Shown: positions 1 through 64,000 of the stretch, one piece after another | Layout: each line of letters starts with the position of its first letter | Numbering within the stretch: position 1 is the first letter of the stretch | Source: Octopus vulgaris | Lineage: Eukaryota | Direction of reading: 5' to 3' | DNA length: 64,000 bases | Assembly: GCA_951406725.2 (NCBI GenBank) | Contig: OX597820.1 | Coordinates: 61,070,001-61,134,000 of the forward strand | The notes under the pieces: generated by a model | What the model saw: the letters and a program-made list of their open reading frames with translations, nothing else | Databases searched by the model: none | Told to the model about the DNA's origin: nothing | Position numbers and translations under genes: made by a program

Positions 1-929
1 CATGTAGGCCTGTAAAAATATTGATTAAATAAAATTATTTGCTTCCTATATTGGCTAAATTGCAGAAAAAAAACTTCGGGATATATTCAAATGTTTCAAA
101 TGTTACCAAATCCTTTTAAGCATAAAATATTTTGGCACATTCCTTAAAAACAGGCACTCACCCAATTCAGTCCGCGATTAGTAGACGAAGCATAAACAAA
201 TAGAAGTTTTTCTAACAATCTACTTGCAGTACGGTAGTTGTATAACTTGAAGTGATGGGAATTCCGCCAAGAACTCTTCCGAAAATCGTCCAGTCATTAA
301 AACCCTGTCATTCAGTCGATCTCTGTCTACAGAGAATTGTTTCTTCAAATGCATTGTTGAAAAAGTAGGACATAAAACTAAGAAATATATTATTGGATAT
401 GCGAAGAAAATGCATCGTTTCTTAGATTGTATTTTTCAACGCCAAATCTAGAAGGGAAAGACAAGAAATTTATCATGATTAATTAACACGGTTCCGCTTT
501 AAATGATAAAACAAACGCTTAGTTTAAAGTGTTCTACATTTAGAGGGAACGTCGCTAACTGCCTACTTTGTAATAATCAACGACTTGAAACTATGTATTC
601 AATTCGAAGTATTAAACAATTGCAGAATAATCACTAATGAAAGTGTCAGGCAATAAATAATGTCGGTTAGATCGATCACTCGTCAAGGAATTAAAAACTT
701 CTACGGCCAGACTGGCAGAAATGTTTAAAACACATAGTATTTCTTCTGAAGAATTTAGTTCACAAGTAGATTATTTCTAAATAACTGTTTCAAATCTCAA
801 ATGTTTCTTGTGTAGATTCATTTCATATTGAATAAAATAAAACATATCAATACAAATTTTGCTTTTAAGAAGTTTATCAAGAAAAATATATTCGATAATG
901 TAATAAAATCGGCTCAGGTGATTTCATTT

Positions 930-1197
930 TTATACTCTTTTACTTGTTTCAGTCATTTGACTGCGGCCATGCTGGAGCACCGCCTTTTTTCGACCAAATC
1001 GACCCCAGGACTTATTCTTTGTAAGCCTAGTACTTGTTCTATCGGTCTCTTTTACCGAACCGCTAAGTTACGCGGACGTAAACACACCAGCATCAGTTGT
1101 CAAGCGATGTTGGCGCGACAAACACAGACACAAACACACATATATATACATATACATATATACGACGGGCTTCTTTCAGTTTCCGTCTACCAAATCC
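930..1197 (-). mobile_element. SINE family A, 3' part
   Basis: Matches the copies at 5540, 17660, 38340, 41960 and 63610. Confidence 0.85.
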
Positions 1198-1454
1198 CCT
1201 GTTGCTATATTATTGCATGACTAGGTTTTGTGGAGGATAATTATGTGGACAAACTCGGTTCATTTGCTTCGGTTGGTAACGAGTCTTGGAGAACACTTGG
1301 ATGTAATATCCTTTCTACTGTAGGTACAAAGTTTGAAAAATAATTGTTTTATCAGTTTCTTTTATTATTATTTAAATGTATTAATGTTCTAAGAAAATGT
1401 AATTAGAACCAAGTGTTTGAAATCAAGTCAGGGAATAATTATACTGAACTTTTT

Positions 1455-2070
1455 GGAGAGGAGTTAGTCGATTACATCGACCTCAGTGTAGTGTGCTACG
1501 AGTACTTATTTTATCGACACCGAAAGGATGAAAGGTAAAGTCAACCTGAATGGAACTTGAGCTCAGAATGTAAAAACGGACTAAATGCCGCTAACTAATT
1601 TTGTCCGGCGTACTAATGTTTCTTATTTCTTTATTGCCCACAAGGGGCTAAACATAGAAGGGACAAACAAAGACAGACAAAGAGACTAAGTCGATTACAT
1701 CGACCACAGTGCGTAACTGGAACATAATTTATCGACCCCGAAAGGATGAAAGGCAAAGTAGACCTCGGTGGAATTTGAACTCAAAACGTAACGCAGACGA
1801 AATACCGCTAAGTATTTCGCCCGGCGTGCTAACGTTTCTGCCAGCTCGCCGCTTTGTACTAGAATCTAATATCCTTTCTACTATAGGCACAAGGCCTGAA
1901 ATTTAAGGGGAGGGGACTAGTGATTCACTGGAACTTAATTTATCGACCCCGAAAGGCTGAAAGGCAAAGTCGACCTCGGTGGAATTTGAACTCAGAAAGT
2001 AGAGTCCATTGAAATACCACTAAGCATATCGTCCAGTGTGTTAACGATTCTGCCTGCTCGCCGCCTTGTA
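1455..2070 (-). mobile_element. Three tandem SINE family B copies
   Basis: Repeated ATCGACCCCGAAAGGATGAAAGGCAAAGTCGACCTCGG..ATTTGAACTC; tRNA-like head on - strand; central box resembles a Deu/Nin-type domain. Confidence 0.85.
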
Positions 2071-5000
2071 CTAGAATGTAATATCAACAGCTTGCATAAC
2101 CAATTACTTTTAAAATCTCAAATTTTCGTCATTTCAAACAATAAAAATCTAACATGTATTTTTCCCATGTTAAGTTTGTAGCATGTGATACATTCACAAT
2201 TCTTTCATAAAAGAATAATTACAGTCAATGTTGTTCTTTTATATGACTTTTCTTATTAAGATTCTAAGAGTCTGTCGTAATACAGGTTTCCTTTGAACAG
2301 CCCCCAAGGAGCTTTTCTTGAGACGGTATTAGTTTTATTTAACCTGAAAGGACGATGAACAAAGTTAATCCTGGTAGAATTTAATCTTAAACACTGAGAC
2401 ATGGAAGTAGAATCCAGTAAAGTTTAAAGTATCATGCCGACTCTCTCAATATTTCTGTTGTAAACAAAAACGGTTTCATAAAGCCAGTCCACATATTTTA
2501 ATTGGAATAACGTTCTAGCAAGCTCTCAGTAAAATTAGTCCACTACCTGATTTCAAATTCTTGGTTCTAATTCCATTTCCTTAGAGCATTGATACACTTT
2601 AAAAAAATAAAATGATAAAACAATTAGTTTTACTAACCAAAATTTTTTTAGATACATAAAGTGAGACTGAAATATTACTGGACCCAATCGTATAGCATTT
2701 TGAGGATGTTTATGATGTATCAAATGTTATCTTGTCTACAAAAATTAACAAATTTACAAATCTTTCCACTGTTGTATTTAACAAAATATCAGAGATTTTA
2801 TTTAACTTGACAACAAGAATGGAAGTAAAAAGTTGCAGTTTATATTTTTCAAGTACATAAGCGCCACTCGTTAAACGAAATGGCTTCAACCGAGAGTTGA
2901 AACCATATCGCTACCTCGGCTTTTCAGAGCTTTATCTTTTATTATACGGCTCTCACTAATATATCTAACAATATTCTATATTACGGTGGCTTCTAAACAG
3001 AATTGAACAGTTCCAGAGAAAAAATGTTAACGGTTTTAGTTTCTTCCGTCTGCGATTTGAATTTATATAAAATATGCATCAGTTATACTTAGGAATTGAC
3101 TCAAACTATTGATTTTCAACAAAATCTTAGCCAACGAAAGAGCCGCGTATAGTTACTGGATGTGATAGCTGTAGCAGCCACATCTTCTCAATTTACATCC
3201 TACAGTCTTAAAAAAAAATTACATTCGACAATGTAGTCCATGATGCGCAATTCCTGAAAAGAGATTATGGCCGGAATGCTTTTGGATATAGATCTGATCG
3301 AACAGAGAAGATCCTTGGGTTAAATAACAACAATTAACCTTGCAGTGTATCAAGCGATGTTGCTTCTATGCGATCGGTTGTCTAATAACAATGAAATCTC
3401 CTCCAGATAACACCCTACCATCTAAAATAATACTAATGTAGCCCTAGATGCACAATGCCTGAAAAAGACGGGATGGTCACGATTAAAACTTTGACCATAG
3501 TCTTCTTCGTCAGAGATGACGGGAACTAAATGACAAAAGCGAAAACAAATACCCGATATCGAAGCAAGAAATCAATATCGTGTAGTCAATTTTTAAATCA
3601 ATATCGTATAATCAGTTTTTAAACGTAGACTATTCACAAAGGGGAAAAACAAAAACATGAGCTAACAGTAAAAAAATCTCAACTATAAATACATCGAGTC
3701 TTAGAACTTTATAGAAAGCTTCACCACTTTAATTGAGGCTGGTATTTTATCTAGAAAAGGTGTTTGCTAGTTGTCAGTACGGTCAACTACATGCACCGGC
3801 CTCTCTGTTGTAAATGCGAGTTCACTGACCCGATCATCTTCCTCATAATCACCTTCGTTCGCACAATGCTTTCTATTTCCTCACCATTACATATTGCCGA
3901 TCTGTAAAGATGACTGGTGTCTTTCTCTGGCAGCTATGATGCTGAGTTAAGCGCATCATTAAACGGAAGATTTCAATTTCTTGTAGAGGATGTCAGTGTC
4001 ATAACATTTTCTGCCTTTCTCAAAGTGAAGCCTTAAGTTTTGGTGAATATTATTCTCTAGAATGATCTTGCTTTTCTTGGCCTAAATTAAACAGCTATTT
4101 GATTGCCGTAAGGTTATAGAAGTGATGATTGACAGCAAATGTCAAGGAAAGAGGTTGCTATATGAAGGATGAGAGAAGTTTGTAAGATAGAGAAAAAAGA
4201 AAGAAAAATAAGAAAGAAATCAAACAGGGAAGAAAAAGAGAAAGAAGCAAACAAATAAACAAAAAGAGATAAAGGGAGAAAAACAAATGGCGAAACAAAT
4301 AGTGAAAAGAAAACTGAAGGAAGAAAAGATCGAAGAAAAATACATAAAAATAAAAAGAGAAGGAAATGCATTTATAAATGGGTGAAGGTCAAATAAAGAC
4401 ATTGGAAGAATCGTGTGAGAAAAGAGCGAATGAGCGATATAGTAATAATGCAAGTGTGAGCTAGATGTTAGGAGAGAATGATTGTTAATAAAGTGGAAAG
4501 AGTGTAAGGGAATGAAGAGAAAAGAGGAAGGGGGAAAACGAAAGAAAAGAATTCGTTTTTCAGGGGTGATCCATCATTTTTGCTTTATTTCGCTTGTTTT
4601 ACGTTCGGATAAGTTTAATACCGTTTTGGTTGTCTCTATGGAAACACGCCTGTTTGATGTTTCCAGCAGGTTTAATGTTAGAACGATTCCTTTTTGATGA
4701 CTGCGTTGTTTTATAGCTGAATGAAAGACACTAACTGTCTTCTGCACAGCGGCTCATTGGTTTTCATTTCTTCTTACTAGTATTGTGCAAAATTAAAGGA
4801 AATTATTAAAACTTTGCAGAACACTTTGCAATAAAATGAGGGCAATTATTTTGATAAAACGAAAACATTATTTTAATCTAAATGCCACAATGTACATGTG
4901 CCTATTTGTATCTACCTCTGTAGATGAACAATGGAGGGTCAATTTTAATTGTATATTATTTCTCCCCACGCGTTATCTCGATTCTAGTTCTTCATTGAAA

Positions 5001-5539
5001 TATATTTACTTCACTTACGCCACTAAACCATAAATGTTTTACAATCGAGTTTCCTTCCTTTATAAATATGCGGCCTCGTGAAGAAACCCATTACGTTGCT
5101 TTTCATTAAGACATGAAATTCTTACATTGGCACAACACCACAAATTTATGTAGTAAAAATATAAACGAATGAATCGGATCAATACTTAATTAATTAATAT
5201 GTATTTTATTGCTACAAGTGAGATGCCAACTTCAATGGTATTTCATCTCGGGACAAAACTAAATGCTGAACTGAAGAGAGTTACCGTTTCTGCTGTTCCT
5301 CTAAATTTCTCTCTTTTAATAGATGGCATGTAAATTCTTTTATACGATACAACCAAGAAGGTGATATTTTTCCGAACGTGACATGGCCGTTAAAACAGCA
5401 GAAATAATAAGTAAATTACCCTTACAAGGCAGAAAAAAATTGTTATATTTATGTTACATAAATTGTTAGGTTCTAAACTGCATTTAAATTCACGACTTAG
5501 TTTCAATTCTCTGTTAGAAGCAACTTCGCTTTATTTTTT

Positions 5540-5965
5540 CCTATACTCTTTTACTTGTTTCAGTTATTTGACTGCTGCCATGCTGGAGCAGTCAAATAAT
5601 TTATTTCAAAGTCAAATAATTTATTTCAAAGGATTTATTCTTCGGAAGCCTAGCACTTATTCTATCGGTCTCTTTTGCCGAACCACTAAGTTACGGGGAT
5701 GTAAACACATCACTATCGGTTGTCAAGCGATGTTGGGAGGGGGACAAACAAAGACATACAAACATATACACACACATACATATATATATATACATATATA
5801 CGACGGGCTTCTTTCAGTTTCCGTCTACCAAATCCACTCACAAAGCTTTGGTCTCCTCGATGCTATAGTAGGAGACACTTGCCCAAAGTGCCACGCAGTG
5901 GGAATGAACCCAGAACGATGTGGCTGGTAAGCAAATTCCTTACCACACAGCCACTCCTGCGCCTA
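5540..5965 (-). mobile_element. SINE family A (tRNA head, CORE-like box, internal microsatellite)
   Basis: Head AGGCGCAGGAGTGGCTGTGTGGTAAG..GGTTCA..CCCAC, TTGGGCAAGTGTCT, tail AAGAGTA. Confidence 0.88.
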
Positions 5966-5969
5966 TTAT

Positions 5970-6680
5970 GGAATAAACACCAACATTTTCTTGCTGAGTT
6001 TTGAGAAGGAAGCAGTGCTCATAATTATTGCGGGTCCTTCGAGGTCGGTGAGTCTGATCCAAATGATGTTCCATGTAAACTGTTGCAACACGGGTAACAA
6101 AGGTTGCATAGATGCGATGACCCGAGTGGAGGAGTGGCTATACCAGCCAGATCCATGGGACACAGGCCATCATAAAAGAAATTTTATGACAGAGGGAGAA
6201 GGTGGTACATTTGTGGTCCAGAGTGGAGTTGCCATTCTCCGGATGTGATCCTGGATGTCTGGATGCATAACAGCAGCACCGTCACAGATGTAGAAGTAAT
6301 ATTCCATCGTTGACCTCAATGAAGCTTTGTAGAGTGTCAAAATTGTTGGGGGCTGAAATATTTTCTGGTCCTGGATAGAAGAGCCAGTGTTTGGGATGTA
6401 GTTCTTACTATGCTAAGGATTTATTTTTACCAAGAAAGATTCTCGGTGACATTGAGACCCAGCATTAGGAACAACTGTAAGGGCTCAAGTTGATTGCCAC
6501 TTATTTTAGGCAATGTGGAGATGGTGTTTTCTTGATATGAGTTGTGCATGAGATTTTTGCTCTTAAACAAGATTGGCATGGTCCCCCTAAAGGACACTCT
6601 TAAGGTGGTCGATCATGGAATAAGTGCAGGTTTGGAGTGTAGTGTCAAGAACTTCTCGTGTAGTGTCGTGTAGTGCCAAA
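5970..6680 (-). mobile_element. Decayed non-LTR retrotransposon RT/C-terminal fragment
   Basis: - strand pieces LGLNVTENLSW, TLYKASLRSTMEYY..ICDGAA. Confidence 0.6.
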
Positions 6681-7682
6681 AACTCCAGAACTTGACTATT
6701 ACTTTATTACATCAACTCACGCAAGAGTGAAAAGCAAAGATGGCCTCAGTGGTATTTGAACTCAGAGTGTAAAGAGCTAGAACAAATACCACTACGCATT
6801 TTTCCGATGTTTTCACGAATTTGCCATTCAGAGTAATGTGAACAATACCGTACACAATAGTCCCTTTTTGTTGCGTAGCAATATATGGGAAAAGCTATTG
6901 AAAATTATTTCTATTTTCACGATCTCAGAAAAAACTTTACCTACTTCCGGTTGAGTCACTCATGCTATTTCCTCATTGAGTCTTCTGCAAACATGAAGCC
7001 TGCCCCTACAGATATAACATAAGGTTCTACATAAAAGGTGCTTCCTCTCTCATATGTTTAAACACATTCCTCTATATCACTATAGATTCACAGAAATGTT
7101 TTGTTTTCGTTTGAGAAGAGACCAACAAATTCTCCTTATCGCAAGGTATTTTAAGTTTGTGCACGTAATGAATTTAAAGAAACTATAAAATCAAAATGAA
7201 ACAAACAAGCAATCTCGTTGTTGCCATAACACTATTTTTATTCCTCCATTTTTTCCTCTTTCTGTATATTTCTTTTTTATTTTCTCAAGAATTTTTACGC
7301 TAAGCGTTTCCGTTTTGTTTTGTTCATTTTTTTTTTTATCACAAGGACATAAATGTGGATAGGAAATTAAAGGAACTGAAAATGTCTAAAACAAAACAGA
7401 GAAATACAATTGGATATACTTAAAAGGCTAATGCAATTCTAATGTAATTATTTTCTACTTCTAACATATTTTCTCTACCTGAAAGAAACCTTATTTTCAG
7501 TCAGTTCATTGTTGTAAACGATTAAACTGTTTATAATTAAACTCCTTATGAAAGCATTTTCAAGTTGCATGCTAGATATTTGTGTCTTACGTAACAAAAT
7601 AGTGTGTGGGTGAATTTTGCCATTTATCAAATAATGTCTTGTACAATTAACTAACGTTTCTTCTATCAATTTGATTTTATAG

Positions 7683-8179
7683 GAGCCCAGTTTTCAGTTG
7701 AAGATGAAAATAAAAGAACGAGAACAGCATATACAAGAGGTCAGTTGCTTGAACTGGAAAAAGAATTCCACTTCAACAAATATATTTCCAGACCACGTCG
7801 GATCGAACTAGCAGCGATGTTGAACTTAACTGAAAGACACATCAAAATTTGGTTCCAGAATCGTCGTATGAAGTGGAAAAAAGACGAAGCAAAGCGCCGA
7901 CCGCGACCTTTGGCAATGTCACCTAGCAGTAACGTGTCACAGACTAATAGTGCAAGTAATGGCTCACCTCCAACGGGTAACAATTCAAGTACATTAAACA
8001 GCTGCGGTAGAAACAGCACATCGATATCCAACCGCAGCAGTAATAACTGTGATGGTAGTCTCTCACCCACTTTAGACAGTCCTCGCAGAATCAAGGGCAT
8101 GACTGGTTGCAGAGACTCCTCAGATGAGAATGGTATACCGTCACCGCAAAGACATTCTGATGGTTACGACAGTACTTAA
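7683..8179 (+). CDS. Xlox: ParaHox Xlox/Pdx homeobox gene, terminal (homeodomain) exon
   Basis: Acceptor ttgattttatAG at 7681-82, phase 1. Translates (G)[88 protein letters not shown] and TERHIKI are diagnostic of Pdx/Xlox. A Ser/Asn-rich tail follows, TAA at 8177-79. Exon 1 (hexapeptide) was not found in the window. Confidence 0.96.
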
Positions 8180-8338
8180 TCACCTGAACACCTTCACAGA
8201 TCTAAAAGAAAACTTCACATTAATATAACCTAAATTTTTATACCCTGTGCTTTTGCTTATCTGTATACTTTATGTATGTTCTGAGTAAAGCCAGGAAGCA
8301 ATTTTAAAACTGGCAGTTTGTGAATTATACATAGATGC

Positions 8339-8360
8339 AAATAAAGGTATGATGAATAAA
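8339..8360 (+). promoter_or_regulatory. Candidate polyadenylation signals of Xlox
   Basis: Two AATAAA hexamers about 160-180 nt after the stop; another near 8642. AT-rich context makes this weak. Confidence 0.35.
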
Positions 8361-8749
8361 TATTAGACAATATTAAATTATAAAAGCTATTGCTGTTTTA
8401 AAACATTATCGATCAGTCATTTGCTTATGCCCTAATGTTTCGACATTTATTCGATCAAGTTTTCATAATATATTTGTTATGAGGGTGGCAAAATACTAAG
8501 AAATCAACACAGCTAGAAACACATATCAACAAAATAATTTTTGTCTTTATCCTCGTCAACACATGTGACAGGGCATGCGGGTGTATTTTATGAATTTACT
8601 TTATTATCAAACATAAAAAAAAGTTTCAAATTATGTAAAACAATAAAGAATCTAATAGTTATAATGAATTCAATATGTCTAGTTTGGTAGCATTTCTACA
8701 AAACCTGATTCATGATGCTCGGAATAATCATATATGAGTCAGATTTAAA

Positions 8750-8782
<33 letters not shown>

Positions 8783-8963
8783 GGTTGTAAAGATGTAATT
8801 TACTGAATGCAAAGATTATTTTATATATTGGGTACTGGATAGACATATATATCACATCGGAAATTTACAGTCTACTCTAAATTTGGTTCTTACCTGGAAT
8901 GACCCCGTAAGTCGTGTGCAGGCCGGCTTGAGGCAACATTTAGTGGACACACAGATGGCGATC

Positions 8964-9009
<46 letters not shown>

Positions 9010-9203
9010 GCATACATATATACATACGTGCGTACGTACTTACATACATATACATACATGTATGCATATATGTGTGTGTTTCTATATTTCTGTACACTTA
9101 TACACACACAGGCACACACACACACACACACATATATACATATATGTATATACATTTATTATATATATGTATGTATATATGGTATGTGCGTGCCTGTGTG
9201 TGC
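8964..9203. repeat. Compound (TA)n/(CA)n/(TG)n microsatellite
   Basis: Directly visible; similar tracts at 8752, 14169, 15895, 16354, 20836, 31277, 32369, 33383, 33846, 34116. Confidence 0.95.
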
Positions 9204-9527
9204 GTCGACCGATAAACATATGAGCCTACAGTTTGATTCATAAATTATTGATGCGTTACTGGTGAGGTGTTTTTCTTTTTTTACAATGATGTAGCATACT
9301 ACAGGATACATCAATAAATTTTAGTCAATAGTGTTTACATTGTGAGATGAAAACACCTTATCGTTATATGCAATATCTTGATACAAACAAAAAGATGGGT
9401 CAGATGGACTTCTTTCAAACATCTGCAGAAATATATAAAGAAAAAAAAACAACTACAACACAAAGAAAATATACTTAGAATGTACATCTATGGAAATCTG
9501 TCAAAATAACTGATTTTGTACTTGGCT

Positions 9528-10022
9528 TGCAAGACTTATGATGTGAAATCGTATGGTGAAACAGATTTTGTTGTGTCTCGGAAGGGTCATAATGCTAATC
9601 ATAAACACACGCACTGGCTCTAGATCACTTATTATTATTAATGTTATTATTGTTAGTTAGTAAGTTAGTTAGTTAGTTAGTTATTTAGTTAGTTAGTTAT
9701 TTAGTTAGCTAGTTAAGCGTTTAGCTAATTAACTAATTGATCGTTTGAGGAAGTCTGAACTAGAGAGAGGAGGTCATTGACGAGATCGCATTTGGCGATG
9801 AAAGGACTTTTAAAACCTAACTGGCTGATTGATTGAGCGACTAAACAAACGATTAATTAAGCAATCAATTAATTAATTGGTAAGTGGTTAACTAAATGAC
9901 TATTAATACGAAGACTAATGATAATAATAAAAACAATAAAATAGAGCCAGTGCGTGTATTTGCATAACGACCTTCGTGAGATAAAACAAAATGCCAATTT
10001 ACCGCTTTTCATGTTAACGCAA
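9528..10022. mobile_element. MITE-like element with inverted ends and internal (GTTA)n
   Basis: CACGCACTGGCTCTA (~9608) / TAGAGCCAGTGCGTG (~9942); a related end at ~18855-18950. Confidence 0.6.
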
Positions 10023-10099
10023 CTTTTCTAGCTAACACCTTTTTGAAAAGAAAATTGGCTCTGCATATCAAAAAAGAAAAAATATCAGCGTTACCTCCT

Positions 10100-10900
10100 T
10101 CAAAATCTTGAATGTTGAAGAAGGGCTTTGTTAGTGTCATGGAAAAAAATAGAAATTGTATGATTTAAAGGTGTGAAAGAAGGATCGTTCCAGAGTCGGC
10201 TAAAATTGAACATGTTAATCCGTAAGTGTGTACGGAAGCACAATCCCACAGAAAATACAAATATGTGACTCAACTTTTCTATAGTTACTTTCACATTTGC
10301 AACATCAAGTTGGATTAGTATTCACACGCAATTTTTATCCACGTTTTTGCAAAATCTACATTAATAATTCGACGAATTCCAAAAAAATTTAGCATCAGAG
10401 CTTTCTCCCAAGTAACTTCCCCTCTTTTGATTCGTATACTGAGCCGGTCACATAAATATACAACGAAGTTTCATCAATGAGTCCAATGTTTTTGCTAATA
10501 TGACTTGTCTTTTGAAGCCAAAATTGAAAGATTGTGTTTGCAGATTTCCTCTCGTCGTCTTTCCATCATTTCAGATAACAGTAGTCTTGCTACAAAATCG
10601 TGAAGAGCACAGTTCCATAATTCCACAACCCTTTAGAATATACTCGTAGTTTCTTGGCTGCTGTTGTGAAGCAAATAATTTCCCTTCATGTTACATTTAG
10701 AGCTGATGACTTCAGCTATCTTCGATGGTAATTCAATACCAATTTCACCAGGTCCTCCAAACCTATCACCATCTACCACGGTTGTTCTACCATTTCTATA
10801 TACACTGTAGCAAATATTTATTATTACCTTGGAAGGATAGCCACTCTTTGCTCTTTCTCAGAAAAACCTCATTACTTTTCGATATTCTATGCTGATAAAT
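10100..10900 (-). mobile_element. Highly decayed mariner-like remnant
   Basis: IDETSLYIY (DETW-like) near 10460-80 plus weak downstream similarity only. Confidence 0.35.
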
Positions 10901-11389
10901 GACTTTTTTGAGACTCGGTAAAATATAAAACATAAAACCAAATGATTCAGTAAAAACATTTTAAGCATATATTTTTTAATTTTTAACAACTAATTTACGT
11001 ATTTGTAAAGCTTTGGGGGGAAATGTTTATTTCTGTGTAAATATCAAGGCACATTAGTTGTGTTTTTAATACACGATGTCCATAAAGCGATCTCTCCCGA
11101 GACGACCACTGCAGCCTCTTACATTTCAACGATATACATACGTTGACTATGTTATGTAGATAAAATATATACGTGTGTGTATGTGTGTGTGTGCATATGT
11201 TAAAAGATATTCACAAATAACAAGAGTAGTGTTAAAACATATCAAAACACTATTAAAACAAAGACAAAAATAGAAATTTTATATACACACACAGACATGA
11301 TAGAAGTAAATAGGCACACTTATAATCGTTAAAATTCATCTAAATCTGAAATTATACATTCAAATAATTTATTAGTTATTATAATGTGA

Positions 11390-12510
11390 ATATCTAATAT
11401 TTAGTAGGCATGCCGTTTGCATTTTCTAATGCAAGAACCCTCTTAGGTATGCTACTGATCAGATGACGAATATTTTCCTGAGGAGTTTCTTACCAGGTTT
11501 CATGCAGTAATCTCAAGATCTGGCTTTGGGGACGCTGTCTTGTTCTTTTTACGAAGTGTTCTGTCCATTATGGCCCAGAAGTATTCAATAGGGTTCATAT
11601 CTGGTGACTGGCTTGGCCTAGAAGCTTTTTAGTGCCTTTCTCTTCCAATCAATCTTAGATCTTTTTAAGCATGTGACAAGAATCCCCATCTTCCATACAT
11701 AAAAAGTTTTCTTTAATCATTTCACCACTGGAGAAGACTGAATGGAGTCCTTTCTGCAATATGAACACATATTTATTTGAGTTTATGTTTCTTTCACACT
11801 TCACCAGCTCTGATCGAACATTTATCTAAATTGTCCCCCAGACCAACACAGTATAGCCGCCGTGTTTCATTGGTGGATTCAATCATTTCATGTCAAATTC
11901 CTGATCCCTGAGTCTCCAGACCCACACTCGATCACTGTAAGAAAATACAGCAAATCTGGACTCATCAAAGAAGATGTAAGTGCCCTAAAATGCTAGTGGC
12001 CTCACTACCATCTCACTGGCTCGATCTTTTCTCCGCTTGATACTGGCTGGTCGAAGAAGTGGCTTCCTTCTTGCTGCTCTGCCATAGTAGCCAAGTTTGT
12101 GGAGATACCTGACAGATGTTCTGGGACTGACAACAACTTTTTCTGCTGTCAGAGGACTTGCAATAAAAATTATCCTCCACACTTCTTTTAACAAAGAGAA
12201 GAGCCATGTCAGAGGGCCCTTGTCGACCTGGACTCTCTGATGAATTGCACAATCATTTTATTAACTGTAGAAAGCAGGATTCCAAGGTTTTCTGCGAATT
12301 TACGCTAAGTCCAACTTCAGGTTGACCTACAATACAGCCTCTTTGAAATTCGGACAGTTCCAATACTTCTTTTGTACGTGGTATGATTAAACAATCACAT
12401 ATAGAACCTGAAACATAAAAATGTCAACTAATAAAAAGTATAAACCTCTTCAAGTTAAGGTAAATACAAAACGATGTTTTAAAAGATGTCTGTTTATATA
12501 GTCATATCTG
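11390..12510 (-). mobile_element. Decayed Tc1-family transposase remnant (host of the mariner insertion)
   Basis: RYLHKLGYYGRAARRKPLL, FFDESRF, VLVWG, PSQSPDMNPIE motifs across broken frames; possible TIR remnant TACTTTTTGACACAG near 13821. Confidence 0.8.
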
Positions 12511-12514
12511 TGTA

Positions 12515-13784
12515 TCAGACCATCCCATAAGTTCTGTCCGAATTTTGAATAAAAGAAACAAGTGATCAAATGTTATATTTAATTGAAATTTAATCCTGAA
12601 TTTACTTTCCCTGGTTATCTATGACTTCCTTCCATCTATTTACAAGCTTTTAAATCCCATCAATGTAAAACTCTTTTGGTTTCAAAGCGAAGAACTCTGA
12701 AATGTCAGTTTCGACTTCCTCCTGGCTTGCGAAAGTTATGTCCTCCGAATGATTCTGTAAACTACGAAACATATCGTAGTCTGAAGGAGCAAGGTCAGGA
12801 GAATAAGGTGAATGAGAATTTTTTTTCCCAACCAAGCTCTTCGATCTTCTGTGAAGTAATCTTTGCAGTGTGGGGTCGCGCATTGTCCTGATGAAACATC
12901 ACTCCTTTTTCGATTCACTGAAGCGGGTCTTTTTTCTTCAAAGCTTGGTTCAAACACTCTAATTGCTGACAGTAGACTTGAGAATTGATTTTTGCATTAG
13001 GTGATAACAATTCAAAGTAAATTACTCCTTTGCAATCCCACAAGATAGAGAGAAAAACCTTTTTCCCATGAAGTTCCTTTCTCGGTTGTGGTTGAGCTTT
13101 TTCCCTTTTACCAAGCCACTGTTTACGACGTTTAACATTTCGATAGAAGATACATTTTTCGTCACCAGTCACAAGTCTATCCAAAAAGGGTGAAATGAGT
13201 TCGCGAGAATGGAGAGAAGAGCAGATGTCAACTCGGGATTTGCGGTTGCTTTCGGACAATTCATGAGGCATCCATTTCCAAGTTGTTGGAGATGACGATG
13301 AACAGCTGTATGGTTTGAACTAAACATTATTGCCAATTCTTCAACTGATAATGCAGGATTTTCTTCAAATAATGCCTCAAGGAGCTTATAATCAAACTCA
13401 ACTGGACGTCCTGTTCGATCTTCATCTTCAGGGCTGAAATCTCCACTTCTGAATTTTGCAAACCATCTTCTGCAAGTTCTTTCATTCAAGCATTCTTTCC
13501 CACAAACTGAGTGTATGCTTCGAGTCGCTTCTGCTGCAGAGTTTCCTTTTTCGTACTCATAAAGTATTATGTGCCTCAAATGCTCTTTGTATACTTCCAT
13601 ATTAGAAAGGGTTTTAATCAAAGAAATTTTAATTCTATTATTCTGTAAAATAATATTTAATTATTTTGAATGTACACTAATGCATAAAAATAATTCTTAA
13701 TTCCATTAGACATTCTAAAATACTATTAAATTTCATTTAATTTTTAAAAAGGTAAAACCGGACAGAACTTATGGGATGACCTGA
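12515..13784 (-). mobile_element. Full-length mariner (DD34D-type) transposon with frameshifted transposase
   Basis: TIRs TCAG(A/G)(C/T)CATCCCATAAGTTCTGTCCG at both ends; TA TSDs at 12513-14 and 13785-86; ORF pieces HTH (RRWFAKFRSGD..RTGRP), LVTGDEK, HQDNARPH, YSPDLAPSDY. Confidence 0.93.
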
Positions 13785-14167
13785 TATATTTAAATTCCAA
13801 GGGATCTCCAGTATCTGTATTACTTTTTGACACAGTTTTATTTGCTGAAAATGGAGGAAGGTATAGTTCCCATGACCTCTTAAAGGCTCTCCTATATTCA
13901 ATTTAACTGTTGCTATTCAATGTCTGCAATAAAAAAAATTAATAAGGAGAGAGACTTCCAGAGAAGCAGCCTTCTAGGTAGGAAAACCCGTGTACTCTGG
14001 TTACTGGGTGGCCTGAGGTAAGACAAAAAAATGGGTGATAAAGAAAGGAGAAATGAGCAAGTAGAAAAAACGGTAGAAAAAACGGAGAGAGCCAGAAACT
14101 AGAACGTGTCTGTGAATGAGGTATACCAATCCATCAAGTGTCCTTCCACTGTATTAAAGATATACAG

Positions 14168-14223
<56 letters not shown>

Positions 14224-14235
14224 GTATGTATATAT

Positions 14236-14894
14236 AGCTCATTACAACTGTTTCATACTTAACCTTTTAATAGATGCGAACATTACATCGTTATAAAAGA
14301 ACGTGTGAGGGCGCGTGGCTTAGTGGTTAGGGCATTCGGCTCATGATCGTAAGGTTGTGAGTTCGATTCCCGGCGACGCGTTGTGTCCTTGAGCAAGACA
14401 CTTTATTTCACGTTGCTCCAGTCCACTCAGCTGGCAAAAATGAGTTGTACTTGTATTTCAAAGGGTCAGCCTTGTCACTCTCTGTGTCACGCTGATTATC
14501 CCCGAGAACTACGTTAAGGGTACACGTGTCTGTGGAATGCTCAGCCATTTGCACGTTAATTTCACGAGCAAGCTGTTCCGTTGATCGTATCAGCTGGGAC
14601 CCTCGTCGTCGTAACCGGCGGAGTCTTTTAAATAAAAGAACGTAATCATCAGATGAGATGTAATTTTTACAAAGCAAAGAAATATCCCAAGAATACAGCC
14701 AGGATGTGGCTAGAATCTGTCGAGGCCATTTCACAGTTGACCTCGACAGACTCTAGCCACATCCTGGCTGTATTCTTGAGATAATCCTTTGCTTTGTAAA
14801 ATTACTTCTCATCTGATTATTGCGGTCTTTTATAATGATGCAATGTTCTTATTTTTCTATTAAAAGATTACGTAAGAAACAGTCGTAATGAGCT
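14236..14894. mobile_element. Inverted-repeat element with paired hammerhead motifs; left arm interrupted by a SINE
   Basis: Arms 14236-14304 + 14632-14726 versus 14739-14894; CTCAT-CTGAT(G/T)A...GAAAC-AGT(T/C)-GTA-ATGAG on each arm; adjacent (TA)n. Confidence 0.7.
14305..14631 (+). mobile_element. tRNA-derived CORE-type SINE with 12-bp TSD
   Basis: A box TGGCTTAGTGG, B box GTTCGATTCC, CORE-like TGTGTCCTTGAGCAAGACACTT; TSD ATAAAAGAACGT at 14293-304 and 14632-43. Confidence 0.85.
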
Positions 14895-15481
14895 GGCAAT
14901 TATCCATCGTTTGTTGTTATTCATTTGATTATAATACACCAAGGTAACTTTCGACTTGTCGGATACTCTAAAGTATACCAACAACGTACTATTCAAAGTA
15001 ACGCGTAATTTAGACCGGCCCCTTAGGCGCTAAATACTCATAGGATTGGTTTTCTCTGTGTGCACTACCGAAATGTCCTATTTGATATTTCGACTCTCAC
15101 CAACCATAGGCCTGAACCACAAAGATTACTAAACCCTATCTGGTTCATACCTTTTCAAATACCTGAAGACGGAAAGTGTGACTGAAGAGGTCACAGATGT
15201 GTGACGAAAGATTTCCCGACAATGGACATGAGTTAAAATAAGAACAGTAATAAACGAATGAAGAACGAATATGTAGTGCAAGTATTTATTTGGCAAAAAA
15301 AAATAACAAATAACCATCCCGAAATAACAATATATATATATATCAAACCAAATAGTGACATTTTAAAATACGTATATTCCAAATTTGCGTGGTATATCAT
15401 TGAATTGAATTGGACTGGTTTCAGTTCATGAGCTGTGGCCATGCTGGGGAACCACCATTTGGTGTTGTTACATTTACTTCA

Positions 15482-15810
15482 CTAATTCAATTTGGAACTT
15501 GACATTTGGTGCTTGAGAGAGTTTGACACCGTTGCCCTCACTTGCACTTCCTGCCGTGAAGTTGGTTCATCTAGGACTCTTGACAGTAAGAGATCTAGTT
15601 TCATTTTGAAGACACCTACATCTACCCCATGCAGGTCTCTCAGGTCCTTCGGGCGGACACTGAAGAGCTGTGGTCCTTTAAAGCCCAGGCTGTTGCAATA
15701 TCTTGTCCTATATTTTGATGGCAAAGTTGGAATCTTTGGCACTATGCAGTGGCACCCTGTTCTGGCGTTAGTGTAACTCTCAATGTCAAAGTTTGATTCG
15801 ATCTTCCAGA
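15482..15810 (-). mobile_element. Non-LTR retrotransposon 3' ORF fragment (CR1-group-like)
   Basis: NSLGFKGPQLF..PKDLRDL..VFKMKLDLLLSRVLDEP. Confidence 0.65.
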
Positions 15811-15891
15811 TATATATTACGGCATATCTTATTATATGATATGATATAATGATTATATTTGATTATATTATATATGATATAATATATAGTG

Positions 15892-15921
<30 letters not shown>

Positions 15922-15925
<4 letters not shown>

Positions 15926-16082
15926 AAACTTCATAAAAGAAAACACAGAAGACGTAGACAAGTGGTGTAGACAACAAACAGATTCATTAGTTAAACACTC
16001 GGGATGTGAAAAAGTCTTTAACGTTTCGAGCCTACGCTCTTCCACAGAAAGGAACACAAAAAGAAACAAGAAGAGAAAATAA
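15922..16082 (-). repeat. (TA)n-adjacent repeat with hammerhead-like motif (second copy 51290-51447)
   Basis: - strand CTGT(G/A)GA-A-GAGC-(G/A)TAG-GCTC-GAAA-CG-T(T/A)-AAAGAC in both copies. Confidence 0.6.
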
Positions 16083-16346
16083 TCATCATTGCATCTTATA
16101 CGACTCGATGACAGTAAAACCTAGGCTGTCCAGACTCCACTTATGCGGACACTCTAACGGCGATTTGGAGTAATCTGTTATATTTGACTTGAGTCAAAAG
16201 TTCTAGTACCGTGTACCGCTTCTTAGCGATATATATATATATGCATTTATAAATATATGTATGTGAGTGTGTGTGTATACATATTTATATATATACATGC
16301 ATATGTATAGATGTGTATATGCGTATGTGTGTGCCCGTGAGTGTGC

Positions 16347-16400
<54 letters not shown>

Positions 16401-16403
<3 letters not shown>

Positions 16404-17279
16404 GGAAAAATACGAGCAAGAGAAATATTCTTAAGATTATAAACCTGGAAAATTACAGGACAAGTTATTAATCTTGGAAAATTCAGGACAACTTATTACA
16501 TTTGGTAAAGTAAGGAACAAGAAAATTTTTACTTAAAATATTGCAGCTAAGGATAAAATTTCAAATGAAATATTTAAATTTAGAAAATATTAGCTTTTAT
16601 TAAAACTTAAAATTTTATTACAAGTTATTACTTTTATTTGTTATTACTTGTTACTTCTAGGAAAAATAAAAAAAGTAACTCAATAAAAATATTTTTTGCA
16701 CTTTAAAAACATTTCATTTTTTAATTATTAATTAATAATTAGAAATTTGAAAATAGGTTATAAAAAAATAATAGTAGTACTTAATTAGTTAGTACAATAA
16801 ATAGAATAATACAAAAATTAGTTATATATTACAGTAAAATCTACCTATAACAACAAATTCACAGTAAAATTTGCTTGAGGTATTGCCTAAATTATTGCCA
16901 AGTCTTCTCAAAGTCTTGATCCAAAGACTATTTTTTACATAATGAATTTGCCTACCATATTTAATATTCTACTTAGCATAAAACTTTAGCTATATTGGTA
17001 CTTCTGGCTTTCAGTTTTTAAGTATTCTAGTGTGTCAATATTCTACAAAATGATGGTACTTTTTTTAATTATAATGTTATTTTGTAAATTAAAATCAAAT
17101 AATTTTTAATATTCAAATTTTATCCTTTGCTGCAATATTTTAAGTAAAAGTTTTCTTGTTCTGTACTTTACCAGATGTAATAAGTTGTCCTGAGCTTTTC
17201 CAAGTGTAATAGCTTGTCCTGTAATTTTCCAGGTTTATAATCTTAAGAATATTATTTCTCTTGCTCGTATTTTTCCATG
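16401..17279. mobile_element. Foldback/MITE-like element with ~180-bp inverted arms
   Basis: 16401-16580 inverted to ~17100-17279; internal subrepeats GGAAAATT(A)CAGGACAA(G/C)TTATTA. Confidence 0.75.
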
Positions 17280-17659
17280 TAATCCTTGTTTTTTCCAGGC
17301 TATGATATTATGCTTATTAATAATGTGTCAATTAATAATTTAAGATTTTACCTTATTGAAAATTGAATAATAAATTTAATAAATTTTTTAATGATATTTT
17401 AAAAACTAGCGTGTCGTAAATTTTCCCTTACCTCAATGATGCCGGTGATATATATCAAAAGTCCCCCTAAAGAACTATGTTCAAAAAAAAGTTTCGAACT
17501 ATATTATCATTTTCAAATTTGAGAAACAAGCACTCATAACTTTCTTTCTTTTAAAACTTCATTGCATGAGATTGATACCATGAAATTCCTCGAATTGAGC
17601 TCTATCATTTAAGCTTCATTAAAATATAGTTTGTTATAAAATTTAAAAAAAGTTAATTA

Positions 17660-18065
17660 TACGCGTAGGAGTGGCTGTGGGGTAAGTAGCTTGCTTACGA
17701 ACCACATGGTTCTGGGTTCAGTCCCACTGCGTGGCACCTTGGGCAAGTGTCTTCTACTATAGTGAGTGGATTTGGTAGACGGAAACTGAAAGAAGCCCTT
17801 CGTATATATGTATATGTGTATGTATGTGTGTGTATATATATATGTTTGTGTGTCTGTGTTTGTTCCCCCAACATCGCTTGACAACCGATGCTGGTGTGTT
17901 TACGTCCCCGTAACTTAGCGGTTCGGCATAAAAGATCGATAGAATAAGTACTAGGCTTACAAAGAATAAGTCCTGGGGTCGATTTGCACGACAAAAGGCA
18001 GTGCTCCGACATGGCCACAGTCAAATGACTGAAACAGGTAAGAAGGTAAAAGAGTAAAGAGAGTG
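17660..18065 (+). mobile_element. SINE family A
   Basis: As above, full length. Confidence 0.88.
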
Positions 18066-18427
18066 TACTTAAATTAAATGTTTTGCCTTACACATATTTT
18101 TTTCATGATATTTTACCTCACAACTTTTTTTGATACAAATTTTTATTGCATAAGACCAATACTATGAAATTTCTCATGCTTTCTTCTATCATTGGAGCTA
18201 AGATATATATAATTTGCTTTTAGAATAAAAAAAAGTTATTTACATCTAAACTTCATTAGAGGCGTTACTTACTCTCCCATAACGTTGCTGCAAAGTCTGA
18301 TGTAAACTTTTTTCTACTAGACCAAAATCTTTTTTATGGTAAAAAACTATTTTATACCGTAATTGAATTATATATATGTATATTAACATACACATACACA
18401 TCATGTTTAAATGCATATATATATAAG

Positions 18428-18580
18428 GTAAGTAGCTCGCTTCCCAACAACATGGTTCTGTGTTCAGTCCCACAGCGTGACACCTTGGGCAAGTGTCTTC
18501 TACTATAGCCTAGGGCCGACCAAAGCCGTGTAAGTGGATTTGGTAGACGGAAACTGAAAGAAGTCCGTCATATATATATA

Positions 18581-18664
<84 letters not shown>

Positions 18665-18830
18665 CCCCATCGTTTGATAACCGATGTTGGTGTAATTACG
18701 ACCCCGTAACCTAGCGGTTTGACAAAACAGACCGACAGAATAAGTCCTTGAGGCGATTTGTTCGACTAAAGGCGGTGCTCCAGCATGGCCGCAGTCAAAT
18801 GACTGAAACAAGTAAAAGAATAAAAGAATA
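18428..18830 (+). mobile_element. SINE family A with expanded (TG)n
   Basis: As above; (TG)n at 18583-18659. Confidence 0.85.
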
Positions 18831-20718
18831 CATACACATTTCGTTTTTATATTTGGTTCGCAAGATTCTTTATGTGAATTCGTGTGTTGAAGCATATTTT
18901 ATTGTCTCTGGGGAGAGTCATTTTGTTTTAATACCTTATTAATCAACGCACTCAACGGTTCGATTTCCACTCTTTTACTTTTTTTTTCTAAAATTTCCGT
19001 TGCTTCTTGCCTCTTCACTAGTCGTTGACTCTGTTATCGGATCTGCGTTCTTTTTGTTTGTTTGTTTGTTTGTTTGTGTTCATGTGTGTTCGTTAGTGTG
19101 TATGTGTATACACATATGTATGTATGTACTATGTATGTATGTATCTATCATTCGTCACTCTACTCCAATCCTAAGTGTTTATTAAGCACACACACACACA
19201 CACATACACACTATATTTATTCATAATCTGTGCTATATTGGTGATCTCGTTCTTAATATCCAGTCGCCTTCATATCATTGTTTAAATTAAGTTCTGCTAC
19301 TCACAATTTTGTTTAAATTTTCCGGAAGTAACACTGTAGTTTTTAACTTGAGCAGCTTGAAAAGCAAAAGCAAGCGATTCTTGATGAGAGTTTAAAACAA
19401 GCCGAAACTACTCCGTTCAATCCTCATTTCAAATTTCCGAGAATTTTAAGCCGTTTCTTTGGTTTCTAGATTTTATGGCAAGTCGAGAAATGATTTTCAC
19501 CTTGATTTTTACCTTGAGATTCTCTCTTTCATCCTTTCTCTTTCATTCTCTTCTTTAATTAGAATCAGTGAGTTTTCAGAGGAGTCTGATTTCTTACGTC
19601 ATACAAAAGTGATCTGTCGCCTTTAAAAACCTTCAACTGCGTCTAAAATGAGAATCCCCACCAGAAGTTTTTCTCTATGGGGTTCCTTCTGTCACCTAAA
19701 TCTCCGACAAACATGTTTTCAAATTTTGTGTCCCCTAAGGTTTGTTTAAGATTTCTTCCTTTTTTTTGTATATTCATGAACACTTCGCTGTTATATCTAG
19801 CAATTCCCATAATACTATAAATAATATATTTCCTTTCTCTCTTCCTTCTGTACATAGTTGACATTCATACGTAACCTAGACATCTCTCACCAAACTCGAA
19901 TTCAGTAACGGATTTAGACTTAGTGAAGCCTCTACGCTATATATCTTTAGACATCTTTTTTTATAAAATTACACCAGAATATCTCACAAAAATTGAAAGC
20001 ATATAACCTTTTAATTGTTTTAATGCCCCCACATATTGTGGGTCATAAACTTTAGTTTGTGTAGCGTATACCTAAATCCGAGTCTTCCTGCGCTAGCAGC
20101 TTAAACAGAGACCTTGATAACATTCTTCACTGGAATCAACTTAATCTCCTTTAACAGCACGAAGATATAATCACTAACATATCCAAGAAACAAAATGGTA
20201 TTATATATGAATATATTGAACAAATCCCTTAAAATCGCTTCAAACTGCATTCCCCCCACTCACAATCTCTAATGATCTTTTCTGGTGTTCTCCCATACAT
20301 AACATTGGCAAAACTGTAATTCAAACACTAATATTTTTTATAGAACCTGAAAATATTTCAGCCTCGATTATCTGTTGCGTCACAAAATTCAATAAAATAT
20401 AATTTTTGAGATTTTGGTGTACTATTTCAAAATTTTGGAATGTGATTGTAGACACGAGGAAACGTCGTTGTACACATTCAAAAGATGGTCTTCTCCGAAG
20501 TCATAAACATCATACATGAAAAAGCATATAAATTAAACTTCGAAATATTGTAAGGTATATATATATATATATATATATGAGAAGTATTAGCATCCAGAAG
20601 ACCCAAGGTGGCAGGAGCGTAGTTAAACTCTCGGTTCGATAATAATATGAGTGAGGAGTCTAATGCGAGTCTTTTATATTGAACTCTACTATTTCCCTCT
20701 ATTTAATTCTCTCACATC

Positions 20719-20766
20719 GTCTCTGATGAAGGGATATCCCTAATATCCCAGAAACAGCTGTAAGTC
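20719..20766 (+). ncRNA. Minimal type I hammerhead ribozyme motif (Penelope-like pLTR type)
   Basis: GTCT-CTGATGA-A-GGGATAT/ATATCCC-A-GAAA-CAGCTG-TA-AGTC: intact core, 7-bp stem II, palindromic stem III; lies in a ~260-bp element flanked by (TA)n on both sides. Confidence 0.72.
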
Positions 20767-20832
20767 TAACTTTCTCTTTATAAATGTCCTGAAAATTCCA
20801 CATAGCCTTGGCTTTGTTGTCTTACTTTATTT

Positions 20833-20878
<46 letters not shown>

Positions 20879-20916
20879 CATACATACATGTGTGTGTATA
20901 TATATACGTGTGTCTG

Positions 20917-20954
<38 letters not shown>

Positions 20955-20955
<1 letters not shown>

Positions 20956-21220
20956 TTGGCTGTGTGATAAGTAGCTTGCTTACCAACCACATGGTTCTGG
21001 ATGTATGTATGTATGTATGTGTGTCTGTGTTTGTCCCCCCAACATCGCTTGACAGCCAATGCTGGTGTGTTTACGTCCCCGTAACTTAGCGGTTCGGCAA
21101 AACAGACCGATAGTATACGTACTAGGCTTCCAAAGAATAAGTCCTAGGCTCAGTTGTCTCGACTAAAGGCGGTGCACCAGCGTGGCCACAGTGAAATGAC
21201 TGACAGAAGAGTAAAAGAGT
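20955..21220 (+). mobile_element. SINE family A, internally deleted
   Basis: Head fragment joined to the 3' half. Confidence 0.8.
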
Positions 21221-24200
21221 ATATGTGTATGTGTGCGTGTGTGTGTAGTCGAATTTAAAGTTAAGGAATTAAGGTTTAGAACGGCATTAAACACAATAGC
21301 CAAACCTTGTTTCAGGGTAAGTCCCAGGTAGTGTGTCTGTGGAGCACCTTCACCACTTATGGCTACCAGACGTCATCAGAGATAGTGTGCATTCATCGTT
21401 GGATTTACATCCAGAACTCCAGAGTGCACGTAGGAAATATTTTAAAGATTATGATTTCACAGAGTTACATTTCGATTTCGCATCAAGGTAAATGGTGGTA
21501 TTGAGAGATTCTAGCAGTTCGGATATACCCTAAGCGAAATCGAAATGTAAATCTGTAAACTCATAAGCATATTATGTCACCTGAGGAGGCTCTTTTGCAC
21601 TGTGTGTTGCATCTGGTGTTATTACATCGTTGCACGCCCACTAGGGAGCAGTGCAACTTGAACCCGAAACGATTGTTTTTTGTTACACTCTGTCTTCTTT
21701 AATATATATATATATACACACACATAAGAGGGATGACCACTAAGTGGACACCCATATGCTAGAAGTCGAGCCCCCTATGGTCTTACCACTAAGAAAAGAA
21801 TGTTCTCAAGAAAATTTAGCAAACCCCAGAACGTAAGATACAAAATAAACAGATTAATCACAAGCCAATGTCGTTGTTACCACTTACGTAATCACTTAGG
21901 TAGAATGTCCGCAACTCGTCAGTGTGATCGTCATAGCAAAATATAATTTGAAGAACTATACACGGGACGTCCGCATGAGATTGAACATGTATATAGTTCT
22001 ACCAATTACATTTGGGGTTATATTTCAAAAGTCTTCTTTTTGGCGCGCCAAACTACCGGAAATAATTCTGCAGAAAATAATTCTCTGCAGTGAATTTTGC
22101 CGGTTAGAGAACATGGTTATTTAAATTTAAACTTAAAATAATAAGGGTGAAAAATTGAATATTAATTTGATTGATATCAATTTAAAACCAGTGGTCTAGC
22201 ATATAGACCACTTTTTCTGAGCCCTGCATTTGTGGAGATGTACACTTTTGTCGGGTATTTCAGGCAATATCTTCGTATTTTCAAGTACATTTCTAATTAT
22301 CTTAGCATCAGGTCCTTTTTCAATATGTTACGTATTTTCTTCGTTGTAAGTACCTGAGATATTGTAAGTACTAGAAATGTCTTCTCGGTAAGTTAATCTA
22401 CATTTAATCTAACATTTAAATTTATATTTATATATATAACAATTTAATAAATAAAACAAATGCATACATACATACACATACCTACATCTATATGTATATA
22501 CACAACGAGAAACGAAAGCATAAAAACAAAACATGGAAACGGACTTTTTTAACAACGAAAAAACAGAGTACAAGACATACAACACAAAATTCTCCTTCTT
22601 CAGCTGCCCCTGTTTCGACTTATTGCGTGTTTCGAAGGTAAGGGCAGGACACAACTTCGTGGAAACAATCCTTCCCGCAAAGCAAATTTTTTTGCGGAGG
22701 GGTAAAAAAGTGACAAGAACAGGACAGTAAAACCAATACAAATAAAGATAAAAACAGTAGAAGACAGGACAAAGAGAAACAAACGATAAGGGCCTTTTTA
22801 AGCCTAGACGGTAGAAAAATATATATATATATATATACAGCGGGGTGTATTATTGTTGGAAAATACTTGTTTCACAATAGTACATCTCATAATTTGTAGT
22901 TGAATCGAATTCACTCTACAGTTGATATTATTTTGGATAAATCCACACGCGTATTTGAGACAAACTTGATCTCGGTGGAGATTGAATTCAATAACGTAGA
23001 CAGCCGAAATTAAATACGTTTCCTTCTGTTGAAAAAGTTCCTGGTTTTGCGTAAAAGAAAATACAGTTAATTATGATTTTATTCAACATATTCCCTTCTC
23101 AGACCCACGCTTTTATTGCAACAGTTCTTCAGTTTTTCTGAGCCCTATAAAAGAATTCGAAAGTTTGGGCGTCTAACCAAGTCTTTTGCGATACTCTAAT
23201 AGTTAGGGTCTTTTCAGCGCCCCCACGTATATCGATGACCCAGTTTCTGCGAAATGAACCACAATAACATTATAATAAAAGCAATAAAAACAACAATTTT
23301 TTTCGGAAAAATTAACATTTCTTTATAAAGTTTAAAGCAGACAAAAATATAATAATCTGTGTATATGCCCATACTGAACAAACGCGTTTTTTATTTATGC
23401 ATGTATGCGTGAACATTTTTATTACTATGTATATGTGTGTGCTTGTGTAGAGAAAGAAATTTCTCTTTAAATGTAAAGATTTCTAGGAAAAGTGTAAAAC
23501 TTTAAAAGCAACCCATTCTGTCAAGATTTTTAGAAATGACTTTAATTCTCAGAAATGCGAAGTTCGAGTAGTTTGCATACAACGTATAGAGGAAGATTAC
23601 TGTCTACTAACAAAGATATATTTACACACACACATGCTCATGTACAAAATTACACGCATGCATACACACACACACACACACACATCGTTATACAGAACCT
23701 AGAAAATATGAAATTGCATATTTTTCTATAAATATATCAATAAATAATTTTAAAAATAAATATGAACATTTATTTTCGTTCGCACATACAAGAATATAAT
23801 CATATAACATGGAAATGTATGACCAAATTGTTCGCTAATAAATTAATTACAAAAGTTACAAAATTATTTAAGCTTATAATCTTGGACATAGTAAAAGGAA
23901 TTTTCACCCGAAGACTCCAAGAAAATGCCAAGCCAAATATCAATTTGGTAGGCGCTTTATGTGTTATATTAGAAACACGTCATTATTACTTGATTTGAGG
24001 ACAGGAATTTTGATAAAGTTTGTTTGGGTTAAAATATTTTTACCAACATTGAGGAAGAATACTTATATTGGTTAAATAATGTTAATTTATTTTTGTTGTT
24101 TTTTCTTTAGTGTAAGAATACTGTTTACTTTGCGTAGGTATTTGGACGATGTTTTTCTTATTAAAGAGTCAGTATCATTGTACATTTTTGTCGGGTATTT

Positions 24201-27051
24201 CAGGCAATATCTTCGTATTTTCAAGTACATTTCTAATTATCTTAGTATCACGTTCTTTTTCAATATGTTTACGCATTATTCTTCGTTGTAAGTACCTGAG
24301 ATATTGTAAGCACTAGAAATATCTTCTCGGTAAGTTAATCTACATTTAAGCTAACATTTTATCATGTATTTCGTAATTTTTGTTTAATTAGTTCGTAAAT
24401 TCTATGGGATCATTTAAATTTTCATATAACAGATACAATAACGACTTGTAACTGTCAAAGTTTATGTTTAGAGTCATTTTCTTCGTTTTTATTATTTTTC
24501 AATAAATGTTATATCTTTACACACATTTCTTTCTTTTAACGTAATTGTTTGATTATAAATTATAATACCTTTTCATCTGTTCTATCTATAATCTTGGTTT
24601 ATTTTACCACAGTAATTTTTGTAATTTTCGGTCCTTAAATATATCGATTTTTGTTCGTATTCTCTTTAAAATTCTTTAATCAAATATGTTTGAAGGGGTT
24701 ATGATTTTACGAGCCTTTTTAAGTTACACTTCCTTACAGTTTTTATCTACAACGATATTCTCTTTTCACATAATGTCAAATTTGCTGACGAGATGTGTGA
24801 AAAGTTTGTGATGTACGTGATATGTTGCATGCAGAAATTACGTTACAAGAGTGAATGTCGATGGACTTTGGAGTTTATGAGAAGGGATCTAGGGATAGTT
24901 TGTGATTTGGAGTTACTGTAAATATACAGGTGTCGAGTTGTCAGGCGTTTGAACGCCGGACAAAATATTTTGTAACTGTAGCACCTTAAAATTCCGATTT
25001 AACTCTCGCCGAGTTCAACTTTTCGTTCTTCCCGGATCGATAAAATAAAATTCCAGTTAAGTACAGGTTTAGTTTAGTGACTGACCTGTTGTTATCCAAG
25101 CTCATTTAAGCAAGAGGCTAAGAATTCAGAACGAATCTTCTTAACGCTGCTTCTGCTTTAAAGGTGGAAGAGGATGGAGACTCCAAAGACTACAGGATTC
25201 ATGTGAGGAACAACGATGCCCAAAATATTTATCTTTGAAACACATAATGATAGGAAAATGTCTCTATAATTATCGAGATTATGTGACACGTCGATCACCG
25301 TGACCGACGCATGTCAGAAGAAGAAGAAAATATATATGCGAAAGTTCGTTATGTGTTCAAGTCAGGGCCTATAAAAGTAGGAAAGATTCAGTCGATACAT
25401 TGGCCCATGAAGCCAGAGAGGCAAGAGAGACCTGTCACTATCTGCCGGCTCATTTCCTAAAAGAAAGAAAAGGAACTTCAGAGACCTCTTGAACTTTGAG
25501 AAGACATCTCCACAAATGCAGGGCTCGGAAACAATCTTGTTCTATCTTGCCAAATTTGTCTCTGAGGCCCTAGTTCAGGTGTAAGAACAAAACAACAAAA
25601 CAATAGACTATGTTTTGTATTTCCTTATAGATTATTCAGTATGGTAAGGTAAGGCCCATGGCTTTTCTTACAGAGACTCTAAAACGACTGGAAGGGAAAA
25701 GGTGGGGGGAAAACTACAACTAGAAGGTTGCTAAGTACTTGACGTTTTCAGTAACAGTTATCACTTTCTGACCCTAACCATTTTATTATACTTAAGTTCC
25801 TGCCGGGGGGGGGGGGTTCGTTCGTTGTGCAAGAACTTAACTTCTCGTGGAAGTAGTGAGTTTAAAGCTTTCATAAACTTCAGCAGTAGGAATCATTATA
25901 CTTTGTTAAAATGGCGAGCTGACAGAACCGCTAGCACGGGGGACAAAATGCTTAGAAACATTTCTTTCAGTTTTACGTTCTGAGCTCAAATGCCGCCGAG
26001 ATCGACTTTGCCTTTCATCTTATCGGGTTCGATAAAATAAGCACCAGTTGAGCACTAGAGTTGATATAATCGACTGCCTCCTCCCTTCAACGTTGCTAAC
26101 CTTGTGCTAAAAAAATTAGAAAGAAGTATAAATCTTAATAGATTCTAAAAACCTTTAGAAGGTGCGGATTCTATATGTTTAGGGGATACAGTGAAGGCAT
26201 CCAACGTGTACTTATTAGATAAGAATACTTTTTAAATAACGGCATTTTTTCCTACCAGCTTCCTATAATCAATATTGTTTAAAACGCCAGACGATTACTT
26301 ATTTACAGGGTTTTTCACGTTAAAATGATTTTACTTTGCGTGTCCTTCATCTTAATGTAACCTAGAAGTGATTCTCTTCCCTTTGACGGTAAATTCACCA
26401 GAAGTAACCACTTGTTCAATTTTACTTTACTCGGATATTGTATGACATTCTATTATGTTGGTGGTAATGCTTAGTCTTGACCAAAGCCGTGCTATGATCA
26501 AAGAGGCGTTCCAACTCGTCTCGTTTATTTATCTATTTTTTTATATAGTATGTCTAGGATATTATCGAATTATAAACAAGATGTAAGGAGATGTGATTTG
26601 TGAGAAATTTAGTAAGCAGGTTAGGCGACCGTATAGAGGTTGTTCATGGTATTTTATGTTAAAGCATTTAAATGATAACTTCCTTATTTGAAGATTATGA
26701 ATAAAGATACGGCCGATTTCTTTTTAATATGCTTATAACGTTATTAACTTCTGCTGTACATATATATTGAAAATATACTTAATATTATTTTAAGAATGAT
26801 TATCTATATTTGTCTAATGGCGATAAATTTAAACATCTTTTTAACATAGGCAAGAGAACCCGTGTTTAGCGGGAGTGGTGGGGGTGGGCATATAGTCGAT
26901 AATATTGAAGTCAGTTATTCAACCGTGCATATTTAATCGACCTAGACGAGATTCGAAATCAGCACGTTAAAAGACACAGCCAACTAAATACCGTAATAAA
27001 AACAGCATCAAATATATACTGAACATCAGTTTTAAAATAAAATTGTCTATA

Positions 27052-27363
27052 CAGGTACAACACCGAATTTCCGGACACTGGCGATCCGAAACCGCTAATA
27101 ATCCGCACTAATTTACTTACAGGAACTTCAAACACCCGTGGTCGCCAGACGAGATTACTGGTGCCTTGGACAGTACAGTATTAATAAACGTGTATAATTT
27201 ATACGAATGTACAGGTACCTGCATTTTATTTACTTATTTAAGTATATTTAATATTTAATTTAGAGTGTGACGACCAAAGTGATTCCCCCCTCCTTGGCTC
27301 GGAAAAATCTGTAAACCGGAAAGGCTTTGGAACCAAATGTTCCGGAGATCGATTTCGTACCTG
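27052..27363. mobile_element. Tigger/pogo-like MITE downstream of the formin stop
   Basis: TIRs CAGGTACAACACCGAATTTCCGGA / TCCGGAGATCGATTTCGTACCTG; TA TSD. Confidence 0.75.
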
Positions 27364-27653
27364 TATCTGAAACGGAATCGTTTTATCAGATAGAAAAAAA
27401 TATATATAACAATCAGTAAAACACTCAATAAAACATAAAACAAGTTTTACAAAATATAAAGAACAGTTAAGAATTTGATTGCAGAAAATAACTTCGTGAA
27501 AATGTCCATTCAATTTCTCAAGACGTTCTTTTTGTTCTTAACAATATCCAAGGCTTTTCTTTCGAATTAGGTCTTAGATATTGCTATACTGATTATTTTA
27601 AGCGTAGTCCAGCAGTAGCATTAAATAGTTTATTGTATATGTATACCGAAGTG

Positions 27654-27790
27654 TCAGACTGAAATTTCATTTTTCGAAGAGTAAAGCTGGCTCTTATTTC
27701 TCATTGATAGACGACGTAACACCTTGCCACGGCGGATTTCACAGACCAAATTATCCACAATTTTACGATCTTCTTGCTTGGGAAGGAAGA
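27654..27790 (-). CDS. INF2: INF2-like formin, terminal exon with WH2/DAD motif
   Basis: ttttctattttAG|; VFLPKQEDRKIVDNLVCEIRRGKVLRRLSMRNKSQLYSSKNEISV*, cf. INF2 VIDALLADIRKGFQLRKT; AATAAA on - strand at 27629-34. Confidence 0.88.
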
Positions 27791-28837
27791 CTAAAATAGA
27801 AAACAAAGAAATGAGAAATTAGTAAGTTCTCAATAACAGTAAAATGTTGGGGGTTTTTTTTTAAGAGATACAGAGGTTTTACGGGAATGAAAGATGTAAT
27901 AACCGTTCGTTTTTTGTCCGTTTTTCGTCCGTTTTTCCGTGGTAGCAAGCGTTAGATGAAAGTATTACCTGCTTTTCATTTAAGGGATGTCTTGCTCCAC
28001 ACGTCTTCGAAAGGCAGATGACGAATCGTACACAAGCGAAATTATACCCACTTGACCCACTGTAGCAGAGTAATGTTCGGAGAAGTTACACCCACACACA
28101 CAAACACGCACTCACACACTACAGGTTCTTTCAGTATCCATCTACTAACTCCACTCCCAAGATATTGGTCAACTTGAGGTTGCAGAGGAAGACACTTACC
28201 CAAAGTGTAATGCCTGGAACAGAATCCGAAACCGCCTGGTTAGGAAGTGAACTTCTTAACCAGATAGCTATGTCACCGTTTATCTCCCCCCCCCCACCAC
28301 CACCACCTATGTTGAGCGTGTTTTGAATGCTTGTGACATATTGATGATATCATAAATTTCCCTTTTTGCTGGTTTCTGCTGCCTGCAGATTTCTCCCAGA
28401 AAAAGAATAATTACTTATTTCTATAGAGACTGACGGTTTTTCTGGGCTTTCTGTGAAGTTGGATGTTCCTTTACCTGAATGAATGCTCTTTATATATTAT
28501 CAGTAATTGGCATCAAAAGATCATTTGTTTTTTTTCGAAACTTTGTTATCAAGTCTACTCGTCGATTTCTTTTGTATTGTTCTTTTCGTCTTACCTGTCA
28601 CTATTTATCGGGTTCTCTAACTTCCGTTGTTTTTGTTTGGTACCTTTCTAATTTCACTTCATCCATCGAGATGGCTGAACCACTGGGGAATCGGAGAAAC
28701 GCTTTCATGGTCGATAAAGTGAAGTAGCAAGCAAATACAGAGGTCCATGGTATCAACTAACCTCATTCCTTCAAAATTGTGGCCTTGTACCAAGATCAGA
28801 AGCAAGTATCATCATCATCGTTGTTGTTGTTAAAGTA

Positions 28838-29297
28838 GGCGAGCTGGCAGAAACGTTAGCACGCCGGGCGAAATGCTTAGCGGTATTTCGTCTGCCACTA
28901 CGTTCTGAGTTCAAATTCCGCCGAGGTCGACTTTGCCTTTCATCCTTTCGGGGTCGATTAAGTAAGTACTAGTTACGCACTAGGGTCGATGTAATCGACT
29001 TAATCCGTTTGTCTGTACTTGTTTGTCCCCGCTATATTTAGCCCCTTGTGGGTAATAAAGAAACAGGTGTTTCGTCTGCCGCTACGTTCTGAGTTCAAAT
29101 TCCGCCATGGTTGACTTTGCCTTTCATCCTTTCGAGGTCGATTAAATAAGTACCAGTTACGCACTAGGGTCGATGTAATCGACTTAATCCGTTTGTCTGT
29201 CCTTGTTTGTCCTCTCTGTGTTTAGCCCCTTGTGGGTAGTAAAGAAATGGGTATTTCGTCTGCTGTTACGTTCCGAGTTCAAATTCCGCTGATGTCG
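28838..29297 (+). mobile_element. Tandem SINE family B (one full copy plus 5'-truncated repeats)
   Basis: GGCGAGCTGGCAGAAACGTTAG..GAGTTCAAATTCC..GTCGACTTTGCCTTTCATCCTTTCG repeated. Confidence 0.87.
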
Positions 29298-29660
29298 TGC
29301 TCCAATTCTTCCTGTTTCAAATTTTAAGTATTTGTTTTTTTTCTCCTTTTTTTTTACGATCCTGGAAACAAATGGGCATGAGGAATCGATAAGTAAGCAA
29401 CTTCGCTTTTCCTTATCTACAATCGTTATGTCTGGTCTATTATTTTCTTAATTTCTTGTCTGTTTGAATAGGAAAGTCCCACAAAATCTTACATTTCTCT
29501 TATTAAGCTGGCAGAATCATTAGCTGTTGGCATTTTTTCTGACTTCCTACGAGCTGAAAAGAATTACGGTTATTTTAACACATCAGCCATGGCCAGTAAC
29601 ATATCTACACCATGTACACCTACGTCTGTCATACATTCTATATTATTGTAAATACACTAC

Positions 29661-29742
29661 CTTTTCTCCTCTCAGCCAACTGTGGTTGATTTTGAAGTCT
29701 TTGCTCCATCTTTTTGGCTTGCTCCACTCTGTTGACATTCTC
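29661..29742 (-). CDS. INF2: INF2-like formin, post-FH2 coiled-coil exon
   Basis: tttttatAG|..|GTagtg; ENVNRVEQAKKMEQRLQNQPQLAERRK; phase 0 to 1. Confidence 0.85.
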
Positions 29743-30847
29743 CTATAAAAAGAAAAAAAGCTTCATCATTAAGTATTTGATTTATTTCAGAAATATTTCT
29801 TATCAAGAAATACTCCAAAGGTTTGTCTAACATTAGAGAATATTTTGGTGACATTAAGGAAATTTATTTAATACTGTATCTGATTTTCTTAATTCTCTGG
29901 TCAAGTATATGAATAGAAAAATGTCAGCTAACCAAAGAGTTTATAATTACTTTAATATCATTGATACATGCTATGTTCAAGTAATGGTCAATATTTCATT
30001 AGCTTAGGGCTTTGCGTTCTAAGTTCAAATTCCGCCACGGTTGACTTTATCTTTCATCCTTTTGGGGTCGATAAAATAAGCACCAGCTGAGCACTGGGGT
30101 CGATATAATCGACTTACCCCATCCCCTGAAATCGCTGGTTTTGTACCAAAATTTGAATGCAATATTTTGTTAGCTTGCGAGAACGACTGATCTCAAATCC
30201 TCTTATACCTTCAAGACAACCATATATACACTACAAAAATATAAAATGTTCACTTTACTCTCCTGGTTAATGATCAACCACATCCTGAATATATATTTTT
30301 AATTAGTTATTTTTATTACGTGTTTAAGTCATAACAAATATACAACTTATGTCTCTATTCACAAAATTACAATAGTAAGAAACTTCAAAGCAATAATCAT
30401 TATTATTATTACAAGATAATAATATTGTTTATAGATACAATATTAATATTTTAACATCACTTATTAGAACAGTAACTCAGCACCTTTGTCTTGTAGCTAA
30501 TTTTTACAAAGGACATATGATGAACTATACAAAACCATGGTGCTAAGAAATATACTAATATTTGTGTAATAAAAACTTCATTTTTGATCATTTTAAAAAT
30601 ATCACGATATTCATAATATCTATGAGTGTATAAAAAACTACTAACAAAAAATTGAAAGCAAAGTTTTCAGCATAATTTTCAATGATACTAAAATAACTAA
30701 ACATGAGAAACTTTCTTTAAAAACAGTTTCCTTCGTTAGATACAAAGTAAACTTTACTTGAATCATCTTAATATATTTCTGGTATATTATTAATATGTTC
30801 AATCTTTCGGACTATTAATCTTGTACATATAGTATATGTACATATAG

Positions 30848-30889
<42 letters not shown>

Positions 30890-30999
30890 AAATACGAGAT
30901 TAACACTCCAAAAGATTTATGTATGAATGTATGTATATATCCATAAGTCAAAGAATATGCACTCATATATTTATTAATAGAGTGGCTGTATTAATCTAA

Positions 31000-31268
31000 G
31001 TGTACAATATTATATATCTATTACAGTCGATCTTACAATTCGGTTTCACGCTAGGGGTTCAACGGAATATTAGGTAACCGCCTAATTATGTAACCCTGCA
31101 CTAGTTAGAAATGGCAGTTATGGAATGAAATATGGCAATTATTCCATAACTGCCATCTCTGAAGAGCGCAGGTTTACATAGTTGGGTTGTAACCTAATAC
31201 TCTGTTGAACCTCTAGCGCAAAACCGATTTGTAAGATCGGCTGCAATGGATATATAAAACTGTACACT
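31000..31268. mobile_element. Inverted-repeat element with paired hammerhead motifs
   Basis: ~125-bp arms; right arm ATCT-CTGAAGA-GCGC..GCGC-AAAAC..GTA-AGAT (31155-31237); the left arm retains GAAAC. Confidence 0.68.
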
Positions 31269-31275
31269 CCGATTA

Positions 31276-31353
<78 letters not shown>

Positions 31354-31481
31354 TCAACTGATGCTTATTTTATCGACTCTGATAGAATGAAAGTTGAAGT
31401 CAACCTCGGGTGAATTTGAACTCAAAACCTAAACTCGGACTAAATGCCCTTAGGCATTTCTCCAGGCATTATATATATATA

Positions 31482-32341
31482 TGCAGACGACATCAAGCTG
31501 TACCTTGAAATCAAGAGGACAGATCCTGATGTCTACAACTCTTTCCTGCAATCGGACCTAGACACAATGCAGCAATGGATCACAGACTGGCAACTGAAAC
31601 TGGCTGTGGACAAGTGTACCACCATGCATTTTGGGAGAAAAAACCCTGCGTCCACATACTCCCTCCACAACACTGATATCAAGAAATCCTCTTGCGAGCG
31701 TGACCTAGGCATCACTGTCAGCAGTGATTTGCGTTGGACAAAGCATATCTCTAAAATTGTCAAGAAGGCCGAGGGTGTGTTGGCATCATTCAGCAAGACT
31801 TTTGTTAGCCGCTCTCCAGCCATCTATTTAAAACTGGATACAGCTATGGTACGACCACACTTGGAATTCGCATCATCAGTTTGGAACCCCTATCTTGCTC
31901 AGAACATTGACCTCGTGGAATCTGTCCAGAGACGTGCAACCAAACGCATACCCTCCATCAGACACCTACCATATTCTGAGCACCTTGTTTCCCTGGGCAT
32001 GGATTCACTGAAGCTCCGGCGTCTGGCGACGGACTTGGTAAACACCCACAAAGTTATCAACCACCTCACCAACAACAACACTGAACACCTTTTTGATCTC
32101 CATGTGTCTAACACACGTGGACATGCCTACAAAGTCAGAAAACAACACAGCTCCCATGACTTTCGGAAACATTTTTTCACGCTCAGAGTTGCTGAAGCAT
32201 GGAATAAACTGCCTGCGTCAGTTGTTGACTGCCATGACACTGCATCCTTTAAGGCCCTCATGCTTTCCGAAATCCGCCGAAACTACACCTGATTATATAT
32301 ACACTTTAGATGAGTTGTAGTGCACCTGAGCACTGTACACA

Positions 32342-32368
<27 letters not shown>
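31482..32368 (+). mobile_element. 5'-truncated CR1-group LINE (RT C-terminus plus 3' tail)
   Basis: Open frame YADDIKLY..ERDLGI..VRPHLEFASSVWNP..ESVQRRATK..FFTLRVAEAWNKLP; tail GTGCACCTGAGCACTGTAC(ATT)n. Confidence 0.92.
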
Positions 32369-32404
<36 letters not shown>

Positions 32405-32408
<4 letters not shown>

Positions 32409-32605
32409 TTTTTATTAAAGCTGCAAAATTATCACAAGAATGTTACTCAGAGTTTCACGTTCTCATTCGTTGGACAGTTGTAAATACTGAATTAAAATCG
32501 TGATTTTAATTTTTAATTCAGTATCTACTACAACTCTCCGACGAACGGAACGTGAAACTCTGAGTAACAATCCTGTGATAATTTTGCAGCTTTAATAAAA
32601 AATAT
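32405..32605. mobile_element. Near-perfect palindrome with hammerhead-like motifs (U4C core)
   Basis: ~95-bp arms beside (TA)n; CCGACGA-ACG/CGT-GAAA-CTCTGAG-TA-ACA at 32538-69. Confidence 0.6.
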
Positions 32606-33106
32606 ATTACTCTACCTTTGGTATTCGAGTACTATTTTCTCCAGCTTGCTTTGCACTTATGTGCTCAGCTTTGCGTGTGAGAGTGTGTAATACTTGCATG
32701 TATGTGTACATACATACACACACAAACACAAGATAACACACACACACACACATAATGTGTTTCTTTCAGTGTCCATCTACCAAAGTCAACTCACAAAGCT
32801 TTTGTCACACTGGGACACTGGTAAAAGACATTTACCCATAGTGCCACACACCTGATACTGAACCTGAAACCATGTGGTTGCGAAGAAAACTTCTTTCAAC
32901 AGAGCCACAGCCACGCCCACAAGCGTATTACTGAAAATAAACAAAGCACTACACACCTACAGCAAAATAATAAAGTACATTCTAGAATTGATCTTGTGAT
33001 AGGTGCAACGAAGTTGCAGTTTTTCCACGTATTTTTATGAGAAGTTATCAAAAACTCTCATATGCACAATCACCCGAGATGTAAAAAAAAATGTATTTAT
33101 AGATAC

Positions 33107-33271
33107 CTGTTGACAATTTTTGACTTTGACACAAAATTCTCGAAACACTTCAAGAAATTCTGCCAAATTAAATGTTCTCTCATTTTCACAGAAGTGTCTT
33201 GCAACATACCGCGAACATTTATCCAGACGTTCAATAGATTTTTCCACTTCTTCTAAGTCACATTCAGCATC
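33107..33271 (-). CDS. INF2: INF2-like formin, FH2 C-terminal exon
   Basis: tggcAG|..|GTatct; DAECDLEEVEKSIERLDKCSRYVARHFCENERTFNLAEFLEVFREFCVKVKNCQQ; phase 0 to 0. Confidence 0.92.
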
Positions 33272-33380
33272 CTGCCAAACAGAAACAAAAGACATAAATA
33301 TAACATTATTACACCTAACTAATTAATATATTATGAGGGCATGTGTTAATGAAACATTTTTCATAAATTTCAGATTACCA

Positions 33381-33422
<42 letters not shown>

Positions 33423-33425
<3 letters not shown>

Positions 33426-33840
33426 TTATGAGAGATAATGGTGTCAGTGAGACCCAAAGGTGTCAGGTAATGCTGAATATGGATAGTCCATAGCTAAGTT
33501 CCAGATTCGATGATTATGCGAATAAGGGGTCCAACGTTGGTCATATATCAATGTGTGTATATAAAAATTTTTGTCCGTAATGAGATAAAAAAAACAAGGC
33601 TGTGTAGATTATAGAACATTTATAAATAGGTCTTACAGCTGTTTCTAGGATATTTATTATATCCCTTCATTGGAGATCTCTGTTTCGTATCTTATCTAAA
33701 TTAACTATTGCTTAACCATCTTCTCCCACCGTCTCTGATGAAAGGATATAATAAATATCCTAGAGACAGCTGTAATACCTATTTATAAATGTTCTAAAAT
33801 CTACACAGCCTTTGTTTTTTTTATCTCATTACGGAAAAAT

Positions 33841-33845
<5 letters not shown>
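33423..33845. mobile_element. (TA)n-flanked element with inverted pair of hammerhead-bearing repeats, related to 20577-20835
   Basis: Arms ~33566-33676 and ~33731-33843; CTGATGA-AAGGATAT/ATATCCTA-GA(A/G)ACAGCTGTA; 5' part GAGACCCAAAGGTGTCAGG matches GAAGACCCAAGGTGGCAGG near 20597. Confidence 0.72.
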
Positions 33846-33887
<42 letters not shown>

Positions 33888-34113
33888 TTACTATTATGCA
33901 AAACGTTCCATCTCCAGAAAGCGAAAAAATAATTTCATCATTCCATTGCAAAACTGTTGTACTACACTTTGACAATTTTTGACAAATTGGCATCTGAATC
34001 AGCTGGAGATGCGATAGTTTGACCAAAATAACCGGCTATTGCAAGCAAACATAAATAGGGAAAAAAACGCATTTGGCCAAATTTAAACATACGACAGTTT
34101 AACATAATAGCAG

Positions 34114-34162
<49 letters not shown>

Positions 34163-34364
34163 CAAGATAAGAGATTTCTATCGGTTTGTTTCGAGACGCA
34201 TAAATTATAATGGTTATCGACAATTTTTGGTTTCAGCATATTTGGCATTAGAATTTTTCTTCTGCCCTTATCTTGTAAATTATGTATAAATTTTACCTTT
34301 AAAGGCATTTTTTGATATGCTGGCCATTGATATTTTTTTTTCCCGAAAAAAATTTTATCCTATA

Positions 34365-34401
<37 letters not shown>

Positions 34402-35259
34402 CATACCTCAGTTCGCTAGCTTTAAGTGTAAATAATCATCAACACAGGTTAGTTAGTGGAATGTCATGCCCAATCAATGTTAAACTTCTGATGGCCAATA
34501 GTCAGTGTTCTTAATTCCACGGATTAGGATGCTCGACAAACATCGTAGGTGTGTACAATGCAATGAAGTTTGTATATATGTATTATGTATAAGGTCTAAG
34601 ATGTGAAACATGTAAGGGAGATAACTCTGATCTCATAATATACTTTTGGTGAATCTTGATATTCATAATCAACGTCACTATATTTCCTTCCAGCTCTCTC
34701 TCTCTCTCACTGTATATATGTATGTGCGTGTGTGTGTGTGTATGTCGTGCTGTTGCCACATAAAAAGCACCCAGTCTACACTGTAAAGTGGTTGGTGTTA
34801 GGAAGCACATCCAGCCCATAAAAACCATGCCAAAACAGACAGTGTAGCCTGGTGCACTCCTCTGACTTGTCACCTCTGTGAAACTGTTCAACACATGCCA
34901 GTATGGAAGACAGACGTTAAATAATGATGATGGTGATGTATATATATACACACACACACACACACACTGATCATTTGTAAGTTTTGTCAGTTGATAGAAT
35001 AAGATTCACTGAAAATGTCTAATAAGACTGAAACATGTCAGATACTTTCTGTAGTTGGCTTTAAAGACCAGATCCAATCTCATCTGTATCAACTTCCTTT
35101 TCCCAAAATTTCAATTATCTGATATTATAAGATTTCAGAATGGATTAAAGGATCTATACATAATGATATCTACACATAATGATATCTATCTGTAATGTTA
35201 GCCTTCAATTAACTGAACAGTATTGTCTAGCTTACTCATATCTTTGTATTATCTGGACT

Positions 35260-35585
35260 GGCTCCTGTGCAGGTGGCCTGTAAAAAACACCACTTGAGCA
35301 TGGCCATTGCCATTGCCACTGGACTGACTCCTGTGCGATAGCACATAAAAAAACACCAGTTGAGTGTGACCTTGCCAGTAACGCCTGACTGACCCTCATG
35401 CCAGTGGCACGTAAAAGCACCTACTGCACTCTTGGAGTGGTTGGCATTAGGAAGGGCATCCAGCTGTAGAAACTCTGCCAGATCAGATTGGAGCCTGGTG
35501 CAGCCATTTGGTTCACCAGTCCTCAGTCAAATCGTCCAACCTATGCTAGTATGGAAAGCAGACGTTAAACGATGATGATGATGAA
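35260..35585 (+). mobile_element. SINE/LINE 3' end with RTE-type tail (related copies 34750-34940 + and ~39760-39890 -)
   Basis: GGTTGGCATTAGGAAGGGCATCCAGC...GACGTTAAAC(GAT)n tail. Confidence 0.75.
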
Positions 35586-36000
35586 TACTCATGTGTTTAT
35601 TTATATGGATAAGATGATTGAGAGAATGAATGAGAATATAAATATTACACTACAGAGCATTTGTCTAGTGACCTAAGCTGTTATAAAGATTTTGTGTAAC
35701 CAATGATCATTCTGGCTACATTTTTCAGTTCTCTGGTTATTTTTTATGTTATATGTATTATGTTTGAGGAAGCAGCTTCAAGTGGAAAAATAACATGATT
35801 ACTTTTATACTTCAAGCTGCTATCTTACAAATCTTCTGAATCATTTATCAATACATAACCTTGTTAACCATCAAGCAATACATGGTACCTTCTGAAAAAT
35901 CATCTCCATATTAAGTAATGCAAGATGTTGCAAAGATTTCAACATACAGATTAATATCAGGAATTCCTTAATCTTAACTTGTTTGACCTTTTCCACTCAC

Positions 36001-36121
36001 CTCCACAAAGTCTTCAAACTGCTGTGATATTTCAGCTTCAGCTTTATTGAGCTGATTTCGGACACGTATCACATTATTCTTTAACTGTTTAAATTCTGAC
36101 TTGATATTTTCTAGATTGAAT
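36001..36121 (-). CDS. INF2: INF2-like formin, FH2 exon
   Basis: gttttAG|..|GTgagt; FNLENIKSEFKQLKNNVIRVRNQLNKAEAEISQQFEDFVE; phase 2 to 0. Confidence 0.9.
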
Positions 36122-36844
36122 CTAAAACAAAATGAAATAGTTTACTGAATCAAATTTGTCTTCTTCATAGCAAGAATAAGAATGGCAGTTTCATTAAAAT
36201 ACTTTTTTTTTTAATATTATTTTGAATTTCATAACCATTAACATTTTCTGTTAAAGTTTTTATGGTTGAGTCACTGGTTCACTATATTTATGATGACGAG
36301 AGACAAGGGAGTCTATTTGCAATTTAGATGGAACAAATACTATACAAGGGGTTGTTAGACATTTGTGACTCTGACTGCCCATTAATTTAGTTCTTACTCT
36401 CCTACAGTACCTTGGAAATTGTGTGAAGTAGGGGTCAGTCATAGATTTGATTAGCTGCAACACTGAAGGCACTCTGGGAGTTCTTCATTGTCACTCAACC
36501 TGATAGATATAGCAGCTGAATTTTTCCCCAAATCACACCCTGCCATCTTCAAAATATAGAATAGTACATTGAACATTTTGACATGAACAAAAATCACATT
36601 CGTCACACTGGGAAAACATATATTGATTAGTAATCACATTGGATACCACCAAATGGAACTTTTATGCTACAGAAGATTGAGATAGGCAGAAGATGAAAAT
36701 CAAGCAAACTTGGAAAATAACTGACCTAGGTCAAACGGGTGCTGGTAATGAATGAACATAGACTAAGCATAGCAAAAATTAATTTGTCAATCATAATTTA
36801 GTATTATTTTGTGGGTTGATTAACATTAGTTTTTGCTTACTTAC

Positions 36845-37026
36845 CTAGTAGACTTTTGTAGTGGTTCTAAGAGATCATCAACAAATCTCAAAGTAGTTTT
36901 GTCCTCCTTTTCACATTCTTCAACGATATAATGCAGCAGAGAAATGCGAGCCACATTAGACCGTGTCATAACCAATTTGTTCAATGAACTAATACGGAAA
37001 CCAACTGCATTACCGGAAGTTGTCCC
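36845..37026 (-). CDS. INF2: INF2-like formin, FH2 post exon
   Basis: ttcatAG|..|GTaagt; GTTSGNAVGFRISSLNKLVMTRSNVARISLLHYIVEECEKED...LQKSTR; phase 0 to 2. Confidence 0.93.
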
Positions 37027-38339
37027 CTATGAAAACCAAAACCAAACAAACCCTTTAGTTGCAGTTATAAGATTAGTTTCTGATTAAGGCACAAGACCAG
37101 CAATTTTAAGAGGAGGGGCAAATTAATAGCATCAAGTATCCAGTACTTGACTGGTATTTATTTTTAGCAACTAAGAAAGGATGAAACACAAAGTCGACCT
37201 TGGCAGAAGTTGAGTTTAGATAATGTAAAGAGCCATAACAAATACTGCAAAACATGTTTTCCAATGCACAAACGATTCTGTCTGTTCACCATCTTTGTTG
37301 CAGTTATAAGATTAAAATGAGCAAACTCTATCTTTGCAAAATTTACTTTTGCATAAAGAAAGATTATTATATATAACATATAGTTGTTACATGAGAAATG
37401 TGTTGTTCAAAGAACAGTGCATTTATTATCATCGGTGTAGCAAATAACACTCGAGTTTGACATGCTGGTGCAGTTGTGGACTCAGTGGACAAGGTTGTTT
37501 GGTGCTTTTGATATCTGAGCAGGAGGACAGAGATTTGGGTCTCTGGTCCTCCCTGTCCTGCTCTGCATTTGCAAGACTTGGACCCTGACCAGGGCCCTTA
37601 GGAGCCACCTGAACTCCTTTGGTACCACAACACTTCGCAGGATTATAGGATTACTGGGGTTTTTCATATCCAACCAACAGTTATACTCAGAGACTGGGAT
37701 GCATCATGTTATTACTTATGATTTGGGAGCATCAGCTCAGAATGTTTGGTCTTATTGCTCGATTTTCTGTGTTGCGCCCTATGTATTATGTTCTCTTCAC
37801 TGAAGATCTGGCTGGGGTGATGGTTTGTGTTAGTTGACCACATGCCATAAGGCCACTGCAGATGAGAAAGTACCTTGCAGAGATGGGGTCTGACTGGAAC
37901 ACTGCTTGGAAGGCTGCTTGGGATAAACTGAACAAATACTGATAAAGGGTGGAAGCAGTGATGCACACATCCCCATACCTGGCCTAACAAATATGACCAT
38001 CATATTGATAGTTATCGATTCCAGCTTTGCATTGATTAAAAAGACCTTTGATCAAAACTATTTCAGCCATGGTTATTCAGTTTTGTTTCTTTGTTTTTAG
38101 TTTGTTTGTTTTTATATTCAGAGCTACTTTGTCCAGTGTGTCCTTCCTATTTATCTCTTTTGTGATTATTTGTGCTGGCACAGCTGTGTGATCAAGGAGC
38201 TTGCCTTGCAACCATATGGGTTTTGAATTCAGTCCCACTACATGGCACTTTGAGCAAGTGTCTTCTACTATAACCCTGAACTTCACCTGTTGAATTAAAC
38301 ATAAAACAACATAGTTGTGATGTTAATTTAATCCATGTC

Positions 38340-38757
38340 CACAGGAGTGGCTGTGTGGTAAGTAGCTTGCTTCCCAACCACATGGTTCCAGGTTCAGTCC
38401 CACTGCGTGGCATCTTGGGCTAGTGTCTTCTACTATAGTCTCAGGCCAACCAAAGCCTTGTGAGTGGATTTGGTAGAAGGAAACTGAAAGAATCATGTCG
38501 TATATATGTATATATATATATATCTATGTATGTGTGTGTATATGTTTGTGTATCTGTGTTTGTCCCCCCAACATCGCTTGACAACCGATGCTGGTGTGTT
38601 TACGTCCCCGTAACTTAGCGGTTCAGTAAAAGAGACCAACAGAATAAGTACTAGGCTTACAAAGAATAAGTCCTTGGGGTCGATGTGCTTGACTAAAGGC
38701 AGTGCTCCAGCATGACCGCAGTCAAATGACTGAAACAAGTAAAAGAGTAAAAGAGAG
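38340..38757 (+). mobile_element. SINE family A (partial copy also at 38170-38280)
   Basis: As above. Confidence 0.88.
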
Positions 38758-38909
38758 ATTTCTACTTTATGTAGGTAGTCTAAAATAGGTTAGAGATTTC
38801 ACTGTTATTTCTAGCATCTCAAGTGTCAACATAGTATGTCCCTAGTTACAAGCATAACAATACTTTGAATTAATGGAAAATTAAAATCAAACACCAACAA
38901 CAACAATAC

Positions 38910-39167
38910 CTTGTTAAGAAAATTCCCAGCCTGGAGGACATAACGAAGAAATTTCTTCAATGCGACATTATTTGTAAGTTTTGTACAAATCTGAAGAAGC
39001 AGCTGAATATTTGGACGTATCAAAGCTAATTGAGAACTGAAATCACCAACCAAAAGCATAGCTTCAAGGCGACACCGAAAATCAGGAAGCTGTATCAAAA
39101 GTTGGAAGAATTTCTCGGCATTTCCAAGTTTGTCAACATTACCATCAAAATTTGAAATTAAATCAAT
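38910..39167 (-). CDS. INF2: INF2-like formin, FH2 exon
   Basis: cttccAG|..|GTattg; IDLISNFDGNVDKLGNAEKFF...RLEAML...VLQAGNFLNK; phase 0 to 0. Confidence 0.94.
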
Positions 39168-39911
39168 CTGGAAGAGACAAGAATCGATTAAATTAGAATA
39201 ATCAAACCAAAATGTAATACAGAAAAAGTTTTAGTTGAATTATATTTGTAGTATCTGAAGATTAAATAAAGAATTTAATAAAGAAAGAATTTTTTTAATA
39301 TAAAGTATAATAACAGTGGACTAATGGTTCTAGAGAATGGTGCTTACTTATAGATCTCTTAGCTTTCTGTTGTGTTTTTGGACAAGTCAGGAATATATAT
39401 TTTGAATGCATGAGAAGAGTGCCACAGACTTGCCAAAGAAGGCAGTTTTCTTTACTGAAAATGTTGCGACATATCACAACGGACTCTGATCCTAATTCCT
39501 TTTCAAATCTAATGTTACACACTAGCAAACAAAGATTAAGTCAGGCTGAAGCTGTGTTATGCAGAGAAACAGCTTAAAGGCTAAATATTTATAATTATAA
39601 ATAATAGGTTGAATATGGTAGCATGTCATATAAAAATAAATAAAAGAAATTGCCTGCCTCATGTCAACAATAAGAAGGATGATCCAAAGGTCAGACTTGT
39701 AAAAATGAACAACAGTATACTCATAGCAGAAAAATTGAGTAGTTCATCCTCCTATTCCTCATCATCATCATTTTAATATCTACTTTCCCATACTCACATA
39801 GGTCGAACAAAGTTTACTGAAGCAAGTGCCCTTCCTGTCACCAACCCTTATCTGTTTTCCAAGCAAGGTAATATTTCCCCCATTGCCACTCTAGTTATAA
39901 TAAATCCTCAC

Positions 39912-40076
39912 CTCATCCGGTTGTGGGAGCAACTTAATTAAACCTTTCAACTTCTCCACACCAAAGGTCCTAGAGTCAGCTTTTCTAATTAGATCCACAA
40001 TTTCTTTGTTACTGCGACGAAATTGCTTCAGGAAAATATTCAAGTTCATACTCTTTTTGGGATCAATTAGGGTTAT
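39912..40076 (-). CDS. INF2: INF2-like formin, FH2 exon
   Basis: tttacAG|..|GTgagg; ITLIDPKKSMNLNIFLKQFRRSNKEIV...LLPQPDE, with the conserved actin-binding Ile; phase 0 to 0. Confidence 0.94.
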
Positions 40077-40239
40077 CTGTAAAAACATTAAATCAAAACA
40101 TTATAATGAATGACAAAAAAAAAATGAATGTGGTAAAAGCTAGTCTGGGTTTTTTTTTCTTTTAATGGTTTCCATTTACCATTTTCTGTATGCTCTAAGT
40201 GTTTTATTACTTTGATGTAACCATCTCTTACTGTTTAAT

Positions 40240-40662
40240 GTTTCTTATATCTTTACTGCCCACCAGGGGCCAAACATAGAGGAGACAAACAAGGACAGAC
40301 AAAAGGATTAAGTAATTTACATCGACCCTAGTACATAACTGGTACTTAATTTATCAACCCCGAAAGGATAAAAGGCAAAGTCGACCTCGGCGGAATTTGA
40401 ACTCAGACAAAATAACAGACAAAATACCTTTTTCTTTACTACCCACAAGGGGCTAAACACAGAGAGGACAAACAAGGACAGACAAACGGATTAAGTTGAA
40501 TATATCGACCTCAGTGTGTTAATGGTACTTAATTTATCGACCTCGAAAGGATGAAAGGCAAAGTTGACCTTGGCAGAATTTGAACTCAGAACGTAAAGGC
40601 AGACGAAATATGGCTACGCATTTCGCCAGTTGTGCTAATGTTTCTGCCGGCTCGCCGCCTTA
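40240..40662 (-). mobile_element. Tandem SINE family B dimer
   Basis: Same consensus, reverse strand. Confidence 0.85.
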
Positions 40663-40975
40663 CACTTTTGATGTTTCTGTCTACTTTTTCGGAAAAATTC
40701 CAATATAATTTTCAAATGTCTTTTCATTTTTTCAATTATTATGATGATATTTGAGATTTTTCTTTGTTTCTTTGAGTTGAGTCCAAGCCTCATCCAGAGA
40801 TCTCAAGGGACAGCAAGTTATAAGTTCAAGTGGGCATTATGACCAAGATGGTTCAAAAACCATTCATTCTGCCAACTTCAACTTATAACTTGTAATCTCT
40901 TGAGGTCTCTCTGGGTGAGACTTGGACTCAACTCGTATAAACACAGAGCAAAATCCAAGCATAATTATAAATATT

Positions 40976-41189
40976 CTTTTCTACTCTAGGAACAAGACCC
41001 GAAATTTGGGGGGAGGGGGCCAGTCAATTAGATCAACCCCAGTATGCAACTGGTACTTAATTTATCAAACCCAAAAGGATGAAAGGCAAAGTCAACCTCA
41101 GCAGAATTTGAACTCAGAACATAAAGACAGACGAAATACTGCTAAACATTTCGCCTGGCATGCTAACATTTCTGCTAGCTCACCGCCTT
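40976..41189 (-). mobile_element. SINE family B with 16-bp TSD
   Basis: TSD CATAATTATAAATATT at 40960-75 and 41190-205. Confidence 0.85.
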
Positions 41190-41524
41190 CATAATTATAA
41201 ATATTGAAAACAAGAAGAGACATTTGGAAATCATATTAAGATTTTTCAGTAATTGTTGATGGAAACATTAAAAGTGTAAGAAATGGTCACAGAAAAAAAA
41301 GATATTTTTAAAAGCATCTAAAATATACAGAAAATAGTAGATGGAGGACATGTAAAAAAATAAACTGATTGTTAATTGTAATGAGAATATTTAATGGCTT
41401 TCAAGAATTTTCAGTCTTCCTATTCCAAGAATTCATTGATCCTTCTGTGTTTTTTAGCACTATGCATCTATACATGATGCCTTCTTAAGACAAATACCAC
41501 TGTTTTTCTGGCTTTCTATCAGTA

Positions 41525-42362
41525 TTCTTTTAATCTTTTATTTGTTTCAGTCATTTGACTGAGGCCATACCAGAGCACTGCCTTTGGTTGAACAATCTGA
41601 CTCCAAGACTTATTCTTTATAGGCTTAGTATTTATTCTATTGGTTTCTTTTGCTGAATCGCTAAGTTACGTGGATGTAAACACACCAACATCGGTTGTAA
41701 GCGATGGTGGGAGGACAGACACAGACACACAAACATATGCATACATACACACATATATATACTATGGGCTTCTTTCAGTTTCCATCTACCAAATCCACTC
41801 ACAAAACTTTAGTCAACCTGAGACTACAGTAGAAGACACTTGCCTAAGATGCCATGCAGTGGGACTGAACTCGGAACCATGTGGTTGAGAAGCAAGCTTC
41901 TTACCACACAGCCACACCTGTTAAGTAAGGTATACAGATTGCTTTTCAGTAAATACTGTTTTATACTCTTTTACTTGTTTCAGTCATGTGACTGTGGCCA
42001 TGCTGGAGCACCACCTTTAGTTGAGCAAGTCGACACCAGGACTTATTTTTTGTAAGCCTAGTACTTATTCTATCGTTCTCTTTTGCTGAACCGCTAAGTT
42101 ACAGGGACATAAACACACCAGTATCAGTTGTCAAGCAATGTTGGAGGTACAAACACAGACACACAAACATATACACACACATAGATATATATATACATAT
42201 ATACAACAGGCTTCTTTCAGTTTCTGTCTACCAAATCCACTCACAAGGCTTTGGTCGGCCCGAGGCTATAGTAGAAGACACTTGCCCAAGATGCCAGGCT
42301 GTGGGACTGAACCAGGAACCATGTGGTTCGTAAGCAAGCCACACAGCCACTCCTGTGCCTAT
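41525..42362 (-). mobile_element. Two tandem SINE family A copies
   Basis: 41525-41920 and 41960-42362. Confidence 0.87.
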
Positions 42363-42448
42363 AAATGTTTACATTTAGAAAAATTCCAACCCTGTTCTAG
42401 GATTTAAAAAAAACATACACAAATGTAAATCTATAATATAATATTTAC

Positions 42449-42594
42449 CTCTGATGTGACACTGCTGCGAATAGGACTTTTCTCCTTTTGTTGAGCCTGG
42501 GATCCTTCCTTTTGAGCAAATAACTCTTGTAAATACTGATATTTCATGTTCACAGGGTCATTCAGTCTTAAAACATCATTCCATACACTGGTGT
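42449..42594 (-). CDS. INF2: INF2-like formin, FH2 lasso exon
   Basis: ttacAG|..|GTaaat; DTSVWNDVLRLNDPVNMKYQYLQELFAQKE...SE; phase 1 to 0. Confidence 0.9.
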
Positions 42595-43755
42595 CTGTAA
42601 AGAATAAAGAAAATTTATCATAGCAGAAAGAAATGACAACACACCAGTTCTCATTGTCTTTCTCTCTCTCTCTCTCACACACACATTTTCCTGTTATCTC
42701 CCTCCCTCCCTCTCTCTATATATTTCTCAGTCTGAAAGGGTTATCATCTTTCCTATTAGCATTACCTTGCATAAATATGTTATATTTTTGCTTCAGAGTC
42801 ACAAGATATTCTTTATATATGAATATCTTACTGTTATTAATCATTTTCTAGATTATTCTCCTTGCACATTTGTTTCTTTCATTATATCATTTTTCCTGTT
42901 CCCTTCACAACTCATTTTACCTACTGCTTGATCTAGAGTTCTCATATTTTCTTGTTATTGTATACTAATACAAGGCATAGAACCTTTTGCTCTAAAAGCA
43001 GTACTCAAGTATGGGCTTCAGCTGTGATATAATAATAATGAAATTATCATGTATAGTGCTCAGGTGCACTACAACTCATCAAAGGTGCACAGTACATAGA
43101 ATTATGTACAAAAGTCAGGAAAGTGAACAGTGTATGAGTCATGATGTTACAACACACTAAAGAAATGAAAATCAAGATAGTGTTAATGATACAATAAAAG
43201 TGAACGAAACCTTAATAACACAACGATGATGATGACTAGTTCTTCTGCCCAGAGCAATCTAGAACAGATCACAATGCCATTATCTGAACAACTATTGACT
43301 CCATAAGGAAGACTCCTTGCAGTCACTTGACCTTGTAGAAATAGCAGCTATATCTCTCAAATGTATTAGAAGAGAATGTTGCATTAGTTTCAAATCTTGA
43401 CATAAGGCCAGAAATTTGGGATTGAGCAGTTAAGTTGGTTACATCGACCCCAGTACTCAACTGGTACTTATTTTATCGACCCTGGAAGGGTGAAATGCAA
43501 AGTCGACTTCAGCAGGATTTGAACTCAGAGTGTAAAGATGGACCAAATGCTGCTAAGCATTTAGCCTGGTGAGCTAATGATTCTGCCAGCTTGCTGCCTT
43601 TGAAAAGAAAGACATTTGAAAAGCGAAAAGATAGAAGAGAGAGAGAAAAAACACGTCCGCTCTCTTAAACGTCCGTGCAGGAAAAGAATGATGATTATTT
43701 ATTATCTATTAAATGTTTTACAGGATACATTTCAGTTATAAAATAAAGTGTTTAC

Positions 43756-44656
43756 CTGAAATATTTGTTGGTATAACTTTATTCCAAGAAAATGGTCGCA
43801 GTTTACAATCTGGCTCAGGAATTGCTATTTCAGGGAAAATTTGCTGTGGAGAATGAAGGATAGCTTGTCCAGGGTTAAAGCCACCGGGTGCCGGTGGTGG
43901 TGGTGGGGGTGGTGACATTGGAGGAGCAGCTACTGAAATCTTGATATCTGGCCTGACAAGGGCGTTTTGCAAATTTGCAATTCCTATTTTCAGACCTGGT
44001 GGTGGAGGCGGTGGTGGTGGCGCTGTAGGTGGTGGTGGGGGTATTGCTGGTGAACCCATTCCTCTCATTGGTGGTGGTGGGGGTACTGATGATGATGGTG
44101 GTAGTGGTGGTGGTGCTTGTTGTGAACCTACAACTTTCGTGGTAGGCAGAGGTGGTGGTGGGGGTACAGATGATGATGGTGGTAGTGGTGGTGGTGGAGG
44201 TGGTAGTGGTGTGGTGGTGGTGGAGGTACTGATGATGATGGTGGTAGTGGTGGTGGTGGGGGTATTACTGAAGTTGTCAGTCTCAGTGACGGTGGTAATG
44301 GAGGTGGTGGCGGCGGCGGTGGTGGCGGCATGATTGGTCTGTCTTTACTCCCTTTTGTCAGAGTCGACGGTAAAGGGGTTTGAGATGGAGATTTATTTGG
44401 ATCTGTAATCAGCGGAGATTTCTGTTCGGTGTTTTCACTGATTTGGTTGTCTCCCGCCCGATTTGTGGAGTTGTCACTAAATTCAGTTTGTACACCTTTT
44501 TCCTCTGAATGTGTTGTCATTGCAGATATCAATGATGAAGCAGTTGTCACTACGGAAATTGAACTGGAACGACGACTCGAGCAGAAACTGCTGGAGCTAG
44601 AACCCTCAGATGATATAAACCGTACTTCTCTTTCCAACATATTCCAAATGTTTTCA
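43756..44656 (-). CDS. INF2: INF2-like formin, large exon: end of FH3, Ser-rich linker, FH1 poly-proline, start of FH2 (1-nt frameshift at about 44210)
   Basis: ttttctAG|T GAA..(ENIWNMLERE)...poly-Pro...KLRPFSWNKV..|GTaaac. The 901 nt length is one base short of phase consistency; ORFs 44128-44787 and 43736-44068 are in different frames. Confidence 0.88.
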
Positions 44657-44878
44657 CTAGAAAAAATAGAAAGGAAATAAGAGATATGAAAAATCTGCAG
44701 ATATTTTTCTTTTAAAATGTTTATCAGGCATGGCTGTGTGGTTAACAAGCTCTCTTTGCAACCATGTAGTTTGGGGTTCTGTCCCACTGTACTGCTCCTT
44801 GAGCAAGTATCTTCTTCTATAGCCCTGGACCAACCAATGCCTTGTGTGTGTTTTGGTAGACAAAAAACTGTATGGAAG

Positions 44879-45105
44879 CCAAGCTGGCAGAAACGTTTGC
44901 ACGCCGGGCGAAATGCTTAGCGGTATTTCGTCTGCCGTTACGTTCTGAGTTCAAATTCCGCTGAGGTCGACTTTGCCTTTCATCCTTTCGGGGTCCATAA
45001 ATTAAGTACCAGTTACGCACTGCGGTCGATGTAATCGACTTAATCCCTTTGTCTGTCTTTGTTTGTCCCCTCTATGTTTAGCCCCTTGTAGGCAACAAAG
45101 AAATA
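44879..45105 (+). mobile_element. SINE family B nested in a family A SINE, 17-bp TSD
   Basis: TSD AAAAAACTGTATGGAAG at 44862-78 and 45106-22. Confidence 0.87.
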
Positions 45106-45147
45106 AAAAAACTGTATGGAAGGCTGCATGTGTGTGTGTATTCATAC

Positions 45148-45227
45148 CTTTGTGACATACTTGCATTTATTTGAAATAAACTCTGTAGAATGGAAACAAA
45201 AGCAGCAGATAATGGTGTTTCTCGAAC
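45148..45227 (-). CDS. INF2: INF2-like formin, FH3/dimerisation exon (absent from the ORF track)
   Basis: tctttttAG|..|GTatga; VRETPLSAAFVSILQSLFQINASMSQS, cf. INF2 [21 protein letters not shown]; phase 0 to 2 joins both neighbours. Confidence 0.85.
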
Positions 45228-45554
45228 CTAAAAAGAATTAAAATATATGTAAGTGTTAGCTGTACTTGTCAAAATGTAAACCAGATATCATATAATTTTC
45301 AAATGTAGATATTGAAGAACATTTCTTGAAATTTATTTATTCTAGCTATAACAGTGACTTACTTGAAAAACAATCAGTAAATCTGTCTTGGCAATTTTTC
45401 TGACAATAGTTACAGTATCTTCAAGCAAACGATATATTTAGCATCATGAAAAATATTAAATGCAATAAAGAAATCATTCCTTATTGTTAAAAAATAAACA
45501 TTTAACTGTTTTGGTATCAGCAAGCCCCATACTGAATAAGGATATGTTTACAAA

Positions 45555-45845
45555 GTCAGAAAACAGCACAGCTTCCATGACTTTCAGAAACATTTTTTCA
45601 CGCTAAGAGTTTCTGAAGTATGGAAAAAACTGCCGGCATCAGTTGTTAGTTGTCGGAGCACTGCATCCTTCAAAAATTCCATGCTTTCTGAGATTCGCCA
45701 ACACTACACCTGATTTTCTCCCCTCCATACACATGCAAGCATGTATCTGACTCATACACTGTTCACTTTCCAGACATTTGTACATTACTGCATATACTTT
45801 ATACGCACTTTCTGACAAGTTGTGGTGCACCTGAGCACTGTATAC
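45555..45845 (+). mobile_element. CR1-group LINE 3' fragment (further 3' ends at 46615-46800 + and ~43035-43085 -)
   Basis: Matches 32130-32340 (AAAGTCAGAAAACA..CTACACCTGA..GTGCACCTGAGCACTGTA). Confidence 0.85.
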
Positions 45846-46159
45846 AGTGATCGAGTTAAGCTAAAAACCTTCCATCAAAATTTCATGTTAATTTACGTAT
45901 GAAACACCAGCTAAATAATGACAATATTAGTTTACTAAATTCTTTATTAATTTCTAAAATAATTGAAAGAAGCAGTGCATTTCAACAGAAATTTGTTAAC
46001 GAAAGATTGAGACAACTTTTTTTCATTTTTCTTTTAGTTGCAGTATAAACATTTTGAAAAACAAAAATATTCCGAGGTTTTTTCGATTGCCAAAGTGATC
46101 TTCTAAGAGCCATATACACAGTAAAATCGTAAGAATATACTTAATACAAATATATTATT

Positions 46160-46496
46160 CACAAAAACCGTTAGATTCACTTCAACATTTAAATTTAATT
46201 TGTCAAAATATTTTCCTCGTTTTGAAACTGTGACCTGCTCACTGACAAAATTCCGTGCTGCATCTAAGAAAGCAACAGTTAGTTAATGATATATATGTAT
46301 TTATGTATGTACGCATGTTTGTACGCAGATACATACGTATGTACGTACATACACACACACACACACATCATGAACAAACTATTACTTTCTCAGATGCAGC
46401 ACGGAATTTTGCCAGTGAACAGATCGCAGTTTCAAAACGAGGAAAATATTTTGACAAATTAAATTTAAATGTTGAAGTGAATCTAACGGTTTTTGT
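46160..46496. mobile_element. Inverted-repeat element with G3:C8-variant hammerhead-like motifs
   Basis: ~120-bp arms around a microsatellite spacer; TTTG(T/C)CA-GTGA(A/G)CA-...-GAAA-ATAT-TT-TGACAAA on each arm. Confidence 0.6.
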
Positions 46497-46769
46497 AGTT
46501 TTAAATGGCTTATAAACACCTTCCACGCTGCAATTGTTTTTTGTTTCAGCACACGATCTCAGATCAGGTCACTTGTTATGCAAGTACATCTCTGTAAAAT
46601 ATATTACTCGTTTTATAACACTACACCTGATTTTCTCCCCTCCATACACACACAAGCATGTATCTGACTCATACGTTGTTCGCTTTCCAGACATTTTTAC
46701 ATTACTGCATGTACTTTATATGCACTTTCTGACAAGTTGTGGTGCACCTGAGCACTGTATACAATAATT

Positions 46770-46803
<34 letters not shown>

Positions 46804-47279
46804 GTAATATGGATTACAGACGTGAGATCAGACTATGGTAGAGGAATATTTTAATTCGCATCTTCTAAAGGGTCGAACAGTTTCTTTTCAGGTCTTGGTT
46901 ACTGTTCCAAAACATTTATTAAAGAGTTTCACAAACTGTTATAGGTTTAAATATTATTTGCAGCTAAACCATCTAAACTTTCGGTGTAGGGGACGTAAGA
47001 ACTATGATAAGGCTTTGATTATCTCCCTTTAATTTTCATTTTTGCTCTATTGATGGACAAAATGTTTGTTTACAGCAACAGGTTAGATCAGGTGTGAGGG
47101 GCATGCACCGTTGCAGCACGTTGCTGCATTTACCAATGCATCCGACCAATGATAACCTATAATCCAAACTGCGACAGATTATTGCTACTAACATTTTAAA
47201 AACAACCCACTTGGCTATTTGCATGCTAATTACCTAAACTCTCTAAATCTAACAAGAGAACTCGCAATATAGTAATTAC

Positions 47280-47461
47280 CCGGTTAAAAATAGCTGTGAA
47301 CAGTTCTTGTGGGTTATTGACGTTGACATTTCCATCTTTCGTTTCCTCCAGGGCTTCTTGGTCAGCAGACATCTCATCCTTGAAAACATCCCATTGTATT
47401 TGAAAGTCAGGGTTGTCGATATTCTCACACACCACGGCTATCGTTTCTTCTATATTCAATG
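47280..47461 (-). CDS. INF2: INF2-like formin, FH3 exon
   Basis: atttaAG|..|GTaatt; ALNIEETIAVVCENIDNPDFQIQWDVFKDEMSADQEALEETKDGNVNVNNPQELFTAIFNR; phase 1 to 0. Confidence 0.9.
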
Positions 47462-48769
47462 CTTAAATAGATATTCAGTAAACTGATTTATAACATCTTG
47501 AAAGAAGAATCTTAAGAAGCAAAATAAAACAATGAAAACCCTGCAGAAACCAATATTCTCGATTATAATATTATGAAACAAGGAGTCTAGATCATTGATT
47601 AAATTCTTTGCAGAATGTGGTTATATGCCACTAAGTTCTATGTTCAATGAAGCTTGACTTTCATTACTCCAAGAATTACTATATGTTATAATTCTTTTCA
47701 TTTGCCTTGAGTTCTAGGAGTAATATAAGACCAATTATTCAATTTCCATGGTGTATAACTGACTGAGATCATAACATTCTCCCTGGATGGGATGCTGATC
47801 CATTGGGGAGATAAACTGATAAGATGAACTCTGGTACATGACTGGTACTTTATTTTATTGATGCTAGTGAGATGAAAGGCAAAGATGACCCCAGCAGGAT
47901 TTGAAACCAAAATATAAAAACTTGCAAGAAATACTGCTAAGAATTTCGCCTGATGTGCTAATGATCCTGCCAGCTCACCACCTTATATATATATTGCTAT
48001 AAATACCAGTAACTACTGACTTTGATTCTCTCGTCTAATATCACTCTCTTACAAAAGTTAGCAAGAAACATTTATTAAGAAGTTCTTGATTTCCTAACTC
48101 TTTTCCTTGTATATTTGAATTTCAAAAAGGATACAAAAACAGCCACTAGTTCTGTGTAAATTAAACCTGCTCTCATGTATCAGTAGGAAATAGAAATACC
48201 TCTGGTTTTATGCATTATACAATGATGGCCAAAAAAAAAGAAGGCCCAAAAAGTTAGTTCTGAGAAACTGGTCCTTGAGAATTACTACAAAAACCAAACC
48301 TTGTAAATTTCCAAGAATATATCAATATACAATGATATAGGTCCCTCCCACATTACCAGGAACAAAAACATATACACACACATACACATTAATGTTAGAT
48401 ATCACTTAATAGTCTTTTATGTTTGATCATGGTTAATCTTCTGTGATGTAAATGTGAAAAAGTATCAAAATTATTCTGTATGTAGTTGAATTTCAGTAAC
48501 ATTTGTTCTAATTTCTGGCTAGAATTTAACTTTATTACTTGAAGTAATTTATGATAAATTTGTTGCAAAAGATTGGTAGGCGTGGTGTTTACCACATAGT
48601 CATTAATTTAATGATAAAAAAAGATTCTCTTGATCTTAATAAAAGCCTTTAGTAAGGTTCATGACAATACTGGCCAATGAGAATATTATTTTTGGTGGTA
48701 GATACATAGTTCTCATGGCATTTGTAGTTTAATGATAGCAACCATTAATAAGTTGACATTATTTTCTGT

Positions 48770-49645
48770 TCTCTAAAAGTAGCAAACTGGCAGAATCATT
48801 AGCATGCTGGATGAACTAGCGGTATTTCGTCTGTCTTTAGGTTCTGAGTTCAAATGCCACCGGGGTCAATAAATTAAGTACCAGCTATGCACTGGGGTCG
48901 ATGTAATCGACTCATCCCTTCCACAAAAATTTTGGACCTTGTGCCTAGAGTAGAGAAGATTATTTTCTGTACTCAAGGTGGCCAGTTGGCAGAACTGTTA
49001 GCACGCTGGGCGAAATGTTTAGCGGTATTTTGTCTGTCTTCACGTTCTGAGTTCAAATGCTGCTGGGGTCAACATTGCCTTTCATCCTTTCAGGGTCGAT
49101 AAATTAAGTACCAGTTACACACTGGGGTTGATGTAATCGACTCATCCCCTCCCTAAACATTTCAGGCCTTGTAGAAAGTATTATTCTTCGTACTCTAAAA
49201 GTAGCAAGCTGGCAGAATCATTAGCACACCAAACAAAATGCTTAGTGGTATATTGTCTGTCTTCACATTCTAAGTTCAAATTCTGCCAAGGTCAACTTTG
49301 CTTTTCATCTTTTCAGGGTCAATAAAATAGGTACCAGTTGTGTACTGGGGTTGATGTAATCAACTAACCCTTCCCTTAAATTTCAGGCCTTGTGCCTATA
49401 GTAAAAAAGGATTATTTTCTGTACTCTAAAAGTAGTAAACTAGCAGAATCCCACAGATGAAATGTTTCATTGCATTTCTTCCAACTCATTATGTTCTGAG
49501 CTCAAATTCCACCAAGATCAGCTTTACCTTATATCCTTTTGTGGGTGTCGATAAAATAAATACCAGCTGAGAACTGGGGTATCAATGTAATTGACTAGCT
49601 CCCTTCCCCAAACTTTCAAGCCTTCTACCTATAATAGAAAAAATC
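48770..49645 (+). mobile_element. Array of four diverged SINE family B copies
   Basis: Units start near 48780, 48978, 49200 and 49432. Confidence 0.82.
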
Positions 49646-50887
49646 ATTACCAATACTCTCAATCCAAAATTGTGAATTTATCCTGCGAATAACTTCAGAA
49701 ATCGGTATTAGCAATGTTGGAAAATGTTTGATTTTTAGTGATCTTAGAGACAACAGATTTACCAAAAATGAGAAAGCACCAGACATCAGTGTTTAGTTTT
49801 GCCTTATATTTATAAGTTAAAATCCTGCAAATCGGATTATAATTTTTCTTCTTTGGGAAACGAAAATGGGTGAAAAATATATCCCAAGCTGTATTAGAAT
49901 AATTTCAACTAACTGATCACTCTGCTCTTAATGTGGCCTTGTGTATCATCATCATCATCATGTCCACTTTTCCATACTTTTTAAATAATGGGAGAAGCCA
50001 AATCCCTTCACCATAGTGGCACATCTTCTTATTACCCTCTGCTATAAACTTTTTGTCATGTACCAGAGAAAATCAATTTTAAGAAATTGAAAAATTTCCC
50101 AGCAGCATCTTCAGCTTAAAGAACTTACAGTTAAATGTGAGTCACAATACTTAATGTGAAGGGCTAAAATTAATTTTTAACCATCTAAAATTATACCCAT
50201 AGTAAGAAGAAAAATCATTAGTGTCAATGAAAATTACTCTGAAAAACAGCAAAGGAGAGAACTTTGTAGCTTGTCCAATATTAATCAAATAAAAAGTCAT
50301 TTTTCAAAAATAATTTTATCAAATAGCTTATAATAAATTTTATAAAATTTCTATAATATGCAGGGTTTCTTCATGTTATACAGATATTCTTACTGTTTCA
50401 AAAACTCAGTTTTTTTTTTTGGTATTGTTGTTTAGCTGCTGGGTTAGACGTGATCAAACACACTTATGTATTCAAGCCAACCATGACCATCCTGTTTTTT
50501 TCCTACGTAGAATGCATCCAGAGCCACATTATACAATAAATCATTCAAGTGGATATGATTTGATGGTTTTGACTGTTATTTCTAGGAAGTAAAGTGACCA
50601 TGTAATGGATCCATGCTAGCTCAAATAGAAATTGTTTATAATACAGGTGAGCTTCCAGTAACTTTGTTGAAGAATGTTGGAAAATATGAATAAAACCAAA
50701 AGCATATTCAGTTTAAGGAAATGCTTTTTATAACAAAAGAATTGTTGTAGAGGAGGAGAATAATGAAAAACAAATAGAAATAACCTAAAATGAAAAAAAA
50801 TAAATAAATATACAGTTTGTATTTTCATTAAAACTGAAAAGCAAGCAAAACACACACACACACACACACACACAATAAATTCCTTAC

Positions 50888-51047
50888 CAATAAATTCATT
50901 CCGAATTCTCATTCTATCCAGGATGTTCTCGTTGGCAAAAATTATGGAATTAACAAGTGCCATAATGCTAACTTGATATGTTGCCAAATCTGCATGACGT
51001 AGTTCATTTAATATCAGACTAAATCGATATTGTAATTTCTGCCAGGT
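50888..51047 (-). CDS. INF2: INF2-like formin, FH3/DID exon
   Basis: ttttacAG|..|GTaagg; TWQKLQYRFSLILNELRHADLATYQVSIMALVNSIIFANENILDRMRIRNEFI; phase 0 to 1. Confidence 0.92.
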
Positions 51048-51462
51048 CTGTAAAAGTCAAGAAGTGTCAAATTAGAAAAAAGAAAAAAGTGTTTTCCGTC
51101 TGGAATTTTCAAAGCTAATTATTATACAACCATAATCATTATTACAAAATATTAGTTTGATTGAGAGGGACATTGCATAATAGCAATATATGCTGACACA
51201 ACTTTCTCATTCTTTATTTTATTTTCATTATATCTATATCATTAGAGAGAGAGAGAAAGAGGAGAGAAGGTATATATATATATATATATAGGGAGAGTTT
51301 ACGAAAAAAACAAAAGACGAAGACAGGTGGTGTACAAAACAAACAGATGTATTAATATAATGCTCAGGAATAGAAAAAGTCTTTTACGTTTCGAGCCTAT
51401 GCTCTTCTACAGAAAAAGACGCAGAAAAAAACAAGGAGAGAAAAAATGTATATATATATATA

Positions 51463-52797
51463 CAAGGTGGGGCATAACGACCTCCCGCGTTTGGAAGAGA
51501 CATCGTGTGTGGAATTAAGTAGAAGTAGAGAAGCAGGATAGGTTTCATTTGGAAGGCTAAGATCTACCATTTTTATATTCATCATCCATTGGTTAAAAAA
51601 TTTATTTCTTTTTAGAGCCTATCATGAATTGGACCAGTGAACATTGTGGCTTTGTTGTTCAAGTGTATTACAAAAATGGCCAATCTGTAATAGCGATGCA
51701 GTGAGTGTCCTGTAGACACTTTGCACTCGGTTGAAATGCATCTGTACCAGAGCAGTAAGCGATTTTGCTTAGGATTTCTAACCTTCGTGCAACTGGATCC
51801 ACATTGAAAAGAAAATTTCGTGGCAGACCTAGGATTGTTAGAACTCCAGAAAATGTGGCATCAGTGACAGCATCTGTTCAGGAATCCCTAAAGCATTCTG
51901 CTCATAAACATAGCATAGCATTAGAAATATCTAACTGAAGTTTGAGGAGGATTCTGCATGCTGCTTTGAAACTGCATCCGTATAAAATGATGTTAGTTCA
52001 AGAATTAATGGTGACAGATCATAACAATCGTAAAGCCCTATGTGCAGATACTCTTGCAGAAGTTCCCACGGCAGCTGTTCTGAGTACCGATGAGGTTCAC
52101 TTCCAAATCAATGGAAACATAAACAAGCAGAATTTTCGGTACTGAACTGAACACAATCCTCATGAACTCCACAAAAGACTGCTTCATTTTCCTCGTGTAA
52201 CTGTTTGGTGTGAAGTCACTGATTTTAGAGTTATCAGCCCATACTTTTTTAAAGAAGGTGTTGAAACAGTAACGGTTACCTCTGGCCGGTACAGTGAAAT
52301 GTTGGAGAACTTTTTGCATCCTAAACTGGACAGGTTGGATACCGAACATCTATGGTTTCAACAGGATGTATCCATGGCTCACACAGTACAACGTTCACTT
52401 GGAGTGTTGAGAGAAATGTTTCCTGGCCATTTGATTTCTTTGAGGGGAGACGTGAGGTGGCCGGCAAGGTCACCGGATTTTAGCACTTGTAAAGTTTTTC
52501 TTGGGGGATACCTAAAGGAAAAAGTTTTCCGATATTATCCTCGAACTCTTGAGGATTTGAAAGAAAGGATTCATGAGGAAATCAAAGCAATACCACCTGG
52601 GATGAAACAGTGGGTCATGGAGAACTTTTGGGAACGACTGCATCAATATATTGTCAACAACGGTCGCCATTTGCTTAATATAGTTTTTAAAACCCAGTAA
52701 GATAAAAGTTTCAGAAACATAATAAATTTTTTCCTGGATACTTGTGTTCTCTCTTTATCTTCATTCACAATGTGGGAGATCTTTATGACCCGCCCTG
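51463..52797 (+). mobile_element. DD41D-type (Visitor/rosa) Tc1/mariner transposon, inactivated
   Basis: Imperfect TIRs CAAGGTGGGGCATAA / CAGGGCGGGTCATAA with TA TSDs; STDEVHF..NKQNFRY, WFQQD, WPARSPD, GYLKEKV; 41 residues between the second D and the expected third D position (mutated to K). Confidence 0.85.
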
Positions 52798-52969
52798 TAT
52801 ATAGTTTGTTGGCCATCAGCTGGAGATCACAACAGTTGCAGCATCTGGCAAAATCGTTCTGATCACTAGTTGACACTTTCTTTCCCTCCAGCAGTGACAA
52901 GTAATATTATGCTACAGGGAATGATTAGATTATTTTGATGAACACAGTAGCATACTTTTTCATTTTTTA

Positions 52970-53870
52970 CCTGTGAAGCCTCCACACCAAATCCGCTGCA
53001 GTTGTCCTCTTTGTCTTATGACTGTATCTCATCCAATGCTTCAGCTTGTATTTCTCTAAATTTCTGACTGTTTAATGAATCTTTAAGCTTCTATGTATTT
53101 CTTTTCCAAACTTGTTTGCATCTCTGAGTCCTCCTAGCTTTAAGTTTGAGTTGTACATTCCTGAACAGAGGACTTCATATACACAAGCTTCTGCCTATAC
53201 CTGTTTCTGTATGACTTGTGTGTCCACCAGATTCATAGGTGATTAGGTAGCTGGAAGAATAGTTTCCTATTAGCATGGCAGATCAGCAAGCCATTTGCAA
53301 CACAGAAATCCAGCAGTCCTGTTTCTACAACTAAAACCATAAAATCAATGCACACTATAAAATCTACCGTCATCACCAACCATGACACCAAAGTCATTGT
53401 CTTTCATCAGCGGCATAATCTGCAATGAGGACTCATAGAAACGATCCTTTTGTCCATCTACCAATCCAGCATGTGGAGCATATGCAGATGTCACTGTGAC
53501 ATCATCTAAGACTAGTCTTAGTTTAACAATCCAATCACATATCCTGACAACTTCGATCACCTAATCAATCTATTACTCTATCAAAATCATAGCTATACTG
53601 CTCACACCATACTATTCTCCACCCAGAAGAATTTCTATCTACGTTTCTTTCCCATGCGCAGTCTGAGGCTCCCCTCCATTGTACCTCTTGTATATAGCAC
53701 ACATCTACATTCCTCCATTCTAACATTCCCACAATTTCATCAGACCTACGTTTCATTGTGCCAATATTAAGCGTGGTGGTTCTAAGTTTGTGAGTTGGGA
53801 AGAGTGATAGGATACTTGGGAGATTGTTTCCAGCATCTGTAGGTACTTGTTTGAAGGTTAAGCATCCTTG
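52970..53870 (-). mobile_element. RTE-clade LINE fragment (AP endonuclease)
   Basis: LRTTTLNIGTM..EIVGMLEWRNVDVCYIQEVQWRG; SAYAPHAG..KDRFY..VMVGD. Confidence 0.8.
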
Positions 53871-54064
53871 CACTTGTCTAGTAATAGTGAAAGCATTATG
53901 AACGCCTTAATTGCATGTGTATGTATGTGTGTGCGTGAGACCATAAAAACACATTTTACTGGATTACATGTTGCTAGTAGCACGGGTTTGTGACCAGACA
54001 CATATTCAATGCATATATATGAGTAGTAATATACACACGTACACAAGTTACGGTTAGCAAAGAC

Positions 54065-54367
54065 GTCGCCCTTTTCAAGACTAGTCAGGCTCGTGGGCCC
54101 GGTTTTCCAATTTCTGTGGCGTATGTGTTCACCCCAGCTGGACCGGACGCCAGTCCATCGCAGCGTTACTCAAGAAACAGGAAGAGAGACTGAGAGAAAG
54201 TTGTGGCGAAAGAGTACAACAGGGGTCGCTACCACCCACTGCGAAGCCTCGTGGAGCTTTTAGGTGTTTTCGCCCAATAAACACACACAACGCCCAGTCT
54301 GGGAATCGAAACCGCGATCCTCCGACCGCGAGTCCGCTGCCCTAACCACTGGGCCATTGCGCCTCCA
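54065..54367 (-). mobile_element. SINE family C (tRNA head plus V-domain-like box)
   Basis: GGAGGCGCAATGGCCCAGTGGTTAGGGCAG..GGTTTCGATTCCC; CTGCGATGGACTGGCGTCC box. Confidence 0.85.
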
Positions 54368-54369
54368 CA

Positions 54370-54668
54370 AATGATGAAAGGTAAAGTCGACCTCGGCGGA
54401 ATTTGTACTCAGAACGTAGCGGCAGACGAAATACCTATTTATTTACTGCCCACAAGGGGCTAAACACAGAGGGGACAAACAAGGACAGATAAACGGATTA
54501 AGTCGATAACATCGACCCCACAACGTAACTGATACTTAATTTATCGACCCCGAAAGGATGAAAGGCAAAGTCGACCTCGTCGGAATTTGAACTCAGAATG
54601 TAGCGACAGACGAAATACCGCTAAGCATTTCGCCCGGCCTGCTAACGTTTCTGCCAGCTCAGCGCCTT
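54370..54668 (-). mobile_element. SINE family B dimer
   Basis: Same consensus. Confidence 0.85.
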
Positions 54669-54949
54669 TCGGTTAGCAAAGAGATGTGAATTAATTTGGA
54701 TGTCGAAAAAAGTTGGTTCACAAGACAAACAAAGTCGCATGCCCACACGTGTGTAACGAACTTGGTGAGTGTGAATATCTTCTCTTGTACTTTCGGGGTA
54801 CAAGAAAGCAATCACTAGCCGTTGCTTTAATAATCCAGAATTCTACCAGTCAGAAACAACAAGACGCAGACGTAAAATATATATATACTACTTTATTCTC
54901 TTTCTTGGTAACAGTAACAATAAGTGTGTTATCTGATGTCCTTGGTTCG

Positions 54950-55370
54950 GGGCGCGCAAGGCTGAAAGTTAATCGATTGTAATATTTACAATATTCAGCC
55001 GCTAAAACCAGAACGGGTTCAAGATGGCGTCGAACAGGGAAGTTGAATGTGGTCGGCAACAATTTGGTTAAAGGCATTCGGCCGACTGCTGCTAGAATCA
55101 AGTCCTGACGGAGAGAGAATATACGTGACCGTTGCCTTCGATAGCCATGTCTCAAAGTTCCCGCTGACTGCTGCTAGTGGTCAAACGTTCTACGACCCCC
55201 CTGCCTTGGCTAACTACCACGATAGGCAAAAGGGTCGTGCTTCCGGTGGTTCGCGCATGCGCGAGAGGGCCCTTCCTCTCTCTGCCTTGGTAAAGGCACC
55301 AACACGCGCGAAATACAAATGGACGGTGCGCGCGCGCGCGCACCGTTATAGGGTCACTACACGTGCTTTA
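54950..55370. promoter_or_regulatory. CpG-rich promoter-like island inside a formin intron
   Basis: Sharp local rise in GC/CpG; AAGATGGCG (YY1-like) 55021-29; CTTCCGG (ETS-like) 55240-46; TCGCGCATGCGCGA (NRF1-like palindrome) 55251-64; 24-bp GC palindrome 55323-46. Confidence 0.6.
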
Positions 55371-57107
55371 AGAGAAACAACTATGAAACAATAACATTTT
55401 CAGTCATACAAAAAGAAAATCGACAAGTCAAATACGAAGAAATAGGGAAGATAAATGGAAGGTAAAAAAAAAACGAAAATATCTTGTCTTCGATTGAAAT
55501 TTTTTTCTTCTTAATGTCTGGCTTGAGTGTAGAACGTAAACATGGTGACTTATACATCTTACTTCTAGAAAAATTCGATTGGAGAATAGTGAAAGTCAAT
55601 ATGAAAATTATTAAATTAATAATTCTGAAAGAAATAAAGGAAAAGGAGAAAAAATATGGAAGGAAAAGAAAACTTAAAACACACACACACGCACACACAT
55701 ATCTTCATATATGTAAATATATCTTCAGATATGTAAAGAAATATATAAAATACACACACATACTTATATATGAATATGTATATTCCTTGTTTTACATTCA
55801 TTTTATTTTTTTTTTTATGCTAGCGTAAGTTGAACTGTTAATCATTTGAGGTGTTTTTTACAGTCGGATGCACTTCCTGTCACCAATCTTTCCTGTATTA
55901 CACGTGCGCACATACACACACAGACCTTATGTAATTTTGATTAAACTAACCAAGTTCAGTAAATACAAATATACTGTACATGCAGAATGTATATTTTTTA
56001 ATTCGAAAGGTTATTAGAAGTTCGGTATGTAAAAATCTTGCTTTGACCAGAAATATAGCTTTTAACTCGGCTTATACATTCTAATATATTTCAGTCGTGT
56101 GAGAAAACGGTGAGATGAAACTCAAAGTAAAACGTTTTGAATAAAAGGATATACACTCTGCATATACAATGTATTGTGTCCTTTATTGAACTGGGTGGTT
56201 TCATTAAGAACTACATCATGTGTGCGCACACTTGGTGTTTAACCGTTTCCTTTTCTTTTTTATTTTCAGCCGTCTCTTCTCAGTTTCCTTTATTTTTCTT
56301 TGAATTATTAATTTATTGATTTACATGATGTCTAACTTTTCTTTTCTTCACTCGAATTTTTCTGATATTTTCTTTCTTATTTTCTCCCGCCAACCCCATT
56401 TTTCTCTCTCCATATTTCCTTATTTTATAACAAATTGTCGATTTTTTCTTTTTAATTTGGCCGAAAATGTAACTGTTTCAATTTTATTTAGCGACTCCAA
56501 AAAGATGAAAGGTAAATTTCACCTAAGTGAAATGTGAACTTTGAGCACAATAAGTTGAGATGATTACCACAAAGCAATCTATCCAGCGCTCTAACGAGTA
56601 TGCTAATTGGCCATCTCGACACACACCGACACACTAAAGTGAGGTTCATCTTCAACCTGTGAAAGTGAATGTTGGTAGTTGTTCCTTCTCAAGTACAATT
56701 GAAGCCAACTAATGAATAATAACTCGAATAAAGTAAAACTTCAACTTCAAATGACTAAAATAACTCGGATGAAATGGATCGTACTTTACTTTAACTTTCT
56801 ACCATATAAACTGTACTTTATTCGAAAGGACTTTAACCCCACATCTCAGGGCCAAATATTCTACTTGTTCTATACTCAAGCAGGCCAGATCTGGCCTCTT
56901 GCACCTGCGTTACAATATCATTCTAAAAAAATAAACAATTACATTTTTGAAATCTCGAAGCTACACGATAATTCATAACTGATTCAGAACAATGTGAATA
57001 AAGAAGTATAACATTTGACAGAATAATCTGAATGCTAAATGGTTAAACCATTCATGGAATACGAAATATTTCTGAAGTAATTTAAAGCTTCTATGCTGTG
57101 AACTGCG

Positions 57108-57200
57108 ATGTGATGTGACGTACCGTGACGTGGCGTGATGTGATGTGACATATGATATGATATGATATGTGATATGATATGATATATTATATTATATTAT
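57108..57200. repeat. Pentanucleotide tract drifting from (GATGT)n to (GATAT)n to (TATAT)n
   Basis: Directly visible. Confidence 0.85.
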
Positions 57201-57201
57201 A

Positions 57202-57730
57202 CAGTAACAACTCGCCATATCGCGATTCACTTATCGCACTCTCAGTACATTGCAGATTTTTCTGGCTAATATATGTAAATTTACATCGCAGACTCCTCGT
57301 ATATCGCGTGTTTCTATGGCCGATAGGTATTTATATTTTAGATTTTAATTATTTCTACGGTAAGATTTTCACTACTAAAATTCATTAAAAAAAATACAGT
57401 AAAGTGCTGCACTGTATAACACATTAAATAAAATATATGAAAAGAAAATAAGTAGTGTACCACAAATGAGTAAACAAAGAATCGCACATACTGTATGGAA
57501 AACGAAACTCGGGAGGCGAGCGTGTGATGTTGTTTTGCATTTGTGTGTAAAATTGTGAATTTACGAGCCCTACGATGTCGTCCAAACGTTCAGCACCTTC
57601 TAAGGTTTCTGGCAGTGAACCCACGCGCCAGAAGAAGATGCTTACAATAACAGAGAAGGTGAGACTCCTCGGCATAAGGAAGAGAGAAGGCATGCGGATG
57701 CCGTTACAGCATCAATGAATCTACAATGAA
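57202..57730 (+). mobile_element. Tigger/pogo-like transposon 5' fragment
   Basis: TA+CAGTAACAACTCGCCATATCGCG TIR-like start; ATG at 57575 gives MSSKRSAPSKVSGSEPTRQKKMLTITEKVRLL, resembling the TIGD/CENP-B N-terminal HTH, then breaks. Confidence 0.75.
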
Positions 57731-58740
57731 ATGTTGTCTAAGTGAGAAGAATCATATCCTATGCAAGATATATCTCATTTACTTGCCACTGAAAATTAAG
57801 CACCATCGCAAAATAGTCTCTAGAACTTTAAGGATATAGATTTAGAAAGTATAAGTGAAGTAATGAAAATACAACACTACATAGATGTTACCATCATCGT
57901 TGTCGTCTTACCGTTCACTTTTCTATGCCTTGCATTTGCAGAATATTGGAAATGAATGACATTCGTTTACAACAATCACGCAAGGTTTTGATTGGCCCAA
58001 AACTATACTAGAAGACAGTTGACCTTGCCCAAGGTACCCTGTTGTGGAACCGAATCCCAAACCATGTGGTTGGGAATCAGATTTCTTAGCCATACAGCCA
58101 CACCTGCGCCTTTAGCGACACGTGCGCCTATATTTTTTGAGAAATAGTATTTTGGATAGTACAGACTATATCTCTTATTAATCCACTATAATGTGCTATA
58201 GCACTCATTAAGATATTTGTAAAACAGTTTGTAGTTCATCAATTTACATTCTAAGCCCTTCGCGGAGTAATATGATTGTTGTTGTTAACTATTGCACGAC
58301 ATGACAAACGGAAAAATATTAATCATTCCAATTGTCAGATTGCAATGTAATTATAAAACTGTCAATACAGCAAATTAATTTTCATTAGACAACAATAAAT
58401 CATAGGACATAAAAACTATATGTTGTCTATATAATCTTTTGTTTTGTTTTTCGTTGTGCTTGTGTTTCATTTTGCGTTTTTGTTTGTTTGGGTTTTATTT
58501 TTTCAATGATTCCATTAAAACAATGTAAGTGAACAAAGAAACCAATATCGAACTGAATGGCACCAAGCCAATATGTAGATTTGCCTCAAGACTTACCACG
58601 TCTCGCAACTCATTTATATACTAAGTCACAATAATTAAAATGAAAGTGCTCAATAGTCCATTTCGCCAAATAATCGAAACGTTAAAAAATTTGATAATGA
58701 TTAATTATTCAAAGTGAAATAAATACAAGACTTTTTTTAC

Positions 58741-58856
58741 CTTATATTTTTCTAAAGCATCAAGAGTGAGGAAATAACCTTCACGTGAGTACAAGCACAA
58801 TGCTGACATCAGCTCAAAGATTTGCATCTTCACAATAGGGTTTCTGTTTTCCAATA
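58741..58856 (-). CDS. INF2: INF2-like formin, DID/GBD exon (first coding exon seen in window)
   Basis: tttttcAG|..|GTaaaa; [38 protein letters not shown] resembles INF2 [38 protein letters not shown]; phase 1 to 0. Confidence 0.88.
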
Positions 58857-59149
58857 CTGAAAAACAAATTTAAAAATATTCTTCATTTTTGTTATCCATT
58901 TATTAATTCGTTTATTTTTATATATTTATTTTTTCAAACTAAGGTAAGTAATAGATATAATACAACATGACACAAAATTATAGGATTAAATAAAACAAAA
59001 ATAACAAATTGCTAAAAAGAGCTTATACTCACACGTACACGCACGCATACATACATAGACTAAAAAAAGAAATAAACAAACAAACAGATTCGATGTCTAC
59101 CTAAAACCGAATTCTTGACACAGCATGCTAACAAGCCGAGACGGTATAT

Positions 59150-60290
59150 TGTCGACTGCAGTATTGTGTATAGGTAAACTTGAACTTCAGTCTAATAATA
59201 ACCATATTGCTCCACATCAGTTTGTCGGCGATCTATACACGATAGAGTGAACGTATGCTTAGTGCATCGGGTGATTTGTTACAAGGTAAACAATGAAGGA
59301 TTTGGAAGAACAACGTGCTTGTTTGAAACTATTTCATATTGGAAAAACGTTTTATGGAGAATTTTCTGATATTGCGATTGGCCTATGTGGAGGATTATTT
59401 TTGCCTCGTACAGTGTTACAAGTAGTATCAGCATTTCAAATAGAGAAGAACATACTCCGAAGACAATCCTGGATTCGGATGACCCTTTTAAGCTGAGGGC
59501 AACGACCCAAAGGGATTCGAAAAAAATTGGTGCTTGACTGTCCTTGAAATTTCCTAAAAGATACGCATTTGTAAATGTTCGTACCATTTGATTTTACAAA
59601 GAAAAATTGATGAGGCTTCGTGTTGCTTTAAAATTTTTGCTTTATCTGCAGATAAAGGAGCTATAATGGCAAACAAGACACAGTCAGTCAGCTGTTTGGT
59701 CATTTGAATGCTATGGAAAGGTTTCTGGAAGATAACATAGCAGGTGACGAAACATGGGCATATGGTTACGATGATGAAACACACACAAAAAAATGCATTC
59801 ATCACACTAAATTTGATCATCAGTACTATGACTAAAAACATTTTTTTAAAAAGCACGCTAGAGTCAGTCAAATACAAAAATAATATTGATTATTTTTGAT
59901 TGATCGGGTGGAAGGGAGATGTTGATCTCATGACATTATTCCACGTGATCAGACGATCAATAAACATTATAATACTTGGATGTGCTGGATCTTCTGAAAG
60001 AAGGGGTCTAAGGCGTATGTGAACCAAATTTGATACTACACCACGACAACGCTTCTACTCACTCTCTATCTGTTGTTTTCTGGCAAACTATGAAAAGATT
60101 CTCGTCTAGATTTTAACCTAAGAAGACAAATTTTTGTTCCCAAATTTGAAAAGCATTCTGGAATATCACGGAGTTCAGAAATAGAAGAAAATACAGAATA
60201 GGAAATTGTGCATTAACTTTGAAGATGCTATCCAGAAAAAGATCCAAACTGATGGAGAGGATTAAGAACCTTCTATCAACAGTTATGACA
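59150..60290 (+). mobile_element. Decayed mariner transposase remnant
   Basis: MKDLEEQRACLKLF..GKT, IAGDETWAYGYD and LHHDNA motifs in broken frames. Confidence 0.75.
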
Positions 60291-61269
60291 TCAGTATCTG
60301 TGTAGTTAATGCATGCGTATGCGTGTGGGGGGTGGTGCTTAGTTTGTGTGTGAATGCAAGTTTGTTTGTTAAGTAATGCTAGGATTTAGTACTCTGATTT
60401 TGAACTGTTGTCTATTTTGCCTCTAGTGCAGACATATTGATGATGGTGGGATTGTTGTTAGTCCGTCCTTGTTTACTATTAAGCTCATTCTCAGCCTCTA
60501 ATATTATATTACTTTTTTCTATTTGTCACAAGACGGGGTTATATTGGTGCGTTGGTAAAAAGTTTTATTTCAGTGCTGTTTACCAAGCTATCATTCCTCA
60601 ATTGCATATTGGTACAATAACGATATTGTTTTGTTTTCCTTGTAACTGCACCAGTTTCTCTCTATTTCTCTGCTCTGGTACGAGCCGTTCCTCTATAGCA
60701 ATTGTGTTAATGTTTTTTTCTTCGACTTTCAAGCATCTCATGTGATGTATTACAATTCTAGTTTTACAACAGATACGTTTCCACCAACAACATCGCCACT
60801 GCAACAGCCGTCCACCACCAATCACGGTGCACCTACCACACAGCCATAGCTAGTGTACCCACCGCATTGATGTTGCCAGGGTGTCCGTGATACTTTTAGG
60901 CAATACATTAAAAGCAGTGGCAATAGTGGGAGTGATATTAGAAGAATTTGTGGAGGAGGGAGGGTATATTGACTGTTGAGGGTAGGACGCGGGCGAGAGA
61001 GCAGTGGTGCTGGGAAGGTGCATGTTTGGACGTTTTTCTCGTTTCATGGCGTAATAGTGATGCCGGCAACGGTGGTCGCAATGGTGATTGTGGTAATCGA
61101 AAGAGAAAAACGAATATAGTGTAACTTGAATAGAATTTTCTTGAAATTTGTTATAACAATGCCTATATAATGAGCGACTAATTATGACAATTACCGTTTG
61201 ATAAATAATTTGTTATTGTAATAAATGGCTTTCTCTGTGTGTATGTTTATACATACATACAGGCATACA

Positions 61270-62508
61270 TACACACACGAGGTGTATGTAACCTTTGGAT
61301 GGGAGACGACGTCACCCTTCCTGCGCATGCGTAAAAAATGTTGCGCCGGTTGGCCGCGTCAATTCTTGATTGTTACGCCTAGAGTTCACGTATAGCGCGA
61401 GCTCTTCAGATTTTCGTTTTCACGCAAGATGACAGAACCCATCGAGCAGAGACCATAAACCAATGTCTCATCACCAATGATGATGGTCTTAATGAAATCT
61501 GGGACAGTAACTGACACAGTCCAGCATGCTCTGAACGATTTCTTTGCGCAATTGCTACTGCTGCTGTTTGTTTGTTGAGCGAAGCGGTCTTCGTCCCAAT
61601 GGGAGAAGTCCGAAACGTGGTCCTTTGCTATTCGTAAGACCCGCAGAAAAGAAAGCAGGTCAACCCCCGACACCGAGAGCATCGACGGATGGATGAATGC
61701 GCATCCAGGCTCAGCGGTTGTGTAGGAAGTCGGGGACAAGAAACAGGAAGAAAGAGTGAGAGAAAGTTGGAGCGAAAGAGTACAACAGGGGTCGCCACCA
61801 CCCCCTGCTGGAACCTCGTGGAGCTTTAGGTGCTTTCGCTCAATAAACACACAACGTCCGGTCTGGGAATCGAAACCGCGATCCTCCGACCGCGACGCTG
61901 CCCTAACCACTGGGCCATTGCGCCTCCACTTGCTGCTGATGTTCCACCAGTACCTTGGGAACGAATTTCGCCGACACTCTCCACCTGTACAAACCCTCCA
62001 TTAAAACGGAATGCACTTATCCTGTGCTTATTCCCACTTTGTGAACAACTTCCTGGATTGTGCACGACGGACTTTCATGACAATTTGCCGAACCTTCTCA
62101 ATCGTCTCCTCGTTTCGGCTCGCAGATGACCTGCCTGAGAGTGCCTCACTCTCTACTGAGGTGCAACCATATTTGAAGCGGTTGTACCACTCCTTGGTGT
62201 GAGTTTTGCCCATAGCACGATCGCCAAAGGCCTGCTGAATCTTCAACTTGAGTACCACCAATCTTTTGGCAAAACCTGGTGCAATATCTCTGCTCTTTGC
62301 ATTCGGTGAAAACGAAAATCCGACAAGAGGGCATTGCACGTCTATACTCTAAGCACAACAGCCGGGTACTCACGCGGCCCACTGGCGAGAACATTTTTAC
62401 GCATGTGCAGAAAGGGTGGCGTCACCTCACACCCAAAGGATTTTGCCCACGTGGCATTAGTTTTGGCGGGAAAAAATAAAGTCGGATATTGCTTGAACGC
62501 GCTTTGTA
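61270..62508 (-). mobile_element. Internally deleted mariner with long imperfect inverted ends and a nested SINE
   Basis: EQRYCTRFCQKIG, EWYNRFKYG..SGR, IIIGDETLVYG; 61308-61360 is inverted relative to 62371-62423. Confidence 0.75.
61530..61928 (-). mobile_element. SINE family C variant (different 3' half) inside mariner
   Basis: Same head as 54367 and 63203; diverges after CTTCCTGTTTCTTG. Confidence 0.8.
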
Positions 62509-62543
62509 TACACATGCGCACGAGCGCAAAAACGAACATCGAT

Positions 62544-62581
<38 letters not shown>

Positions 62582-62654
62582 TAATATTTCGCTTAAGCAT
62601 AGCGAAACTACTAACCTGCTGTTAGAACTCAATGTACATAAGCTTCAGAAAGAA

Positions 62655-62879
62655 TTAAATAAATGACAAGGGAACTAGAAATTATGTAACGAAGTTCTTT
62701 AGCTTACATCTGTTTCTACGATAAGATGCAATGCACTCATACTCTGAGCGCTTGCAGATCACCTTGTAGCTTTATTTTTGAAGCTCCGACGCTCGGATAA
62801 GAGTGCATCTATGGCAGAAACAGCTTTAAGCTAATGAAGCTCGTTACAAAATTTCTCGCTCACTTGTCATTTATTTAAT
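62655..62879. mobile_element. Degenerate inverted-repeat element, hammerhead 3' half retained
   Basis: ~95-bp arms; GAAACAGCTTTAAGCT (right) and GAAACAGATGTAAGCT (left, - strand), consensus GAAACAGCTGTA. Confidence 0.5.
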
Positions 62880-62880
62880 A

Positions 62881-63166
62881 CTAGCAGTATCGCCCGGCGT
62901 TGCTCAGGTTTGTAAGGGAAATAACTATAAAGCATTTTTAGAGAGTTATAGCCAAAAAGTAGCAAAAAAATGGAAAAAAAATGATGGTAAATTTTTTTTT
63001 GAGATTTAAAAAAGGTAGAGTTGCGTCCCCTAGACTGTTTGTGGTTCGTATTCCTGATTCTCGACCCCATGTCAGAATCGGTTGAAAGCCGTGGTCAGGG
63101 TGAGGGTACAAGCAAACAGACACACAGAAACACGCACAGACAAACTGCCGTTTATATAGAGAGAGA
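62881..63166 (-). mobile_element. Non-autonomous Helitron
   Basis: On - strand: 5' TC, subterminal GC hairpin (CCCGGCGTTGCTCAGG on +), 3' CTAG, inserted between A and T. Confidence 0.75.
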
Positions 63167-63201
63167 TTTTGAATATATGTTACATATCTTAATAGACACA
63201 T

Positions 63202-63465
63202 AGGAGGCGCAATGGCCCAGTGGTTAGGGCAGCAGACTCGCGGTCGGAGGATCGCGGTTTCGATTCCCAGACCGGGCGTTGTGTGTGTTTGTTGAGCAAA
63301 AGCATCTAAAGCTCCACGCGGCTCCGGCAGGGGGTGGTGACGACCCCTGTTGTAATCTTTCGCCCCAACTTTCTCTTCCTGTTTCTTGAGTCCCGTCGAC
63401 CTGGGGGGAACACATACGCCACAGAAACCGGGCCCATGAGCCTGACTAGGCTTGAAAAGGGCGCA
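63202..63465 (+). mobile_element. SINE family C
   Basis: Same head and tail as 54065-54367. Confidence 0.85.
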
Positions 63466-63609
63466 TATATAAATTTTAAAAAATACACACATACAATATA
63501 TATTTATATACACGCATTCATTGATACGTATATGCAATTATTGTATTTGCTGGCGTATAAGATGCACTCTCGCATACGACACATTTCTGTTTGCTAATCT
63601 ATCTATCTT

Positions 63610-63997
63610 TCTATCTTTTACTTGTTTCAGTCATTTGACTGCGGCCATGCTGGAGCACCGCCTTTAGTCGAGCAAATCGACCCCAGGACTTATTCTTTGT
63701 AAGCCTAGTACTTTTTCTATCGGTCTCTTTTGCCGAACCGCTAAGTGACGGGGACGTAAACACTCCAGCATCGGTTGTCAAGCGATGTTGGGGAGACAAA
63801 CACAGACACACAAACATACATATATATATATACATATATACGACAGGCTTCTTTCAGTTTCCGTCTACCAAATCCACTCACAAGGCTTTGATCGGCCCGA
63901 GGCTATAGTAGAAGACATTTGCCCAAGGTGCCACGCAGTGGGACTGAACCTGGAACCATGTGGTCGGTAAGCAAGCTACTTATCACTGCTGCGCCTG
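63610..63997 (-). mobile_element. SINE family A
   Basis: As above. Confidence 0.88.
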
Positions 63998-64000
63998 ATA

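Follow-up and report, generated by a model that had tools for sequence, protein, structure and literature searches.

Seven palindromes, E1 to E7, lie in the 64-kb Octopus vulgaris window on OX597820.1, the window being the whole stretch of DNA analysed here. Inverted repeats are present at all seven sites named in the initial annotation. The E2 palindrome was seen by alignment, and the other six correspond to the inverted-repeat entries I1, I2, I3, I6, I7/I18/I21, and I9. All palindrome arms are members of dispersed repeat families, and positions within a family are counted from the predicted ribozyme cut site, negative upstream and positive downstream. Each family has two alternative 3′ ends, one short and one extended by a tail of 60–260 nt, and arms are called short-end or tailed on this basis.

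The left arm of E1 (14236..14728, minus strand, family −149 to +7) is of the short-end type and adjoins (TA)n. Its core at 14652 is canonical, and its stem II is split by a tRNA-headed SINE (14306..14630, ends approximate, plus strand), a later insertion that appears as a gap in the family alignment and has a weak tRNA match at 14311–14380 (E 0.71). The right arm (14726..15166, plus strand, −161 to +279) is tailed, has a core at 14813 in which G8 is changed, and has a predicted cut after 14887. In E2 the tailed left arm (21247..21524, minus strand) covers family positions +241 to +41 and −114 to −187, its hammerhead being deleted, and the short-end right arm (21523..21705, plus strand) has an intact core at 21581 and damaged stems I and II. 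E3 consists of a tailed left arm (30939..31136, minus strand, −102 to +94) with a mutated core and a short-end right arm (31141..31277, plus strand, −92 to +44) whose core at 31159 has lost G12. E4 has a short-end left arm (32403..32504, minus strand, −63 to +41) that has lost G5 and adjoins (TA)n, and a tailed right arm (32511..32679, plus strand, −56 to +113) with an intact U4C core at 32538 and a damaged stem I. The tailed left arm of E5 (33423..33676, minus strand, −42 to +216), in a formin intron, has also lost G5; the short-end right arm (33677..33850, plus strand, −97 to +74) has a core at 33735 with a mutated GAAA and adjoins (TA)n. In E6 a trimmed left arm of the short-end type (46160..46290, minus strand, −84 to +46) and a tailed right arm (46367..46601, plus strand, −84 to +152, core at 46415) both have a G3:C8 core and a damaged stem II. 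The centre between them (46291..46366, no strand) is an inverted (TACA/CA)n tract that represents family upstream sequence. E7 comprises a tailed left arm (62592..62775, minus strand, −69 to +144) cut inside the core, and a short-end right arm (62776..62879, plus strand) that reaches +51 and has its core and stem II partly deleted.

The boundaries first assigned to these elements were too short, since in every one of them one arm continues into the family tail; family alignment places the tail ends at 15166 (E1), 21247 (E2), 30939 (E3), 32679 (E4), 33423 (E5), 46601 (E6), and 62592 (E7). Because only one arm extends in this way, the elements are asymmetric and are not simple hairpins. The families are otherwise unrelated in sequence, much as the initial annotation had it, except that E5 and E7 agree in stem III and in the type of core. 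A tblastn search of the window with endonuclease and RT probes found no PLE (Penelope-like element) reading frame, in line with the earlier description of the elements as lacking ORFs. E5 and E6 are located between exons of a minus-strand formin gene and would form long hairpins in its pre-mRNA; the ribozymes of both are mutated.

A hammerhead skeleton is present on the plus strand of each right arm and faces outward, as originally described. Its mirror image on the left arm, claimed for six elements, is full but mutated in five; the left arm of E7 is cut inside the core, and that of E2 has the motif deleted. By a descriptor composed after the families had been inspected, all seven majority sequences contain one sense-strand type I hammerhead and none in antisense, and 0–1 of 1000 dinucleotide shuffles per family match. 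The majority sequences have a conserved core, stems I and II, and a self-complementary stem III, and the stem sequences vary among the seven families with pairing kept. Within families the stem changes are mostly unpaired decay, two-sided changes being few (0–4 per base pair among 35–83 arms per family), as in decaying copies. Non-CpG core mismatches are below those at other positions in all seven families (for example, 16/742 versus 389/3708 in E5), a difference inflated by alignment ends and subfamilies. The core is G3:C8 in 32 of 35 E6 arms, and C4 is found in 58 of 80 arms of E4, 65 of 83 of E5, and 23 of 50 of E7. Folding energies, computed without a shuffled control, predict homodimers 3–13 kcal/mol below two monomers.

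The hammerhead motifs in the window are decayed. None of its 13 arms passes the relaxed descriptor or a strict CUGANGA scan, and a one-mismatch CUGANGA scan finds only the right arm of E1. The family core, GAAA, and U are retained in five of the 13 (E1 left, E2 right, E4 right, and both arms of E6), none of which passes the stem tests. An Rfam scan of the window found no hammerhead family; its sub-threshold miRNA-hairpin matches are due to the palindromes and microsatellites. Three matches of the relaxed descriptor outside the elements, compared with 0–1 in 20 shuffles, were taken as chance-like, and another core-like heptamer, located in the E2 tail, forms no hammerhead by the descriptor.

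First-look candidates number at least 267 (E1), 340 (E2), 551 (E3), 1005 (E4), 2812 (E5), 3096 (E6), and 171 (E7), totals that are lower bounds and not copy numbers. The initial annotation had proposed linkage of the arms to PLE RT or GIY-YIG frames as a check, and at the sequence level four families, E1, E3, E5, and E6, are linked to PLE endonuclease or RT coding sequence; all of the linked frames are broken, and their motifs were identified by eye. The E1 family lies 3′ of an RT-thumb and GIY-YIG frame, with copies that extend up through the RT-thumb, cysteine-linker, and endonuclease, and the E3 family lies 3′ of a GIY-YIG frame in locus L090, where the endonuclease only is seen. The E5 family represents the 3′-terminal part of a Neptune-like PLE. 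A co-oriented E5 arm is found 0.9–1.4 kb downstream of the endonuclease in 21 of 30 fetched loci, the query locus being among the 21, and the best Atlas match of this endonuclease is GIY-YIG (0.95). The E6 family is 3′ of a frame in L481 that combines RT motifs with a C-terminal endonuclease, the RT-like Atlas matches being 0.92–0.93. The arrangement that marks an EN+ PLE, an RT followed by a C-terminal GIY-YIG upstream of the terminal repeat, is thus present for E1, E5, and E6. E1, E3, E5, and E6 all have a cysteine-rich linker ahead of the endonuclease, a feature consistent with the Neptune/Nematis description in PMC8557442; the clade names rest on motifs compared by eye with that account. 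Pfam gives only a sub-threshold GIY-YIG match on the broken frames (E 1.2) and nothing for the RT pieces. E2 and E4 probably also lie behind PLE coding sequence: an endonuclease adjoins the upstream part of the E2 family in a single set of loci (L438/L499), and another is located about 2.3 kb upstream of E4 in the single locus L486, contiguity across about 1.6 kb being judged by eye. Upstream walking from E4 turned up few long copies. For E7, upstream walking and a scan of 64 loci revealed no co-oriented coding sequence.

Head-to-head pairs are present at 73 of 199 sampled family loci, and no inverted partner was detected at the other 126, partners shorter than about 20 nt going undetected. 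Sampling took the 30 best BLAST hits of each query rather than random copies; for E6 the query was itself palindromic, and the 73 pairs include the seven window elements. Duplicate opposite-strand loci (L002, L004, L006, L008, L025, L029, L030, L074, L124, L153) and near-duplicates (L119, L296, L355) were left out of the counts, window or query copies (L273, L333, L363, L393) were left out of the tail-selected sample, and the L278 entry was corrected by hand. The pairs comprise 60 short+tailed, 10 short+short, 3 short+intermediate, and no tailed+tailed combinations, where about 12 tailed+tailed would be expected under independence; a few arms classed as short terminate well ahead of that end. 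Tail selection in E1, E2, E4, and E5 drew samples that overlap in loci with the arm-selected ones and are not additive to them; a partner was detected at 59 of 114 tailed arms, none of the 59 partners has a tail, and no partner was detected at the remaining 55. An inverted 5′-truncated copy with a one-sided tail is found in all seven families, and among solo copies the short end is the commonest end (90/126). Direct repeats of an arm were seen at 8 of 200 loci, and in L447 a fragment of the E2 tail that lacks the ribozyme forms a single tandem array.

The two arms of a pair resemble each other. In 45 of 57 pairs they are nearer to each other than to other copies, they have 206 non-majority letters in common where about 36 are expected, and their mean divergence is 13%, compared with 16% between unrelated copies. 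Within families, the positions of their inner ends are correlated (rho 0.94, 0.81, 0.72, and 0.49, with a median offset of 15 nt and a permutation p of 1e-4), as computed on 49 of the 59 pairs, 10 with a tailed arm that stops before +20 having been excluded; rho for all 59 is 0.46. Junction overlaps of 1–19 nt are found in 22 of 67 cases. Among the 38 complete pairs, L003 and L007 are flanked as wholes by direct repeats of 12 and 11 nt, and an 8-nt match is present at a third. A microsatellite is located beyond the short end in 25 and beyond the tailed end in 29 of the 38 complete pairs. Most of the other complete pairs sit within microsatellites, where a target duplication is unreadable.

The reading we favour, with a probability of roughly 0.6, is that the seven palindromes are decayed head-to-head, hammerhead-bearing ends of seven families, at least four of them PLEs, and that each pair likely arose in one insertion by priming from both target strands on one RNA. 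The PLE endonuclease would cut both strands of an AT-rich target, about 11–12 nt apart in the two readable cases. One target 3′ end would prime RT at a distal start site on the RNA, giving the tailed arm, and the other would prime at a proximal site to yield the short arm. The two cDNAs would then extend toward the RNA 5′ end and be joined by a few bases of microhomology, followed by fill-in. The palindrome would be a dead by-product that is not itself copied. An anole PLE protein is reported to cut and extend both strands and to begin RT at two adjacent, tail-defining RNA sites (PMC11167929). Because both arms span the same RNA stretch, the model requires strand displacement or two RNAs, and the 10 short+short pairs and the partnerless tailed arms are unaccounted for by two-site priming. 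Of the two options originally offered, truncation and inversion products of many PLE families are supported.

Correlated inner ends and shared variants are also expected from later gene conversion or from a fold-back. In the latter, a single PLE cDNA begun at the tail end would turn back on itself, serve as its own template in the outward direction, and pair with the target at the AT-rich short end, and deletions at the centre would afterwards blur the junction. Self-priming of this kind has been proposed for inverted PLE junctions (PMC3846280), the one-sided tail it predicts is also observed, and some junctions lie on short natural palindromes. A fold-back needs a tailed arm that extends at least as far 5′ as its partner, however. 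Of 60 pairs, 30 have the longer 5′ reach on the tail-less arm, 17 have it on the tailed arm, and 13 are equal. Several tailed arms end near the short start site while their short arm continues, and tail-only arms are joined to short-end arms that reach 80–360 nt upstream of the cut site. Deletion at the centre of a palindrome could swap which arm appears longer. The short end is usual in solo copies and so behaves as a start site of its own, which also argues against a fold-back, and we consider this origin rather unlikely.

A separate non-autonomous class of hairpins that move whole, the second of the original options, would have E4 as its best candidate: E4 pairs occur at 16 of 29 loci in the arm-selected sample and at 15 of 29 in the tail-selected one, E4 tailed arms seldom begin upstream of about −60, and the coding link is thin for E4 and was not found for E7. 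Such a class should repeat its boundaries, yet junctions vary from copy to copy, as do the centres, and most loci have no detected partner. Recurrence of the whole palindrome with constant boundaries, a check proposed at the outset, was not seen among the 73 pairs, where junctions coincide in two cases; in these the gaps differ or the reference limit intervenes, and one is an artefact of the reference's 5′ limit. The E4 and E7 pairs also obey the short+tailed rule of the coding-linked families, and longer single-arm copies of both were found. A short E4 RNA could be moved in trans, but its palindrome would still be rebuilt each time, and an independent class is highly improbable. Retention by the host as regulatory RNA hairpins, whether as a ribozyme with its antisense lock, an editing substrate, or a small-RNA source, would suit the position of E5 and E6 in formin introns and the long minus-strand folds predicted for five elements (71–83% paired). 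It is very unlikely in view of the divergence between arms, little below that of unrelated copies, the broken cores or stems in the window, and the mostly unpaired decay of the stems; incidental editing is possible without function.

The hammerhead of the parent RNA likely functioned as a dimer joined by the self-complementary stem III, and it may set some 5′ ends, by cleavage or RT stalling. A 5′-end excess just past the cut site is weak. It is 1.4-fold in tailed arms (p 0.10). For partner arms it is 1.7-fold when all bins are the reference (p 0.055) and 4.5-fold when neighbouring bins are (p 0.0015); in each case the bins were picked post hoc. It comes mainly from E5 and E1, which have short local palindromes at the same spot. 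Arm-selected 5′-end clusters near −150 (E1), −100 (E3), −200 (E2), and −84 (E6) were discarded because they match the query start or the reference limit. For the anole element, PMC11167929 reports that RNA-seq showed no ends at the site of the ribozyme and that cleavage was dispensable in vitro. A broader proposal, offered tentatively, is that PLE integration is two-site twin priming, in which one RNP uses both target strands as primers at two fixed positions on a single RNA, and that the shortest palindromes may mark the RNA start, which in E5 and E1 is often just past the hammerhead cut; they would then record cleavage in vivo, in families that include natural G3:C8 and U4C cores. A literature search judged by titles found no paper on twin priming for inverted PLE integration, and subscription papers or supplements could hold one.

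As objects, the palindromes are ordinary: dead PLE ends in a layout already published (PMC3846280, PMC8557442, PMC4209133). PMC8557442 lists the formation of tandem and inverted PLE insertions among unanswered questions; the pair counts turn it into a testable rule of one tail per pair, one template, and two start sites, which tails of up to 260 nt allow to be told apart easily. PLE stumps are frequent, with seven in 64 kb, and they place long hairpins in host introns. These hairpins matter for repeat annotation and for dsRNA and editing data.

In LINE-1 twin priming, one RNA serves as template for primers from both target strands, which creates an inverted segment, and the two segments do not overlap. 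The octopus segments, in contrast, usually span the same RNA stretch, which yields a palindrome. EN+ PLE insertions with an inverted pLTR and optional tail are closer, having in common with the octopus pairs a head-to-head inverted 5′-truncated copy, a tail at one end, a short target duplication, microsatellite targets, and a terminal-repeat hammerhead (PMC3846280, PMC8557442). The octopus halves differ in being too short for coding sequence and in having tails of 60–260 nt rather than the 30–40 nt described in those papers, and the one-tail rule and arm correlations are here counted across seven families. Cervera and de la Pena (2014, PMC4209133) described dual hammerhead motifs 100–700 bp apart on opposite strands. 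Metazoan PLE hammerheads in that paper are, as in octopus, minimal type I motifs with a short stem I, a longer stem II, and a palindromic stem III, and occur as many unrelated families per genome, mainly in single truncated copies. The extra base between positions 9 and 10.1 reported there is present in E6; the core variants reported there are U3-A8, whereas E6 has G3:C8 and E4 and E5 have C4, which is also present in just under half of the E7 arms. U4C is known from a viroid (PMC3088659), and C3G/G8C is a laboratory rescue (PMC11167929; PMC8495972). Metazoan non-LTR retrozymes are likewise short, non-coding, PLE-related, and of type I hammerhead, and they form head-to-tail tandem units that give circular RNAs (PMC7229834; bioRxiv 10.64898/2026.07.22.740005). 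The octopus families, in contrast, are mostly single or head-to-head, and the scarcity of direct repeats of an arm does not match head-to-tail retrozyme monomers. Anole Poseidon in vitro (Frangieh et al. 2024, PMC11167929) has two tail-defining RT start sites, an AT-rich target, and both strands cut and extended, as proposed here for octopus; the link from those results to inverted insertions is one that we infer and is not drawn in the available text of that paper.

The inverted repeats that the initial annotation placed at seven sites are all present in the window (E1 to E7, numbered in window order, each with a left arm on the minus strand and a right arm on the plus strand). The coordinates assigned to them were too short: in every element one arm continues into the tail of its family of dispersed genomic repeats. 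Rfam reported no hammerhead in the window, and direct motif scans detected only the right arm of E1. The core is kept in 5 of the 13 arms scored and none of the 13 passes the descriptor, so the hammerhead copies in the window are decayed. Mirrored motifs had been claimed for six elements; five were found, the left arm of E7 being cut within the core. Overall, the observation is partly confirmed. E3, E4 and E5 have each lost the essential G5 from their minus-strand arm (window 31108, 32473 and 33673); two of these three sites are CpG, and ordinary decay may explain the loss. An eighth, single arm, related to E5 and more diverged (75%), lies at 20710-20848 (+). Further long inverted repeats lie outside the seven elements at 16397-17283, 33842-34159, 40659-41280 and 55594-56333.

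The motif is unclear in the window itself and becomes clear once the families are aligned. The 2.8-Gb animal genome was searched with each right arm (for E6, the whole palindrome), and family alignments were built from the 23-30 best-matching loci. Every one of the seven family majority sequences yields a single type I hammerhead in the sense direction, its stem III self-complementary, and no antisense one. Comparison with shuffled sequences had been proposed; 0-1 of 1000 shuffles match the descriptor, which was written after the families had been seen. The core is canonical in the E1, E2 and E3 families. Position 4 is C in E4 (58/80 arms) and E5 (65/83 arms), and in E7 it is split between 23 C and 24 T (n = 50 arms), probably through CpG decay. 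The E6 family has a G3:C8 core in 32 of 35 arms, plus an additional base ahead of stem II. This natural G3:C8 core, seen for example at window 46415 and in the genomic locus L481, belongs to an abundant Penelope-like element (PLE) family with upstream reverse transcriptase (RT) and endonuclease. Stem changes inside families are mostly decay. The 190-nt tail of E2 contains a second canonical core heptamer (for example in locus L190 and at window 21247-21451, minus strand), from which no type I hammerhead formed under the descriptor used.

Coding links for E1, E3, E5 and E6 support the reading of the palindromes as PLE debris. Upstream of long E1 copies are RT-thumb, cysteine-linker and endonuclease sequences. 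For E3, an endonuclease is immediately upstream in one locus, whose end is common to another long copy, and for E6, RT motifs and a C-terminal endonuclease lie about 0.8 kb upstream in L481. One long E5 copy has an endonuclease frame upstream (Atlas GIY-YIG 0.95; Pfam only E 1.2). Among 30 loci fetched with the E5-linked endonuclease protein, a co-oriented E5 arm lies 0.9-1.4 kb downstream in 21, and an inverted E5 arm lies upstream in two. For E2 and E4 one locus each supports a probable link, and no supporting locus was found for E7. All PLE frames found are broken. Clade labels were assigned by eye against the accessible part of PMC8557442.

Two 3' ends, one short and one tailed, occur in every family. 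Counted from the predicted cut site, these are +47/+307 (E1), +57/+245 (E2), +45/+105 (E3), +41/+114 (E4), +74/+217 (E5), +90/+152 (E6) and +53/+144 (E7); the short ends are located in AT-rich words. A head-to-head partner is present at 73 of 199 arm-selected loci. These pairs comprise 60 short+tailed, 10 short+short, 3 short+intermediate and no tailed+tailed, of which about 12 would be expected if the ends were independent. All seven window elements are short+tailed. A second sample, obtained with the tails of E5, E1, E4 and E2 to remove bias toward whole ribozymes, gave a partner in 59 of 114 tailed arms and a tail on none of the 59 partners. Junctions are almost all distinct (n = 67: an overlap of 1-19 nt in 22, a gap of 0-15 nt in 30 and a larger gap in 15). 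In 45 of 57 pairs the arms are nearer to their partners than to other copies (divergence 13% vs 16%), non-majority letters common to both arms number 206 vs about 36 expected, and the inner ends of paired arms correlate inside families. Direct repeats of 11-12 nt flank two pairs, and microsatellites surround most. The shared variants, correlated inner ends, one-tail counts and differing junctions show that each pair arose in one event from one source and was not copied as a unit. With nearly all junctions different, the independent hairpin class proposed initially is not supported.

The kind of event is an inference. In the accessible text of PMC11167929, a PLE protein cuts and extends both strands, and RT starts at a pair of RNA sites by which the tail is defined. 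If each start site were used by its own primer, the outcome would be exactly one arm with a tail and one short arm. Fold-back of a single cDNA, described in the part of PMC3846280 available, would make the second arm with the same asymmetry, but it requires the tailed arm to reach further inward. Of 60 pairs, 30 have the longer stretch in the tail-less arm and 17 in the tailed arm, and in 13 the two are equal; in several pairs the tailed arm ends close to the short site and its short partner goes on past it. Fold-back is less likely than two primers, retaining about a quarter of the weight because later central deletion could blur which arm reaches further inward. In four loci (L215, L103, L118, L056) the second arm of the inversion ends within the element, in endonuclease or 3' UTR, and not at the short end; priming at other internal sites and later damage are alternatives.

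That the ribozyme marks 5' ends is a hint only. At E5 tail-selected loci the tailed arm starts at +1 to +20 in 9 of 28, and both arms start at +6 to +8 in five pairs; the E1 partner arm starts at +4 to +15 in 5 of 13. With bins picked post hoc, pooling the four families gives a 1.4-fold excess of ends for tailed arms (p 0.10) and, for partner arms, 1.7-fold against all bins (p 0.055) and 4.5-fold against neighbouring bins (p 0.0015). In 13 of 59 pairs the two arms come to an end near the cut site together (Fisher p 9e-6). In E2 and E4 the excess there is slight, and the tailed arms of E4 have most of their ends from -30 to -60, possibly an RNA start. E5 and E1 carry short palindromes just past the cut site that could by themselves draw junctions, and stem I, once folded, could stall RT without cleavage. 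The accessible text of PMC11167929 reports no RNA ends observed at the ribozyme site.

The homeodomain at window 7655-8179 presumably resembles Xlox/Pdx, and the open frames at 31444-32292 (+), 12915-13660 (-) and 52146-52700 (+) presumably resemble the C-terminal part of a LINE RT and two mariner-type transposase fragments. The homeodomain exon is on the plus strand (Pfam PF00046, E 5.8e-24). A formin gene occupies 33106-51056 on the minus strand; its exons extend from 51 kb or beyond down to 33.1 kb. They include an FH3 exon (50616-51056) and FH2 exons (38826-39230 and 33106-33270); a proline-rich FH1 lies around 43.7-44.9 kb, and a single contig joins 33106-33270 to a spliced exon at 36845-37025. 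E5 and E6 sit in its introns and would form long hairpins in the pre-mRNA. The arms of E3, E4 and E5 that lack G5 share the direction of this transcript; an intronic position is shown for just one of these three, E5. No sign of selection for a host hairpin function was seen: paired arms have diverged by drift, the motifs in the window are broken and family stem changes are mostly decay. The suggested antisense lock, in which a transcript would block its own ribozyme, is not supported.

The literature searched held no counted one-tail rule, tails to 260 nt or twin-priming reading of PLE inversions, and no natural G3:C8 hammerhead core; supplements and subscription papers may carry these. The value lies in the mechanistic counts, not in the palindromes as objects. 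An inverted pLTR with a tail on one side is a published layout (accessible parts of PMC3846280; Fig. 2 legend of PMC8557442), and dual minimal hammerheads on opposite strands, 100-700 bp apart, appear in the available text of PMC4209133. Long in-frame asparagine/threonine-rich stretches between RT and endonuclease in three E5-type elements (L228, L248, L253) resemble the N-rich inserts of rotifer Penelopes in the portion of PMC3846280 available. The elements described here are unlike retrozymes in the tandem sense, as presented in the accessible part of PMC7229834.
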